From: Octopus sinensis
Lineage: Eukaryota
Length of the DNA stretch: 64,000 nucleotides
Assembly (NCBI RefSeq): GCF_006345805.1
Contig: NC_042999.1
Location: 139,562,001-139,626,000 of the forward strand
Direction of reading: 5' to 3'
The notes under the pieces: generated by a model
Seen by the model: the letters and a program-made list of their open reading frames with translations, nothing else
Databases searched by the model: none
What the model was told of the DNA's origin: nothing
Part shown: in pieces, positions 1-64,000 of the stretch
Numbering within the stretch: the first letter of the stretch is position 1
Layout of the letters: every line of letters begins with the position of its first letter
Translations under genes and position numbers: made by a program

Positions 1-127
1 ACATATATCCTTGGTCTCTATAATTAATTGCAATATCAATGATCTCACAAATAAATTCTATAAGCTGATCTTTGTTATATTTCTCCTATTGGTGTGTGAT
101 GCTTAAAAATGTATACCTGATATCTAC

Positions 128-508
128 CTTGAGACTTGTACGATAAGTATTTGTCCTCTGTTTCTGAGCTTCCAATCTTGCCTGTCTTTGTTCTGGTGTT
201 TCTGCCCGCCGTCTAGCAAGCTCTCTTTGCCTATGATTTCGTAATCTTAATTGCCTTTCTTCTGCAGTTTCATTTTTCCGTCTTTCCTTTACCCTCATAG
301 CATTCCTATAAGCATTTGTCTTCTGTTTCCGATCTTCTAATCTTGCTTGTCTTTGTTCTGGTGTTTCTGCCCGCCGTCTAGCAATCTGACTTTGCCTATG
401 ATTTCGTAATCTTAACTGCCTTTCTTCTGTAGTTTCATTTTTCCGTCTTTCCTTTGCCTTCATAGCACTCCTGGTGAGACGACCCAGTGCTGATACTTTG
501 GGAGGCAT
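128..508 (-). CDS. Unit A: first coding exon (STPR-like 23-aa repeats) of the repeat-BTB gene; downstream exons lie left of the window
   Basis: ORF MPPKVSALGRLT...ETTEERQLRL...ETPEQRQARL with a 55-aa (165-bp) internal duplication. Acceptor ttttctag just upstream of the ATG; donor AAG|gtagat at 128/127. Paralogous to the exons at 11895, 30306 and 55440. Confidence 0.8.
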
Positions 509-1640
509 AACTTCATAACACTAGAAAACAAGACGTCCTATTATCAGAGAACATTGACACATTTTCTAGATATCTAAAACTAAAATTAGTACAATATCTT
601 TTAAACATGTTACAAGCAACAAATTATACCAATAATCCTTTCCCAATTATGTCTACAGAAAACTAGTATTTATATGAAGATTCCAACTGAAATCTTAGTG
701 TATGGTCTTCACATTGCACAATATTGCTCTTTATAAACGGAGTGTAAGGGATTAGCTCCCCTTGAAAACTATTGTAAATTCGCCATTTTACTAGCGATTA
801 AACTTTGTATATACTAACACGTATTGGGTCCAAAATCTAAACTCCTGACATACATATATATATATAAAGCTGCTTTGCTGGAGTTAACGTGAGAAAAGTA
901 GTAAAATGTGATTTAAAACATTGCCAAGATGGACACATATTTTAGTAATTAGTTCGATTCCAGGTTTGTAGTTTTATATCGAATTTAGAAATATCAGGGT
1001 TTTTTTTATTTAACACGAAGACAATTGGATATTTACCCGATATTTCATTTTAGATCTTTCAACATCACAAGGATACATATGTCAAGGAAATTTAATTGTA
1101 ACACAAATTCTGAATTCGACGAAATCAATGAGTATCTACCTTTTAATCTATTCTGGTGATCGCTGCTCGTTTAGTTTGTAAATAATGAACAGATTGGAAC
1201 GATTGGGTGGTTTACTGATTTTGAAGTCACAGAATAAACTATATATTTTCGTGTTTAATTGAAGCACGTTCATAAATTATTCTTATTGATTCTAATTTTT
1301 ATAAAGTCCCTAAGGCTTTGTATTTTCTTCCCAGAAAATTTGTTATAAGAAACAAATCGATTACAGAGTTGTTCTTTCCTAATATTTTTTAAAACGAATT
1401 TTGCGTAATGAGGAGTTTTTCTAAAATTTTCTATACATTATATTTAATTAGGATATAGTATCACATATATGTAAAAGATAGTTATATGGTATAAATATTT
1501 ACCCATATATTATTCACTAAAGCGCGACAGGCATGATTAACCATTCATCGCAAAAAGAGAAAAACAATATAGGTAAGCAGGAGGAAACAAAAAATTATAA
1601 TATTTAAGATGTGAAAATAATAGAAACAAATTAAACTTAC

Positions 1641-1705
1641 CCGAGAAGGGTCAAAAGTTGGTGCAATGTTAGTTTCCAGAGCCTGCAGGTTCGATAACTC
1701 ACTCA
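1641..1705 (-). promoter_or_regulatory. Putative non-coding first exon/promoter block of unit A
   Basis: Conserved block ending in a strong minus-strand donor (CGG|gtaagt). Recurs upstream of other units at 19246, 21407, 33410 and 47518. The 5' boundary is approximate. Confidence 0.45.
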
Positions 1706-2199
1706 CTTAACTAGCCTCGGAAAAATCTGAATGCCAATGATATGGCCGCTGAGCAAAGCTTCAAATTTCAGTAAAATATAATTTAATGTTAGTTGGTTTA
1801 AAATTATTTATTTTTAAGTAAATATTTATATTCAAGTGAACGAAAATTGAGTGTAATTTCATAATGTAATCTTTGGAAAAGTGGTGACGATATGATTAAC
1901 TAACCCAAATTTCCTGATGCAGACCACTATACCTATTGTTATTTGACAATATCAAAACCTGACGGTGCTATTGGTCTCAGGGGATCAGTGGTCGAATAGC
2001 TGGAGTTAACAACAAACAAGATGAGGACAAATATCTGTCAAATGTAAATAATTCCTCATCTCTTAAATATAGAACCATATTAACCACATCAGTTTCAATC
2101 AGTCTGACAGTCATAGCCTCAAAGATCAAGGACACCGCTTTTCCATTTTCTCACGTAATTTTGCTAAACAAAACTGAAAACATCATAAATCACATCTTT

Positions 2200-2770
2200 A
2201 CTGGCACTCTGCTGGTTACAAGTAGGGCTCCAGTTGATCAGTTCATCGGATCAACAGAACAGTCTGCACATGAAATTAGCATACAAGTGGCAGAGCACTC
2301 TGCAGACACTCTTTTACTTGTTCCAGTCATTTGACTACTAAGTTACAGAGACATAAACACACCAGTATTAGTTGTCAAACGATGTTGGGTGGGGTGAAAA
2401 CACACACACACACGATGAGTTTCTTTCCATCTACCAAATCCACTCACAAGGCTTTGGTCTGCTTAAGGCTATAGTAGAAGACACTTGCCCAAGGTCCCAC
2501 TCAGTGGGACTGAACCCAGAACTATGTGGTTGGGAAGCAAGCTTCTTATCATACTTCCACACCTGTGTATCCTTAACATAGTTCTCAGGGAGATTCAAAA
2601 TGACTCAGAATGCAACAAGGCTGGCCCTTTTAAATACAGGTACTACTCATTTTCGCTAGTTAAGTGGTCTGGAGCAACTTGAAATAAAGTATCTTGCTCA
2701 AAGATACAATGCACCACTAGGAATCAAACTCAGGACCTGAATACCCTAACCACTAAGCCACACACCTTCA
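2200..2770 (-). mobile_element. Decayed SINE fragments
   Basis: Motifs 'caaatccactcacaaggctttggtc...cttgcccaaggt...agtgggactgaaccc' and 'cttgctcaaagatacaatgc...aatcaaactc'; a similar copy occurs near 62570-62710. Confidence 0.55.
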
Positions 2771-4099
2771 TCACCTGTCTACATCACAACAAACATACTA
2801 TGTGCAACTGAAAGTCTTTGTCAAAATCTACAATCTGAAGAGAATCTTTCTGCATTCAACCTTTAGAATTTAGATCAACCTTCCAGAAACTATAGTTAGA
2901 ATCATCTCATACTTCAATATTTGATTTCCTAAACAGACAGCAGTCATTTTCTTACAGAAACCATGAGCCAGTGACTGACCCTTTCAATTTCCCATCAAGA
3001 AGAAATCATGGGTAGTCTTTCAAAAAGTAAAGACTATGAAAACTGTCCTCATTTAGAAAAATTTAGTACACCATTTTCTATGTTTGGAAAGGATTGATAG
3101 ATTAATAAAGAGTTAAGAATATAAATGAAGACATCAATGATTAAGATTAAAATTTCCAAGTATATCCATCCTTTTATTATTAATCAATGGAGGCTAACTA
3201 GCATACAGATCATTGAAGATAATGCTAGATGCATGGGTACAATGACCAATGGTTTGGGGGGGGGGTATTAATTTTCTGTTTTTGGATGGAAAAACTTAGG
3301 AAATGAAATATTCAATATTGTAAATAAAAAACTAGAAACAAAACTTGACAATTCAATTTAATTTTTATTTTGTTTCCTTTGTTATTGCCATTTTGTATGG
3401 CCAAGATGTTTTTTTTAATTAGTGCAATTGTCTCACTGATAAAAGCTCTTCTTACTAATCATTGTAACATAAGAGTAGAAAATGTTTTATTTGTCAGGCA
3501 CTCTGGAGCAGCTCATTGGCTGTAGAACTTCAGTTTCCACCCACAATAATGTAGTCAGAGACCTAGCACCCTAATATTAGAGCCATTAAGCCTTCATAAT
3601 ATATTTTATAATGTTGTAAATTCTAAGCATTAGAAGGGTTAGTGTTAGGAAGGACATCCAACCATAGAAACCAAGCCAAAACAGATTATGGAACTTGGTG
3701 CATCCTCTAGCCTTGCCAGTTCTTCTCAAGCCATCCAACCCTTGCTAGCATGGAAAACAGGCGTTAAATGACGATGATCTGTTTTTATATTAAAATAAAC
3801 AATTTAATACAAATTTATATTGATATGATTTTGATTTTGATTTTTCCAGTTTCAGCTCATGAGCTGTGGCCATGCTGATACATTTTTATTTAAATTTATA
3901 TCAAATAAAAAATATCATCAGTGCCATTTATACATAAGGCTATCTTACCAGATAGAAGCTGTCATCCTAATACTGTTCATAAAACATCTTGTGTATAAAT
4001 ATATAAGAAGATATTAGAAGAGCAGGAATACTTGGCAAATTACCCTTAGAAAGTGGAAATATCTGTTAATAAACCCACATCCCCCAAGACTCCGGCTGA

Positions 4100-5195
4100 G
4101 TGCCTTATCATTAAGCTAAACTATGTAGGATAATACTTTATCTTCAATGCACAAGTGCAACAGAGAGTTTCACGGGAAAGACAAAGTGAGAGAGGGAGAG
4201 AGAGAGCCATTGCTTTTTTGATGGCATCTAACAAAAAAATAAGATAAAGTGGAAGAAGGAGACAGAGAGTTTCATGGGAAAGACACAGTAAGAGAGGGAG
4301 AGAGTAAGTGACTACGTTCATAAAAAATAAAATGTAAAATGTTTTGTTTTTTGTTTTTGAAAGGCACACTATATTTTATAATCATAGTATATATACTTTC
4401 TCACACAACAATTACAATATATTTATTTTAAATCGTTCGTCTTTCTCCCCCATCTCTCTCTCACACACATTACTTTGGGTGCGAAAGAGTTTTGTTTTTA
4501 TTTTACACTGAGTAAAAAAGTGTTTTGTTGACAATCCATTTATTTAACAACAAAGAAACAAAGAGGTGAGTAACAATTTGTCAGTGAATTACATAATATA
4601 AATGGGTACAATTTGCAAGGCTTCCACCACACCTCACTCCGTTTCACGGACCACAAAAAGGGTTTTGAGGCCAGAGTAGTTGATTCCATGCAAAAAAAAT
4701 CGATTTTTTTTCTTAGTGGAAATTATGCGAGTGTTAATCTACAAATTTATCAGCATTTCTTCCATTCATTTCTGTTTATGAACATGTATGCGTGCACAAA
4801 ACATGCAATAGGTGTATGTACGTACATGTGTGTTCGTGTCTGTTGCCCATATATATTTATATTATATTATATATATATATATAATATAACTAATTTCAAC
4901 GGATTTCACCCAAATTAGTTTGGTTTGAAATAAAAAACTTGATTAGCTTAATAATCGTAACTTAATCCCAGGCAAGGCCAGGTTATACTGCTAGTGGCTG
5001 ATATTTGTTATGGTTAAAAGCTATGGTTGAAAATAGATTTTTACCCTATCCACGGGTGCCTCGGGAAAAAAATAAGTTGACAAAACCCAGATAGGATGTT
5101 GACAAATGTCCTCCTAAAATTTGAGCGACATGTGTGCTAATTTGTAGATGTGCATAAATTACAATCACGTACACACATCCTCCCTTTTATAGATA
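4100..5195. mobile_element. Non-autonomous Helitron-like fragments
   Basis: Helitron-type 3' end 'cccaggcaaggccaggttatactgCTAGt' at ~4965-4995. Adjacent sequence ends in 'cacacatcctcccttttatagatat', like the minus-strand Helitron 5' ends at ~17270 and ~46150. Confidence 0.45.
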
Positions 5196-6339
5196 TGATG
5201 TGTAATCTGGGTGAAAATCTATAGAGGTGTCTGAGTTAGAGAAAAGAACTGAAACAAGACACTGTCAACCAACCAAAACTTTATAAATCAAACTAGCTGC
5301 CAAGAATGTCATAATGTGCACCATACTCTATTCAGTTTCCATATGTGTTTAGTCACAGTGGGTCTATCAGCAGTGTCTCTGAGAACAGTTGAACAGGGAG
5401 CTCTGTCACTGATGGAATTCCAATCCAATATAGACCTGAAATTTGTCCAATTGATATTTTCTTTCCTGTCCACGAAAATATAGTGCATATATATAGAGAG
5501 AGGTTGCTTACATCTGCCTATTATATAAAATTTTGGCTAAAATCTATTGATATACTCAATAAGAATAAGAATATTTCTGTATACGTCACCCGTGTGATGT
5601 CTCCATTGAGTTGAAGACAATGGAATGAACACAAACTCCATTGAGATTTTAAACACAAAGATATTTACTTTTATCATTAACAAACTATCTTTGTTACTAT
5701 AAACACTGGAAAAGATATTTACACCAGAATAACACATCATCAATCAGTGTGAAAGAGTAATGCAAGTAGACTGTCTAGCAGCATGACAAGCATATGTCTC
5801 ACTGGAAATGATTTAGTTAATTCTTGCAGCTAGGTGGTTTAGCTGAATCATCGACATCACCAGCCATTGATCTTAATGCAATAGCCACACTACTTGCAGC
5901 CAACTGGTTTTAAGGTGTGCACCACTACTACTTGCCAGTGGCAAAAGGAAGCTCTATTTACAGCTATATCTTTCAAAAACAGTGCTAGATGGAATTGTTA
6001 ATAAGATCCTGTTTTACAAAACATTTATGACATCATCAGTAACAGAGCAAATCCTGTTCATATAGTTTAGTTGTTTTGGCATCAGATAGAGTGATCCGCA
6101 TTCAATTTCTAAGTGTGTTGGGACTGCCAAATATTCCTTCTACCACTCTGTAGTACAGAACAGCATTGAAATAAAACACTGCTGATACAACAATAATTTA
6201 TTGAGTATATTAAATTCTTAGATATACAAGCTATGGTAATATTTTGTTTGGGTAATCATTCTAGTAAACATAAAAGTTTACAGAAGAGTGCCCATGAGGC
6301 TAGTTTCGAATATGCTTTAAAAATCCTTAAATAAAGGAT

Positions 6340-7270
6340 GCCCCTAGTAATCTTTCACAAAGATGAAAAAATTGACTGACTTTTTAAAGATATTCCTTTC
6401 GATGATTGCCCATTTACAGATGCAGAGTATGTGAAAGCATGGACATTCCAGAAGACTGGTGAGATCTGTGGTAAAGATGGAGTGGTTCTTAGAGTACTGG
6501 ACTGTGTTTTTCTTGACGGCATTATATTAAGTTACCTAATAAGCAGAGAGAGATTTCTTTCAGTTCTGTTCTTACCAAAAACTGTAACAGGATGTATGTC
6601 AACTATTTTCAGCCTGTTAAAATCTCTGCTGAAGTTTCAACGGAGCAAATTTCAAGAGTAAAAAATTTTGGTTCTGAGTAGGATCATCAAACAAGTGAGG
6701 AACAGAAAACTCCCAATAATCATAAGTTTCATTGGTTTTAAGAAAGTATTTCTTACACTTCATTGAGAACTTGTCTGCATTCTGAAAAGTATGACAATCC
6801 TGAGAAGCTAGCGCAAGCAATCAATAAGTTATGTATGAAGGCATGAGTGAAGATCAACTTGCTTGACAGTGAAATGAATGTCTTCAACAACTTCACCAGT
6901 GTGCAGCAGGGAGATAGTCATCCTCCCTCTTTCTCTATTACTATTAGTCAAACATTCACTTGATAATTATGTAGAGAAGCACTGAGGCCACACTGCAGTC
7001 AAGAAATGGAATTCATTGAGTCAGATATTAGTTGTTGGTCTTGGCTGTGTCAACATCTCACTTGCCTTACATACTGCTGAGCAAGCTTGTAAAATCCTGC
7101 TTCCAGTTAATAGAGAATACATAAAAGTAGAACTATTCTTAAAGAAAACCAATGAACTTCAAATACCAATGATACAGTCATGAGTAACAGCAATGGAGAA
7201 GCCTTCCAGGTAGCAAAGGATTCCAATTCTACAGTGCTTAGATCTCATCTTTGGCGACTTCAAGGCAGCA
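6340..7270 (+). mobile_element. Heavily decayed LINE reverse-transcriptase relic downstream of unit B, present in every unit
   Basis: Remnant RT motifs: FTDAEYVKA...TGEICGKDGV, SFIGFKKVF (cf. FIDFKKAF) and VQQGDS (cf. GVxQGD). Paralogous copies at ~25900-26810, 36800-37740, 50810-51740 and a fragment at 56482-56680. Confidence 0.55.
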
Positions 7271-7554
7271 GCACTGCCACCACCACTGTTATTGTTAAAT
7301 CACCCAACTCCTAGTAGTACAAAGGTAATAAACGAGGATAACAACAGGTTACATCTAGCAGCAGTAGTCAACAAACAACAAGTTTATGTAGACAATATTG
7401 AAATTTATCAACAATTTATCACAAGACAAAAAACTCTTCTGTATTTTTCATTAGAAAATAAAACAAGGCAGGTATTTCAAAAATTATTTATTACAAAACT
7501 AAAGCTCAATTTATCAGTGTGTATGTGTCTGTAAACTGAAAACTATTTCTGATA

Positions 7555-10500
7555 TCAAGTAAAACCATCTGTTTTATATAAACCTGTATTTTTGACATTG
7601 GTAACTTGTGTTGATGATAATGGTAATCTGTCCCCTTCTGCTGTAAAAAGTCCTACAGGATAGACATCTTCATTGCTACCACAAATCACATTGTTGTCAA
7701 TTAACTGAGTTGTTGTTGTCCGATTTAGTGATTTAGAAGAGTCTTCTCTTATGAGTCTAGATTGAGAACACAGTTTTTCTTCACTATATGACACAGGAGA
7801 TAAGTCAGAAACTGGAGAACTTTCAAATACATTAGATTTTAATTTGGGTGATGTTCCATATATCTTATTTGTTGTTGCTTTGCTATTTGTGGTATCTGAA
7901 AATGGTAAGCTAAAATCTGTAGTGGATATAGCTATGGAATTCAAAGGAGTGTTTAGCGCCTGAGAACTATCAGAAACTGAACTAGATGTTGAAGCTCTTT
8001 TATTCATTTGACCATATTTGTCATCATCAGGTCCTACAGGCTCGATTTTTACAGTGGGAAGAATATCAGAACCAAATGGAGAGTTGCCACCGTTAGTGTC
8101 CAGAGATGCAGCCTCAAACTCTCGCTTAAAGATTCTGACTGTACCTTCTTTAAGCTGTGCTAATTCATTTTGGGAAATCTCCTGCTTAATATCCTCAGTA
8201 GGAACAGCTGAAATATTAGATGGCATCTGCCGGGAATCATCAAATGCAGTGACTGTCGAAGCAAGTTGCTGACGTGTTCCACTTTGAAGATGAGCATCAC
8301 ACAGATTTTGTAAATCTTTCATGTCTAATTGTTTTGCAATGACTTTTAGCTGTTGTAAAATATTAAGATCAAGATCTAATAGTCCAGTATATATGTATTC
8401 AGCAAAAGCCATTAAAGCTTCTGTACTAACTACTTCAGGAAATTTTACTTCAAAAACCTGGGAAGAGATGTATGTACTAAATACTGAGAACAGTTTTGGA
8501 GACACAGCAGACAAAACAATTTTATGGACCTGAAATATAGTAAATGATAACAGTATGTTTACAGCTTGCCAACAATACATTGATAGACACTTAAGAATCA
8601 TGTTCATAAAATAGAAAAATGTAAGTTTGTTTTTCCAACTTTTACAAAAGCTACTGACTACCAAAAGCCATTGGAAGTTCATTTAAACTTCATTTATCTC
8701 AGAGAATTATTTCATTAATACTTTAACTAAATCAACTCCATTTTCTTTTCTGTAAAATATTCTATTGCATTTTAATGACTGAATCATAAAATTTTCTGAT
8801 AATAATAAAACTCAATTGAATTCTATCTATAACTTCTGATAAAGGCATAAAAAATTTTATGACTAATTAATTATAACAGATTTATCTAAAAATTGCACCA
8901 GTAAGAAAATACAAATCAACTAGACCTACCTTTAAGAAATATAGAGAGGAGTAGAATAAAGAATATCGTGATATTAAGCACATTAGATCTTAAGCATAAT
9001 CTTTTAGACTTACAAGCTAGATTTTTTAGTTATAATGATGATGACATTAGAAACAGTTTATAAATATGAAAAAGTTTACAACTGTATACTTACCATCACA
9101 GTAGATGAGCCATTGCTAATACTGGCATCACATAATTTCCTACTTCTCCACATAGATGCTAGGTTAGACATCACATAACGGTGATGACTAGTAACTAGCA
9201 ATTTTTGTTTCGGTAAATCTGTTATTCTAATTATTGATTTAGATACAGTTGTTTGATTTGGATCTTTCACCAGCTTTGATTTGGATGGAGTTATTTGAAA
9301 TGGTGAAGTCAACACTTGAGCTGGTTTTGTAATATTTTGTGATGCTTGTGCTAAACTTGAATCTTGCTGGACTGGCATTTTAGTAGTTAGATGTACACAT
9401 TTTGAAGTCTTTGGAGATGATAAAGCACTGTCCATTTGCCTAAAATGAAAATTTGCAATTCATTGAGAAGAAATATATATAAGAGAAAAACAATAACTCA
9501 ACAGCATTGTCAAAATACCATTTTAGTTACCACATACCATCTGTCATGTGATTGTTGATTTTTTAACTTTTGATTCTGCAGGCATTGCTCCCCAAGGTGC
9601 TGTGTTTCATTCTTTTTTTCTTGTATCATTTTCATCTGAGTATTGAGGAAGTGAGGCATGATCAAAGAAAGATATAAAGAGATAAAAGAATAAAGATTTC
9701 AGTTCATTGGAAATAATTTGAACTATGACGAATTGATAAGTTATTTAATGCAAATGTCAATGATAATTAAAAAGCTAACAAATAATATTTAATTTCCACA
9801 TTGAAACTTTCACTAAGAAAAAATGGAATCTGTCAGCCACGTAAGTATATGGCAAATCCCCAAAAGCATTCAAAATCAACATGAACAGAGAATCTCTACA
9901 GAATTCCAAAATTGAAAGGGGAATGGAGTTGGATGTTATACTTATCCTATTCTGAAATCTGACATGGTGGTAGATTGTTATAATTTGACTTCAACATCAA
10001 ATATATAGTAACTGCTGCCACAATTCACACAGACATTCTCTGGTAAATATTTTGCAGAAAATTTTTCAACATTGTAATTCCTGATTGAACTTACAATTTA
10101 CAATTGATCTGACAGCAGCTTCATTAAATTTGTATTTTTATCATATACACGGATTCCAATTTATAATGGATAGTGATCCCTCAACACTGTATAGTGTACA
10201 TGATACTGTATTGCAGGTGTGTATTTCTGTGTTGATGATAATATTAGATAATGAAGTACTGAGCATGCTTAGTTACTTGACCTGTCTGCTGATGTTTATC
10301 AATTGTACAGCTCCTAAACCTGATATGGAGATTCAAGGAAGGTTACAAAGTATGACTGAGCCTTAATTCATAATTTTATTGAGTTCATTTCTTATGAAAA
10401 TTGTGGAGAGGCTGCAGTACTAAAAGTTTACATCACAAGAAACCTCATGTTATGAAGCTTCTTACGAGGGGTGTATGAAAAGTTTTGAGCCTAACCTAGA

Positions 10501-12479
10501 AACGGGGCTGCTAGGTAGCTGAAACAATTTTCTGGTAAGTACAGTCTTTTGGGAGTATTCTTGCTCATTTTCATGATTCTGATATTTTAATTTTTTTTGT
10601 TACAGATTTTTGAATAAGCAAGTGTCAAGGTTACAAGGAAAATAGAGAAAACTGAGTATCGTGCTGTCATAAAATACCTTTATTTGAAAGGCATGACTTC
10701 ATCAGAAATCCATGAAGATATGGTGAGAACCTTAACAGACAGTGCTCCTTGATATGCAACAGTCAAACTCTGGGTAAATAAATTCCAGTGTGGCAGGGAG
10801 AGTGTGGAAGATGATCCCACACCAGGGAGGCCTCCAACTGCAACCACCGAGGACAACATTGACCTTGCTCTTGGTATGATAATGCAAGATCATCGAATAT
10901 CATGTCGCCAGATAGCTGAGAGACTGCGCATCTCAAATGAAAGAGCAGACAACATTGTGACAAAAGAACTTGGGTTCTCAAAGGTTTCTGCTAGGTAGAT
11001 CCCTTGCCTTTTGACTCCTGAACAGAAACGCATCCGGTGCACTTTGTTCATGAGTAATCTGGAACTGTTTGAAGCCGATGCAAAGAATTTTCTTGCTCGT
11101 TTTATTACTATGGACGAAAGTTGGGTTCATCACTACCAGCCTGAAACCAAAGAACAATCAAAGCAGTGGAAGCATACATTTCTCCTACCCCAAAGAAGGC
11201 CAGGTCATTCTTTCAGCTGGCAAGGTCATGGCATCAGTTTTTTTGGATTCTCAAGGTGTCTTGCTGATCGATTACCTTGAAAAGGGTCACATCGTGACAG
11301 GGATGTATTATTCTCAGCTACTGTAATGCCTCCAGGAAGCAATCAAAGAAAAAAGGCCAGGAATGCTCACCAGAGGAATCCTTTTTCATCATGACAATGT
11401 TCCAGCCCATACCTCAGTGGTTGCCATAGCAACAATTCGTGATTGTGGATACAATTTGTTCCCCATCTGCCTTATTTGCCAGACTTAGCCCCCTCTGACT
11501 TTCATCTATTCCCAAAAATGAAAAAAGCCCTGGCTGGTCGCCATTTTGCCACTGACAATGACGTCATAGACACTGTAGGAAGTTTCTTAGAGTCTCAAAC
11601 AAAACAGTTCCTCTACGCCGGGATAATGGCACTTCAGCACCACTGGAGAAAGTGTTCAGCCATCAAAGGGGACCATGTTGAAAAATAAATCATCAGAAGT
11701 CTTGTACTATGTTTTGTTTTTTTGAGGCTCAAAACCTTTCAGACACCCCTCATAATACATTCATCCTACATATATCTTTGGTCTCTGAAATTAATTGCAA
11801 TATCAATGATCTCACCAATAAATTCCATAAGCAGATCTTTGTTATATTTCTCCTATAGGTGTGTGATTCTTAAGAATGTATACCTGATATCTACCTTGAG
11901 ACTTGTACGATAAGTATTTGTCCTCTGTTTCTGAGCTTCCAATCTTACCTGTCTTTGTCCTGCTGTTTCAGCCTGCTGGCTAACAAATTGTCTTTGCCTT
12001 TGGTTTTGTAATCTTAATTGTTTTTCTTCTGTGGTTTCCCTTTTCTGTTTTTCTCTTGCCTTCTTAGCATGTTTGGTGAGATGGCCCAGTGATGTTAGTT
12101 TGGGATGCATAACTTCATTTGGTTGATCTTCATTCATGGAATTTCTTCGCTTTTGAACTCTATTTCTCATATTCTGTAGATAAGTTTCCCTCTCCTCAGG
12201 ATTCATGTTATTTCTTCTCTCCTGATCTTTGTCTCTTTTATTCTGAAGATAAAGTTCTCTCTCATGTTGGTCCATATTATTTCTTCTTTCACGATCTCTG
12301 TTTCTTCTATTCTGAAGATAAAGTTCCCTCTCCTCTTGGTTCATATTACTCCTTATTTTTTGCATACGTTCTCGAATACGGTCACGGACTGCTTGCCTCT
12401 CTTCTGTTGATAACCGCTGCCGTCGTCTTCTCTGTCTTTCTCTTGCTGCCGCTCTTTGTTGACTTATTCTCTCTTCCAT
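7555..12479 (-). CDS. Unit B: repeat(STPR-like)-BTB/POZ protein, 4 coding exons (12479-11895, 9635-9538, 9439-9094, 8529-7555), 667 aa
   Basis: All junctions GT/AG with compatible phases (0,2,0); total 2004 nt with no internal stop. BTB signature LCDASI...VHKIVLSAVSPKLF...FAEYIYTG...AKQLDMKDLQNLC spans exons 3 and 4. Confidence 0.8.
10465..11752 (+). mobile_element. Mariner (Tc1/mariner, DD34D) transposon, full-length but pseudogenised, in an intron of unit B
   Basis: TIRs cgaggggtgtatgaaaagttttgagcct / aggctcaaaacctttcagacacccctca with TA TSD. The empty site 'ccttcttaatacattt' is seen in units C, D and E. Transposase motifs ITMDESWVHHY, HHDN, PYLPDLAPSDFHLF, broken by stops and frameshifts. 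Confidence 0.93.
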
Positions 12480-15400
12480 TTTTAAGAATAGTTGAATCTG
12501 TAAGCGATATAAGAAAAAAGCTCCCTTAGCCTGACAAACGCTGATGGTAAAAGCGTATCAATATATAAAATACTAAAGCGAATTATATGTAATCAGTTTT
12601 AACTATGCTACAATGAATTTCTTCAGGAATATAATGCAACATTAAAATAGCTTTAGCTACACTACATGCTTCCGTAAGAAATCTACTTGTGGAAGTCTAC
12701 GGTCACATCCCACTATTTTTAATTTTCATACGCTGTATGCAAATTGTGTCCAGAAGATAAAATTTGGGAATGTTATGCAAGCTTTTGTTTATTATTCAAT
12801 ATTCTCAATAATTATGAATTATTTCAGATGTATTGTATTTATGTATCCAGTGAAAAACAAACAAAAAGAACCTCAAAGCTCCCACCTCCCGGGGATGTTG
12901 AAGTGAGCAATGCACAATGTGAAGTCGGTGAACTGTCAAATTGAAAAAATAAAATTATATTGTATGAAAATGTATGATTATGTGTAGTATAACACAAAAA
13001 TTATAAAATTATTTGATAGTAAAATATGGTCACTATTTAAAGATGATTACAGTTTTTAATGTTTTCCGTGAAGTTTTCAAAGGTTGAGGTAGTTTATATA
13101 AATCTGTAGAATACGTCAGGTATATTTCATACGATAGATCGAAAGAAAGAGAGTGAAAGAGAAACAGAGAGATATGGGAAATACATGTTACAGAACTTTC
13201 CAATATTATAGATAGATAATACATTGTCCTTTTCTTTTCACAAAATCAAGGGAAACAACTCGAATTAAATCCCGACTTATTTCCTTTAGTGTGACAAACG
13301 CAGACGGTATAAGCATATTAATAATATAGAAGATGGTCTTCACTTGCACAATATTTGTCTTTTTAAAGGCAGTGTAAGGGATTAGCACTCACTTGCATTA
13401 GATTCAAAATCTGAACTCCTAAATTCGATAAATATATATATATAGCAGGAGTACCCGGCGTTGCTAGTGGTATAAATGCTTCATCATTCTAAAAACACTT
13501 ATATTCTAGTCTAACAACTAGCGCTACCAAAACGTTTTTGAAAAACATACAGAATTCCATGCCAAAATGTACCAAAATTCACAAAAATAGAGAAAAATAC
13601 CAGTTTTTCAACATCTTTGTTCTGGCGAATGGCGTGTTGTTCTTTGTTTTCTGCAGACTGCACAGCAGCATTTGCTGTAGCATACCTGGCAGCAAAAGTT
13701 TTTTCTCCACCAGAGTTCTGAACCCTAGCAATGAACTCATTTGCATACAGCCAATCAGAGCTCACCTTGTCAAGTTAACAAGCACACTCTACCAAGTAAA
13801 TTTAAGACAAACAATGGTGTTGTAAATTGACTGATCACCAAGTTATGCCTGATTTTAGAAGGAGACAAGTATTAGATAAATTTGCATCTATACCTATTAT
13901 CAGATTTTGTTAGGGGGCCCCATATGGTAAAGATGTGGGTAGAGGGTGATATGCTAGCAACCCTCTCCCCTTACTGTTTTAGAAAGTAAACAACACAAAT
14001 AACTATGCAGAGACAGCCATGGTTGAAACAAGAACAAACATTATTAAAAGAGAAAAGAAGCATCATCATTCCTTACCCAAGTGACCTTATCTTATTGCCC
14101 ATCACTTGTTATGCGCACATAAATTATTTTGATAGTTGAGCTCTGATTGGCTGTATGCAAATGAGTTCATAACTAGGGTCTGGAATTTTCGTGGGATAGA
14201 TATTTCGCTACCAGGCATGGCGAATGGCAAGATGTTCTTCATTCTCCGCAATTCTTACAGCATTCCAGGCACAGCAAATGGCACACTGTTCTTCATTCTT
14301 TGCAGTTCATGCAGCAGGGGTTGCTATAACTGTAGCATTCCTGGCATGGTGAATGGCATGCTGTTTTTTGTTCTCTGCAACTCACACAGCAGCAGTTGCT
14401 ATAGCATCTTGTATGACAAATAATATGCTGTGACTGAATCAGGTTAGCGTATACTGTAGCTATTAATGAAGCATTTCTGATCTGGCGACTGCTATACTGC
14501 TCCTTGCTTTCCATGGCTCTTGCGGTGACTGTGCAACCAGCATTTTGTGAATGTCTTCATGCAGTCTAGTGTGAGGATTCATTTGCTCTCCTTCTCTTCG
14601 ATGTCTCAACTGCGGCAGTTTTGCAACCAATATGGGCTCTTTTCTTAGGTGGCATTATCTCAGAGTTTAGAAGCTTCAATTACAAAATGCAGATGTAGCA
14701 AAAGTAAATTTAAATACACAGAGGGCAAAAAATTCAGAGGGAGAAAACGGAGAAAATCAGTTGGAAACTGCAGAAGTGTTTGGAGAAAAACCCATGTAAA
14801 ACAGTTTTTCTAGATGGAAGTTAGTGTGTGTGTGAGTGAGTGAGAGAGAGACAGGGTGAAAGAAACAGACATAGACTAAAAGAGAGGAACTATTACAGAG
14901 GGTGAGAGAAAATATCAGTAAGCAACAGAAATAGAGAATGAGATGAGACAGAGAAGAGAGAAACAAAGAGAGAGAGAAAAGGAAGAGAATTAGTTGAAAA
15001 TTGCAGAGGTTTTTAGAGAAAAACCCATGTCATCATCATCATCATTTAGTGTCCACTTTCCATGCTAGCATGGGTTAACTGGGGTCTGTGAAGCCAGAAG
15101 GCTGCATCGGCCCAGTCTGATCTAGCAGTGTTTCTACGGCTGGATGCCTTTCCTAACGCCAACCACTCCGTGAGTGTAGTGGGTGCTTTTTAGGTGCCAC
15201 CCGCACAGGTGCCAGATGGAGCTGGCAAACGGCCACGGACAGATGGTGGTTTTTACGTGCCACCGGCACGGAGGCCAGTCGGGGTGGCGCTGGCAATGGC
15301 CACGATTGGATGGTTCGCTTACTTGTCACCGGCACTGGTATCACAGCTGCAATTTCCATTGATGTTGATCGACTTCGATTTTGGTTCTGCTTTCTGATAT

Positions 15401-16071
15401 CTGATTTGATTTTGATTTTGATTTTCACTTGCCTCAACGGGTCTTCACAAGTGGAGTTTTGTGTCCCAAGAAGGAAAGGTATGTATAAGTCGACTGGCTA
15501 CATACCAGGTAGAGGCCACAGGTTATGGACTCACTAGTCTTGCCGGGTCTTCTCATGCACAGCATACTTCCATAGGTCTCGGTCTCTAGTCATTTCCTTG
15601 ATGAGACCTAAAGTTCGAAGGTCGTGCTTCACCACCTTGTCCCAGGTTTTCCCGGGCCTACCTCTTCCACAGGTTCCCTCAACCGCTAGGGTGTGGCACT
15701 TTTGCACACAACTATCTTCAGCCATTCTCGTCACATGACCATACCAGCGCAAACGTCTCTCTTGCACACCACAACTGATGCTTCCTAGGTCCAACTTTTC
15801 TCTCAAGGTACTTACACTCTGTCGAGTATGAACACTGACATTACACATCCATCGGAGCATACTGGCTTCATTTCTTGCGAGCTTACGCATATCCTCAGCA
15901 GTCACAGCCCATGTTTCACTGCCATGTAGCATGGCTGTTTGTACACATGCATCATACAGTCTGCCTTTTACTCTGAGCGAGAGGCCTTTTGTCACCAGCA
16001 GGGGTAAGAGCTCACTGAACTTTGCCCAGGCTATTCTTACTCTAGCAGTTACACTTTCAGCACACCCACCC

Positions 16072-16285
16072 GGGTGCGACCTGCGATCGCAGCTTCGGTT
16101 GCATGTATTAGCTCTAGAATTGCCACAGTTATCCACTCTCCTCGCGGTGGAAGAATACGGTCCCAAGGATTAGGTCCGGTTCCTGAGCCATTCGCGGTTT
16201 CACCATTCGTTTACGGCATGAACTTACACTTGCATGGCTTAAGCTTTGAGACAAGCATATGACTACTGGCAGGATCAACCAGGTA
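16072..16285 (-). pseudogene. 18S rRNA 5' fragment (about the first 210 nt) embedded in the RTE LINE
   Basis: The reverse complement from 16285 reads TACCTGGTTGATCCTGCCAGTAGTCATATGCTTGTCTCAAAGCTTAAGCCATGCAAGT...GAAACCGCGAATGGCTC...GGATAACTGTGGCAATTCTAGAGCTAATACATGCA, the canonical eukaryotic SSU 5' end. Confidence 0.95.
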
Positions 16286-16437
16286 TCACCGACGTTTCAA
16301 AAGAACGAAGCGCGGCAGCTCGGGAAGCAGCCGCTGCCGATCGGTAAAAATGAGAAGAAAAGGAATCGGCGGGCCGAAAACAGAGACGTGAGCGCTCACG
16401 AGTTCGGCCGCCGTTCGTATACGCGCACGCCTCCTTC
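16286..16437 (-). other. Probable 5' external transcribed spacer (ETS) of rDNA, contiguous with the 18S fragment
   Basis: GC/CpG-rich non-LINE sequence immediately 5' of the 18S start; ends where the RTE frame (QGEKLE) resumes. Confidence 0.7.
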
Positions 16438-17880
16438 TCCAGTTTTTCTCCCTGGAACGTGGTAGAAGTTGGTCTCTGCACATTTTCAGTGTTTATTGCT
16501 CCTGAGCATCTGCCACAAACAAAAACTATTTTCCTAGTTAGCCTTCCTTTGACATTGCTGCACCTTTTATGTGTCCATAACTTACACTTGGTGCATCTTA
16601 TAGAGTTTCTACCTACACCTTTTCTACAGATCGAGCAGGGCCATCTACCTGAAGGCGTTTGTGATTGGTCTACCTTCCGACTTATTAGGACTTTGGTTTT
16701 GGCTAGGTTGATTCTAAGGCCCTTCGATTCTAATCCTTGCTTCCACACCTGAAACTTCTCCAGTTCTGATAGTGACTCAGCAATTAGAGCAAGGTCATCA
16801 GCATAGAGGAGCTCCCAGGGATATCCTGTCTTGAATTCCTCCGTTATTGCCTGGAGGACTATGATAAATAGGAGGGGACTGAGGACTGAACCTTGGTGGA
16901 CCCCAACCTCTACCCGGAATTCTTCACTGTACTCGTTACCAACCCTCACCTTACTAGCAGCGTCTCTGTACATGGCTCGCACAGCTCTCACTAACCATTC
17001 GTCTATCCCTAGTTTCCTCATTGACCACCAGATAAGGGATCAGGGGACCCTGTCGAAGGCTTTCTCCATGTCAACAAAAGCCAGGTACGGGGGCTTATCT
17101 TTGGCTAGGTATGTAAAATACCATTTTCCTTGTTTCTTGCTTCACGCAGCAGCTCTGGGCAGAATGTTATAGTTCATTACCATCCTTGGTACATAAGTAA
17201 TTGTGGGTATGAAGTTTGATGAAAATGCATACGTACTACACACACAGAGACATCCTTTGTTTTTATATGTGTGTATATATATATATATATCATGATGAAG
17301 TTTCTTTGCTGGAGTCGACATGAGAAAATAATTAAAATATGATTTTAAACCCTGCCAAGATTGACCCATACCAATTTAGTAATGAATTCAATTCCAAATT
17401 TGTGATTTTGTATCAAATGTAGAAATGTTGATTTTTTCTTTATTTAGCACAAAGACAATTGGATATTTTTACAATATTTCATTTTAGATGTATTCTTTAG
17501 TTAAGGAATTCAAATTCTGAATTTGATAAAACCACTGTCTTTTAGCCTAATCTGGTGATGACTGCACGTTTATTTTGTAAATAATGAAAAGATTGGAACA
17601 ATTGGGTAGTTTACTTATTTTGAAGTCTTAGAATAAACTATATATTTTCGTGTTTCATTGAAGCACGTTGTTAAATTATTCTTATTAATTCTTATTTTTA
17701 TAAAGTCCCTAAGGGTTCGCATTTTCTTCCCAGAAAGTTTATTATAAGAAACAAGTTCATTACACAGTTATTCATACCTAATATTTTTTAAAACATATTT
17801 TGCGTAATGCCAAGTTTTTCTAAATTTTCTATGCATTATATTTAATTCAGATATATCATCACATATGTAGAAGATAGTTA

Positions 17881-19063
17881 TTAGGTTGTCAAGAAAGTTC
17901 TTGCGGTTTTTAACCTTTAAATACAGATGCACATATCTCGGCTCAAACAAAACATTATTAATCGAAATGAACACCATCCGAATTAACACACTTTTGTCAA
18001 TGCGAAACAAATGTATTTATGCCAGTAGCATAAAAATCCTGTGTTCTAGTGGCGATGAAGTCGTTGAAGGTGTCTTTCGCATCGTCTTGGTTTTTGAAGC
18101 ATTTCTCACACAGGAAGTTGTCAAGATGCTTGAAAGAGTGGTAGTTGTTAAGCGGGAGGTCTGGTGAGTATGGCAGATGAGGCAGAGTTTCGTAGCCCAA
18201 TTCGTTCAACTTCTGCAAGATCAGTTGTGTGACGTGTGGCAGAGCACTGTCGTGAAGAATCGGTCCTTATGCATTTCATCCATTTGCTAACAGTACTTCT
18301 CTGCCGGAATGGTTTCGCCTGGATCCAAAAAGCTGTGATAGATGAGACCAGCAGCAGACCACCAAACAGTCACCATGACCTTCTTTTGGTACAACTTTGG
18401 CTTTGGCGGTATCCAACCACTGAGCTGAGCGTTTCTGGTTGTCGTAAAGAAACCAATTTCTATCGCAAGTCAAAATCTGGTTGAGAAATGGATCATTCTT
18501 GTTGTGTAAAAGAAGGGAAGACGACACTTCAAAATGGCGGCACTCATTTCTCAAGTAATTTTGCTTTTCCAGTCTCTTTCAAGTGGTTGGAAATTGTCAT
18601 ATACGTTACATCTAATTCAGAAGCAAGCTCTCAAACAGTTGTGCATGGTTTGGCTTTAACTAAGGCTCTTAGTTGATCATTGTCAACATTCAATGACCAA
18701 CCACTATGCTTATCATCTTCAAGACTTTTATCACCACTATGAAATTTCTTGAACCACCCTTGTGCTGCACGTTCATTAGTGGTTCCTGGGCCAAACGCAT
18801 CATTGATATCGCAAGCTGTTTCAGCAGCTTTTTGCCCTAGCTTGAACTGGAATAAGAAAATTGTGCAATTTTGCTTTTTGTCCAACGTTCTAGAAAATAT
18901 GGCTTTAGTATTCAAAAAGAAAAAGTGTAACACGATTAGATAGAACGAAACACGGGCTTTAAAATGATGTATAAAGTCAAAGTAATTTAACAAAAATTAA
19001 TTTGAAAATACATCATTTACAACCAAAATTAAAAATTCCGCAAGAATTTTCTTGACAACCTAA
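17881..19063 (-). mobile_element. Mariner transposon (second family), pseudogenised
   Basis: TIRs ttaggttgtcaagaaagttcttgcgg / ccgcaagaattttcttgacaacctaa with TA TSD; empty site 'gatagttacatggt' in other units. Motifs WFKKFHSGD, ILTCDRNW, HLPYSPDL. Confidence 0.92.
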
Positions 19064-19245
19064 TACATGGTACTAAAACACAGCAGGCATTCATTCTAAT
19101 CATTCATTGCAACAAAAAAAAAACTATCGGTAAGCAAGAGGAAACAAAACAATTATAATATTTATAATGTGAAAATAATAGAACCACGTTAAGTGATTTT
19201 CAAGTATTTTGTAATAGCAAAGAGGAGGAAATAAATTAAACTTAC

Positions 19246-19310
19246 CCGAGAAGGGACAACAATAGATGAAATATTCGTTTCCAGAGCCTCCAGGTTCGAT
19301 AACTCTCATA
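19246..19310 (-). promoter_or_regulatory. Putative non-coding first exon of unit B (proximal copy)
   Basis: Same conserved block and CGG|gtaagt donor as at 1641. Confidence 0.45.
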
Positions 19311-20383
19311 AATGTTGAATTAGCTTTTTCAACTAGCCTCTGATAAACCTCAATAACAATGATATTGCCGTTAAGAAAAGCTTCAAACTTCAGTAAAATA
19401 TAATTTAATGTTAATGGATTTAAAATTATTCATATTTAAGTAAATATTTATATTCAAGTAAAAGAAACCATCAAAATTGCGTGTAATTTCATAATGAAAT
19501 CTTTGGAAAAGTGGTGACGATATGATTAACAGAAATTTCTAGATGCAGACCACTGTTCCTATTGTTATTTGACAATATAAAAAGCTCAGGGTGCTACTGG
19601 TCTCGTGTGATCCCTCGTTGAATAGCCTTGTGGTCAAAAGAATTTCAAAAATCATAAAAGAACACTTTGAAGAATGATGTTGTCCTTCAATACAGTATGT
19701 CTACAAAGAAAGATGGTTTGGCTAGGACTGGAATATATTTGAACTTACGTCTGCTCATGTGAGCTTTAAAAAAAAAAACTGAGAGGGGGCTAATAACACT
19801 TCATGCCAGACATATTTCTCTGAACATAGGTGTTGTAAGTATATTTTAATAGGTACTTGACATTCGAGTTATCTTTCAAAATCACGAAGACACGTATATC
19901 AAAGAAATTTAACTGTAACACCTCATAATCACAATACGCCCTTTCACAAATAAATTACAAGGTATACGGAGCAGAAAAATTAAGAGAGATAATGGGGTTT
20001 TTTAAATAGTGCTTGCGAGCCCATTACAATCTCATATTTAGCACTGCTCTCATTCACTAATGGAATGAGTTATGGTTAAAGAAATCCCAATCTTTTTTTC
20101 TTTTAAATTACCAGATAATCTATGGCACTTCTTGGACAGTGGGGAGGAATGAAATTTGAACAGGATTTTGCAAGTAACAGTTCTATCATCTCTTTGGATA
20201 ATTGTGGTACTAATACATATTATTGGATTAGTTCCCCTTGAACACCACTATGAATTCGCCATTTTACGTGCGATTTTATTTTGCATACGCTGAATTACAT
20301 TGGATTCAAAATCTAAACTCCTAAAATATATATGATGAAGCTTCTTTACTGGATTTAACACGAGAAAATAAATAAAATATGAT

Positions 20384-20717
20384 GGTAAATTTATAGTTTC
20401 ACACCAGATTCGATGTCTGTACTAAATAATTTTGACACCACACATGGACACATACACACAAAAAAACATCGAACGTTTTTGGTGAGATTTAAAAGAATGA
20501 GTGAAAAGACCTAGTATTCGTCCAAACCATCTACACCAGTACCTGGCCAGGTATTTATTTATCTCTGCTACAGAAAAAAAAAATTGCTACATCAATTTTT
20601 TATTGAGGCAGCAAAATTATATACACGATGTCAACTAAGACGATTGCACCCAAAACAATTCTGGGAAGAAATTATTGAGTACCGAAATCTAGTCTGGCGT
20701 CAAACGATAAATTTACC
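20384..20717. mobile_element. MITE with GG..CC terminal inverted repeats
   Basis: ggtaaatttatagtttcacaccaga... / ...tctggcgtcaaacgataaatttacc; absent from the paralogous positions in other units. Confidence 0.6.
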
Positions 20718-21406
20718 AATAGACCCAGACCAATGAATTCGATTCCAAATTTGTAGTTTTATATCAAATGTAGAAATGCCGATTATTTTTTTTATTTCGC
20801 ACAAATTGGGTATTTTTACGATATTTAATTTCAGATGTATTGTTTAGTTCAGGGATTCAAATTTTGAATTCGATAAAAGTAATGTGTATATGCCTTTTAA
20901 CCTAATCTAATGATCACTACCCGTTAATTTTGGAAATAAAGAACAGACTGGAACGATTGGGTACTTTACTCATTTTGGAGTCTTAGAATAAACTATATAT
21001 TTTTGTGTTTCATTGAAGCATGTTGATAAATTATTCTTACTTTCATAACCTCCCTGCGACTTGGCATTTTCTTCTCAGAAAGTTTGTTATAAGAAACAAT
21101 TCGATTACAGAGTTTTTCTTTCCTAATATTTTTTTTAACATTTTGCGTAATGCCGAGTTTTTCTGAATTTCCTATGCATTATATTTAATTCAGATATCAC
21201 ATACATGTAGAAGATGGTTACAAGGTAAAATGTTATTCACTAAAGCACGGCAGGCATGATTAACCATTCATCGCAACAAAAACAATATGGGTAACAAGGG
21301 GGAAACAAAAAAATTATAATATTTAAGAAGTGAAAGTAATAGAACCACGTTAAACGATTTTCGAATATTTCATAATAGCAAACCGGTGGAAATAAATTAA
21401 ACTTAC

Positions 21407-21470
21407 CCGAGAAGGGCCTAACAGTAGGTGCAATGTTCGTTTCCAGAGTCTCCAGGTTCGATAACTCTTA
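21407..21470 (-). promoter_or_regulatory. Second (distal) copy of the first-exon/promoter block upstream of unit B
   Basis: Segment ~20220-22075 repeats the intron-1, exon-1 and upstream sequence without an intervening coding region. Confidence 0.45.
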
Positions 21471-22656
21471 ATTATTAATGGATTAGCTTTTTCAACTAGC
21501 TTCAGATAAACCTCAATGACAATGATATCGCCTCCAAGCAACGCTTCAAAACTTCAGTAAAATATAATTTAATCTTAATGGATTTAAAATTATTTATATT
21601 TTAAGTAAATATTTATATTCAAGTAAAAGAAACCATGAAAATTGGGTGTAATTTCATAATGTAATTTTTGGAAAAGTGGTGACGTTATGATTAACTAACA
21701 GACCACTATACCTATTGTTATTTGACACTATAAAAACCCGAGGGTGCTCTTTGGTCACAGATGATCCCTGGTCAAATAGTTTTGGGGTCAAAAGTGTTCC
21801 AAAAGTCATAAAAGGTGAAAGACATTTTGAATAATGTTGCCCTTAAATACGCTGTCAAAAAAAAAAAAATAAAAAACTAGAACTGGAATACCTTTGAATC
21901 CGCACAATGTGGGCATAGCAAACAAAAAGTTGGGAGGGGTCTTGTAACAACGCTTCATGCCAGACATGTTTCTAGAACATAGAAGTTGTAAGCATCTTTT
22001 AATAGCGACTTGACATTCAAGTTATCTTTCAACATCACAAAGACACATATATCAAGGAAATTTAATTGTAACACAAACCTTCAGCCATGAACAACACAAC
22101 CAAAGCACTGAAAGTAACTATAAATGCTGGACCTCACAATTACTATTTGTCTCTTAAGCTAAACCTCATTATATCATTGCCAAAACTGCACTACAAAGAC
22201 AGGGATTCCTCTTCAAGGTCAGCAAATACTTTAGCTGACCACTTACAAAGCTTAAGGAAGCCCAACATAGGAGAACTGCTCACAGTTGACATACCAGATA
22301 TGAAGATCAAATATGTGCAAAATTTAAGTAATTCCATTCAAATTGTTACTTCCCTGCATTACTCCCGACAGAATTTACTGGGTGCTATTTTCATGCCACC
22401 ATCAGTAGTTTATAATATTTTATTATGTCCCTTCACATTCCAAATTCAAATCTCTACTAGGCTGACACTGCATTTCCTCCTTCTAGCATCCGTTTACACC
22501 AAAGATGATCCTAAAAGCCCATGACAGAATCACAAGGCATTTCTGTTCACACTGCAATTTCATCATCACCTACTGATGATGTGAGAAACTTGTAGTGAGA
22601 AACTTGATTCAAACTTCATTTATTTCACAATGATATTTAATTAATCTCTCTCTCTA

Positions 22657-24560
22657 TCTATATATATAACTGAGAATGTGTGTCTGTATGTGTGTATCAC
22701 TAAAACTCGAGAACTACCCAACCGATTTCCTTTAAACTTTACACATTCCTTTCTTAGGGTCCATGGAGTGTCATGGGCCAAAAAATATTTTCAACTTCTT
22801 GCCTAATGCGAGCAAGGAGCAATCTCATAGACTGTTTCAGTATTACATGTCAAAAGTAAAACAATAGCATCTCTGTTGTAATGAAATTTAATAGTTTCAT
22901 TTTTATCACTTTGACTATGTATATATACTTGTTTGTTAAATCGCAGTATGTGTATAATGACTAATGCATACATTTTCACAATTCTCAACCGATTTTCCCC
23001 AAATCTTACAAATATATTGTGTCCCAAGGATGGTCATGCATTATAACATTTTGCCCAGAACTTCCACGAAAATGGACATAGTTTTTTGTATGTAGGATCT
23101 TCCATACTTTTTTAATCCGTTTTACAAAAGTGAAAGGGTTTTGTCTATTCATTTACTCCGACTGTCCACCTGCGCGGTGATCCTGTCAGGAAACAGAATT
23201 TGGAAGCTGTCATTTTGTTTTCATGTAAATAAATGTTTATGTTAATTTAAAAGTTTTATAAAAAAATCTTATTTAGCACAACACGTATTATGTCTCCGGT
23301 AATTTTCTTCCATGTAAAAAAATGTTATGTTAATTTTTAAAATTTTCCAAATTCGTTAAAGGTACATAGTTTTTTTGTGTGTATGGTTTTCCATACTTTT
23401 TTAAACTTATGTCGTCGTATATGGCATTCTAGAATATTTATGATTGATTAAATTGACTAGGAACACTGTACGCAATGAATATCCAATACAAAACAATTTT
23501 AATTTCAATATTTAAGCTGCATTGACCTTTTGGCAAGCTTACCATTACCTATTCTGAGTTACTTGAAAGGTGATGTTCCATTTCCTCTCTTCTATTTGTT
23601 AATACCTTTGTTTACCTACCAATGTGCTGTTTCACTTTAAGGATGCTTATTTTGCCATCCATTATGAAATTTCGATTGTTGTCCATTGTTTCAAATACGT
23701 TTTAGCATTGAAGTTCTAGCCTTGGATCTTTTCGGTTTGAACGGCAGTTTTTTCTCGCGGTGTCATGAAATTGTCACCCATAATTATGACCCTAGTATCG
23801 ATCTATTGCATTTCAATCTGTTTTAGGGTTAGGGGTGGTGGGAAGGGTATCTTTTTTCCATCAGAAATTTAAATAAACCCAATCTGTTTCTGAAACGAGG
23901 GACATATTCATACGGCACAGAATGTTTTCATCTCAATAGACGTATTTGATTGGTTGAAATTGCAGAAAAAAACAACAAATATCTTTAAAACTATAGAATT
24001 TTCTCAATAAAGCCAAGAGAAAAAGATGTTTTATAAATACATTCTACCCGTATACGAAGTTTAAAATTTTTTAGTTACCTAGAAATTATGTTAAAAACTG
24101 CCGTTCAAACCGAAAAGATCCCTAGCCTTTTTTAAACAATCACATGATTCGTCCCAAAGAATTAACCTTTAAATAAGTGTTTTGCTACCGCTAGCGAAAG
24201 TTATACATATCTTTCAGAAAGCTCCAAACCTATTTCATTTTACGCGGCATTCACTGTTACCTTATGCGCAAGCTATGTGGAAAGACATAATAAAGTGACT
24301 TTTGTTAGCTTATAATAGAATCAATAATCACTTGGTACACTAAAACCTATTTTCCTTTTCCAGATAATAGAAGCATGCCACCTAAAATGAGAGCATACAT
24401 TGGCATAAAGTCTTCTGCAGCAGTACTGACAGGCTAAGGAAACTGAGGACCAGAGGTCCTGCACGAAAAAGCTGCAACTACTCCAGAGCAGCGTGAAACT
24501 TATCGAGTGCATGCTGCTGATGCAAGGGTCACAGAAACCCCATAAAAGTGTGCTATTCGT
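22657..24560 (+). mobile_element. Helitron relic (5' end and decayed first coding exon)
   Basis: 5' end TCtatatatataactgagaatgtgtgtctgtatg. Acceptor ttttccag followed by ATG at 24375: MPPKMRAYIGIKSSAA, similar to the Helitron N-termini at 14655 and 59804. Confidence 0.55.
23724..24121. mobile_element. MITE with GGATC termini and 8-bp TSD (Merlin-like)
   Basis: TIRs ggatcttttcggtttgaacggcagtttt / aaaactgccgttcaaaccgaaaagatcc, flanked on both sides by ctagcctt. Confidence 0.85.
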
Positions 24561-24735
24561 CAGGCACGCAATGCTGCATCAACCCATTTCTTTGCAAGAA
24601 GTACATCCATGCCCCTGACCTCGTTAGTGTTCCCTGCCCAGAAAATCTTGTACCTGTGTTCTTTGCCTGTGAGGAACCTAGCAGAACCTCCTCTCCATCT
24701 TACTTCTTGGAGGCAGCACAAATCACCTCTGTTCA
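24560..24735 (-). mobile_element. RTE LINE AP-endonuclease fragment
   Basis: DLCCLQEVRWRGGSARFLTGKEHRYKIFWAGN. Confidence 0.75.
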
Positions 24736-27104
24736 AAACTAACCAAAAATTTATTAATCGAACTAGCTGCCAAGAACATGTCATAGTGCGCACCATAGCC
24801 TATTCAGTTTCCTTAAGTGTTTAGTCACAGTGGGTCTATCAGCAGTGTCTCTGTGAACAGTTGAACAGAGAGCTCTGTCACTGATGAAATTCCAATCCAA
24901 TATGGACCTGAAATTTGTCCAATTGATATTTTCTTTCCTGTCACAAAAATATAGTGCATATATATATAGAGAGAGAGGTTGCTTACATCTGTCTTTTATA
25001 TAAAATTTTGGCTAAAGATATTTCAAATGTTTAAGAATCATTGTCAATGTTTTAAATGTACACATATACTGATCTAACCTAAGGGCGAATATTTAGTAAC
25101 ACAAAGAGCTATTTTCCAAGGCATGTGCCACTAAACATTGATATATTCAATAACAAATATTTCTGTACATGAGTTGCCGGTATGATGTCTTCATTGAGCT
25201 GAAGACAATGGAAATTGCACAAATTCCATTGAGATTTTCAACACAAAGATATTTATTTTTATCATTAATAAACTAGCTATTGTTGTTACTGCAAACGTTG
25301 GAAAAGATATTTACACCATATGACCTACATGAAATAATTTGATAATTTCTTGCAGCTAGATGGTTTAACTGAATTATTATTGGCATCACCAGCCATTGGT
25401 CTTAATGTTAGTCACACAGTTTGCAGCCAACTGGTTTTAAAGTGAGAACCTCTACAGCTTGCCAGTGGCAAAAAAGGCTCTATTTACAACCATATCTTTT
25501 GAAGAGAAAACAGTGCTAGAAGATGGAATTGTTAATAAGATCCTGTTTTGCAAAATATTTGAATGGTCAGTTCCTTAATGATATCATCAATAACAGAGCA
25601 AATCGTGTTCATATAGTTTGTTTTTGCATCAGATACAGTGATCTGCGTTCAATTTCTAAGTGTGTTGGGACTTCCAAATATTCCTTCAACTTTGTAGTAC
25701 AGAACAGCACTGAAATAAAACACTGCTGACCCAACAGCAATTTATTGAGTAAATCAAACTCTCAGATGTCATATAAACTCTGGTATTATTTTGTTTGGCT
25801 GATCATTCTAATAAAGTCAAAAATTTACAGAAAAGAATCCACGAGACTAGTTTAAAATATGTTTTAAAAATCCTTAATTAAAGCATCTCCCCTGTAATCT
25901 TTCAACTATCCTTGACAAAGATGTAGAAATTGACCGACTTTTTAAAGATATTCTTACTGATGATTACCAATTCACAGAGGCAGAATATGTGAAAGCATAG
26001 ACATTCTTGAAGACTAGTGAGATCTGTGTTAAACATGGAGTAGCTCCATGAGTAGTGGACTATGTTTTAGTTGATAGCATTGTATTACGTTACAGAGAGA
26101 GATCTATTTCAGATCTATTTGTTCCAAAAACTGTAACAGGATGTATCAACCATTTTCAGCCTGTTAAAACCTCTGCTGGAGTTTCAGCAGAACAAATTTC
26201 GAGAGAAACAGACAGCCATAAACATATCTTGGTTCTGAGTAGGATCAGCAAAGGAGTGAGGAACAGAAAGCTCCCAATAATCATGAGTTTCATTGGTTTT
26301 AAGAAAGTATTTTTTACAGCTCATTGAGGAGGACTTGTCTGTATTCTGAAAAGATATGACAATCCTGTGAAACTAATGCAAGCGATCAACATGTCATGCA
26401 TGAAGGCTCAAGTGAAGATCAACTTGCCTGACAGTGAAATGTCTCCAACATCTACGCCGCGGGGAGATAGTCATGCTCCCTCCCTTTCTATTATTCAAAC
26501 ATATTGAAAATTATGTAGAGAAGCACTGAGGTCACACTGCAGTCAAGAAATGGAGTTTATTATGAGTCAGATATTAGTTGTTAATCTTGGCTGTGTCAAT
26601 ATCTCACTTGCCTTAAATACTGCTGAGCAAGCTTCAAAATCCTGCTTGCAGTTAATACAGAATACATAAAAGTAGAACTATTCTTAAAGAAAACCACTGA
26701 TCTGAACTTCAAACACCAATGACACAGTCATGGATAAAAGCACTGGAGAAGCCCTCCTGGTAGCAGAAGGATTCCAATTCTACAGGGCTGGATTTCATCT
26801 TTGGCGACTTCTTGGCAGCAGCACTGCTACCACCACTGTTATTGTTAAATCACCCAACTCCTAATAGTACAAAGGTAATAAATGAGGATAATAACAGGTT
26901 ACATCTAGCAGCAGTAGTCAACAAACAACAAGTTTATGTAGACAATATTGAAATTTATCAACAATTTATCACAAGACAAAAAACTCTTCTGTATTTTTCA
27001 TTAGAAAATAAAACAAGGCAGGTATTTCAAAAATTATTTATTACAAAACTAAAGCTCAATTTATCAGTGTGTATGTGTCTGTAAACTGAAAACTATTTCT
27101 GATA

Positions 27105-30100
27105 TCAAGTAAAACCATCTGTTTTATATAAACCTGTATTTTTGACATTGGTAACTTGTGTTGATGATAATGGTAATCTGTCCCCTTCTGCTGTAAAAAG
27201 TCCTACAGGATAGACATCTTCATTGCTACCACAAATCACATTGTTGTCAATTAACTGAGTTGTTGTTGTCCGATTTAGTGATTTAGAAGAGTCTTCTCTT
27301 ATGAGTCTAGATTGAGAACACAGTTTTTCTTCACTATATGACACAGGAGATAAGTCAGAAACTGGAGAACTTTCAAATACATTAGATTTTAATTTGGGTG
27401 ATGTTCCATATATCTTATTTGTTGTTGCTTTGCTATTTGTGGTATCTGAAAATGGTAAGCTAAAATCTGTAGTCGATACAGCTATAGAATTCAAAGGAGT
27501 GTTTAGTGCCCGAGAACTATCTGAAACTGAACTAGATGTTGAAGCTCTTTTATTCATTTGACCATATTCGTCATCATCAGGTCCTACAGGCTCGATTTTT
27601 ACAGTGGGAAGAATAACAGAACCAACTGGAGAGTTGCTATCCTTAGTGTCCGGAGATGCAGCCTCAATCTTTTGCTCAAAGAGTCTAACTGTATCTTCTT
27701 TAAGTTCTGCTAATTCATTTTGAGAAACCTCCTGCTGTTTAATATCCTCAGTAGGAACAGCTGAAATATTAGATGGCATCTGCCTGGTATCATCAAATGC
27801 AGTGACTGTTGAAGCAATTTGCTGACGTGCTCCACGCAGAAGATGAACATCACACATATTTTGTAAATCTTTCATGTCTAATTGTTTTGCAATGACTTTT
27901 AGCTGTTGTAAAATATTAAGATCAAGATCTAATAGTCCAGTATACATGTATTCAACAAAAGCCATTAAAGTTTCTGTGCTTACTTCAGGAAATTTCACTT
28001 CAAAAAACTGAGAAGAGATGTATGTACTAATTACTGAGAACAGTTTTGGAGACACAGCAGACAAGACTATTTTATGGACCTGAAATATAGTAAATGATAA
28101 CAGTATGTTTATAGCATACCAACAATAGAATGACAGACACTTAAGAAACATGTTTATAAAGTAGAAAAATGTAGGCTTATGTTTTTCCAATTTCTACAAA
28201 ACCTATTGACTACCAAAAGTGTCAAGCCACTGGAAGTTAATTTAAACTTCACTTATCTCAAAGAGTTATTTCATTAATACTTTAATTAAATCAACTCCAT
28301 TTTCTTTTTCTGTAAAATATTCTATTCTATATCAGTAACCAAATGTTTGAGAAAAAGTTATTTTCAATGATGGAATCGTAAAACTAAAGGCTACACCTAT
28401 GTTTAAGAAATATAGGGGGGAGTAGAATAAAGAATATCTTGATATTAAGCACATTAGAAATTAAGCATAATCTTTTAGACTTACAAGCAAAATTTTTTAC
28501 CTATCATGATGATGTCATTAGAAACAGTTTCTAACTGTGAAAAAGTTTACAACTCTATACTTACCATCACAGTAGATGAGCCATTGCTAATACTAGCATC
28601 ACATAATTTTCTACTTCTCCACATAGATGCTAGGTTAGACATCACATAACGTTGATGACTAGTAACTAGCAATTTTCGTTTCAGTAAATCTTTTTTCCTA
28701 ATTATTGATTTAGATACAGTTGTTTGATTCGGATCTTTCACCAGCTTTGATTTGGATGGAGTTATTTGAAATGGTGAAGTCAACACCTGACCTGGCTTTG
28801 TAATATTTTGCGATGCTTGTGCTAAACTTGAATCTTGCTGGACTGGCATTTTAGTTGGATGTACACATTTTGAAATCTTTGGAGTTGATAAAGCACTGTT
28901 CATTTGCCTAAAATGAAAATTTGCAATTAATTCAGAAGAAATGTATAAGAGAAAAATAGTAACTCAATAGCATTGTCAAAATACCATTTTAGTCATCACA
29001 TACCATCTGTCATGTGATTGCTGATTTCTTAACATTTGATTCTTGTGTTGCTTCTTCAAGTGTTGCTCCCCAAGGTGCTGTATTTCTTTCTTTTTTTCCT
29101 GTGTCATTTTCATCTGAGTGTTGAGGAAGTGAGGCACGATCACAGAAAGAAATAAAAAGATGAAAGACTAATGAATTCATTTAAATGGAAATAATTGAGA
29201 CTGTGATGAATGGATAAGTTATTTTAATGAAAATGTCAATGATAACTGAAAATTCTTGTTTGTAAGGCTGACAAATAATGCTTAATTACCATATTGAAAC
29301 TTCCACTAAGACAAAATGGAATCTGTCAGTCACATATGTCTATAGCAAATCTCAAAAGCATTCAAAATCAATCTGAACAAAGAATCTCTACTGAATTCTA
29401 AAACTGAAATGAGAATGGAGCTGGATGTTATACTTATCCTATTCTAAAATCTGACATGATGGTAGCATGTTGTAATTTGACTTCAACATCAAATATATAG
29501 TAACTGCTGCTACAATTCACACAGACTTTCTCTGCTAGATTTTTTGCAGAAAATTTTTCAACATTGTAATTCCTGATTGAATTTACAATTGATTCAGTTG
29601 TATTTTTATCATATACATTAATTCCAAAATTATACTCAATTTATATGGATAGTGATTCCTCAACACTTTATAGTGTACATGATACTGTATTACAGGTGCA
29701 TATTTTTGATAATACCAGATAACGAAGTACTGAGCACACTAAGTTGGCTTGTCCACTGATGTTTATCAGTTGCACAGCTCCTAACCCTGACATGGAGATT
29801 CATGGAAGCATACAAAGTATGACTGAGCCTTAATTCATGATTTTGTTGAGCTCATTTATCATCATCATCATCGTTTAACGTCCGTTTTCCATGCTAGCAT
29901 GGGTTGGACGGTTCGAACGGGGTCTGAGAAGCCAGGAGGCTGCACCAGGCTCCAGTCTGATCTGGCAGTGTTTCTACAGGTGGATGCCCTTCCTAATGCC
30001 AACCACTCCGTGAGTGTAGTGGGCACTTTTTAAGTGCCACCAGCACAGGTGCAAGGTGAGGCTGGCAATGGCCACGATCGGTTGGTGCCAATTCTTAATG

Positions 30101-30521
30101 AAAATTGTGGAGAGGCTGTAATACTAAAAGTTGACATCACAAGAAACTTCATATCATAAACCTTCTTAATACATTTATCCTACATATATCCTTGGACTCT
30201 GAAATGAATTGCAATATCAATGACCTTGCAAATAAATTCCATAAGCAGATCTTTGTTATATTTCTATTGGTGTGTGATGCTTAAGAATGTATACCTGATA
30301 TCTACCTTGAGAGTTGTACGATAAGTTCTTGCCCTCTGTTTCTGAACTTCTAATCTTGCCTGCCTTTGTTCCACTGTTTCTGCCTGCCGAAGAGCAAATT
30401 GTCTTTGTCTCTTATCTTGCAATCTTAATTGTTTTTCTTCTGTGCTTTCCCTTTTCCGTCTTTCTCTTGCCCTCTGAGCAGATTTGGTGAGACGGCCCAG
30501 TGATGATCGTTTGGTACGCAT
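27105..30521 (-). CDS. Unit C: repeat(STPR-like)-BTB/POZ protein, 4 coding exons (30521-30306, 29113-29004, 28907-28565, 28079-27105), 547 aa
   Basis: GT/AG junctions with phases 0,2,0; 1644 nt open; same BTB signature as unit B. Confidence 0.82.
29858..30090 (-). mobile_element. RTE 3'-end-derived SINE/truncated LINE in an intron of unit C
   Basis: (CAT)n + cgtttaacgtccgttttccatgctagcatgggttgg, matching the 3' end of the RTE at 15030. A ~45-bp remnant lies at the same site in unit E (~55178-55220). Confidence 0.8.
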
Positions 30522-30609
30522 AACTTCATTACACTAGAAAAAAAAATGTTGCATTAAATGAGAACACTGACACATTTTCTAGACATCCAAAAAAAATAGT
30601 ACAATATCT

Positions 30610-31103
30610 GGAAAGACTTCCGCCCGTCCCCACCCCAATTTTCTCCCAAAGTTGTTTATTTAAAAATAATTTTTTTGCCAAAAACCCCCGTTTTCGGAAA
30701 ATTGTCAAAAGTCGGCATTCTTAAATCCCCCACTTCCCCCCAATTCTTCAATTTTTACTTTTTCCCCCAACACTAACCCTTACCGTAACTACTAAAATGT
30801 TTTAAAATTTTTGTCCAAATCACAATGTCTGTATTTTTCCGCATATTTAGAAAAGAGGTTTTATAAAAAATTTTGGAAATTCTCTTCAGAATCATAATCT
30901 TCGTACTTTCCTCTATAATTTGATAACAAAAATTATGAAAAAAAGTAAAAAAAAGAAGGAAATGGGAGTGGGAATTTTAAAATGCCTATTTTTGCCAATT
31001 TATTTTGCAGATTCGTATTCCCTTTAGTCGAAAAGGGATTTTGTGTAGGAAAAAAAAAATTAGAAAAAAGGATGGCTGAGGGGAGATGGGCAGAAGTTTT
31101 GCC
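30610..31103. mobile_element. MITE with GG..CC termini and 8-bp TSD
   Basis: Imperfect TIRs ggaaagacttccgccc / gggcagaagttttgcc, flanked by caatatct on both sides; single-copy empty site in units A and E. Confidence 0.8.
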
Positions 31104-31242
31104 CAATATCTTTTAAACAGAATGTTACAAGCCACAGAGTATACCAATAATTCTTTCCTAATTACGTCAACAGAAAACTAGTATTTATATGAAGATTCCA
31201 ACTAAAATATTAGTATATAGTCTTCACTTTGCACAATATTGA

Positions 31243-31468
31243 AAGCAGCGAGCTAGTAGAATCGTTAGCACACCGGGTAGAATGCTTCGTGGTATTTCGT
31301 CTACGTTCCAAGTTCAATTTCCACCGAGGTCGACTTTGCCTTTCATCCTTTAGGGGTCGATTAAATAAGTACCAGTCACGCACTGAAGTCGATGTAATCG
31401 ACTTAATCCCTTTGTCTGTCCTTGTTTGTTCCCTCTATGTTTAGCCCCCCATTGGCAACGAAGAAATA
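31243..31468 (+). mobile_element. tRNA-derived SINE
   Basis: Head with A/B-box-like motifs (gagctagtagaatcgttagc...gttcaatttcc) followed by core 'gaggtcgactttgcctttcatcctttaggggtcgattaaataagtaccagt'; absent in other units. Confidence 0.75.
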
Positions 31469-31524
31469 TATATCAGTCTTTATAAACGGAGAGTAATGGA
31501 TTAGCTCCCCTTGAAAACTATTAC

Positions 31525-32830
31525 TGGGGTTTTCTGAAAATACGCCCAGGCTGTTAAATGGAAAATACTATTTTATAAAACTATTTTTCGGTTTAAATAA
31601 CCGCCTACCTATAATAAGCACTCACGGGCACTAATATGGAAGTAAAATATTTCACGTAGGAAAAACAAAGATATTCTCAAAAACCAGATTTATTTTATAC
31701 GATTCCACTGCACTTCTAACGTTTCAGTTATCAGATATATTGGCATAAAGAAACTGAAAGAGCTTTAAAAGAAGTAGCATATTAAAAAATATTCTGAAGT
31801 TAACAATGGATCTATTAGGAAATATTGAAAATTAAACTGTTGGAAACATGACTAGAAGCCTCGTATGAACAAATAATGTCCTTGGGCATTTATGGTAGAA
31901 TAGTAACCGAATAATTTAAAGTTAAATATCACGAATTTCTTCATTTGTTGCTGGGCCATAATTCACATCAGAGCTAATTTCACTTGTATCTCATCTTCTT
32001 CAATTTTATCATTATGTGCATCTGGTGCATTTACCTCAGGGCCAGACAAAACATCCTGTAAACATGAGTTTAAGAGGCTATGTTCTACAGTCTATCCACG
32101 AGGAGCAATTCCACAACATTCAAAAGCACGCTTTATAGTTTCTCTATTAAAAGTGGCAACAGCTTGGGTCACAAAGTTCATTATCTCTTGATAAGGTCTT
32201 TTGTGATATCCTTAATTTGTATACTCCTTTTTGTCATTTGAAAAACTAATTCTCCCATTCAGCAGGAAGGGCTTTCTTGAAAGGACCAATAATTGATACA
32301 TCTAACGGCTGCAAGTAAGATGTTGTTTTAGGAGGTATAAGTTTAAGAATTGTATTCCTACGTTTGAACACTTCTAGGAGCTCTGTTTTCTTGTGCACTG
32401 AGCATCCATCCATGAATAACACTGAATTTTGAGCATGACATAGTTGTGCTGTTCTCTGCCCAAACACTTTGTCAGCCCACAGCTGCATGAGTTCATGTGA
32501 ATGATCCCCCGTTGGAGACTGTTAAGTAAATATTCTTTAGGACATTGATTTTAGGCATGTTTTTTCAATCCTTTAAGGATAATCATTGTTTACAACACCT
32601 TTCCTGCAGCATTAACACACAACACAGCAATAAAACGAGCTTTGGTAGCACCACAGTGGCTAGCATCTACATGTTAATTGTCAACAAAGTCTGTGGTTGT
32701 TGAACTCAACATGTCAATGTATAGATGTTTCATCCATATTATAAATTTGGTCAGCATCTTTATCTGCTGTTAATACTGGAATGCTATCTAGACAGTCACT
32801 GGCGATTTGTGCCTTTTGTGACGTAACGTC
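31525..32830 (-). mobile_element. Pogo/Tigger-like (DDE_1) transposon relic
   Basis: Fragment LFMDGCSVH...LIPPKTTSYLQPLDVSIIGPFKK, typical of pogo-family DDE domains; an upstream NMDET-like region; frameshifted. Boundaries approximate. Confidence 0.75.
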
Positions 32831-33409
32831 ACGGAAGCTATGTTTTTTTGTTGTTGTTTTTTAAAAAAAAGAGAAATTGTTCTATCGTCTTCATTAATAA
32901 ATAAATGTCCAAATATCAGGAAAATTTGTACTGCACAGCAGAGGGTAAGTATGAAAATAAATATGCAAAAAGTAAAAAATAGGATAAAATATACTATTTC
33001 TGAGATATTACGGGTACACACAAACATCTCTAGAGTTTTAGTATTATTAAGATGTAGAAATATCAATTTTTTTTATTTACCACAAAGACAGTTGGATATT
33101 TTTACGATATTTCATTTTAGATGTATTCGTTAGTTAAGGAATTCAAGTTCTGAATTCGCTGTTTTTCTAGATTTTCTATGCATTATATTTAATTAAGATA
33201 TAGCATCACATATATGTAGAAGATAGTTACATGGTACAAATATTATTTACTAAAGCACGGCAGGCATGATTGACCATTCATCGCAAAAAAAAGACAATAG
33301 GGTAACTAGGAGAAAACAAAAGAGTTATAATATTTAAGATGTGAAAATAATAGAACCACATTAGACGATTTTCGAGTATTTCATAATGATGTAAACAAAT
33401 TAAACCTAC

Positions 33410-33472
33410 CCGAGAGGGTCCGACAGTAGATAAAATGTTCGTTTCCAGATCCTCCAGGTTCGATAACTCTCT
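33410..33472 (-). promoter_or_regulatory. Putative non-coding first exon of unit C
   Basis: Conserved block with donor CGG|gtaggt. Confidence 0.4.
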
Positions 33473-33797
33473 TAGTTTATATTTTTCTTCAGCACAGAAT
33501 GTTTTTTTTATTTTATTGTGGTGTTATTATATTAGTGCACAGTTAGCAGTGAACCTCTTCACAGCGTGCGGTTTGCTAATGCCACGCTGTCTGTTTGACT
33601 GACATTACCCAAATTTCCCAACTTTAATTCCAAATAACATTAGATTCTTTAATTGGTTGATCGTAATCAAAATTCAGAGTTGTATTGAAACACCAAAATT
33701 GAAAGCAATCGGAGCAAAATTAAGGGGGCTCATTTTGCGAATGAGAAAGACTAGATCCTTTACCGTTTTACAAACTTAAACTACAAAATTGGACAAA

Positions 33798-34419
33798 ACC
33801 TTTTCAGTTTGACGAGCAGATTTAAAAAATAATTTCTTTGTAACTAAACACTTTTAAACTTCGTATACTGGTAGAATGTGTTACATAAAACATTTTTTCT
33901 CTTGGCTTTCTTGAGAAAATTCTGTAGTTTGTAAGCTATTTGTTGTTAAATTTCTTGCATTTCGGCACTTTCAACCAAGCAATGACGTCTATTGAGGTGA
34001 ATACAATTTCTGCTGTTGTTTGTCAACAACTTCCTGCGGTCTCTATTTAGTTTGTCACTGTTATTTATGACATATTTCATATTAGTAACGTTCGTATGAA
34101 TAAAAGATTGTGGGGGAAGGGTTTCTTTTTTCTTCTGAAATGTAAATAAACCCATAAGAACACCGCCGGAAGTTCTTGTTGAACTTGTTGACAAACAACA
34201 GCAGAAATTGTATTCACCTCAATAGACGTCATTGATTGGTTGAAATTGCCGAAATGCAAGAAATTTAACAACAAATAGCTTACAAACTACAGAATTTTCT
34301 CATGAAAGCCAAGAGAAAAAGATGTTTTATGTAACACATTCTACCAGTATACGAAGTTTAAAAGTGTTTAGTTACAAAGAAATTATTTAAAAAATCTGCT
34401 GGTCGAAGCGAAAAGATCC
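33798..34419. mobile_element. Fold-back MITE with ~230-bp inverted arms, same family as 23724-24121
   Basis: 33800-34030 is the near-perfect reverse complement of 34185-34419; ends in gaaaagatcc like the 23724 element. Confidence 0.8.
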
Positions 34420-34524
34420 TGCAATTGAAAATATTTAAGAGATAAAAGGGAAAAAAAGATAGAAAAAAACAAAAACAATTTACCACCTTGAGTTGAAAAG
34501 TTGGGGGTGCTGGGAAACCTCTCT

Positions 34525-35900
34525 AATGCCTATTGAGGCACACCAGCTGCATTGCCATGGGTGATGGCAAGGCTGATGCGCTGGAACAGCCAAGTGCTCT
34601 CACAAGCTTCAACAGTCACGTCTGCAAGGCGAGTTGCCAGTGAAAACAGGTATCTTGCAGTTAGTGGTGTGACCCCACCAAACATCTCAAACACCACAGG
34701 ATGGAAAATGTAGCTGGCTGACAGATCGTGGTATTTCAGAATTTTCTTCCACTTGGCTGCTGAAGCTGTAGATCTCAACCTGACCACAGCTTCCAGGATG
34801 TGAGAAGAAGCAAAGGAGTCGCTAACTGTGACATCTCAGACAAGGCATCTTCCTAGCGACCAGGGGCACAGGGTGAGGCTGTCACGTCTTTTCCCATCAC
34901 ATCTGGACAATCCAGATGGTTCCAAGATGGAGGGGATGTTTGCCTGGGACAAGTTCCTCTTGAGCATCAAGTTCAACTCTGTATGATGCACGAAGCGACC
35001 AGCATTTAGGTGGCTAGAAAGGGCATGGAGGTGTGTGGAGTCGACTCCACAGGCCGCAACAGATCAAACCCATGCATATGTCAGCTCCCACTCTGAGGGC
35101 AATTGAGACACAAGCTGAGTAGGCCACCAACATTAGCCACAGGGATGGCATCAATCCAGTCACCTGAGTATTTGACGCTAGCAGACAGTAAGCGGCATCT
35201 AGAAACTTGGTCCGACTGGTTGAAGAGGGAGTCAAAGGTGGCCTTCAAAATTATGTTGTCCCAAGCTTTCTGATTCTGACAATCCTCAACCTTCTCAGGA
35301 GCAGACAAGCCCAATTCCCTCCATTGTTGGAGAACTTCATCCAACTCTCTGTTAGAACTGGTCCATGTTGGAGAGGACAGGATGTTGCTCACCAGGGTGG
35401 GGCAGGTGGAGGAAAGGAAGCAGAGGAGAGAGAGGGACGAACACTTACAAAGATCCCGACCTCCAAATTGCTTGGGCAATGCAGCCTGATCACAGGACCT
35501 TGTAGAGACTTACTACATGTGATGGCATTCACCCGGGGTGGGTTGAGCCGGCTTCTTCTCTGGACCTGACGGCATCACGATCCATGGCGGCCCATGCTCG
35601 ATGGTCCTGTGTGAGGTCACTGGAGATAGCGAACCATTCACGGTTCCATCTGCGCAGACTGACTACCTGCAGAGCTGAAAGTTTGGAGAGGTTCTCCTTT
35701 ATCGTCATTGCCCAGGTCTTCAGCTGCCCACCTGTGCATTCGCGCAGGTGGGCAGTGGAGCTGGAAAGTGGAGTGGAAGGAGGACGTCATGAATCAGCTC
35801 TCTTTGAACACTGGGCCGCATGGCTGAACCACCTTAAGTGCCATTGTAGAAGCACTGAAGGGAGAGGTCGGAGACTCAGGCGATGACGAAGACCGACTGT
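34525..35900 (-). mobile_element. CRE/RLE-type non-LTR retrotransposon 3' fragment
   Basis: Restriction-like endonuclease region (RCDGKRRD...PW...DVTV...HPVVFEMFGG...FQRISLAITHGNA) plus GG(L)-type and WIDAIP motifs; decayed. Confidence 0.7.
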
Positions 35901-38021
35901 AGGAACCCGATCAATGCGTCGGCAGTGAAGAATGCAGCAGAGACAGTCATTGTCGAACACCTCCAGCCTTCACTGACCAACTACCCTCATAGGCCATGTT
36001 TCACAACCATAGAGGAAGAAAACATGGATAGTCTTTCAGAAAATAAAGACTATGAAAATTGTCCTTATTTAGTACATCATTTGCTATGTTTGGAAGGCAT
36101 TGATAAACTGAGGAGTTAAATATATATATAAAGACATCAATGATTAAGATTAACTTCAGTTTCCAACCACAATTATGTAGTCAAAGACCTAGCACCCTAA
36201 TATTAGAGTCATTAAGCCTTCATAATATATTTTGTAATGTAAATTCTAAGCATTAGAAGGGTTAGTGTTAGGAAGAACATCCAGCCATAGAAACCAACCC
36301 AAAACCGATGATTGTTCAACATCCCCGGGCCTTACCAGTTCTTGTCAAGCCATCCCACCCATGCTAGCATGGACAACAGGCATTAAATAACAATGATGAT
36401 AATGGTGGTGGTGATCTTTTTGTATATTAAAATAAACAATTTAATACAAATTTATATTGATATATTCATTTTTATGTAAATTTATATCAAATAAAAAATA
36501 TCTTCAGTGCCATTTATACATAAGGCTATCTTACCAGATAGTGGCTCTCATCCTAATCATCATCATCATTTAGCGTCCGCTTTCCATGCTAGCATGGGTT
36601 GGACGGTTCAACTGGGGTCTGTGAAGCCAGAAGGCTGCATCAGACCCAGCACGGGGGCCAGGCGAGGCTGGCAATGTTCTTCATAATACATCTTATATAT
36701 AAATATGATGATATTTTTTTAACACAGATTGCCATTTGTCAAAATGTGTATTATACCATACAAATAAGAAGATATTTTTTAGAACACTTGTAAAAACAAA
36801 TGTCAATTATCCTTGACAAAGATAAAGAAATTGACCAAGTTTTTAGCGATACTCCTATTGATGATTGCCCATTTACAGATGCAGAGTATGTGAGAGCATG
36901 GACATTCCTAAAGACTGGTGAGAGCTGTGGTAAAGATGGAGTAGTTCTTAGAGTACTGGACTATGCTTTAGTCGACAGCATTATATTAAGTTACCTCAAA
37001 AGCAGAGAGGGATCTATTTCAGTTCCATTCTTAGCAAGAACTGTAACAGGATGTATGTCTACCATTTTCAGCCTGTTAAAACCTCTGCTAAGGTTTCACA
37101 GAACAAATTTCAAGAGAAACAGACAGCCATAAACATATTTTGGTTCTGAGTAGGATCATGAAATGAGTGAGGAACAGAAAGCTCCCAATAATCATAAGTT
37201 TCATTGGTTTTAAGAAAATATTTCTTACACTTCATTGAGAACTTGTCTGCATTCTGAAAAGGTATGACAATCCTGAGAAGCTAGCGCAACCAATCAAGTC
37301 ATGCATGAAGGCCCAAGTGAAGATCAACTTGCTTGACAATGAAATGAATGTCTCCAACATCTGCACCGCTTATGCAGCAGGGAGATAGTCATGTTCCCTC
37401 CCTCTCTATTAATCAAAGATATTATTGAAAATTATGTAGAGAAGCACTGAGGTCACACTGCAGTCAAGAAATGGAATTCATTATGAGTCAGATATTAGTT
37501 ATTGGTCTTGGCTGTGTCAACATCTCACTTCCCTTAAATACTGCTGAGCACGCTTGTAAAATCCCACATGCTGTTAATACTGAATACATAAAAGTATAAC
37601 TATTCTTAAAGAAAACCACTGATCTGAACTTCAAACACCAATGATACAGTCATGGGTAACAGCAATGGAGAAGCCCTCCAGGTAGCAAAGGATTCCAATT
37701 CTACAGCGCTTAGATCTCATCTTTGTTTGGCGACTTCTAGGCAGCAGCACTACCACCACTGGTATTGTTAAATCACCAAACTCCTAGTAGTACAAAGGTA
37801 ATAAATGAGGATAACAACAGGTTACATCTAGCAGCAGTAGTCAATAAAGAACAAGTTTATGTCAACAATATTGAAATTTATCAACAATCTCTCACAAGAC
37901 AAAAAACTCTTCTGTATTTTTCATTAGAAAATAAAACAAGGCAGGTATTTCAAAAATTATTTATTACAAAATTAAAGCTCAATTTATCTGTGTATGTGTG
38001 TACTGAAAACTATTTCTGATA

Positions 38022-40100
38022 TCAAGTAAGGCCATCTGTTTTATATAAACCTGTATTTTTGACATTGGTAACTTGTGTTGATGATAATGGTAATGTGTCC
38101 CCTTCTGCTGTAAAAAGTCCTACAGGATAGACACCTTCATTGCTACCACAAATCACATTGTTGTCAATTAACTGAGTTGTTGTTGTTCGATTTATTGGCT
38201 TAGAAGAGTCTTCTTTTATGAGTCTAGATTGAGAACACAGTTTTTCTTCACTATATGACACAGGAGATAAGTCAGAAACTGAAGAACTTTCAAATACATT
38301 AGATTTTAATTTGGGTGATGTTCCATATATCTTATTTGCTGTTGCTTTGCTATTTGTGGTATCTGAAAATGGTAAGCTAAAATCTGTAGTGGATACAGCT
38401 ATAGAATTCAAAGGAGTGTTTAGTGCCCGAGAACTATCTGAAACTGAACTAGATGTTGAAGCTCTTTTATTCATTTGACCATATTCGTCATCATCAGGTC
38501 CTACAGGCTCGATTTTTACAGTGGGAAGAATAACAGAACCAACTGGAAAGTTGCCACCGTTAGTGTCCAGAGATGCAGCCTCAATCTTTTGCTCAAAGAG
38601 TCTAACTGTATCTTTTTTAAGTTCTGCTAATTCATTTTGAGAAACCTCCTGCTTAATATCCTTAGTAGGAACAGCTGAAACATTAGATGGCATCTGCTTG
38701 GTATCATCAAACGCAGTGACTGTTGAAGCAATTTGCTGACGTGCTCCACTCAGAAGATGAGCATCACACATATTTTGTAAGTCTTTCATGTCTAATTGTT
38801 TTGCAATGACTTTTAGCTGTTGTAAAATATTAAGATCAAGATCTAATAGTCCAGTATATATGTATTCAGCAAAAGCCATTAAAGTTTCTGTACTAACTAC
38901 TTCAGGAAATTTCACTTCATAAAACTGAGAAGAGATGTCTGTACTAATTACTGAGAACAGTTTTGGAGACACAGCAGACAAGACTATTTTATGGACCTGA
39001 AATATAGTAAATGATAACAGTATGTTTATAGCTTGCCAACAATACATTAATAGACACGTAAGAGTCATGTTCATAAAATAGAAAAATATAAGTTTGTTTT
39101 TCCAACTTTTACAAAAGCAATTGACTACCAAGTCACTGGAAGTCACTGGAAGTTGATTTTAAACTTCATTCATTTCAAAGAGTTATTTCATTAATACTTT
39201 AATTAAATCAACTCCATTTTCTTTTTCTGTAAAATATTCTATTGTATTTTAATGACTGAATCATAAAATTTTCTGATAATAATAAAACTCAATTGAATTC
39301 TATCTATAACTTCTGATAAGGGCATAAAAGATTTTATGACTAATTTATTATAACAGATTTATCTAAGAATTGCACCAGCAAGAAAATACAAATCAACTAG
39401 ACCTACCTTTAAGAAATATAGAGGGGAGTAGAATAAAGAATATTGTGATATTAAGCACATTAGAAATTAAGCATAATTGTTTAGACTTACAAGCAAAATT
39501 CTTTGCTTATCATGATGATGACATTAGAAATAGTCTATAGATGTGAAAAAGTTTACGACTGTATACTTACCATCACAGTAGATGAGCCATTGCTAATACT
39601 AGCATCACATAATTTCCTATTTCTCCACATAGATGCTAGGTTAGACATGACACAATGTTCGTGACTAGTAACTAGCAATTTTTGTTTCGGTAAATCTGTT
39701 TTTCTAATTATTGATTTAGATACAGTTGTTTGATTTGGATATTTCACCAGCTTTGATTTGGATGGAGTTATTTGAAATGGTGAAGTCAACACCTGAGCTG
39801 GTTTTGTAATATTTTGCGATGCTTGTGCTAAACTTGAATCTTGCTGGACTGGCATTTTAGTTGGATGTACACATTTTGAAATCTTTGGAGTTGATAAAGC
39901 ACTGTTCATTTGCCTAAAATGAAAATTTGTAATTAATTCAGAATATATAAAAGAAAAATAGTAACTCAATAGCATTGTCAAAATACCATTTTAGTCATCA
40001 CATACCATCTGTCATGTGATTGTTGATTTCTTAACATTCGATTCTCGTGTTGCTCCCCAAGGTGCTGTATTTCTTTCTTTTTTTCCTGTGTCATTTTCAT
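38022..40100 (-). CDS. Unit D: BTB/POZ paralog lacking the repeat exon (exons 40100-40006, 39913-39571, 38996-38022); possibly an N-truncated ~470-aa protein or a pseudogene
   Basis: The three remaining exons are open and in phase (1413 nt), and the linker exon begins ATG AAA ATG. Unit homology breaks at ~40950 and resumes at ~44082, skipping the repeat exon. Confidence 0.65.
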
Positions 40101-40949
40101 CTGAGTGTTGAGGAAGTGAGGCATGATCAAAGAAAGAAAGAAAAAGATAAAAGAATAAAAATTTCAGTTCAATGGAAATAATTTGGACTGTGATGAATGA
40201 ATAATTTAGGTTAATGAAAATGTCAATGATAACTGAAAATTCTTGTTTGTAAGACTAACAAATATTTGAATTGCCTCATTGAAACTTTCACTAAGAAAAA
40301 ATGAAATCTGTCAGTCACATAAGTATATGGCAAATCCACAAAAGCATTCAAAATCACCTGAACAAAGAATCTCTACTGAATCCTAAAACTGAAATGAGAA
40401 TGGAGCTGGATGTTATACTTATCCTATTCTGAAATCTGACATGATGGTAGCATGTTGTAATTTGACTTCAACATCAAATATATAGTAACTGCTGCCACAA
40501 TTCACACAAGACTTTCTCTGGTAGATTTTCTGCAGAAAATTTTTCAACGTTGTAATTCCTGATTGAGTTTACAATTGATTTAACAGTAGCTTCATTAAAT
40601 TTGTATTTTTATCATATACATTAATTCCAAAATTATACTCAATTTATAATGGATAGTGATCCCTCAACACTGTATAGTGTACATGATATTGTATTACAGG
40701 TGCATATTTTTGATAATACCAGATAATGAAGTACTGAGCACACTAAGTTACTTGGCTTGTCCACTGATGTTTATCAATTGCACAGCTCCTAACCCTGACA
40801 TGGAGATTCAAGGAAGCATACAAAGTATGACTGAGCCTTAATTCATGATTTTGTTGAGCTCATTCTTAATGAAAATTGTGGAGAGGCTGTAATACTAAAA
40901 GTTGACATCACAAGAAACTTCATATCATGAACCTTCTTAATACATTTAT

Positions 40950-43900
40950 CTATATCTATAAAACAGTCCTTGGATGAAAATTGTATGCACATTTTGCTTT
41001 GACGGTTAATGGCGGCCAAACCGAGGCTTGGATCAAGTTGAAACTTGGCAAGGATACTAAATGCATGGTGAGGATGAGACCTGTGATGGTTAAAATTCGC
41101 AAGCTATAAAGATGTGGTTGCTATGGCAAAAAGAGTGATTTTTTTATCGATTCAAGGGGGCTCAGAGCCCCTCTAGGTTTGTGCGATTGGCTTTAAATGC
41201 CCAGTGGCATGCACTGCAGGCTGTTGTGCTTAATAAACATACATTTTGTCACAAAATTCCGGCTACTAGGAAACAATTTTTCATTGTGAAAAAATGATTG
41301 CTTTTTGCCCTCATTTTCTTTTTAATTTCTTACTACTTACATTGTTGGCATTTTCAGAAAAAAAAATTACATCTACATGTAGCCCTTCAGAAGGGCTATC
41401 ATGCACATTTTTCTCCTTTCTTGCAATATCCAATGGCAATTTGAAGGCTGAATGTGCTGTTTTACAGCCATGCAACAAAGTCACTGCAATTCCGCTTGAT
41501 GCAGCTGCCAAAGCGATTCTCCTGTCTTTTCGCAGTTTTGCAAGTAGAAGGTTGATGACAAATGTTTTGCCTGTGCCACCCGGAGCATCCAAAAAGAAAA
41601 GTGTACCTTCATTTGAAATGACACTGGAAAAATTCTGTTGTACGCGAATTGCTGTTCAATCAAATGTTTGGATTCATTTCGAGCCAACATTTTGGTTAAT
41701 TCTTTAAGGTTGTAGTACAATTCCGTGATGTATTCTGAATCTAAAATGCCATCTCTGTAGACAGGGTTTGGAATACCGAAATGAGATACATCGTCGAATC
41801 CAGCAGCTCAGAGACGCCTATCGATATAAAGGAGCGCCTTGTTGTAGATTTCATTGTTGTATTCTCTTGCGTGTAGTCTTCACAAGATGTCCTCCGACAT
41901 GCTGTTTTTGTGCGTTTCCCACAGCTGTAGGGGTTCGCTTACATTGCAGAATCGCAGCATACTGCAGAACAATCACCGCATCTCCGTCATGCTCCATTGC
42001 ATCGTGAAGCTGTGTGTATTCAGCAGCTCAGAGCTCCTTTGGTGAGTGCAGATGTAGAACAGACGTTTGGATTCAATTTTGGCATACATGTCAACAAAGA
42101 ACTGATTAGTGACATCTTTGAACCGTAGCAGCTTGTTGAAATCGTTATCCCGAACCATCATTCGGTAGGCATAAAATGCCTTGCAAGAAACTTTTTTGCA
42201 CAGGAACTCAAGTTGTTGGGTGTATCTGTTGTATGTGGAAGTGGTAGCCGTCGTCACCACGCAGAAACAAGAGTGAATACTGAAGACAGTTGTAGGAGCG
42301 GTGGGTTTTGGAGACAAATGACAATCGGTTACTTCGGTGTTGGAGAACAATGTCGCGGGTGCTGTGTTCTTTGTCAACCATGATGGCTGCAATTTCGCTG
42401 GTCGTCGAAGCGTTGAACCTTCGAGGATGTTCGCCGGTGGTGTTTTGTCAGCTCGGATGACCAGTTTCATTTCAGGTCTGGAGTCCAAAAATTCAGTAGC
42501 AACTTTCAGATCGTGGACATATGGATGGGTTTCATGAAGCATTGTTTGAAGTTCTTCAATGACGCTGCCATTAATGGACGCATTTCTGCTGCATCTAAGG
42601 GATAGTTCTTCTTCATTTCTGCCCATGAAGACTTGCATAAATCTCGGCTCCTCTCCTTGCTGTGGTCGAAGTTTCCAATCAAGTGGTAACACTGGCCTTG
42701 AATTTTTTAATTGTAAAGTTTTTCTCTGGGCCTGGTTTGATCAGTTCGAGAAGTGCCAGCGACATCTGTATTGTCGATGTTTGTTCTAGCATTTTGTCCA
42801 TCCCTAATACCGAAAGACGTCATCGCGAAGCAGGAATTGTACTTCTACAAATTCTTGCGAAATAATTTCCCGTGGTCTGAGTTACCGGTGAGAAGATCAC
42901 AGAGTAATTGAGGAGGCTCAGCCAGTGGCTCAAGATTAACTTTGGTCCCGGAACAGCAAAGGCCCGGAGTCTCACATTTCCACTTTTTGGCTCCACAGAA
43001 GTTGCACGCTTTGTCCATCTTTCCGATAGACACATCAGCTCGACTGGCGTAGTCATAGGCAGGGTCGTAGTTGAAGGCAACCGAGGAAACGAACTGTTGA
43101 CCAGGAGAATTATAATTCATTTTAATAAAAGCATCAATTTAAAAAAAAAATAAAGTAGTAACAAATGAAAATTTAGCACAAAAAATGTGGAGGCTTCTAA
43201 ATAAATGTTCAAATGTAAAAGATACAAATATAGACGGCGAATTAAAATAAAGCACAGTTCAGATATAATAAACGTGCATTAAAAATTGAAATTGTTGTAG
43301 GTTAAGTAATACAGGAACCGGAAAAAGATTGTTCAAATAATCGACCCATGAAATTTGTAGTGTGTTGATTGGGTAAATCGTTTTAGAAAATATTTAATGA
43401 AATATTTATTTAAAAAATTTTAATTCAAAAAACGTACATGATAAGCACAAAGCAAATGCTTGATGGCGGGTTCTCTTTTTATTTGCTCCATCGGCGAGTT
43501 TTGGGCGGTTGAGGATTCCAAGGAGTGAGCCTTCATGGAGAAAAGGTGGAAAAAAGCAATGTGCTTAAAAAATTATTAAAGATAGGGGTGTATCTAGTCA
43601 GTTTTTCTCAGTAAATTTCAAAAGAACGAAGAGCTCATTAAAATTTAATGTATAAAATATGAATACATTTTGTTTTTGTAATTGGCAGTTAAAGCATAGA
43701 AAAAATGTGCTTTAAGTATAGCTTAGAAAAATGGAGAAAAAATAGTGAATGATGGATTATTTTAATGATTTTAATGTTGTCAGTAAAGTAAAATGTAAAA
43801 AAATAAATTTTAAAAAAAGGAATCTGATCACCAGAACGTGAGCGAATAGCCCATATCAGAAGTATTTTTCTTTTGGGTAAAAAGGCTATTTATTAATCAA

Positions 43901-44080
43901 AAAATTACCCGAGCATGTGCCTTCCTCTTTCGCAATTTCCTCATTCTAGCTCGGTGGTTTGATAAGTTGGAGCGCTTACGCATAGGCATATTGAAAAGCA
44001 AATCTGAAAAATAAAATAAATATTTTGAAACCAAAAGATGATTTGGTTTACAATGAGAAAAGGAATAAAATAGTTGAGAA
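40950..44080 (-). mobile_element. Internally deleted Helitron (Rep-helicase fragments) occupying the position of unit D's repeat exon
   Basis: Fragments AFNYDP...CNFCGAKKWKCETPGLCCSG (43090-42845), Rep region YAYRMMVRDNDFN...QFFVDMYAKIES (42692-41973), and PIF1 Walker A LDAPGGTGKTF...AASSGIA...TAHSAFKLP (41592-41420). Confidence 0.88.
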
Positions 44081-44107
44081 GGGATTCAAAATCTGGACTT
44101 CGGAATG

Positions 44108-44147
<40 letters not shown>

Positions 44148-44148
<1 letters not shown>

Positions 44149-46154
44149 TAGCTTAAGGTGACCCGCTCTATGCGCGGGTAAGAGTGTGGTTGTTACTTTC
44201 TGTTGCCCTCCTTTCAGCACGTAAAAAGCACCATCCGAACGTGGCCGATTGCAGCGCCGCCTTGACTGGCTTCTGTGCCGGTGGCATGTAAAAAGCACCA
44301 ACCGATCGTGCCGGCGGCACGAAAAAAGCACCCACTACACTCACAGAGTGGTTGGCATTAGGAATGGCATCCACCTGTAGAAACACTGCCAGATCAGACT
44401 GGAGCCTGGTGCAGCCTCCTGGCTTCCCAGACCCTGGTCAAACTGTCCAACCCGTGCTAGCACGGAAAACGGACGTTAAACGATGATGATGATGATGATG
44501 ATTCTCCCTCTTTGTTTCTCTCTCACTTTTCCACTCTCTTACTTTTCTTTTCTCTCGGACTCTCCCTCGCTTTCTCTTACTCTGTATCTTTATCTATCTC
44601 TCTCCCATTTATAAACAACAAAAGATCTTGAGTAAGTTGAGAAATAAAATATTTTGAAAGACCAATCATAAATATCAGGCAGTGACAACGGAAAGGTCTG
44701 CTTCAAGGCAGACAGCAAAACACTAACATTTAAAAGGGACAGACGAACTTGCGAGCTGAATAAAAATAATAAAATATTGGAAACCAAAGTTTGAAGGGAT
44801 AGAATCTGAGGATAGTAGAGTCACCATGGCTGGCATTTCTTAACGACAGACAGCAACGTATTGACAGTTTAATGGCTGGCGTAAAATTTTGAACTTGATG
44901 TAAAAGAAAATTCCTAAACACCAAGTTTTGAAGTGATTCTTTCTCACGACAATAGACTCACCATGGCAAGCATTCAAAACTTCTTCATCATGGACAGCAA
45001 CACATTGACGATTAAAAGGCTGGCGCAAATTTTTTAGCCTGATGTAATAGAGAATTCCTAAACACCCGCTCCTTTAAATTTTAATCCCCTTCCAGCCCCA
45101 TTTAGACCCCTTTTCACATTTTGGTTAATATAACCCGATTTCATTCGGGTCTACTGGGGCCACATTTTATAAGATGAGGAATTTTGTCCTAGAGGTCACG
45201 CCTTTCATTTGAGGAAAAAAATAGTTGTCATGCAAGCTTGCCACCACTTTTAACATAGGTGTGCATATTTTCAGCTCAACCGACCACATAATGCACACAT
45301 TATATATATATATATACGTATGTGTGTGGTGTGTGTGTGTGTATGTGTGTGTGTGCACGCATTATATATACAAATGTGTACAAATTATATATATATATGT
45401 ATAAATTAAATTAGAGATAAAACCACTAATAGGCAAATCAAACAGTGAAAAACATAAACCAAAACATAAAAATAAAAAATATAATATACAAAATATATAA
45501 AATATAAAATTGAAAAATTTAAATTATTTAAATATAAAATAAAAATTATTAATTTATATTTATAATTTTTTAAAAAATATATATAACTATCAAAAAGTAT
45601 GAAAAAGTTTAATATACATAAATACAGATACACACACACATATAGAAATTAACCCAATAAATATCTGATTCATAATATTTGTTCTCATGATTGTGTGGTG
45701 GTGATGGTGGTGACGATGATAATTCTCTCTATGAATGCAGACAGACGTAGAGAGAGAGAGTGTGTGAAAGCGCTGTCGAAGGCGGGGAGGGGGGAGATAT
45801 AGAACGCCATGACACGACGTTATAAAGAGAAAGTGAAGGTAAGGGAGTTAGACGCCGTGAAGCGACGTTATATATAGAAAGTGATGGGAAGGGAGGAAAG
45901 AGAGTGGGTGACGGAGGAAGACAAATACATAAAAGAATGAGAGTAGACTTGTCAAAGTGAGTTTTTGGCCCTAACAACGACACCTTTTAAGATGGGGATT
46001 TCTAACCTAGCCCACTAATATCCTCACCTCATTTTACATGTCCCTGTAAAATTTGGAGTCAATCTGACGGGATCTAGTGGCCTTTAACCCGTTCTCAATG
46101 CCAAAACCAGACAAACAAACAAACTTTTCGCATTTCAGATTTATAATATAGAGA
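44148..46154 (-). mobile_element. Non-autonomous Helitron in the intron-1 (TA)n run of unit D, with a nested RTE-type SINE (~44215-44500)
   Basis: Minus-strand 3' hairpin acccgc-gcataga-gcgggt followed by ...aagCTAG|t; 5' end a|TCtctatattataa; flanks rejoin the unit consensus. Confidence 0.8.
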
Positions 46155-47517
46155 TATGATGAAGCTTCTTTGCTGGAGTCAACATGAGAAAATAGTAAAA
46201 TATAGTTTCAAACCCTGCCAAAATCAACCCATACCATTTTAGTAATGAGTTCAATTCGAAATTTATGATTTTGTATCAAACTTGACTACCCGTGACCCAT
46301 TGGGTCACCTGGAAGAGTGTTTCTTCTTTTCCAGTTTATTTCGCATGCGTTCAACGAAAGTGACATCATGCGTAACAGGCTCTTTTCCCCCCAGAAAAGG
46401 AAAGATTTGGCTGCTACATCTTGCATGCCCTGCCACCACGTAACAGGTATTTCGGGTCCTTTGTCGCAAATAGCAGGGCGTGCTAGAAATAGAAGCCAAA
46501 TCTTTGGCGCTGAGATACGTTGAATACACTCGGAAAAATATTAGTAATTGTATTCCCTTGGAGTGATCTTTCTAAGAACTGTCATCCAGATCAACTAGTT
46601 TTGTTCGTTAATTTCCGTAAGAAAAGCTAAAAATATTTTTACTCCGCAGGGGAAAAGGGGGGTTTCTGTAGAAAAAAAAACCGAAAGGGGGTGCGGTCCA
46701 TGTCCTTTACTTCCGCCCATTTTTGAAATCACATTGAGTTAAGTATTTTTAAATGATTAAAATATTGTGTATGTCAAAGAGTCGAAATTTTCTTCTTTTT
46801 TGTTGTTGTTGTTCTTAGAGAGTACGAACGCTGCGTGTGTATATGTCACAGGTGGCGGACGTGTGTTCGTGTTGCTTTGACACATGACATTCATTATATG
46901 TGTGTGTATTCAATGAGCGTAGTCGTCACGTAAGCCATATTTTTTTGATTTGTTTTGTTTTTCAAAAACAGAAATTGTTCTAACGTCTTCTTTAATAAAT
47001 AAAGGTCCTGATATTTATCAGGAAAACTTGTACTGCACTGCAGAAGGTAAGTATGAAAATAAATATGAAAAAAGTAAAAAATAGGATAAAATATACTATT
47101 TCTGAGATATTTCGGGTACACACAAACATCTCTAGAGTTTTAGTATTATTAAGATGAAGAAATATCAATTTTTTTATTTACCACAAAGACAGTTGGATAT
47201 TTTTACGATATTTCATTTTAGATGTATTCGTTAGTTAAGGAATTCAAGTTCTGAATTCGCTGTTTTTCTAGATTTTCTATGCATTATATTTAATTAAGAT
47301 ATAGCATCACATATATGTAGAAGATAGTTACATGGTACAAATATTATTTACTAAAGCACGGCAGGCATGATTGACCATTCATCGCAAAAAAAGACAATAG
47401 GGTAACTAGGATGAAACAAAAGAATTATAATATTTAAGATGTGAAAATAATAGAACCACATTAGACGATTTTCGAGTATTTCATAATAGCAAAGTGATGG
47501 AAACAAATTAAACTTAC

Positions 47518-47582
47518 CCGAGAAGGTCCAACAGTAGGTGAAATGAGCGTTTCTAGATCCTCCAGGTTCGATAACTCTCTTA
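47518..47582 (-). promoter_or_regulatory. Putative non-coding first exon of unit D
   Basis: Conserved block with donor CGG|gtaagt. Confidence 0.45.
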
Positions 47583-47659
47583 ACTTTTATTTTTTTCTTC
47601 AACGCAGAATCTTTTTTTTATTATATTGTTGTTTTATTATATTAGTGCACAATCAACAG

Positions 47660-49480
47660 TGAACCATGGGAGGGGCAGTGTTGCACCCGCACTCCTCTCC
47701 AGGCTGCTGAGTGTCGGTTGTCGTAGATGCAGACTGGTGATTGAGCAGTTCGGAGAATTGGTCCTGCCATCGGCCCAGCTGGTCACTGAGGTTGGTAATG
47801 ACCGCGCCGTTCCAATCATGGATCGTCTCACTGACACCCGGATTGCTTCGCCTGGCCTGCTTCACCAGTTGGTAAAGCTTGCATGCTCTCTCAGTCTGCT
47901 CCACAAATACATGCCAGTGTGCATTTAGATCGGTCCGGATGGCCTAGGAGGCTTGATGTTGTAGATCCCAGAGTTTTGGAGCCCCCTCGAGCCGAGCCTC
48001 CTTGCCCTCTCCACGAGTTCAAGAGTGTCGCCGGAGATCCAGTCCCTATGACGGCGGTGAGTAGACCCGGGGTGTTTTCGGGCCACCTCAACTGTCGCCT
48101 CCTTCAGTGCACACCACTCCTGCTCCAGCCGCTGTTCCACTACATCACCAAGCAACTGGAATCGGTTCTGCAGCTCCAACTGGAAACCATTGCCAGCATC
48201 AAGTTTGAGTTGCAAGATGTCGATTCTCTTGTTGCGGTTAGGAGGAGGTTTCGCCTGCAGCCAACAACAATAAGTTGCCCAAACAAGAGTATGGTCTGAC
48301 CCATGCTTGCTGCCCGTATCAGCCCTGCGATACACACGAGAGTCCCCCACTGAGATAGCCCAGCGGGACCCGACCAGTATGTAGTCGATTTGATTGGCTG
48401 TTCTCCCGTCATTGGACCGTCAAGTGACGAGATGGCGCGGAGGATGTTGAAACCGGGTGTTGGTAATGATGAGACGATTGGCATCTGTGAAGGTTACGAG
48501 GCATTCACCATTGTCACAGCGTACACCTAGGGCACGGTGTCCTAGTATATGCCACGTTGTATCATCAGCCGGCCTTGTTCGTGCATTCCAGTCCCCAGTG
48601 ACAATGAGAACATCACTGGATGGGATACCATCCACTGCAGCCTGGAGATTGGCGTAGAACTGCACCTTGTCCGCATCGTCTGCACTCAGAGTGGGCGCAT
48701 AGACAGCAATCACACTGACATTGGAGATTTGATCCCTCAACCAAACCAGCGTGAGTCGGTGTGAGATCAGTTGCCACACCAGCAGAGCTGCTTGCACGTC
48801 AGGGCTGAGCCCCACAGCGATCCCATGAAGACCGCTGTTGTCGATCACGCCACTATGATACAGGTGATAACTGACATCCTCGCCCGGCACCCTGATAGGT
48901 AGAAGGCCAACATCAGCAAGTCAGACCTCTAAAAGGCAAGCAACATTCACACAGTACTTGTACAAAGCCTTCATTGATAGCACCTGGACACCGTCACCAC
49001 GAAGGGCTTTGATGTTCCAGCATGCTACCTTCAGTTTTGTCCTACGTTTAAGGAGTAGGACTACTCCAGGAGTAGTTTGAAGAGCCATAGAAGTTTGAGG
49101 GTTGTTGATTGGTTGCAAGTTTGTAGTAGGTAGATAATTTGTATTCGTATTCATTGCCATGGTTGTAGTAGGATTTATAGAAGTTTTGTGGGAATATTGA
49201 ATTCACAAGCGGTCCCTGACATCTTGTATGCATATCCCGAGTGATGGGACACCCTGTTTGCTGCAGAGTCTCAACAGATGCAGGGACAGAATGACCTCGA
49301 AGCTGCCGGTTGTCAATCAGACGCCTCTTGGAATTTTCACCAGAGACCCATTGGCCAGACTGCGGCCCTAATACCGCTCGGTGCCAGACTAATCAAAGTT
49401 CCCGACAGCATAGCTCTGACACTGCCCGTTTACACCACCCTACTGCTTTGAGGAGGGGTTGGACTTTAGGGTAGAGAGTC
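47660..49480 (-). mobile_element. APE-type LINE (RTE-like) 5' portion: 5' UTR, AP endonuclease and linker
   Basis: KVACWNIK, VACLLEV, VIAVYAPT, VTGDWNART, QIDYIL, GSDHTLV; GC-rich; frameshifted. Confidence 0.88.
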
Positions 49481-49499
49481 TGACATTGACTAAGCATTC

Positions 49500-50270
49500 G
49501 AGTCTCTCAAAGATTAATTTGTTGAAGCATTGGAGGCACGGTGGGAATCAGTAAGATGAGCTGACTTTGAGTAAATATAGAAAGCTTAGGGATTGAGAAG
49601 TAATTCCTAAGTATGAAAAAATATTGATGGGATTCGATAGCTTCAATATTTTTCAGCAATTGCTCAAGGACAGCCACCTTCGACTGGAAGATTGACTCAA
49701 AGGCAAGGTCAGTGATTAGAATTCCTAGGGAGCACCAAGCCAATGGGGCAGGGACTGCAATGGAAGGGAAGGACTCTGCAAAATGGTGAATAGTTGGTTG
49801 ATGTTTGAGAAGCAGGGTGGTTGAGGATCCAGAACTCAGATTTGGAGATATTTACTTGGAGATCCCAGTGACCAAGCTCCCCAACCGTCATGTTAGCAAT
49901 GGCAAAAACCCTGTCAGGAGGTCCCCCAGACAAGCATTGTCAAGATACCAGATGTTGAAGTCTAGCATGATCCCCATCAAGGTGATGTCATCAATGCCCA
50001 GTGCAAACAGAGTGGGCTTGATTGGGTCACCCTGTTAAACTCCTGAGGTGGGGGTGATGATATGGTCACCAAAAGAGAGATAGGAGGGCTCCCAATAAGC
50101 TGCCATGCAAAGCAGTAGAGTTGTGGGATCTTCTCACTCACTGAGCTAAGGACAGCATCGCGGCTAATGGAGTTGAAGGCATTCTTAAGGTCAAGTTTGA
50201 GGATGACCTTGAGTGACAAGGAGGGCAAGGTGACAGAGACCGATCGTAAGCACACCTTTGCAGTAGAAGG
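49500..50270 (-). mobile_element. CRE-like reverse transcriptase fragment
   Basis: ILKLDLKNAFNSISRDAVL, QGDPIKPTLFALGIDDI, a WYLD-like motif and YFSIPKL; decayed. Confidence 0.7.
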
Positions 50271-52032
50271 CAAAGGGTGCAGGGCTCCATTGGGTTTAGT
50301 GAGCCCAAATAATTTTACACCAAAGATTATTGAGCAGATATAGGGGAGGACATTCACTAATGTTGTAAATTCTAAGCATTAGAAGGGTCAGTGTTAGGAA
50401 CGACATCCAGCCATAGAGACCAACCCAAAACCGATTATTCAACATCCCCAGGCCTTACCAGTTCTTGTCAAGCCATCCCACCCATGTTAGCATGGACAAC
50501 AGGCATTAAATAACAATGATGATGATGATGGTGGTGATCTTTTTGTATATTAAAATAAACAATTTAATACAAATTTATATTGATATATTCATTTTCATGT
50601 AAATTTATATCAAATAAAAAATATCTTCAGTGCCATTTATACATAAGGCTATCTTACCAGATAGTGGCTCTCATCCTAATGTTCTTCATAATACATCTTA
50701 TATATAAATATGATGATATTTTTTTAACACAGATTGCCATTTGTCAAAATGTGTATTATACCATACAAATAAGAAGATATTTTTTAGAACACTTATAAAA
50801 AACAAATGTTAATTATCCTTGACAAAGATAAAGAAATTGACCAAGTTTTTAGCGATACTCCTATTGATGATTGCCCATTTACAGAGACAGAGTATGTGAG
50901 AGCATAGACATTCTAGAAGACTGGTGAGAGCTGTGGTAAAGATGGAGTAGTTCTTAGAGTACTGGACTATGCTTTAGTCGACAGCATTATATTAAGTTAC
51001 CTCAAAAGCAGAGAGGGATCTATTTCAGTTCCATTCTTAGCAAGAACTGTAACAGGATGTATGTCTACCATTTTCAGCCTGTTAAAACCTCTACTAGGGT
51101 CTCACAGAACAAATTTCAAGAGAAACAGACAGCCATAAACACATTTTGGTTCTGAGCAGGATCATCAAACAAGTGAGGAACAGAAAGCTCCCAATAATCA
51201 TAAGTTTCATTGGTGTTAAGAAAATATTTCTTACACTTCATTGAGAACTTGTCTGCATTCTGAAAAGGTATGACAATCCTAAGAATCTAGCGCAAGCGAC
51301 CAAGTCATGCATGAAGGCTCAAGTGAAGATCAACTTGCTCGACAGTGAAATGAATGTCTCCAACATCTACACCGCTTATGCAGCAGCGAGATAGTCATGT
51401 TCCCTCCCTCTCTATTAATCAAAGATATTGAAAATTATGTAGAGAAGCACTGAGGTCACGCTGCAGTCAAGAAATGGAATTCATTATGAGTCAGATATTA
51501 GTTGTTAATCTTGGTTGTGTCTACATCTCACTTGTCTTAAATACTGCTGAGCAAGCTTGTAAAATCCCACATGCGGTTAATACAAAATACATAAAAGTAT
51601 AACTATTCTTAAAGAAAACAACTGATCTGAACTTCAAACACCAATGACACAGTCATGAGTAAAAGCGATGGAGAAGCCTTCCAGGTAGCAAAGGATTCCA
51701 ATTCTACAGCGCTTAGATCTCATCTTTGTTTGGCGACTTCAAGGCAGCAGCACTGCTACCACCACTGTTATTGTTAAATCACCCAACTCCTAGTAGTACA
51801 AAGGTAATAAATGAGGATAACAACAGGTTACATCTAGCAGCAGTAGTCAACAAACAAGTTTATGTAGACAATATTGAAATTTATCAACAATTTATCGCAA
51901 GACTGAAAACTCTTCTGTATTTTTCATTAGAAAATAAAACAAGGCAGGTATTTCAAAGATTATTTATTACAAAATTAAAGCTCAATTTATCAGTCTGTAT
52001 GTGTATGTGTGTACTGAAAACTATTTCTGATA

Positions 52033-55000
52033 TCAAGTAAAACCATCTGTTTTATATAAACCTGTATTTTTGACATTGGTAACTTGTGTTGATGATAATG
52101 GTAATCTGTCCCCTTCTGCTGTAAAAAGTCCTACAGGATAGACACTTTCACTGCTAACACAAGTCACATTGTTGTCAATTGACTGAGTTGCTACAGTTCG
52201 AGTTAGCGGATTAGAAGAGTCTTCTCTTAAGAGTCTAGATTGAGAACACAGTTTTTCTTCACTATATGACACAGGAGATAAGTCAGAAACTGGAGAACTT
52301 TCAAATACATTAGATTTTAATTTGGGTGATGTTCCATATATCTTATTTATTGTTGCTTTGCTATTTGTGGCATCTGAAAATGGTAAGCTAAAATCTGTAG
52401 TGGACACAGCTATAGAATTCAAGGTAGTGTTCAGAGTCTGAGAACTATCTGAAACTGAACTAGATGTTGAAGCTCTTTTATTCATTTGACCATATTCGTC
52501 GTCATCAGGCCCTACAGGCTCGATTTTTACAGTGGGAAGAATAACAGAACCAAATGGAGAGTTGCTATCCTTAGTGTCCGGAGATGCAGCCTCAATCTTT
52601 TGCTCAAAGAATCTAACTGTATCTTCTTTAAGTTCTGCTAATTCATTTTGAGAAACCTCCCGCTTAATATCCTCAGTAGGAACAGCTGAAACATCAGATG
52701 GCATCTGCCTGCTATCATCAAACGCAGTGACTGTTGAAGCAATTTGCTGACGTGCTCCACTCAGAAGATGAGCATCACACATATTTTGTAAGTCTTTCAT
52801 GTCTAATTGTTTTGCAATGACTTTTAGCTGTTGTAAAATATTAAGATCAAGATCTAATAGTCCAGTATATATGTATTCAACAAAAGCCATTAAAGTTTCT
52901 GTGCTTACTTCAGGAAATTTCACTTCATAAAACTGAGAAGAGATGTATGTACTAATTACTGAGAACAGTTTTGGAGATACAGCAGACAAAACTATTTTAT
53001 GGACCTGAAATAAAGTAAATGATAACAGTATGTTTATAGCTTGCCAACAATAAAATGATACACACTTAAGAAACATGATTATAAAGTGGAAAAATTTACT
53101 ACAAAACCTATTGACTACCAAAAGTGTCAAGCCACTGGAAGTTAATTTAAACTTCACTTATCTCAAAGAGTTATTTCATTAATGCTTTAATTAAATCAAC
53201 TCCATTTACTTTTTCTGTAAAATATTCTATTCCGTATTAGTAAGCAAATGTTTCAGAAAAAGTTATTGTCAATGATGGAATCGTAAAACTAAAGGCTACA
53301 CCTACTTTTGAGAAATACAGAGAGACTAGCTATTTTGACCCTTAATTCGCTCAGGTTTTGGTGGTGGTGTTGTTTTGTGTGTGTTGTCTCCTTTTCCCTC
53401 TCTTCTTTTGTTCGTCTTCTTTGCCAGGTTCTTTTTATTGTCCTCTTCTTTTTCTTATTTAAAAATTTTTTTCTTTGTCTTTATCTTCTTGAAAACTAAA
53501 TTTTCCCCATATTCTTCACAATGGCAACAAAATAGTTGCCGCGAGCGACTTGCAACCCTCCTCACACCATTGCCCGCTCCATTTCCCCCCCCCCCAGTGT
53601 AAATTTTGGTGCCAATCCGACCCCATCTACCGCCACGTAAATCATTCCCATCCCAAAATGAGACAAATAACCAAGAAATCAAACAACTTTTTTGCATTTC
53701 AGCTTTTTAGATATTGAAGTAGAAGAAAGAATATCTTGATATTAAGCACATTAGACATTATGCATAAATTTTTGGACTTACAAGCAAAAGTCTTTGCTTA
53801 TCATGATGATGACATTAGAAACAGTCTATAGATGTGAAAAAGTTTACAACTGTATACTTACCATCACAGTAGATGAGCCATTGCTAATACTAGCATCACA
53901 TAATTTTCTACTTCTCCACATAGATGCTAGGTTAGACATCACATAACGGTGATGACTAGTAACTAGCAATTTTTGTTTCGGTAAATCTGTTTTTCTAATT
54001 ATTGATTTAGATACAGTTGTTTGATTTGGATCTTTCACCAGCTTTGATTTGGATGGAGTTATTTGAAATGGTGAAGTCAACACCTGAGCTGGCTTTGTAA
54101 TATTTTGCGATGCTTGTGCTAAACTTGAATCTTGCTGGACTGGCATTTTAGTTGGATGTACACATTTTGAAGTCTTTGGAGATGATAAAGCACTGTCCAT
54201 TTGCCTAAAATGAAAATTTGCAATTAATTCAGAAGAAATGTATAAGAGAAAAATAGCAACTCAACAGCATTGTCAAAATACCATTTTAGTCATCACATAC
54301 CATCTGTCATGTGATTGTTGATTTCTTAACATTTGATTCTGGTGTTGCTTCTTCAAGTGTTGCTCCTCAAGGTGCTGTATTTTGTTCTTTTTTTCCTGTA
54401 TCATTTTTATCTGAGTGTTGAGGAAGTGAGGCATGATCAAAGAAAGAAATAAAAAGATAAAAGACTAATGAATTCATTTAAATGGAAATAATTGAGACTG
54501 TGATGAATGGATAAGTTATTTTAATGAAAATGTCAATGATAACTGAAAATTCTTGTTTATAAGGCTGACAAATAATGCTTAATTCCCATATTGAAACTTC
54601 CACTAAGAAAAAATGAAATCTGTTAGCCACATAAGTATATGGTAAATCCACAAAAGCATTCAAAATCAATCAGAACAGAGAATCTCTACAGAATTCCAAA
54701 ACTGAAATGAGAATGGAGCTGCATGTTATACTTATTCTATTCTGAAATCTGACATGGTGGTAGATTGTTGTAATTTGACTTCAACATCAAATATATAGTA
54801 ACTGCTGCCACAATTCACACAAGACTTTCTCTGGTAGATTTTCTGCAGAAAATTTTTCAACATTATAATTCCTGATTGAGTTTACAATTGATTTAACAGT
54901 AGCTTCATTAAATTTGTATTTTTATCATATACATTGATTCCAAAGTTATATTCAGTTTATAATGGATAGTGATTCCTCAACACTGTATAGTGTACATGAT

Positions 55001-55655
55001 ACTGTATTGCAGGTGTGTATTTCTTTGGTGCTGATAATACCAGATAATGAAGTACTGAGCACACTAAGTTACTTGACCTGCCTGCTGATGTTTATCGATT
55101 GCACAGCTCCTAAACCTGATATGGAGATTCAATGAAGCATACAAAGTATGACTGAGCCTTAATTCATGATTTTGTTCAGGTGCAAGGCGAGGCTGGCAAT
55201 GGCCATGATCGGTCGGTGCCAATTCTTAATGAAAATTGTGGAGAGGCTGTAATACTAAAAGTTGACATCACAAGAAACTTCATATCATAAACCTTCTTAA
55301 TACATTTATCCTACATATATCCTTGGTCGCTGAAATTAATTGCAATATTAATGACCTCGCATATAAATTCCATAAGCAGATCTTTGTTATATTTCTCCTA
55401 TTGGTGTGTGATGCTTAAGAATGTATGCCTGATATCTACCTTGAGAGTTGCACGATAAGCTCTTGTCCTCTGTTTCTTAGCTTCTAATCTTGCCTGCCTT
55501 TGTTCCACTGTTTCTGTCTGCCGACGAACCAATTGTCTTTGCCTATGATTTTGTAATCTTAATTGCCTTTCTTCTGTGGTTTCCCTTTGACGTTTTTCTC
55601 TTGCCCTCCTAGCTTCTTTGGTGAGACTGCTCAGTGATGATCGTTTGGGGCGCAT
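52033..55655 (-). CDS. Unit E: repeat(STPR-like)-BTB/POZ protein, 4 coding exons (55655-55440, 54410-54301, 54204-53862, 53004-52033), 546 aa
   Basis: GT/AG junctions with phases 0,2,0; 1641 nt open; BTB signature conserved. Confidence 0.8.
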
Positions 55656-56884
55656 AATTTCATAACACTAGAAAAAAAATTTCCTTTTTTAAGAGAACAT
55701 TGACACACATTTTCTAGATATCTAAAAAAAATTAGTACGATATCTTTTAATCAGAATGTTACAAACAACAAATTATACCAATAATTCTTTCCTAATTATG
55801 TCTACAGAGAACTAGTATTTATATGGAGATTGCATCTGAAATATTAGTGTATGGTCTTCACTTTATACCTTATTGCTCTTTAGAAAGGCAGTGTAAGGGA
55901 TTAGGTCCCCTTGAACACTATTATAAATTCGCCACATTACTTGCGATTTCACATCATATATGCTGACTCACATTGGATTCAAAATCTGAACTGAATTTCT
56001 GTATATATATATGATGAAGCTTCTTTGCTACAATCAACACGAGAAAATAATTAAAATATGATCTTAAACCCTGCTGAGATTGACCCATACCAATTTGTGA
56101 TTTTGTATCAGACTGGACTACCCATGACCCGTTGGGTCACCTGGACAGTCGGAGTTTTCTAGCAACGGATTTGTGTTTCATGGCTTTTTTTCTTCTCCAG
56201 TCTATTTTGCATGCTTTCAACGAATGTGACATATCGTAATCATGCATAAATGATTCCTTTATTCAGAAAAGGAAAGACTTCGCTGCAATTTCTTGCATGC
56301 CCTGGTATCACATAACAAGTATTTCGAGTCCTGTATCGCAAAAAGCTGTCAGTTATAGTACACACATACACACAAGAACAAGCACGCAGTTGACAAGACT
56401 TCCTCATGGAAACTAACGAATATTTTGTTTTCATTCAGTAATACAAAAGAAAAATTAAGATACAATATACTATTTCTGAGATTGTAAAATCCCACATGCG
56501 GTTAATAGAGAATACATAAAAGTATAACTATTCTTAAAGAAAACCACTGATCTGAACTTCAAACACCAATGATACAGTCATGGGTAACAGCAATGGAGAA
56601 GCCTTCCAGGTAGCAAAGGATTCCAATTCTACAGTGCTTAGATCTCATCTTTCTTTGGCAACTTCAAGGCAGCAGCACTGCCACCACCACTGTTATTGTT
56701 AAATCACCCAACTCCTAGTAGTACAGCGGTAATAGAAGATGCAGTTATCTTTCAAAATCATGATGATACATATATCAAGGAAATATAAACCTTCTGCCTA
56801 AACAATACATCCTTAACGCGAAAACCCTAACACTAACTACAAAAATTTTTGGAAACTTTTTTCAGAATCATAATCAGTGTGTGT

Positions 56885-57196
56885 GTGTGGCACGTAAAAA
56901 GCACCCACTACACTCACGGAGTGGTTGGCGTTAGAAAGAGCATCCAGCTGTAGAAACTGCCAGATCCGACTGGAGCTAGGTGCAGCCTTCTGGCTTCCCA
57001 GATCCGCGGTCGAACCGTCCAACCCATGCTAGCATGGAGAACGGACGCTAAACGATGACGATATATGTATATATATATACATATATATATATATATACAT
57101 ATGTATATATATATATATAATATATATATATATATAATACATATATATATATATATATATATAATACATATATATATATATAATATATATACATAC

Positions 57197-57235
<39 letters not shown>

Positions 57236-57449
57236 TATGCATATATCATCATCATCATCATCATCATCGTTTAACGTCCGCTTTCCATGCTAGCATGGGT
57301 TGGACGGTTCAACTGGGGTCTGGCAAGCCCGAAGGCTGCACCAGGCCAGTCAGATCTGGCAGTGTTTCTACAGCACCAGATATATGTATGTATATATATA
57401 TATGCATATATATGTATGTATATATATGCATATATATGTATATATATAC

Positions 57450-57497
<48 letters not shown>

Positions 57498-57725
57498 CAC
57501 GTACTGTGCTGGTGGCACGCACTGTGCCGGTGGCATGTAAAAAGCACCCACTACACTCACGGAGTGGTTGGCATTAGGAAGGGCATCCGGCCGTAGAAAC
57601 ATTGCCAGATCAGACTGTGTCTGGTCTGGTGCAGCCTTCTGGCTTCCCAGACCCCAGTTGAACCGTCCAACCCATGCTAGTATGGAAAGCGGACGCTAAA
57701 CGATGATGATGATGATGATGATGAT
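56885..57725. repeat. Cluster of three RTE-3'-derived SINE copies in alternating orientation, separated by (TA)n and (CAT)n microsatellites
   Basis: Copies at ~56890-57060 (+), 57246-57372 (-) and 57525-57725 (+); long TA-rich runs between them. Confidence 0.85.
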
Positions 57726-58224
57726 ATATATGTATATATATCAATAATACAGTAATTGTTTCTTATCAGGAACAAAATGTTTAATAGGACTGCTATAGAA
57801 GTGCTCAATTAAATGAGACAAATATATTAAACTGTGGTTGCAGAACAAACAAATACAAGGTCATCCACGTAACATTTCATATCTCGAACATTTAATCACA
57901 TAATGCTTTTTCTTTCACATAGAATATACATGTATAACATCACGGAAGATGAAACACAACTCATCAGTACAAGCATATAAGAAAATACAAGAAAAATGCG
58001 TGAATATAGTTCATCTCGGTTAAAAGTTAACGCTTAATATTTTAGCAATTAAGAAATATATATTTTTTAAAAAACATTACAACACCTAGAATAATAAAAA
58101 TATAAGAAATATATAGATATATAAAAATACATATATAAGTATAGGAAGCATATAAATAAGTAATATATAATATATAAGGTCAGATAAAAGTTCATTGTTT
58201 AGAAAAATTTTTTCCGATTCAAAA

Positions 58225-59804
58225 TTACTTTTCAGATAAGGCAAACCTATAGTTAAAAGCCAGTGTCCAAGCAAAAATGAAGAAAACATATTTACATTCC
58301 CTATGGCCATAGGGAATGTAAATACGGTGGAGGTGACTACAGCAGTTGTTTCGGGTCATAAATCTGTATGAGTAGAAGTCCATGCAGGATATTGGCTTGT
58401 TGAGATGTTCATTAAGATTTTGAGGATGTTGCTGTAGTAGACCGATGTGGTAGCCATCCTCACCGTTAATAAACAGAAGTGGGTATTGGAGTAAATCATA
58501 TGATCTGTGTGTTTCACTAATTCGTTGGAGGGTGGTGTCACGTCGCCTGAGGACAATGTCTCTGGGATTGTGCTGTTCACCGTGAAGGAATACAGCTATT
58601 TCATTGCATGTGGGTGCATTGTAATGGCCTGCATGTTCCCTAGATGGTCTTTTCTGGGCATCAATGATAACATTAAAATTTGATGAATCTTCAGTTTCCA
58701 AGGTATACTTGAAGATGTGTACGTAGCTGTTTTTCTGGTGCAAAAGGTCTTGCAGTTGCATTATCAAGTGAAAGTTAGTACCTGTGGAAATGGAATTTCG
58801 TTGGGTGGCTTGCTCATGTAAATTACCTACAAAGTACAGTTGAAGGAATTGAGGATCTTGATTTTCAGCAGGTTTGAGTGATCCTATCCTATGGTAAACC
58901 TGTCCCTGAACTTTGAAAGTTGGCATAAACCCGCCTTCTTGAACAACATTAGCGCCGAAAGATGTCATTTGGAATGCACAATTGTACTTCCGGATGTTAT
59001 TCAGGAAATGTAGTTGTGCCAGTGTAGAGTGACTTTAAGAGCTGTGGTGGATCCTGCAGTGGATCCATTAGTGCAACACATTGCAGGAGTTTCTCTTGAC
59101 CACTTCTTAGCATTGCAGAAAGAGCAAGTGATGGACATATTGCCAATGTTCATATCTAGGTGGCAATCATAATGAAGGTTAGGGTTGTATTGGAAAGCCT
59201 TTAATAACCATCGTTAGCTGCATGGCGTTGAAAATCCTCGTCTATGAGCTCTTTGTTGAGTTGAAGTCTGCAGCATAGTACATCTCTGTTGTAAGGTGTA
59301 GGAAGCTTGCGCAGCAGCCATGTTGGCAGCATTCCTGAGCAGACGTGTAGTGCGTTCGTTTTTCTTCTCTGCAGCTTGTGCAGCAGCAGTTGAGGAAGCA
59401 TCAGCAGTTCGTCGAACTTTACGCTGGAGTTCTGTTTCTGCAGCTTGTGCAGCAGCGGTTGAGGCAGCATCAGCAGTTCGTCGAACTTTACACTGGAGTT
59501 CATTTTCTGCAGCTAGCGCAGCAGCAGTTCATCGAACTTTACGCTGGAGTTCATTTTCTGCAGCTAGTGCAGCAGCAGTTCGTCGAACTTTACGCTGGAG
59601 TTCATTTTCTGCAGCTCGCACAGCAGCAGTTCGTCGAAGTTTACGCTGGTGATCTTTTTGAAGTGCTCTTGAATTGGCAGTACGTCGAGCATTTTGTGAT
59701 CGTCTAATGTAAGTTTCGGCTGACGATTCATTGGCCCTCCTTGCTGATGTTCTTGCAGCTTTCGCAGTTTTGCATCCAATTGAAGAAGTCTTCCTTCGGG
59801 GCAT
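58225..59804 (-). mobile_element. Helitron Rep-helicase N-terminal portion (pseudogenised) with tandem peptide repeats
   Basis: MPRRKTSSIGCKT..., 51-bp and 69-bp coding repeats, AFQYNP...CSFCNAKKWSRETPAMCC, FQMTSFGA...FKVQGQVYHRIGSL, HRSYDLLQYPLLF, FYSYRFM. Confidence 0.92.
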
Positions 59805-60239
59805 GATCTAAAAGAAGCATGATGAAATGCAGTGAGATACACTGTGAAGTATGAAATATTAATTGAAGGGTTAGTATGTAACTGTAGAGCAGTTGAAAAC
59901 TTGCAACTGCTGCGGTAATAATGAAGTGGTAGTAAGTAGAACGGTAAATGTATAAAATTAGATGATATTAGTGTTATGAAATGAAAATGAGAATGGAAAC
60001 AGTTGTGAAAAGGAAGGCGAGAAAAATGGTAAGAGCAAAGGAGAAATTGTTTATGAATTGCGTTGAGAATGTTGTCGTTAGTGTGAACATGAAGTGAGGG
60101 TGTTGTTTGTCAATGTATGGCTGCTTTGTCGTATAGATTGGATAGGAAAAGGGTTAATGAAAGAGCAAGTGGATGAGTTGCTTAGGTTTGTTTAGTGGTG
60201 CTAGTGGGGCAGAAACTGCCGTTGATGCTGCATGTAAGT

Positions 60240-61850
60240 GTAGGAATGGTTAAAGGTAAGTTGGTAGGTCTGCAGGTCCCCAGAAAGGAAGAAGAAAAAA
60301 CAGTCACGTGAAATTTAAATGCGTGCATTGGCACACATTTCAGTAATGAAAACTGAAAGAAAGTTTGAGTGTTTTTGGTCGTTGTGAAGTCTCCTGTTCC
60401 GCTAATCTTAATGTAAGAAATTGAAAAGAATTGAAAATGTAAGAAATTGACTGAAGAAATGTAAAAGATTGCTCGGCGTCCACATTACGGAAGAAGTATG
60501 GAAATATTTAGAAATAAGTGAAAATGTAAAAATGAGGAGTAGGGACAGGGAATTGAAAATGATTGCATAATTGGAATGTCCGTGATGGGAAACATATGAA
60601 TCCACTGGAAAAGAAAGAAAGAAGGGTTTGAGGGTTGATATGCAGGTGTGCTTATAAACATTAACCAATGTGGCTGTTATTTGTAGCATGTCATGCTACC
60701 AGTGGACAAGTATTTGCGAGAAGCCATTACGTGGTAGCAGCACGTGCAAGAAATAGCAGTGAAATATTTCATATTTTCTTAGTGAAATGAGTGTATGAAT
60801 GATTGTAGGTAAGTTAGTAGGTCTGCATGCCTGCATTATTGAAGAAGTGCAGAAGTATCGATAAACTTTATTGCGTGCGCCAGCATACGTTTCAGTAAGG
60901 AGAAGGGGGAAAAGTGGGAGTGTTTTCGCTCAGGATCAAGTACCGTGTTACCCTGTTCTTAATGAAAGAAATTCAAAAGAAATTAAAATGTAAGAAATTG
61001 ATTGAAGAAATGTAAAAGATTGCTCGGCGCCCGCATTATGGAAAAAGTATGGAATTATTTGGAAAGATGTGAAAATGTATAAAGGAGGAGTATGAACAGG
61101 GAATTGAAAATGATTGCATAATTGGAATGTCCGTGATGGGAAACATGAGTCCGCTGGAAAAGAAAGAAAGAGAAACTGTGGGAGTTTATATGCAGGTGTA
61201 CTTATAAACATTAACCAATGTGGCTGTTATTTGTAGCACGTCGTGCTACCAGTGAACAGGTATTTGCGAGAAGCCGTTACATGGTAGAATCACGTGCTAG
61301 AAATAGCAGTGAAATGTTTCATATTTCGTTATTGAAATGTGTGTAGGAATGATTGTAGGTAAGTTAGTGGGTCTGCAGGCCCGCATAATTAAAGAAGGGC
61401 AAAAATATAGGGAACGCGTTTCAATAAGGAGAACGGGAAAGACTGGGAGTGTTTTCGCTTGGTAGGAAGTACCGTGTTCCCCTATTTTTAATGATGAAGT
61501 TGAAAAGAAATGAAACGGTAATAAATTGACTGCAGAAATGTAAAAGATTGCTGGGCACCCGCATTAGGGAAGAAGTATGGAATTATTTTGAAAGAAATGA
61601 ACATGTAAAAATGAGGAGTGAATTGAAAATGATTGCATAATTGGAATGCCCTTAACGGAAAATATGAATCCGCTGCAAAAGAAAGAAAAGTGTTTGGAAT
61701 TGATATGCAGGTGTACTTGTAAACATTAACGGATTTGGTTGGTATTTGTAACACGTCATGGTACCAGCGAACAGCTATTTGTGTAAATCCGTTATGTGGT
61801 AGCAGCATGTGATAGAAATAGCAGTGAAATGTTTTATATTGATGCAATTT
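60240..61850. repeat. Three diverged tandem copies of a ~550-bp unit in the Helitron upstream region
   Basis: 'aggtaagtt(g/a)gt(a/g)ggtctgca' recurs at ~60254, 60807 and 61357, with shared internal motifs. Confidence 0.8.
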
Positions 61851-62007
61851 ACAAAGAAGAAATGTTACATACCGATATCCGGAAAATGAATGAATGTGCT
61901 TTAGTTGATCAGTCTTGCTTTGATAGAGCAATGGTGAGAATGAGAAAATGAGAGAAATAGTAATACGAAAGGACAGAGTGATTATGAATCGTGTTGCAAA
62001 TATTATT

Positions 62008-62358
62008 TGGCTGGAAATGAATTCTGTCATATTTATAAGAAAGCAGAGAGCTAGAAGGATGAAGGTATCAGTGGTGTGGGGTTGTTTGAATTGTCCGGAC
62101 ACTATGAAGGTTAGAGGTGAAGTGGATGACAATATAATTCACTTGATAAGGTAGCATCTGGTAAATATCTGTTACCATGGCTGGAAACGAATTTTGTCGT
62201 ATTTATAAGAAAGCAGACAGTTAGAAGGATGAAGGTATTAGTGGTGGTATAGTGGTGTGGGGTCGTTTGAATTGTCCATACGCTATGAAGGTTAGAGGTG
62301 AAGTGGATGACAATATACTTCACTTGATAAGGTAGCATGTGGTAAATATCTGTTACCA
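62008..62358. repeat. Two tandem copies of a ~170-180-bp unit
   Basis: 'tggctggaaa...ggtaaatatctgttaccat' repeated. Confidence 0.8.
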
Positions 62359-64000
62359 TCATCCATTGTCCTGTAGTGAGAAGTAAGTTTTATTTCCCTA
62401 TGTTGAGAATGAAATGAGAATGAGATGTAAGGGGACAATGTTTTTGAGATTCCGGTTTGAATGTAAGGAAGGTTTGAAAGTGTTCCCAACAGTTATTAGT
62501 TGTAGTGGTAGAGTGTTTATGCCGAATATGTACGTATGCAAGTATATATATGTATGTGTGCCTGTATATATGTACAAAATCCACTGAGAAGGCTTTTGTT
62601 GGTCTGAGGCTACAGCAGAAGACACATACCAAGTCACCACACAGTGGGACTGAACCCAGGACCATGTGTTTGGAACGTAGTTTGTTACCACACAGCCACA
62701 CCTGCCCCTATGTATGTGTGTGTGTGCTTACATGTGTATGGGTAGATATATTATGCATGTATATATGTGTATATATATGTGTACATATTACATGTACATC
62801 TATATATATACATGTACACATAAAATACAAAATACAAAGTTATATCTTGATATCGCTAGTGATAACAATACTCAAAATATATAACAGACTGGAATTGTAG
62901 GCCCGTGTCTTGCAATTTCGATCAATTGGATCTTGTCCTCCCTCTTGTATAGAAGTGTGGCTACAATCCAGCCTACCTCTACTTCTGGGGGTGGGGGTGG
63001 CATTTTAAATTTTTATCCAGGACGTCCTACGTCCCAGATATAAAGGTAAAAATAAAATATTTCCACTTTGCAAGGTTTGAGTCAAGTACTCTCTTGCACA
63101 CTCCGTTGACTCGAACCTTGCTTCTATTGTGGCGAATTTACCGCCTCTGGTTAGATATCTTTCATAGTTGCACCACTTTTCGATGGTGCTTTCCTCCAGG
63201 TGTTCAAATCTTTTATTTTTCTCTATATTGTATACTTTATAGACAATAGTCTTTTCATTAATTTAATTTTTTATTTCGTTTGGTGGTGTTATCCTAGATT
63301 CACCGTCTTTGTCGGTGATCAATCCGTATTTCTTCCATTTTAATTTCAATGAGTTTGTGCCCGCAGATGGCTGCAGCGAAATTCATTTTTGGACTTTCTT
63401 CTATCGAAGGCATTCTAATGAAAATGCTTCCGTGTAAATGGTGAAAATATTGTCAATTTCCCCAAACAGGGACACAATTCAATTTTTAAACAATAACCAA
63501 AGCTCCTTCTCCCAAAGGGGGAGGGTTACAGTTTACAATTATTCAACAAATGCAACACAACAATGTTTCCTTTACGAGGAACCAACAAACGTGATAACAA
63601 TAGTTAAACAGTAATAATAATAACAACAAACCTTACGATGAGTCAGAAAGCAGTAAGCAGTTGAAGTTCTTTATGTATAAGAAATAAACCAATAGGAGCG
63701 GCTGTTCGAGAAAACAGATATTACATACAGCCAAACTTCATATAGATACTTAATGCTTGCTAATTAGCAGATAATCTAATGTAAAAGCCGTGGTAAAGGG
63801 TATTGCACACCTCCATCTGGACTATTCCATTTCTGCATGCTAATTTTATTTTTAATTTATTCCCATTCATGTGAAACCACTTATTCAAGTTCAAGTCATT
63901 GATGCAATTTTATACCAATTGCTATTTTTACTTTTGTTATGTTACGATTATATTATACTTTAGTTTGATTTTAATTATTACTTACTACATATAATTCAAT

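Follow-up and report, generated by a model that had tools for sequence, protein, structure and literature searches.

The window, by which we mean the whole 64,000-nucleotide stretch of Octopus sinensis DNA analysed here, contains five tandem BTB genes, four of which carry an exon of 23-residue repeats, and we consider it probable that they are copies of the BTB part of a neighbouring hub gene with a predicted DNA-binding exon captured from a Helitron. A sequence-only reading had recognised five paralogous units, and five homologous units were indeed located, named Z, A, C, D and E, all on the minus strand, with Z lying only in part inside the window. They belong to one run of 12 BTB exons, i.e., a 12-gene array. 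The repeat exon of unit Z (128..520, ATG at 508) carries four STPR-type repeats arranged as 2+2, with a duplication of 165 bp; the linker and BTB exons of Z are in the neighbouring DNA immediately left of the window, and its likely non-coding first exon is at 1641..1705 (donor after 1641, start approximate). Unit A consists of exon 4 with the main BTB part and an S/T-rich tail (7555..8529, stop at 7555), exon 3 with linker sequence and the N-terminal strand and helix of the BTB (9094..9439), a 98-bp linker exon 2 (9538..9635) and exon 1 (11895..12479), where a second array of 69-bp (23-aa) basic repeats is in frame with two STPR-type repeats. A decayed Helitron-type N-terminus, comprising a leader and two repeats with three stops, is found 2 kb upstream of this exon (14446..14655), and the likely first exon of unit A is present in two copies (19246..19310 and 21407..21470, donors after 19246 and 21407). 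Unit C comprises exon 4 (27105..28079, BTB and tail), exon 3 (28565..28907), a 110-bp linker exon 2 (29004..29113), a repeat exon with two STPR-type repeats (30306..30533, acceptor at 30533, ATG at 30521) and a likely non-coding first exon (33410..33475, donor after 33410). Unit E is built in the same way from exon 4 (52033..53004), exon 3 (53862..54204), a 110-bp linker exon 2 (54301..54410) and a repeat exon with two STPR-type repeats (55440..55667, ATG at 55655), and its likely first exon is located 11 kb upstream, beyond the window (G000:C3:139,629,0xx). The likely-first-exon element occurs in this BTB array only. At 56.5 kb, an orphan 3′ piece of 250 bp is a trace of a lost unit.

Unit D has exon 4 (38022..38996, BTB and tail), exon 3 (39571..39913), a 95-bp linker exon 2 with an ATG at its start (40006..40100) and a likely first exon (47518..47582, donor after 47518), and is without a repeat exon; at the place expected for that exon lies a broken Helitron with Helitron_like_N and PIF1 pieces in different frames (40960..42740), and the frame of the unit is still open. 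Gene models of O. vulgaris join two short basic exons (43989-43909 and 43530-43438, together 43438..43989) to the D linker. Exons 2-4 of units A, C, D and E have AG/GT ends throughout, and their sizes were as the earlier reading had quoted them (linker 98/110/95/110 bp; exon 3 346 bp in A and 343 bp in C, D and E; exon 4 975/975/975/972). Splicing in silico yielded products of 667 aa for A, 624 for Z, 547 for C and 546 for E, each free of internal stops and each with the module order STPR-type repeat, linker, BTB and S/T-rich tail; thus, the size range of 546-667 aa given previously stands, and the three intact ORFs become four once the neighbouring DNA is added. The spliced A, E and Z products match the annotated proteins P0046, P0053 and P0047 letter for letter, a counterpart of C (P0055) is annotated in O. 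vulgaris, and intact counterparts of the window genes are annotated in three Octopus species, the support for the window splice junctions consisting of automated gene models. RefSeq and GenBank currently name the window proteins ‘uncharacterized’, ‘Ken-like’ or ‘ZBTB11’, and the latter two names are unfitting because the proteins have no zinc fingers. A candidate stop in the linker exon of E was rejected since it lies in the wrong frame. Zinc-finger exons 3′ of the tail were likewise rejected, as the annotated proteins of three species share the same end stop, and a candidate conserved plus-strand gene behind each stop codon gave no Pfam match, contained stops in all frames and was taken as 3′ flank.

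The repeat exon is predicted from its sequence to encode a DNA-binding domain. Glu1, Thr/Ser2 and Arg9 are present in 10 of 10 repeats of Z, A, C and E, with a spacing of 23 residues inside each pair; in the accessible part of PMC4856987 these residues are given as the STPR hallmarks, and the described domains have three to seven repeats, usually four. STPR domains bind in the major groove of DNA, with 4 bp to each repeat. The canonical repeats number two in A, C and E, which places these units outside that range, and four in Z, as two pairs separated by a 9-residue gap. Hence, the STPR-like character that had been claimed for the N-terminal repeats holds for the hallmarks, with the qualification that A, C and E have two repeats and D none, and the repeat quoted for an intact in-window unit proved to belong to Z, the BTB of which is outside the window. 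When the spliced proteins were checked against Pfam, as the earlier reading had suggested, BTB was above the cut-off in the window proteins and STPR (PF21107, cut-off 27 bits) in Z only, the scores being 31 bits for Z, 20.7 for E and 17.4 for C with no match for A; relatives in a second array scored 51 and 67 bits. Among solved structures the best match of the repeats was FMBP-1 (E-value 0.0057), the base-touching positions of which (13, 14, 17 and 21) differ in the window repeats, and the Atlas look-alike score for STPR was 0.90, with recognition below the mark (weak).

With respect to its origin, the exon appears, with moderate confidence from sequence comparison, to be traceable to a transposon protein. 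Ten of the best 12 STPR loci retrieved from the genome form the beginning of a Rep/helicase ORF of Helitron type, these Helitron-type loci being one young family assigned by motifs, and the sole non-cephalopod among 28 matches of the Z protein is a lizard protein with STPR and Helitron_like_N; that STPRs are carried by Helitrons is also stated in the accessible part of PMC11417382. A profile of seven Helitron N-termini scored the window exons at 35-80 bits, each above all 200 shuffles, and the leader preceding the first repeat matches that of Helitron N-termini in length and appearance. Located 55 kb past the window, a further paralogue carries a head that is more Helitron-like still, scoring 74 bits on this profile and sharing one open frame with its first BTB exon. 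Since the repeat exon resembles the N-terminus of a Helitron Rep/helicase, capture from a Helitron is likely. A genome search with the Z repeat exon returned the four window copies only, and thus no close donor Helitron was found. The possibility that the exon was copied from an STPR-like exon of the hub (G000:C3:139,759,340) was rejected because the latter has a different leader; it scored 14 bits on the Helitron profile as against 35-80, and it was not recovered by the Z-exon search. The earlier reading had missed the hub gene as well as the probable derivation of the repeat exon from a Helitron.

Purifying selection is clear for the BTB only. Its dN/dS was 0.13-0.49 in nine of the 10 pairs of units, while the repeat exon, linker and tail gave 0.35-1.9 and whole genes 0.54-0.97 (small, non-independent counts), so that the purifying selection formerly inferred for the family stands for the BTB and is not clear for the repeat exon, linker and tail. 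Among A, C and E, the repeat exon is the fastest-changing part, with a divergence of 13-17% as against 2-7% for exons 3-4 and a dS of 0.14-0.22 as against mostly 0.04-0.14 elsewhere. This pattern bears on a narrower form of our preferred explanation, in which the genes serve host defence, the captured repeat binding the Helitron sites of the transposase and the BTB bringing silencing, a role that has reportedly been proposed for KRAB-transposase fusions. Besides the rapid change of the repeat exon, the Helitron-like head, the abundance of a young Helitron family in the genome and the repeated capture of 23-aa repeat heads, in this array and in the second one, are in its favour. However, the window exon has no close donor in the genome, gene conversion of the BTB part offers another explanation for the higher dS of the repeat exon and the dN/dS of that exon is not clearly above 1, and we regard this form as rather unlikely.

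The reported order of the modules, with the repeat part first and a long-form ZBTB-like BTB after it, agreed with the spliced products, the structure model and the fold matches. In the model, a strand (187-189) and a helix (195-206) lie N-terminal to the BTB core, pLDDT over the BTB is mostly 70-96 and the region past the BTB is disordered after one helix. The best folds for the BTB model were NS1-BP, KEAP1, PLZF and BCL6; the best sequence and fold matches include KLHL-type proteins (NS1-BP, KLHL3 and KEAP1), with ZBTB-type BTBs about equal. As had been stated, no zinc finger, BACK or Kelch was detected by Pfam in P0001-P0006, excepting a THAP in P0003, and the layout of ZBTB and Ken proteins, i.e., an N-terminal BTB with C-terminal C2H2 fingers, does not apply, as the BTB is internal and P0001-P0006 gave no C2H2 match.

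The hub gene (LOC106877732/LOC115209932) is located 115 kb from the window units. Its isoforms, which RefSeq numbers up to X36 in O. bimaculoides, share one common BTB region and differ solely at the N-terminus, with one head each on the constant BTB. The heads are separate minus-strand exons spread across ~180 kb upstream of the constant exons, and those that were mapped end in in-frame GT donors. DNA-binding-type Pfam matches (E ≤ 0.01) in the hub region were obtained for 23 of 104 minus-strand ORFs versus 0 of 90 on the plus strand, after leaving out ORFs of <50 aa or rich in I/Y/C/V/H/T/F/L (111/220 minus, 92/184 plus) and those across stretch borders (5 minus, 2 plus). These 23 heads comprise 11 THAP, 3 CENP-B/Tc5, 2 Brinker, 2 DUF3504, 2 other HTH, a FLYWCH, a psq and one zinc finger. 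Because all detected heads are upstream and on the sense strand, cis-splicing would be enough to join them, with no need for trans-splicing, which may nonetheless occur. Capture seems to be continuing, since the THAP head carried by P0003 and P0028 of O. bimaculoides occurs as a dispersed repeat in the genome that holds the window (G000; 23 matches on 10 contigs) and is missing from this locus there. As judged from its annotation, the hub appears to join a constant BTB to many alternative DNA-binding-type exons, in the reverse order of Drosophila mod(mdg4). In the BTB tree, the window BTBs formed one clade (100/100) nested in a clade with the hub BTB (95/86), and the splitting of the BTB over two exons is common to hub and window genes. 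The window genes are therefore likely to be young offshoots of the older hub locus, in place of the stand-alone new regulator class that had been put forward, and STPR with BTB also occurs elsewhere, in the second array and in Argonauta.

We propose that every unit possesses a likely first exon and a promoter of its own, that the intron behind it would serve as a landing place for transposons and that a DNA-binding exon which has landed there and ends in a phase-0 donor would be spliced onto the linker and BTB exons, a splicing step seen at the sequence level and matched by the annotated gene models. Pairing through the BTB would then let the short repeat arrays of two chains act jointly; it could also involve hub isoforms carrying THAP, CENP-B, FLYWCH or other heads, which is predicted to give chromatin regulators of mixed specificity. 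Birth and death of genes likely account for the turnover of the family, the BTB being conserved and homogenised while heads would be acquired and then, as in Z, A and D respectively, doubled, lengthened or lost. A predicted complex of the E and hub BTBs scored 0.85 versus 0.02 for the best of three controls, with runs agreeing in at least 96% of contacts and a partner pLDDT of at least 87; the mark for this score is reached by 51/78 solved versus 2/108 mismatched microbial pairs and by 71/105 solved versus 2/126 unrelated eukaryotic pairs. As BTB dimers have already been solved, this pass may reflect likeness only. The same heterodimer would be expected if the two-repeat proteins were poor DNA binders acting mainly as dominant negatives that tie up hub isoforms via the BTB, for which the constraint seen on the BTB only and the open frame of unit D in the absence of a repeat exon also speak. 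Nevertheless, the hallmark residues are kept in every repeat, four units and O. bimaculoides (90% identical) retain an intact frame in the repeat exon and the repeats have been doubled in Z and extended in A, making such a role improbable.

Regarding the integrity of the genes, all 15 pairwise exon gaps among A, C, D and E are divisible by 3 (some five separate events), as the earlier reading had noted for the gaps it listed; over all ten pairs, 28 of 46 exon gaps versus 32 of 148 non-coding gaps are, a count made less sharp for the Z pairs by an exon-1 slice that was mis-registered and by a long insertion split by the aligner. A simulated neutral copy stayed stop-free with a probability of 0.12, 0.04 and 0.03 at 3, 4 and 5% substitution, respectively. 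These five open frames and triplet gaps, the mostly low dN/dS of the BTB and the intact counterparts in three Octopus species make it very improbable that the genes are recent, loosely constrained, decaying duplicates with a repeat exon that is a functionless accident of exonisation, as might be thought from whole-gene dN/dS values up to 0.97, the lost head of D, the orphan 3′ piece and an identity to O. bimaculoides counterparts of 86-89% as against 98% for the hub. That the proteins are Cullin-3 ubiquitin-ligase adaptors whose repeat head selects substrates and not DNA, an idea to which the KLHL-type matches and the proposed action on protein substrates of transposon HTH domains captured by F-box genes (accessible part of PMC12062965) lend something, is scarcely credible given that, unlike in KLHL/BACK adaptors, no Pfam BACK/3-box or Kelch follows the BTB, the model is disordered past one helix, ZBTB-type BTBs match about equally and the related heads are of DNA-binding types.

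The window genes and the hub can be compared with several known systems. Drosophila mod(mdg4) has at least 30 isoforms, mostly FLYWCH, and its TTK motif FxLRWN is not found in molluscs according to the accessible part of PMC11426971; we found this motif in neither the aligned window proteins nor the hub sequence. Like mod(mdg4) and lola, the hub has a constant BTB with alternative DNA-binding exons and a similar number of isoforms, but its variable head comes first and the constant BTB downstream, it draws its heads from eight or more unrelated domain families and not from a single one, those detected are all on the sense strand and its BTB lacks FxLRWN. Single window units, unlike the hub, do not have the constant-BTB, alternative-exon design. 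Their repeats resemble those of silkworm FMBP-1 and human ZNF821 in length, basic character and the Glu1, Thr/Ser2 and Arg9 residues, and differ in having two repeats (A, C and E), other base-facing residues, a Helitron-type leader and fusion in front of a BTB, a pairing absent from the accessible part of the STPR literature. Clustered protocadherins and UGT1A join many variable first exons to one constant exon set, as the hub does, although their variable exons are paralogues of one domain whereas those of the hub are unrelated captured domains, and the hub products are predicted nuclear regulators. KRAB-transposase fusions have a repressor role. Fusions of this type, in which a transposon DNA-binding exon was repeatedly spliced onto a host effector (accessible part of bioRxiv 10.1101/2020.05.07.082677), are similar, yet the octopus case is invertebrate, the effector BTB is downstream, the donors include Helitrons and a single locus keeps many captures as alternative exons, which tandem duplication then spreads.

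The hub is likely to be a mix-and-match source of gene regulators. More tentatively, hub and array may represent an undescribed modular transcription-factor system of molluscs, in which a single BTB is served by alternative first exons that one locus gathers from the DNA-binding exons of many transposon families, THAP fingers are built from variable and shared halves and fixed single-head genes such as the Helitron-tipped array bud off; such a system would predate the divergence of squid and octopus and might extend to gastropods. A variable front joined to a BTB is also found in cuttlefish-type and abalone genes. Abalone and octopus hub BTBs were not sisters in either tree, a joint clade not being rejected (p-AU 0.187), and the THAP half-exon shared by the two hubs is of a type also present on DDE_Tnp_4 transposases, leaving room for two separate captures. 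With the abalone THAP head as query, BTB fusions turned up solely in Haliotis (4 of 18 matches), and no bivalve or annelid hubs were found. If the proposal is true, BTB pairing would yield two-headed regulators by the hundred, which would parallel KRAB zinc fingers in transposon control or mod(mdg4) in chromatin organisation; a single locus would permanently trap DNA-binding domains of transposons, capture still taking place between Octopus species, and the array would be the first found case of a Helitron N-terminal repeat made into a host regulator family. The mirror likeness to mod(mdg4) would also test the BTB-plus-head cassette as a repeated evolutionary solution. Cephalopods are known for expansions of zinc-finger and protocadherin genes, to which this would add a compact, testable source of diversity in gene regulation.

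In the literature searched, which mostly excludes subscription journals, we found neither an account of the locus as a single gene with many isoforms nor an STPR-BTB fusion; a supplement table of PMC12062965 may list mollusc proteins combining BTB with transposon domains. In the accessible part of Mukherjee and Moroz 2023 (PMC10027918), supplement Table 1 has octopus THAP-BTB, CENPB-BTB and Psq-BTB entries, the LOC number of the hub stands in at least 11 places with the same RefSeq proteins and ‘THAP BTB’ is the label given to the relative of a window gene in O. bimaculoides. The main text, as far as accessible, counts the entries as separate transcription factors with the BTB as a transposon part, and ‘isoform’, ‘STPR’ and ‘Helitron’ do not occur in it. 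Under the proposed system, part of the published count of ‘independent’ octopus transposon-derived factors would be isoforms of one gene. Finally, units Z, C and E have an out-of-frame ATG 8 bases ahead of the start codon, which could lower their translation.

Comparison of the window with itself revealed five homologous units, all on the - strand of this 2.7 Gb genome: Z, of which the repeat exon alone lies inside the window (128-520), A (7555-12479), C (27105-30533), D (38022-40100) and E (52033-55667). The unit layout is a repeat exon, a linker exon, exon 3 and exon 4, the last carrying the main BTB and the tail. Every exon size quoted in the sequence-only reading was correct, with AG/GT ends present, and splicing by script yielded proteins of 667 aa (A), 547 aa (C) and 546 aa (E) with zero internal stops, as well as a 624-aa product free of internal stops when Z was spliced with neighbouring DNA. 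At the level of sequence and gene models the spliced genes proposed in that reading are real, A, C, E and Z being open and three of them identical to annotated proteins (A, P0046; E, P0053; Z, P0047). From its linker exon onward, unit D has an open frame of 470 aa; its repeat exon is absent and a broken Helitron occupies the place, and O. vulgaris models give D two short basic exons (43989-43909 and 43530-43438). Upstream of each unit lies a short element with a conserved splice donor end, which has 13 genome matches, all within contig NC_042999.1 (C3):139.563-139.647 Mb, and no copy elsewhere in the genome. Judged from its sequence, this element is the putative first exon and promoter of each unit, and each unit would then be transcribed from its own promoter. 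In Z, C and E a conserved out-of-frame ATG sits 8 bases ahead of the start codon (window ~516, 30529 and 55663, - strand); it opens a short overlapping frame and may damp translation. At 56479-56734 of the window, a 250-bp copy of the 3' flank of the units stands alone, attached to no gene, and is probably what remains of a unit since lost. The window also holds frameshifted LINE-type pieces at 15534-17039 and 47925-48920 that resemble reverse transcriptase and endonuclease.

The BTB exon is present in 12 copies in one row at C3:139.539-139.742 Mb, with five further copies at 141.88-141.98 Mb. The first gene of the row, LOC115209932/LOC106877732 (here the hub), lies 115 kb beyond the window at C3:139,742,730-139,926,118 (L016-L035, - strand) and has a single constant BTB region preceded by more than 20 exons of DNA-binding type. 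The numbering of its annotated isoforms runs to X36 in O. bimaculoides, and in those compared (15 of the 32 members of the main cluster, and others) the BTB region was common and the N-terminal heads alone differed. The heads are separate - strand exons at 139.744-139.926 Mb, those mapped having in-frame GT donors, and they join the constant exons directly or via three small shared exons. Of the hub ORFs scanned, 23 of 104 on the - strand and none of 90 on the + strand matched DNA-binding-type families. Four of the heads are halves of a THAP domain (L021:4716-8685, L023:655-858 and L019 near C3:139,766,779) with one downstream exon common to all four; the halves stop just before what we take to be the last zinc ligand of the C2CH motif, which the shared exon presumably supplies. 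At C3:139,747,198 lies a THAP of this type that is not split. The cDNA starts shown for hub isoforms in the supplement of PMC10027918 (gene models rather than mapped starts) differ, which points to separate first exons. One O. bimaculoides THAP head is used by both the hub and a window-type gene; since it is a dispersed repeat in O. sinensis and is absent from the hub locus there, capture has been recent and repeated. Heads of 23-aa repeat, FLYWCH or ZSWIM-like type occur on other genes in the row. In the BTB tree, the window genes grouped as a single clade (100/100), which sits together with the hub in a wider clade (95/86), itself part of a coleoid clade of head-first proteins (100/99). The exon organisation of the units, their open frames and domains, the strand bias of the heads and the descent of the BTB are observed directly. 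We favour as the likelier account that the units are head-first BTB regulators born from the hub.

The head of the units would, on this account, be the captured N-terminal repeat of a Helitron. Searching the genome with the Pfam STPR profile yielded 63 matches; at 10 of the 12 best loci retrieved, the match is where a Helitron-type Rep/helicase ORF begins, all 10 from a single young family. Of the other two, one was a second STPR+BTB array and one was ambiguous. About two dozen of the 63 matches form a tandem cluster at C29:2.63-3.05 Mb. The first 400 residues of Z had 28 matches, 27 octopod and one a lizard STPR+Helitron_like_N protein. The window repeat exons have a 24-residue leader, similar to the 25-residue leader in the Helitron. 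Against a profile built from seven Helitron N-termini they scored 35-80 bits, each beating all of its 200 shuffles. The clearest capture intermediate is a paralogue at C3:139,681,381-139,680,992 (L010), whose more Helitron-like head and first BTB exon share a single open frame. The window itself contains a decayed Helitron start at 14655-14446 (- strand), and Helitrons are reported to carry STPRs (PMC11417382). Because the genome search found no close donor of the window repeat exon, the capture, as suggested by sequence likeness, would be old enough to be common with O. bimaculoides. A Helitron-like ORF at window 58225-59700 is broken; immediately upstream of it are arrays of 51-bp and 69-bp (23-aa) repeats, which differ in type from the captured exon. 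A narrower role, in which the units silence Helitrons, is rather unlikely.

Birth from the hub would give proteins in which the repeats bind DNA and the BTB pairs the chains. All 10 of 10 repeats carry Glu1, Thr/Ser2 and Arg9 at a spacing of 23 residues, which are STPR features according to PMC4856987, and their best solved match is FMBP-1 (E 0.0057). The assignment as STPR-type holds in residues and spacing, but A, C and E have two repeats only and fall below the Pfam cut-off, which Z alone passes; A has an additional, different 23-aa basic array ahead of its STPR-type repeats. DNA binding is predicted from these repeats, and dimerisation from the long, dimerising form of the BTB. A modelled pair of the E and hub BTBs scored 0.85 versus 0.02 for the best control (contact agreement at least 96%, pLDDT at least 87), the mark being reached by 51/78 solved versus 2/108 mismatched microbial pairs and by 71/105 versus 2/126 eukaryotic pairs. 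This pass suggests likeness only, because BTB dimers are already solved and close relatives may pass as well. That the units act as dominant-negative partners is a more doubtful reading.

The sequence-only reading had claimed purifying selection, and this is clear for the BTB, with dN/dS of 0.13-0.49 in 9 of 10 pairs (0.90 in the other), but not for the loose repeat exon (0.46-1.12), linker (0.35-1.93) and tail (0.58-1.21), all figures resting on small, non-independent counts. Among A, C, D and E, 15/15 pairwise exon gaps were multiples of three (about five events), and over all unit pairs triplet gaps made up 28/46 in exons versus 32/148 in non-coding DNA; for the Z pairs, the exon-1 slice and one split insertion blur the figures. 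The chance that one neutral copy remains stop-free was 0.03-0.12 in simulation. From these gaps, odds and per-part ratios we conclude that the genes are kept open, with the BTB constrained and the rest loose; that the units are decaying is improbable. Divergence is greatest in the repeat exon (13-17% among A, C and E versus 2-7% for exons 3-4), and identity to O. bimaculoides counterparts is 89% for A, 86% for E and 98% for the hub.

Least probable is that the units are Cul3 adaptors. No TTK motif, BACK or zinc finger was found in their BTB proteins, bearing out what had been noticed earlier of the last two, and the system belongs to neither the TTK group nor ZBTB/Ken. The hub works like mod(mdg4)/lola in reverse order (PMC11426971), and hub and array work similarly to host-transposase fusions. 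The proposed new class does not hold as a stand-alone class; the genes are real and fit better as the young, Helitron-tipped part at the end of a head-first BTB cassette system, apparently undescribed. The same hub proteins are listed as separate factors in PMC10027918, in whose main text the words 'isoform', 'STPR' and 'Helitron' are absent, and a literature search covering few subscription papers turned up nothing that treats the locus as a single modular gene. With more than 20 DNA-binding-type exons before one BTB region, the hub merits study in its own right.

The second array (C3:141.87-141.99 Mb, L080-L091, + strand) holds five BTB genes. Three of them have strong STPR exons of three to four repeats, the two scanned reaching 51 and 67 bits in Pfam; the head of a related protein is CENP-B. 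In Argonauta both the hub and an STPR+BTB protein of this array are present. Logan proteins clustering with cuttlefish models carry THAP or FLYWCH heads on the same BTB part, and another Logan cluster THAP or ZSWIM-like heads; their contigs, of 2.4-4.6 kb, are presumably spliced transcripts. In abalone, at least 14 isoforms of LOC124116851 join THAP, FLYWCH, C2H2 or MADF heads to one BTB, with a split THAP as in the octopus hub, a likeness of design not taken as orthology. Other octopus loci (proteins P0091/P0093 and P0075/P0076) are small hubs with alternative FLYWCH, DUF3504 or THAP heads and a related BTB, one isoform retaining a DDE_3 transposase domain. Related BTB-first proteins (P0108-P0168), several with an identical N-terminal BTB, have varied C-terminal BEN, C2H2, zf-Tnp_2, CENP-B or DDE_1 domains and are possibly products of a BTB-first cassette gene in another lineage.

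Follow-up and report, generated by a model that had tools for sequence, protein, structure and literature searches.

A Helitron1 5′ end fused in frame to one copy of a tandem STPR–BTB gene in Octopus, whose four repeats probably form a new STPR-like DNA-binding head

BTB domains dimerise and recruit partners, and in Drosophila the genes mod(mdg4) and lola combine BTB with variable DNA-binding domains such as FLYWCH; these genes and the clustered protocadherins join a constant exon set to many variable exons. New transcription factors are known to arise from host–transposase fusions, and the donors described so far are mostly cut-and-paste transposases; KRABINER is such a fusion, and the word Helitron does not occur in the available text of the paper (Cosby et al., bioRxiv 10.1101/2020.05.07.082677). 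The available passages of Mukherjee and Moroz (PMC10027918) report BTB/POZ fused to THAP and to CENPB in Octopus proteins.

According to the available text of PMC4856987, the STPR domain (PF21107; FMBP-1, ZNF821) binds the major groove of AT-rich DNA, as in silkworm FMBP-1, and is defined by Glu1, Thr/Ser2 and Arg9, conserved in each repeat; a repeat of BmSTPR consists of a two-residue linker and a 21-residue helix, arranged in a zig-zag, and its phosphate contacts are made by Arg6, Leu10 and Arg20. In Helitrons, STPRs are found almost only in HLE1, as stated in the available part of the HELIANO paper (PMC11417382).

We analysed a window of 64,000 nt from Octopus sinensis (contig NC_042999.1, 139,562,001 to 139,626,000), which holds tandem copies of an STPR–BTB gene (units, Table 1). 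Our reading, which we hold at a probability of about two in three, is that 1.2 kb of one copy, unit B, are the 5′ end of a Helitron1 lying at an A–T site of the intron, that they are fused in frame to the first coding exon, spliced by their own acceptor and retained in three species of Octopus, and that the four repeats which they encode are likely a new STPR-like DNA-binding head on the BTB protein.

Table 1. Features of unit B (positions are those of the window).
Feature	Position	Strand	Remark
Upstream non-coding exon	14077..14500	-	outermost 5′ end not mapped
Insertion site and Helitron 5′ terminus	13320..13334	-	host A (13334), then TC (13333)
Helitron1 5′ fragment, 1213 nt	12121..13333	-	terminus, non-coding leader with intron acceptor, first 120 ORF codons
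Splice acceptor TTACAG, Helitron-supplied	12498..12503	-	joint 12497<-14077
Start codon, the Helitron ORF's own ATG	12477..12479	-	found in 4/4 donor copies
Four Helitron-derived 23-aa repeats R1–R4	12138..12413	-	R1 12345-12413, R2 12276-12344, R3 12207-12275, R4 12138-12206
Fusion joint	12119..12121	-	Helitron end (..GATCAACC), single base A, then host exon AATGAAG..
Old start codon, now Met124	12108..12110	-	internal to fused ORF
Two host STPR repeats	11901..12038	-	h1 11970-12038, h2 11901-11969
Fused coding exon, long form	11895..12497	-	donor at 11894
Fused coding exon, short form	11949..12497	-	newer GT donor at 11948
Coding exon 2	9538..9635	-	spliced exon chain
Coding exon 3 (linker and BTB start)	9094..9439	-	spliced exon chain
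Last coding exon (BTB core and C-terminal tail)	7555..8529	-	Pfam BTB 35.7 bits

The initial annotation, made from the letters of the window, saw the homology between unit B and the other units end near 12118 and resume near 13330. Relative to units A, C and E it indeed stops at 12118–12119, and it does resume (13333–13386), although the exact point differs, since the inserted DNA starts at 13333. The new acceptor, the in-frame extension of about 120 residues with four 23-residue repeats and the internal position of the old start, all claimed there for the intervening 1.2 kb, were confirmed: the ORF (11853–12557, minus strand, 234 aa) is open and the acceptor is used. The notion of an inserted block was right as regards the insertion and incomplete otherwise, since unit B also lacks 185 nt (versus unit A) or 187 nt (versus unit E) of host intron, including the acceptor, and the first three exon bases.

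The repeats of the module are four in number and exactly 23 residues long, which is the length of the STPR repeat, itself usually found four times in tandem; their lag-23 identity is 0.54, a value reached by none of 10,000 shuffles, and TRF finds a period of 69 nt in 2.8 copies. The translated exon chain equals the protein P0004 (667 aa) with 0 mismatches. The ATG at 12479 is the first residue of P0001, P0004 and P0005, and the sole in-frame ATG of the upstream exon opens just 5 codons. The donor of this non-coding exon lies inside a very high-copy repeat (about 13730–14196) and the rest of the exon in a degenerate 5′ portion of another Helitron family (about 13437–14812). The host repeats of unit B are more worn than those of unit A, whose exon scores 31 bits with the Pfam STPRs family (cut-off 27); the scan of the whole unit B ORF gives no STPRs match. 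Use of the short-form donor removes 18 residues, that is, most of h2.

Splicing was followed in four runs which are taken as RNA by inference, not being recorded as such, and the call relies on GT–AG joints. The joint between the upstream exon and the fused exon has GT..AG ends in all four, which shows that the Helitron acceptor is used and bears out the splicing into 12497 that the initial annotation had singled out. The long and the short form are each joined to 9635 in three of the four, and a piece of 530–550 nt spans the fusion joint in every one of them. Transposon coding sequence is thus in frame with the host BTB in a spliced transcript, as in host–transposase fusions.

The donor is a Helitron1 family. 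When compared with the genome, the segment has four near-full dispersed copies at 75–85%. The boundary TCT(A/G)TA.TATTAAT is common to the 6/6 aligned copies, and the TC at 13333 is the Helitron 5′ terminus; unit B has an extra TCT relative to the family start. The acceptor TTACAG is identical in one copy (L003), reads TTACAC in two and is deleted in one. The donor copies hold three repeats, compared to four in unit B, and the four closest ones all contain stop codons. Sister copies run on into Helitron_like_N (31.4 bits, L025) and PIF1 (66.4 bits, L023), both over the cut-off; three of the seven copy ORF pieces scanned match these families, and 10 of the 24 loci matched by the module have Helitron Rep-type sequence within 1.5 kb. 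At the 3′ end, a hairpin (-3.4 to -6.6 kcal/mol) is followed by CTAG, TTAG and CTAG in three of the four copies viewed, and the fourth ends inside the hairpin. The right flanks in other copies read CTAG then T, TTAG then T, and CTAG then A; insertion was between A and T and left no target duplication, the latter being judged from these copies only, because the right-flank T is deleted in unit B. No terminal match to the Helitron 3′ end occurs in the 424 kb of the cluster, where the search returned only two AT-rich matches of 28–36 nt at the query's inner edge.

Two possible routes to the fusion joint were considered and set aside. The 7-mer AATGAAG is present in donor and host, which could suggest a microhomology join over ATGAAG, but the Helitron continues 7–8 nt beyond it before the host resumes, and the joint is therefore near-blunt, with one odd base. 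Loss of the intron through a spliced cDNA was rejected: there is no GT donor on the Helitron side, and three exon bases are missing.

Records of the fused protein (667/649 aa) exist for O. sinensis (XP_036357292.1) and for two related species, O. vulgaris (CAI9720157.1) and O. bimaculoides (XP_014782229.2); conservation is 98% for P0001 and 90% for P0002. Among 1215 longer candidates, none from outside Octopus has the fused form, which is weak evidence. The module of O. bimaculoides departs from that of O. sinensis at 9 of 119 residues, mostly by conservative replacements, and the BTB core is similar (7/102). Residue 178, at the newer GT donor site, is Ala in O. bimaculoides and Val in O. sinensis. 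A tree of the BTB half neither dated nor placed unit B: it groups sequences by species, has two long branches and does not pair the B copies of O. bimaculoides and O. sinensis, so the BTB half has likely been homogenised. The comparison of the C-terminal part (37/241, P 0.044) is confounded by this likely homogenisation.

There are modest signs of purifying selection on the fused protein. Relative to the majority of four dead copies, unit B has 10 synonymous and 13 non-synonymous changes over 87 codons, against 4.5 and 32.5 for the dead copies pooled (Fisher P 0.014; transition-aware binomial P 0.024, with small counts). Selection on the active Helitron before capture can account for part of this synonymous excess; the pS of unit B (0.22) is above its non-coding divergence (0.083). 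Among the contig pieces listed, a diverged haplotype has 1 difference (silent) in 550 exon bases versus 16 in 984 intron bases in run X5 (P 0.009), and 1 in 552 versus 18 in 1121 in run X11 (P 0.007); for the Helitron-derived parts only, the figures are 0/359 versus 11/704 (P 0.02). Run X4, which has the same organism code as X5, has few intron differences. The three tests of selection point in the same direction (P 0.007–0.024), with small counts and one of them confounded.

These data bear on a first alternative, in which the module is a tolerated passenger, whose residues stay open and do nothing specific: with the host acceptor deleted, the gene would depend for its survival solely on the acceptor and frame of the Helitron. 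An open frame survives in 11–38% of neutral simulations and is by itself weak evidence; moreover, the module fails the STPR signature, Met124 is still present, and the cluster contains many redundant paralogs, some of which lack the corresponding exon (units D and F). On the contrary, amino-acid changes are deficient, and not stops alone, there is no coding change, among the contig pieces listed, in a haplotype whose introns diverge by 1.6%, the divergence between species resembles that of the BTB core, and what is trimmed by the newer donor is the old repeats. We consider a passenger unlikely.

Regarding the nature of the repeats, they are best read, from their sequence, as a divergent STPR-like subtype. 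The initial annotation called them another type, which stands as far as a distinct subtype is meant, and not in the sense of an unrelated type, since hhalign aligns the module in register with the host STPR repeats (94%, E 1.4e-7). It has the 23-residue register and the helix–linker shape of STPR. Arg6 is present in all four repeats, and Leu10 and Arg20 are each present in three of them. The signature itself is eroded: Glu1 and Arg9 are found in 0/4 and Thr/Ser2 in 1/4 repeats, Met/Leu1 and Tyr/Val9 replacing the Glu1–Arg9 salt bridge and Asn/Asp occupying position 2 in three; Tyr16 is also absent. Neither the module nor the full proteins P0002 and P0004 match the Pfam STPR family (gathering score 27 bits) at E 0.1. 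Searches of the module for STPR with phmmer and with profiles, the sequence search against 5d23 and Foldseek with the module model returned no match. In the AlphaFold model (pLDDT 89, pTM 0.43), helices are predicted at residues 25–45, 48–68, 71–90 and 94–117, with lengths of 20–21 residues, linkers of 2–3 residues and breaks at the repeat starts. A structure search placed 5d23_A at rank 4 of 48,161 chains (Z 5.5, rmsd 2.9 A, 64/64 residues, in repeat register), tied with unrelated helical proteins; in the Atlas, STPR clusters rank 2 and 3 (score 0.83), which is a lead only. The module occupies the place in the Helitron ORF that canonical STPRs have in other Helitron families.

Another hypothesis is that the module is functional and does not bind DNA, the Glu/Arg-rich helices being a single-alpha-helix spacer, a nuclear-localisation arm or a protein- or RNA-binding arm. 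The 18 acidic and 26 basic residues of R1–R4 (net charge only +8), the replacement of Glu1, Arg9 and Tyr16 of BmSTPR and the tie with unrelated helical proteins are what such an arm would lead one to expect. But its period is strictly 23, with a helix break at every repeat start, the retained Arg6, Leu10 and Arg20 are the phosphate-contact positions of BmSTPR in the available text of PMC4856987, canonical STPRs of other families fill the same place in the Helitron ORF, and all recognisable domains in this slot of the gene family are of DNA-binding types. An arm of this kind appears rather improbable, and DNA binding by R1–R4 is suggested by the model and by the analogy with BmSTPR.

The initial annotation had also offered an ancestral longer exon, kept in unit B and lost in the other copies. 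The fusion does predate the O. bimaculoides split and the tree leaves the place of unit B unfixed; however, all three units that keep the intron (A, C and E) have an empty A–T target and the 185–187 nt of intron with its acceptor that unit B is missing (GAAGACCA followed by TACAC at 703 in unit A and 55852 in unit E; GAAGACTA followed by TATAC at 31218 in unit C), which a deletion from the unit B state cannot yield, and the additional 1.2 kb belongs to a dispersed element whose 5′ boundary is sharp, so that this origin is refuted. The dispersed copies, the boundary, the Rep and PIF1 sequences and the empty sites support the other suggestion made there, a second capture of a 23-periodic module. 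An assembly chimera, conceivable in a repeat-rich tandem cluster and named there as a danger alongside a lack of splicing, has virtually no chance of being true, given a 552-nt DNA contig across the fusion joint in three of four runs (X1, X2, X11), contigs across the 5′ junction in four of four, spliced contigs in all four runs and the same protein on record in two further species.

The fusion of a Helitron1 5′ end would then have arisen as follows. The element inserted in the intron some 185 nt before the STPR exon of the host, as the empty sites show. Its 3′ part (over 3 kb) and the end of the intron with the acceptor are missing, which puts Helitron codon 120 in frame with the host exon; this outcome is seen in unit B, probably by a later deletion, a 3′ truncation on arrival being possible. 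The acceptor and ATG of the Helitron took over, as seen at the locus, and the fourth repeat, where donor copies have three, was present before the O. bimaculoides split, as seen at the protein level. In the O. sinensis/O. vulgaris line the new donor trims the old second repeat, and the new module is therefore likely displacing the old repeats. According to the model, the tandem helices formed by the repeats would wind through the major groove of the DNA, like those of silkworm FMBP-1, and BTB would dimerise and recruit partners.

Unit B is separate from the parent gene of the cluster, which has at least 22 alternative first exons before one BTB, most with transposon-type DNA-binding domains (THAP, pogo/CENP-B/Tc5, FLYWCH, psq, Brinker and DUF3504); the mapped variable exons are all upstream, on one strand. 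Eleven BTB duplicates, including unit B, lie downstream, and paralog H carries a second Helitron capture, which makes at least two in the cluster. A Helitron origin may also be inferred for the older host STPR exon and the unit G exon; no living donor was found for either, the former having four matches, all in the cluster (150 of 196 candidates scored), and the latter two, both local. In the mantis shrimp, the locus LOC143040684/LOC143040549 has a parallel fusion with an HMG-box. We would tentatively go further, as a possibility and not as our expectation, and see the cluster as an expanding collection of DNA-binding heads taken from transposons and set on a shared BTB tail, the duplicates recruiting 23-residue repeats from the N-termini of one Helitron family after another; unit B would be a head swap in progress, the new module binding DNA, perhaps the ends of the donor family, and the older STPR being spliced away. 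If so, Helitrons would be a recurring source of animal STPR transcription factors, as the mantis-shrimp fusion likewise suggests.

In unit B the steps can be read from the empty paralog site, a two-ended donor family, the joint, the acceptor, the conservation and the later trimming of the old module. Two questions can now be put to the test: whether the STPR factors of animals are derived from Helitron RepHel N-termini, and what role the 23-residue repeats have for the Helitron itself. The literature searches listed no paper on host capture of an N-terminal Helitron repeat, and none on the octopus locus, although supplements (the HELIANO domain table, the protein lists of PMC10027918) might bear on novelty; the locus, with its protocadherin-like layout of many transposon-type DNA-binding domains and one BTB, is apparently undescribed.

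Last, we compare the locus with known systems. Like mod(mdg4), lola and the protocadherins, the parent gene pairs a constant part, here BTB, with many variable exons; its order mirrors that of mod(mdg4) and lola, the variable DNA-binding exons coming first and BTB being the constant tail. The Octopus THAP–BTB and CENPB–BTB factors of PMC10027918 have the architecture of the parent gene; the available passages of that paper count them as genes from "BTB/POZ transposable elements" and contain no occurrence of Helitron and no description of one locus with alternative first exons. Like the STPR domain (PF21107; PMC4856987, available text), the module of unit B has four tandem 23-residue repeats with a predicted linker and helix and with Arg6, Leu10 and Arg20, and is in register with the host repeats and, in a structure match tied with unrelated chains, with 5d23; unlike it, the module is without the Glu1–Arg9 bridge and Tyr16 and lies below Pfam detection. 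As in the KRABINER-type fusions (Cosby et al., available text), an N-terminal, presumably DNA-binding part of a transposon is joined to a host regulatory domain, an element-brought splice site is used and the fusion is then conserved in more than one species; unlike them, the donor is a Helitron, BTB takes the place of KRAB as the host domain, the two parts are joined in the genome itself, in frame and within one exon, with replacement of the acceptor, and no catalytic transposase part is kept. The donor shares with Helitron1/HLE1, as described in the available part of PMC11417382, the TC 5′ end, the A–T target, the hairpin–CTRR 3′ end and, in sister copies, Rep and PIF1; there, STPR is a cargo of Helitrons, whereas in unit B the flow is from the Helitron to the host gene, where nothing but the first 1.2 kb of the element, its 5′ end, is left.

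In the window (G000:C3:139562001-139626000), a gene encoding a BTB domain is repeated in tandem as 5 units on the minus strand, and the translated exon chain of one of them, unit B, is letter for letter O. sinensis XP_036357292.1 (LOC115209896, 667 aa, "uncharacterized"); the protein is therefore already annotated, in a record that is silent on its origin. The features noted in the initial annotation are all there: in self-comparison with units A, C and E, homology ends at 12118-12119 and picks up again at 13333-13386, the intervening extension is in frame (frame 11853-12557 (-) is open, has its ATG at 12479 and encodes four repeats of 23 residues at 12138-12413), and the old Met has become internal, as residue 124. 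The lag-23 identity of the repeats is 0.54, which was reached in 0/10,000 shuffles. In unit A, the host STPR pair (STPR being the 23-aa repeats of the older first coding exon) is doubled via a 165-nt duplication (143-472), likewise giving four repeats.

Features of unit B and of the surrounding BTB cluster (plain coordinates are window positions; G000:C3 is NC_042999.1; L numbers are genome loci)
Feature	Position	Strand	Remark
Two host repeats	11901-12038	(-)	unit B fused frame
Decayed second Helitron family, in the 5' non-coding exon of B	13437-14812		
Very high-copy repeat with inverted arms, nested	13730-14196		carries the upstream splice donor of B
Another Helitron, Ala-rich 69-nt repeats	58225-59700		
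Paralog G first exon, four Met1-type 23-aa repeats	L065:3132-3536	(-)	88% identical in O. bimaculoides
Paralog H, STPR-like repeats in frame within BTB-bearing exon	L067:5073-5381 = G000:C3:139681073-139681381, about +119 kb	(-)	
Parent-gene first exons	G000:C3 about 139,740,000-139,926,000 (L073-L093; window about +179 kb to +364 kb)	(-)	N-termini mapped

A genome search with the 1.2 kb of unit B gives at least 50 matches (40 of 138 candidates scored), and four near-full copies lie on other contigs (75-85% identity). The six aligned copies of the donor family all have the sharp 5' boundary TCT(A/G)TA.TATTAAT, mostly preceded by A. Past the point where unit B stops, the copies continue into Helitron coding sequence: 3 of 7 scanned ORF pieces match Helitron_like_N or PIF1, scoring 31.4 and 66.4 bits, respectively, which exceeds the Pfam cut-off in both cases. 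Of the 4 3' ends viewed, 3 consist of a hairpin and then CTAG, TTAG or CTAG, and one copy is ~4.4 kb long. These ends, Rep and PIF1 are the hallmarks given for Helitron1 (HLE1) in the HELIANO article (PMC11417382). A protein search with the module, the Helitron-derived N-terminal part of B, returns 66 matches, with Rep-type sequence at most 1.5 kb away at 10 of the 24 loci examined; the loci without it mostly belong to one related truncated family. The dispersed copies, the 5' boundary and Rep/PIF1 thus identify the second capture of a 23-periodic module proposed earlier as that of a Helitron1, and we put the probability that the module is of Helitron origin at about 95%. The amphipod protein P0076, in which the same module stands ahead of the same Cys-motif region (59% identity), hints at horizontal spread of this Helitron family.

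The other explanation offered at the outset, an ancestral longer exon lost in the other copies, is refuted by the insertion site. The empty target GAAGAC(C/T)A|TA is uninterrupted in units A, C and E, while unit B reads GAAGACCA|TC at 13334/13333, an A|T insertion. From the target through the unit's own acceptor there are 185 nt in unit A and 187 nt in unit E, and none in unit B, and no 3' end of the Helitron family was found across 424 kb of cluster, which shows that B gained the element (12121-13333 (-)) and lost its 3' part plus the intron end with the host acceptor. Insertion would have come first and deletion second. At the joint, which is in frame, the Helitron runs up to ..GATCAACC, followed by one A and then host AATGAAG, 3 nt inside the host exon. 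AATGAAG is present in both parents, but the joint lies 7-8 nt beyond it, so that simple microhomology is not shown.

An assembly chimera is dismissed, since among the contigs listed a 552-nt contig spans the fusion joint in three of the 4 larger read runs (X1, X2, X11), and 13333 is spanned in 4/4. The expected splicing into 12497 is observed in 4/4 other runs, from four studies, as a joint to 14077 with GT..AG ends; the runs are RNA by guess, the evidence being these GT..AG joints. Splicing continues to the BTB exons: where it joins 9635, the fused exon ends at 11949 or at 11895 (3/4 runs each), and further joints are 9438/9537 (3/4) and 8527/9092 (4/4). The acceptor and the ATG in use both originate in the Helitron. 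No long ORF is in frame in the upstream exon, which is repeat-derived: its splice donor lies within a very high-copy element, and the remainder comes from another Helitron family (42 matches), as a decayed 5' part. The intron of unit B also contains, at ~10490-11750, a decayed element which, from its motifs, we take to be mariner-like; one X13 contig skips 10491-11725 starting at a TA, which implies an empty allele or paralog.

Regarding related species, O. vulgaris has a record of the fused protein as the 649-aa short form (98%) and O. bimaculoides one of 667 aa (90%), so that it is present in three species. It has subsequently been trimmed: a GCA to GTA change in the lineage of O. sinensis and O. 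vulgaris created a donor at 11948 that cuts most of host repeat 2 (18 residues); O. bimaculoides has Ala at the changed position.

Selection would act on the module residues. Compared with the majority of four dead copies, unit B has 10 silent changes and 13 coding ones (pN/pS 0.28, computed over 87 codons that have a majority state and leaving out repeat R3, which lacks a counterpart), against 4.5 and 32.5 for the dead copies pooled (Fisher P 0.014; transition-aware P 0.024); part of this deficit may predate capture. A diverged haplotype of this locus provides a cleaner test. Among the contigs listed, X5 differs at 1/550 exon bases (silent) versus 16/984 intron bases (P 0.009) and X11 at 1/552 versus 18/1121 (P 0.007); the Helitron-derived parts alone give 0/359 versus 11/704 (P 0.02). 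Contigs from paralogs (34-35 differences) and from the high-copy repeat were excluded, and X8, whose figures duplicate those of X5, was not counted in addition. The X4 intron has only 2 differences in 782 bases. In the comparison of O. sinensis with O. bimaculoides, residue differences are 9/119 in the module, 7/102 in the BTB core, 8/75 in the host STPR exon and 37/241 in the tail; the last figure is confounded, as the BTB halves cluster in part by species in the tree. The open frame by itself is kept in 11-38% of neutral simulations, which counts against selection.

The repeats had been described as of another type, which is correct only in part. The exon of unit A matches Pfam STPR (31 bits) and BmSTPR 5d23 (E 0.011); the module of unit B has neither a Pfam STPR match nor a sequence match to 5d23, and Met/Leu replaces Glu1 and Tyr/Val replaces Arg9, residues that define the family according to PMC4856987. 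With this replacement, a hydrophobic contact could take the place of a salt bridge. On the other hand, hhalign places the module profile on the STPR set in register (94%, E 1.4e-7, on biased composition), Arg6 is kept in 4/4 repeats and Leu10 and Arg20 in 3/4, and one of the 16 relatives of the module among 1.84 billion proteins is a true STPR protein (P0088). The model has 20-21-residue helices interrupted at every repeat start (pLDDT 89, pTM 0.43), the layout that PMC4856987 gives for BmSTPR; 5d23_A ranks 4 of 48,161 chains against it, with a Z of 5.5 equalled by unrelated chains, and aligns over 64/64 residues, position 6 upon position 6. The module probably works like an STPR; we do not file it as a member.

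BTB domains dimerise and recruit partners. In unit B the BTB domain would do the same, while the predicted helices of the module would bind DNA and would be displacing the old STPR head; Helitron origin and a DNA-binding role taken together are reasonably likely. The fusion of host gene and transposon in unit B is real and conserved, and its donor is unusual. Passages of PMC12062965 cover host-transposase fusions, including a BTB-integrase family, and make no mention of STPR. Our literature searches found no paper linking Helitron, octopus and BTB and none describing a fused RepHel N-terminus under selection; for STPR together with Helitron they found the HELIANO work alone. In Oratosquilla oratoria, a module of the unit B type (61%) is annotated ahead of an HMG box (P0075, P0091, P0092), along with isoforms without it, a possible parallel capture judging from the sequences. 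The Ala-rich STPR-like repeat also matches extended tandem arrays at G000:C29:2,625,000-2,647,000 and 3,035,000-3,049,000, many of which have open frames of 200-570 codons; they may be either a satellite or a giant repeat protein originating from a Helitron repeat.

The wider cluster comprises 12 BTB modules within 203 kb, on one strand. The repeats of paralog H belong to 1.75 kb of DNA common to dispersed copies (85-87%), whose relatives extend into Helitron Rep sequence at 4/6 loci; by this homology, we regard paralog H as a second, independent Helitron 5'-end capture. The repeats of paralog G are of a third type, for which no donor was found in the genome. Homology of unit D ends at 40959, before Helitron remains at 40960-42740 (Helitron_like_N, weak), and a search for an STPR exon in this unit found none; unit F (about +77,150) retains a broken piece of one. 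In P0006 and P0007 (O. bimaculoides LOC106877738 isoforms X2 and X3) and in P0003, the STPR exon of another unit is annotated on the BTB exons of this one; these mixed isoforms reflect either between-unit read-through splicing or a mapping artefact.

The most upstream BTB module belongs to the parent gene, LOC115209932 / LOC106877732, with >30 isoforms annotated in O. bimaculoides. Its N-termini, as far as covered (15 of the 32 members of the largest cluster), map to at least 22 separate sites between about +182 kb and +364 kb, all on the minus strand. Most of these first exons encode THAP, CENP-B_N + Tc5 HTH, FLYWCH, psq, Brinker, winged-HTH or DUF3504 domains; Argonauta, too, has a THAP-BTB isoform on record. 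In the annotated splicing, these alternative first exons lead onto one constant BTB tail. Set beside the exon layouts of mod(mdg4), lola and the protocadherins, that of the parent gene, with its variable exons first and its constant BTB tail, is the mirror image of mod(mdg4)/lola.

Follow-up and report, generated by a model that had tools for sequence, protein, structure and literature searches.

The repeat-coding first exon of a BTB gene in Octopus sinensis probably derives from an extinct Helitron and is spliced onto a duplicated BTB core, a combination likely to make a dimeric binder of AT-rich DNA. The gene (unit A) lies in the window, the 64,000-nucleotide stretch of DNA analysed here (NC_042999.1, 139,562,001-139,626,000); coordinates above 64000 extend the window numbering into neighbouring DNA. 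BTB genes are arrayed in tandem on the minus strand of the window as units E, D, C, B and A (Table 1); unit F and more paralogs lie beyond it. The protein of unit A is identical to the O. sinensis database protein P0001, in which BTB is the sole Pfam domain and no Rep or helicase is present, so it is not an autonomous Helitron. Units A-F form a single clade that includes the O. bimaculoides A and D proteins (tree support 100/100). In A, C, D and E the repeat exon has kept an open reading frame, as it has in O. bimaculoides; the exon has been lost from unit B and is truncated in unit F.

Table 1. Coordinates of the BTB units and Helitron relics in the window.
Feature	Position	Strand	Basis or remark
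Unit A repeat exon, first coding exon, phase-0 GT donor	55440..55655	-	24-aa leader and two 23-aa STPR repeats
Unit A candidate splice acceptor, 12 nt before ATG	55668..55669	-	sequence
Decayed relic of the master gene's nearest variable exon, in unit A intron 1	54658..54921	-	E 7e-12; 70% DNA identity to 182327-182052
Unit A exon 2, linker	54301..54410	-	splice joints
Unit A exon 3, linker and BTB N-half	53862..54204	-	splice joints, protein comparison
Unit A exon 4, BTB C-half, Ser/Thr-rich tail, stop	52033..53004	-	Pfam, splice joints
Unit C repeat exon	30306..30521	-	BTB exons at 28906-27108
Unit D repeat exon, old part	11895..12110	-	BTB exons at 9438-7558
Unit D Helitron fragment, second family, in frame just before D's old ATG	12111..13335	-	adds 123 aa of 23-aa repeats, ORF from 12479
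Unit E repeat exon with internal 165-bp duplication	128..508	-	above Pfam STPRs cut-off
Unit B, BTB exons present, without repeat exon	38025..40959	-	Helitron relic (~41314-44003) at expected exon site
Helitron 5' relic: leader, 51- and 69-bp repeats, RepHel start	58228..59804	-	dispersed family; not donor
Decayed Helitron N-terminal relic	14446..14655	-	protein similarity only
Decayed Helitron N-terminal relic, dispersed family	24200..24585	+	8/9 copies run into Helitron region

Splicing of the repeat exon (55440) to the BTB-side exon (54410) was found in four of four transcript-like runs from three studies. Contigs of unit A from these runs contained GT-AG joints at 55440 to 54410, 54300 to 54203 and 53860 to 53002. 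The runs were guessed to be RNA, none being recorded as such, and were taken as spliced transcripts because of the GT-AG joints. Phase 0 was also found at all five variable-exon donors checked besides that of unit A. The original prediction had placed a splice acceptor 3-12 nt before the ATG in the host exons and in at least two Helitrons. Units A, C and E do have a pyrimidine-rich AG 12 nt ahead of the ATG, and in the 59804 Helitron one lies at a distance of 3 nt; none is present at the 14655 relic, and 3.9% of all ATGs have one within 12 nt. Acceptors within 25 nt were found at 4/28 other array ORFs, and none was found near the ATG in the F38 or FG Helitron consensus. Among the unit A joints listed in the four runs, none used the candidate acceptor at 55667, and contigs of two runs (X1 and X6) crossed this position unspliced at low depth, in what may be unspliced RNA or DNA. 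With chance passes, absence from the consensus sequences and no joint seen, an acceptor near the ATG is a weak mark of Helitron origin. The four runs also showed no joint between the 59804 Helitron and the BTB exons, an absence that is no proof.

The host exons show a repeat period of 23 residues with Glu1, Thr/Ser2, Arg9 and Leu10, and in the exon alignment E25 and E48 are invariant and 23 residues apart. There are two repeats in A and C and four or more in D and E. Against the Pfam STPRs family (PF21107; cut-off 27 bits), unit E scored 29.6 bits, unit A scored 18.5 bits (E 0.0028), below the cut-off, and unit D gave no match. The closest PDB match to the exon alignment was FMBP-1 (E 0.006), and an ESM Atlas search gave a top score of 0.79, which serves as a lead only. 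The peptide starts quoted in the original prediction were all found, at 508, 55655, 59804, 14655 and 24375. Glu1, Thr/Ser2 and Arg9 are shared with the 23-aa repeats of FMBP-1 and ZNF821, as described in the available text of PMC4856987; unlike these proteins, the octopus exon combines its repeats with a Helitron-type leader and is fused to BTB.

The repeat exon of units A-E is probably of Helitron origin, judging by its leader and its place in the exon tree. Three Octopus Helitron families, identified without use of the exon, start M..[IL]GRxT-x12-E. Leader similarity was scored over the 22 residues preceding the first repeat, with shuffles and 83 internal STPR windows as controls. The leaders of C and E scored 34.7 and 32.3 against the Octopus Helitron families, compared to an internal-repeat maximum of 22 (0/83 as high; shuffle z 4.4 and 4.7, respectively). 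Scores for A and D were 20 and 15 (z 2.6-2.8), with 1/83 and 2/83 internal windows as high, so that the predicted similarity beyond controls is borne out for C and E and is weaker for A and D. In a tree of 33 rows and 68 columns, whose outside rows had been collected with the host exon as search seed, six host exons were sister to a Macrostomum Helitron_like_N protein (UFBoot 98). Most other branches were weak. One entry counted as a Helitron in the tree and leader tallies (P0128) is in fact modelled as a host gene. When 1.84 billion representatives were searched with a profile, 82 matches came back. Among the 78 outside the octopus family, many of which are fragments, downstream Helitron sequence was present in 10/29 leader-bearing matches compared to 9/49 without the leader; one of the ten is a snake host fusion. 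A weak search of 108 candidates (957-2730 aa) gave no long RepHel relative. Whole-exon scores for A, C and E were 91-108 against the other STPR exons of the BTB family and 67-98 against Helitron consensus N-termini, and those other STPR exons match the leader of a further dispersed Octopus Helitron family (F64).

The Helitrons in the window had been proposed as donor-like, which holds at the level of the transposon family only, since they have no DNA similarity to the exon. The prediction that the three relics are Helitrons holds. The 59804 element matched a Pfam-confirmed Helitron protein (E 3e-65) and had 89 genomic matches; its 69-bp repeats were confirmed at 59368-59529 (2.3 copies), with 51-bp repeats present as well. 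The 24375 relic was identified by its genomic copies, of which eight of the nine fetched extend into the Helitron zinc/YNxAF region, and the 14655 relic by protein similarity only (E 3e-8 to 59804 and 1e-11 to the G family described below). A genome DNA search with 55300-56500 matched the exon only to its own paralogs, and a genome protein search, in which 150/294 candidates were scored, gave five matches, all inside the window; no donor copy of the A-E exon was found among the best candidates scored in these searches. With DNA relatives of the exon confined to its paralogs, the three relics are not its donors; they belong to younger dispersed families, and their protein similarity to the exon (z 0.1-7) is driven by the leader. 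Exon 55655-55440 was likely captured from a now-extinct Helitron family onto the duplicated BTB core. For the A-E exon the leader and the tree point to Helitrons, and no DNA donor was found; the sister genes D and G match Helitron families at the DNA level. The predicted capture of a Helitron N-terminal exon by a BTB gene is thus seen at base level in D and G and is likely for exon A.

In the genomic sequence, units D and G have in-frame joins to Helitron DNA, the family differing between the two. In unit D, 123 codons of different 23-residue repeats were added before the old exon. Dispersed copies that run on into RepHel share 77-85% identity with this DNA, and in genomic DNA the junction supplants the acceptor directly before the old ATG. 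The graft is open in D and broken in all four dispersed copies tested, and 113/123 of its residues are identical in O. bimaculoides (P0029). Paralog G (119381, ~55 kb from the window) starts with 1.8 kb from a further Helitron family, whose best dispersed copies are 85-87% identical to it; in genomic DNA the in-frame junction falls within exon 3 of what is a copy of paralog H. An O. vulgaris model carries the same fusion (102/105 aa). G groups with H of this genome, excluding O. bimaculoides H (100/97), and is thus probably younger. From these comparisons the D graft predates the O. bimaculoides split and the G graft probably postdates it. TIR/Helitron expansion is dated to ~25 million years in the available part of PMC13282606. 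Two further front exons gave no established donor: exon I (97536) had no dispersed relative, and exon H (132425) had only upstream repeat DNA without Helitron domains.

The BTB genes of the window are duplicates of a master BTB gene ~115 kb beyond it (core at 180736-178684); a BTB-domain search returned 35 proteins. At the orthologous O. bimaculoides locus, public RefSeq gene models, on which the cassette isoforms rest, are numbered up to X36 and have a common BTB core with differing N-termini. Twenty isoforms were examined: 17 could be mapped with 85-100% identity and one with 77%, and the unique parts of the remaining two were too short to place. Their front exons occupy 17 separate minus-strand positions over ~180 kb (182448-364133), and front exons of the master gene encode THAP, CENP-B/Tc5, FLYWCH, Psq and Brinker-type domains. 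Pfam was run on 53/108 candidate ORFs plus one added, 46 of these being upstream of the core. DNA-binding families were found in 20/46 upstream ORFs: 11 THAP (9 over the cut-off), 3 CENP-B/Tc5, 2 Brinker, and one each of FLYWCH, Psq, DUF4817 and HTH_29. We take THAP, CENP-B/Tc5 and the other front-exon DNA-binding families to be transposase-derived, and their derivation is stated in part in the available text of PMC10027918. An STPR-like ORF also lies in the cassette at 197340. One THAP exon is identical at 66/66 residues in a cuttlefish model and a second at 53/59. In a second cluster, 2.3 Mb away at 141.9 Mb, STPR and CENP-B exons alternate on related cores. In this family of BTB genes the STPR exon is one among many front exons of transposon type, a setting that the original prediction overlooked; the BTB relatives without a repeat exon that it called for are the master gene isoforms and paralogs. 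On balance, we lean towards a coleoid exon trap, in which one BTB core would have taken up transposon DNA-binding exons of many classes as alternative first exons throughout coleoid history and would still be capturing Helitron STPR (at least four separate captures), yielding a combinatorial set of BTB dimers, a reversed counterpart of mod(mdg4)/lola reached by convergence.

In the history that we propose for the array, a duplication would have copied the master core together with its nearest variable exon, and the 5' part of a Helitron would then have brought a new ATG exon. The old variable exon would have decayed within intron 1, where a decayed copy is found in both A and B. The unit may have multiplied in tandem before O. 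bimaculoides and O. sinensis split, followed by a further Helitron graft (D) and by exon loss (B and F). The BTB domain is complete (Pfam positions 4-106 of 110) and resembles those of the dimeric CP190, PLZF and BCL6, and also Kelch-type BTBs. STPR binds AT-rich DNA by shape, at 4 bp per repeat and with broad specificity, according to the available sections of PMC4856987, and a BTB dimer would offer four or more repeats to AT-rich DNA. Dimerisation is predicted to bring the short two-repeat modules together in pairs for a grip on DNA; the paralogs, on this view, would regulate chromatin or transcription, with specificities that have diverged. Exons A, C and D are 83-87% identical between paralogs, compared to 92-95% for adjacent introns, and their dN/dS is 0.71-1.12, so that constraint between paralogs is not evident. 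Between species, the repeat exons of A and D retain 90-92% amino-acid identity with O. bimaculoides (A: 65/72, 90%). Faster divergence of exon than intron between paralogs, with A conserved across species, would fit either diverged specificities or gene conversion of the flanks.

It is unlikely that the exon is instead a diverged copy of an older STPR exon of the cassette (e.g., at 197340), locally rearranged and owing nothing to a fresh Helitron capture. Such exons are held both by the cassette and by the 141.9 Mb cluster, STPR-like BTB proteins occur in cuttlefish too (P0030, P0059/P0060), and by whole-exon score A, C and E are as close to the family's STPR exons as to Helitrons. The cassette STPR exons, however, have a different leader, three residues longer, with scores of 37-45 against Helitron family F64 (10-19 for A-E), and the tree sets them apart from A-E. 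Their type of leader is likewise Helitron-like: 6/20 dispersed copies run into Helitron sequence.

Slightly more doubtful still is the view that Helitron-rich DNA becomes exonised onto redundant, drifting BTB duplicates and that the repeat exons ride along almost neutrally. A paralog dN/dS near 1, the losses in B and F, and the unremarkable open frame of G (2/8 dispersed copies of its Helitron part are also open) would agree with drift, but four units (A, C, D and E) and the second species have an uninterrupted frame, the A exon is better conserved between species than the tail (196/241), and the D graft is open while its dispersed copies are broken. We consider it equally improbable that the fusion proteins recognise and silence Helitron DNA. 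This reading of function draws on an analogy to KRABINER-type fusions, and repeated capture from several Helitron families with exons diverging more than introns could reflect an arms race. Against it, STPR reads AT-rich shape with broad specificity (PMC4856987, available sections), Pfam found no repressor module besides BTB in the unit A protein, and the same core carries THAP and other exons, one of them unchanged between octopus and cuttlefish (66/66), which fits stable host targets. The fusion products are more likely to be general DNA-binding regulators than Helitron silencers.

Capture of an N-terminal transposon domain is documented for host-transposase fusions such as SETMAR, KRABINER and the Caenorhabditis F-box A2 genes with a mariner HTH (PMC12062965, available text, in which STPR and octopus are unmentioned). 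The octopus genes resemble these in placing a transposon DNA-binding domain, often N-terminally, on a multicopy host domain in a restricted lineage. They differ in that the donor is a Helitron STPR and not a DDE transposase domain, and in that many domains share one BTB core. The in-frame join is made by splicing in A and is a contiguous genomic junction in D and G. The consulted portion of PMC11417382 describes STPRs as a stable, HLE1-specific extra domain of Helitrons and has them captured by Helitrons, whereas the flow in octopus is from Helitron to host gene. In the available text of PMC10027918, most Octopus THAP and CENPB factors carry BTB and BTB is called the transposon part; isoform, fusion and Helitron are absent from its main text, so the shared-core cassette is not described there. 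In the literature covered, which left subscription papers and supplements outside its scope, we found no account of the octopus locus or of a Helitron STPR-BTB fusion, and the cassette locus is apparently undescribed.

Drosophila mod(mdg4) and lola each have one BTB core with dozens of alternative DNA-binding exons. The isoform models of the octopus master locus show the same arrangement of a common BTB core with many alternative DNA-binding exons, but here the variable exons are N-terminal, a reversed polarity, and their domains come from several transposon classes. All mapped exons lie on one strand upstream of the core, so trans-splicing is not indicated.

Units D and G provide base-level, datable cases of Helitron protein sequence entering host genes, and suggest a route by which the STPR domain spread among animal proteins. 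Some of the reported expansion of Octopus THAP and CENP-B factors comes down to isoforms from a single locus. In cephalopods, a coleoid gene that is conserved and can exchange many DNA-binding exons is a direct candidate source of regulatory novelty.

Upstream of the BTB units, the minus-strand tandem BTB genes A-E, a conserved element recurs with a GT donor at its end, and this element is probably a 5' exon; within the window no copy was found 5' of unit A. A piece of the BTB genes' own 3' region is located upstream of the unit A first exon (Table). Unit B begins at a basic ORF (43989) in the O. vulgaris models P0065, P0066 and P0068. The position of its missing repeat exon is occupied by a Helitron relic (window 41314-44003). 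The RefSeq model P0069 combines the leader of unit C with the second half of unit E, a join that is probably an alignment artefact between paralogs.

Features in and beyond the window
Feature	Location	Strand	Remarks
Conserved element with GT donor	window about 1635, 19240, 21401, 47512		recurs upstream of BTB units
255-bp piece of BTB 3' region	window 56479-56734		94-96% to 51554-51809
Short stretch similar to the 18S rRNA 5' end	window 16055-16280	minus	inserted within RTE-like LINE relic (15537-17039)
Direct repeats of about 550 bp and about 180 bp	window 60237-61840 and 62008-62359		76-87% alike
Second BTB cluster	G000:C3:141.93-142.00 Mb (L112-L118)		four cores
Two long ORFs with DUF3504 matches	L157:710-1891 and L158:3768-4928 (minus)		within variable-exon array
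Long tandem array	G000:C1 about 207.075-207.085 Mb (L103/L104)		units from the 59804 Helitron family's repeat region
Array of G-family repeats	C29 (L061)		similar to C1 array

In the second BTB cluster, STPR and CENP-B/Tc5 ORFs were present upstream of the cores and are used as alternative N-termini by gene models. DUF3504, matched within the variable-exon array (the front exons upstream of the master BTB gene core), is a Crypton-derived domain. The long direct repeats lie upstream of the 59804 Helitron relic and display a strong GC skew.

In colubrid snakes, ARL14EP isoform X2 models (P0128/P0160) open with a leader of the Helitron type, followed by STPR repeats and the linker that comes after the repeats in Helitrons, and this N-terminal part is joined to the ARF7EP_C domain, with the Ahaetulla and Pantherophis models nearly identical. 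ARL14EP is a SETDB1 partner. Colubrid ARL14EP X2, known from gene models, is likely a parallel Helitron capture.
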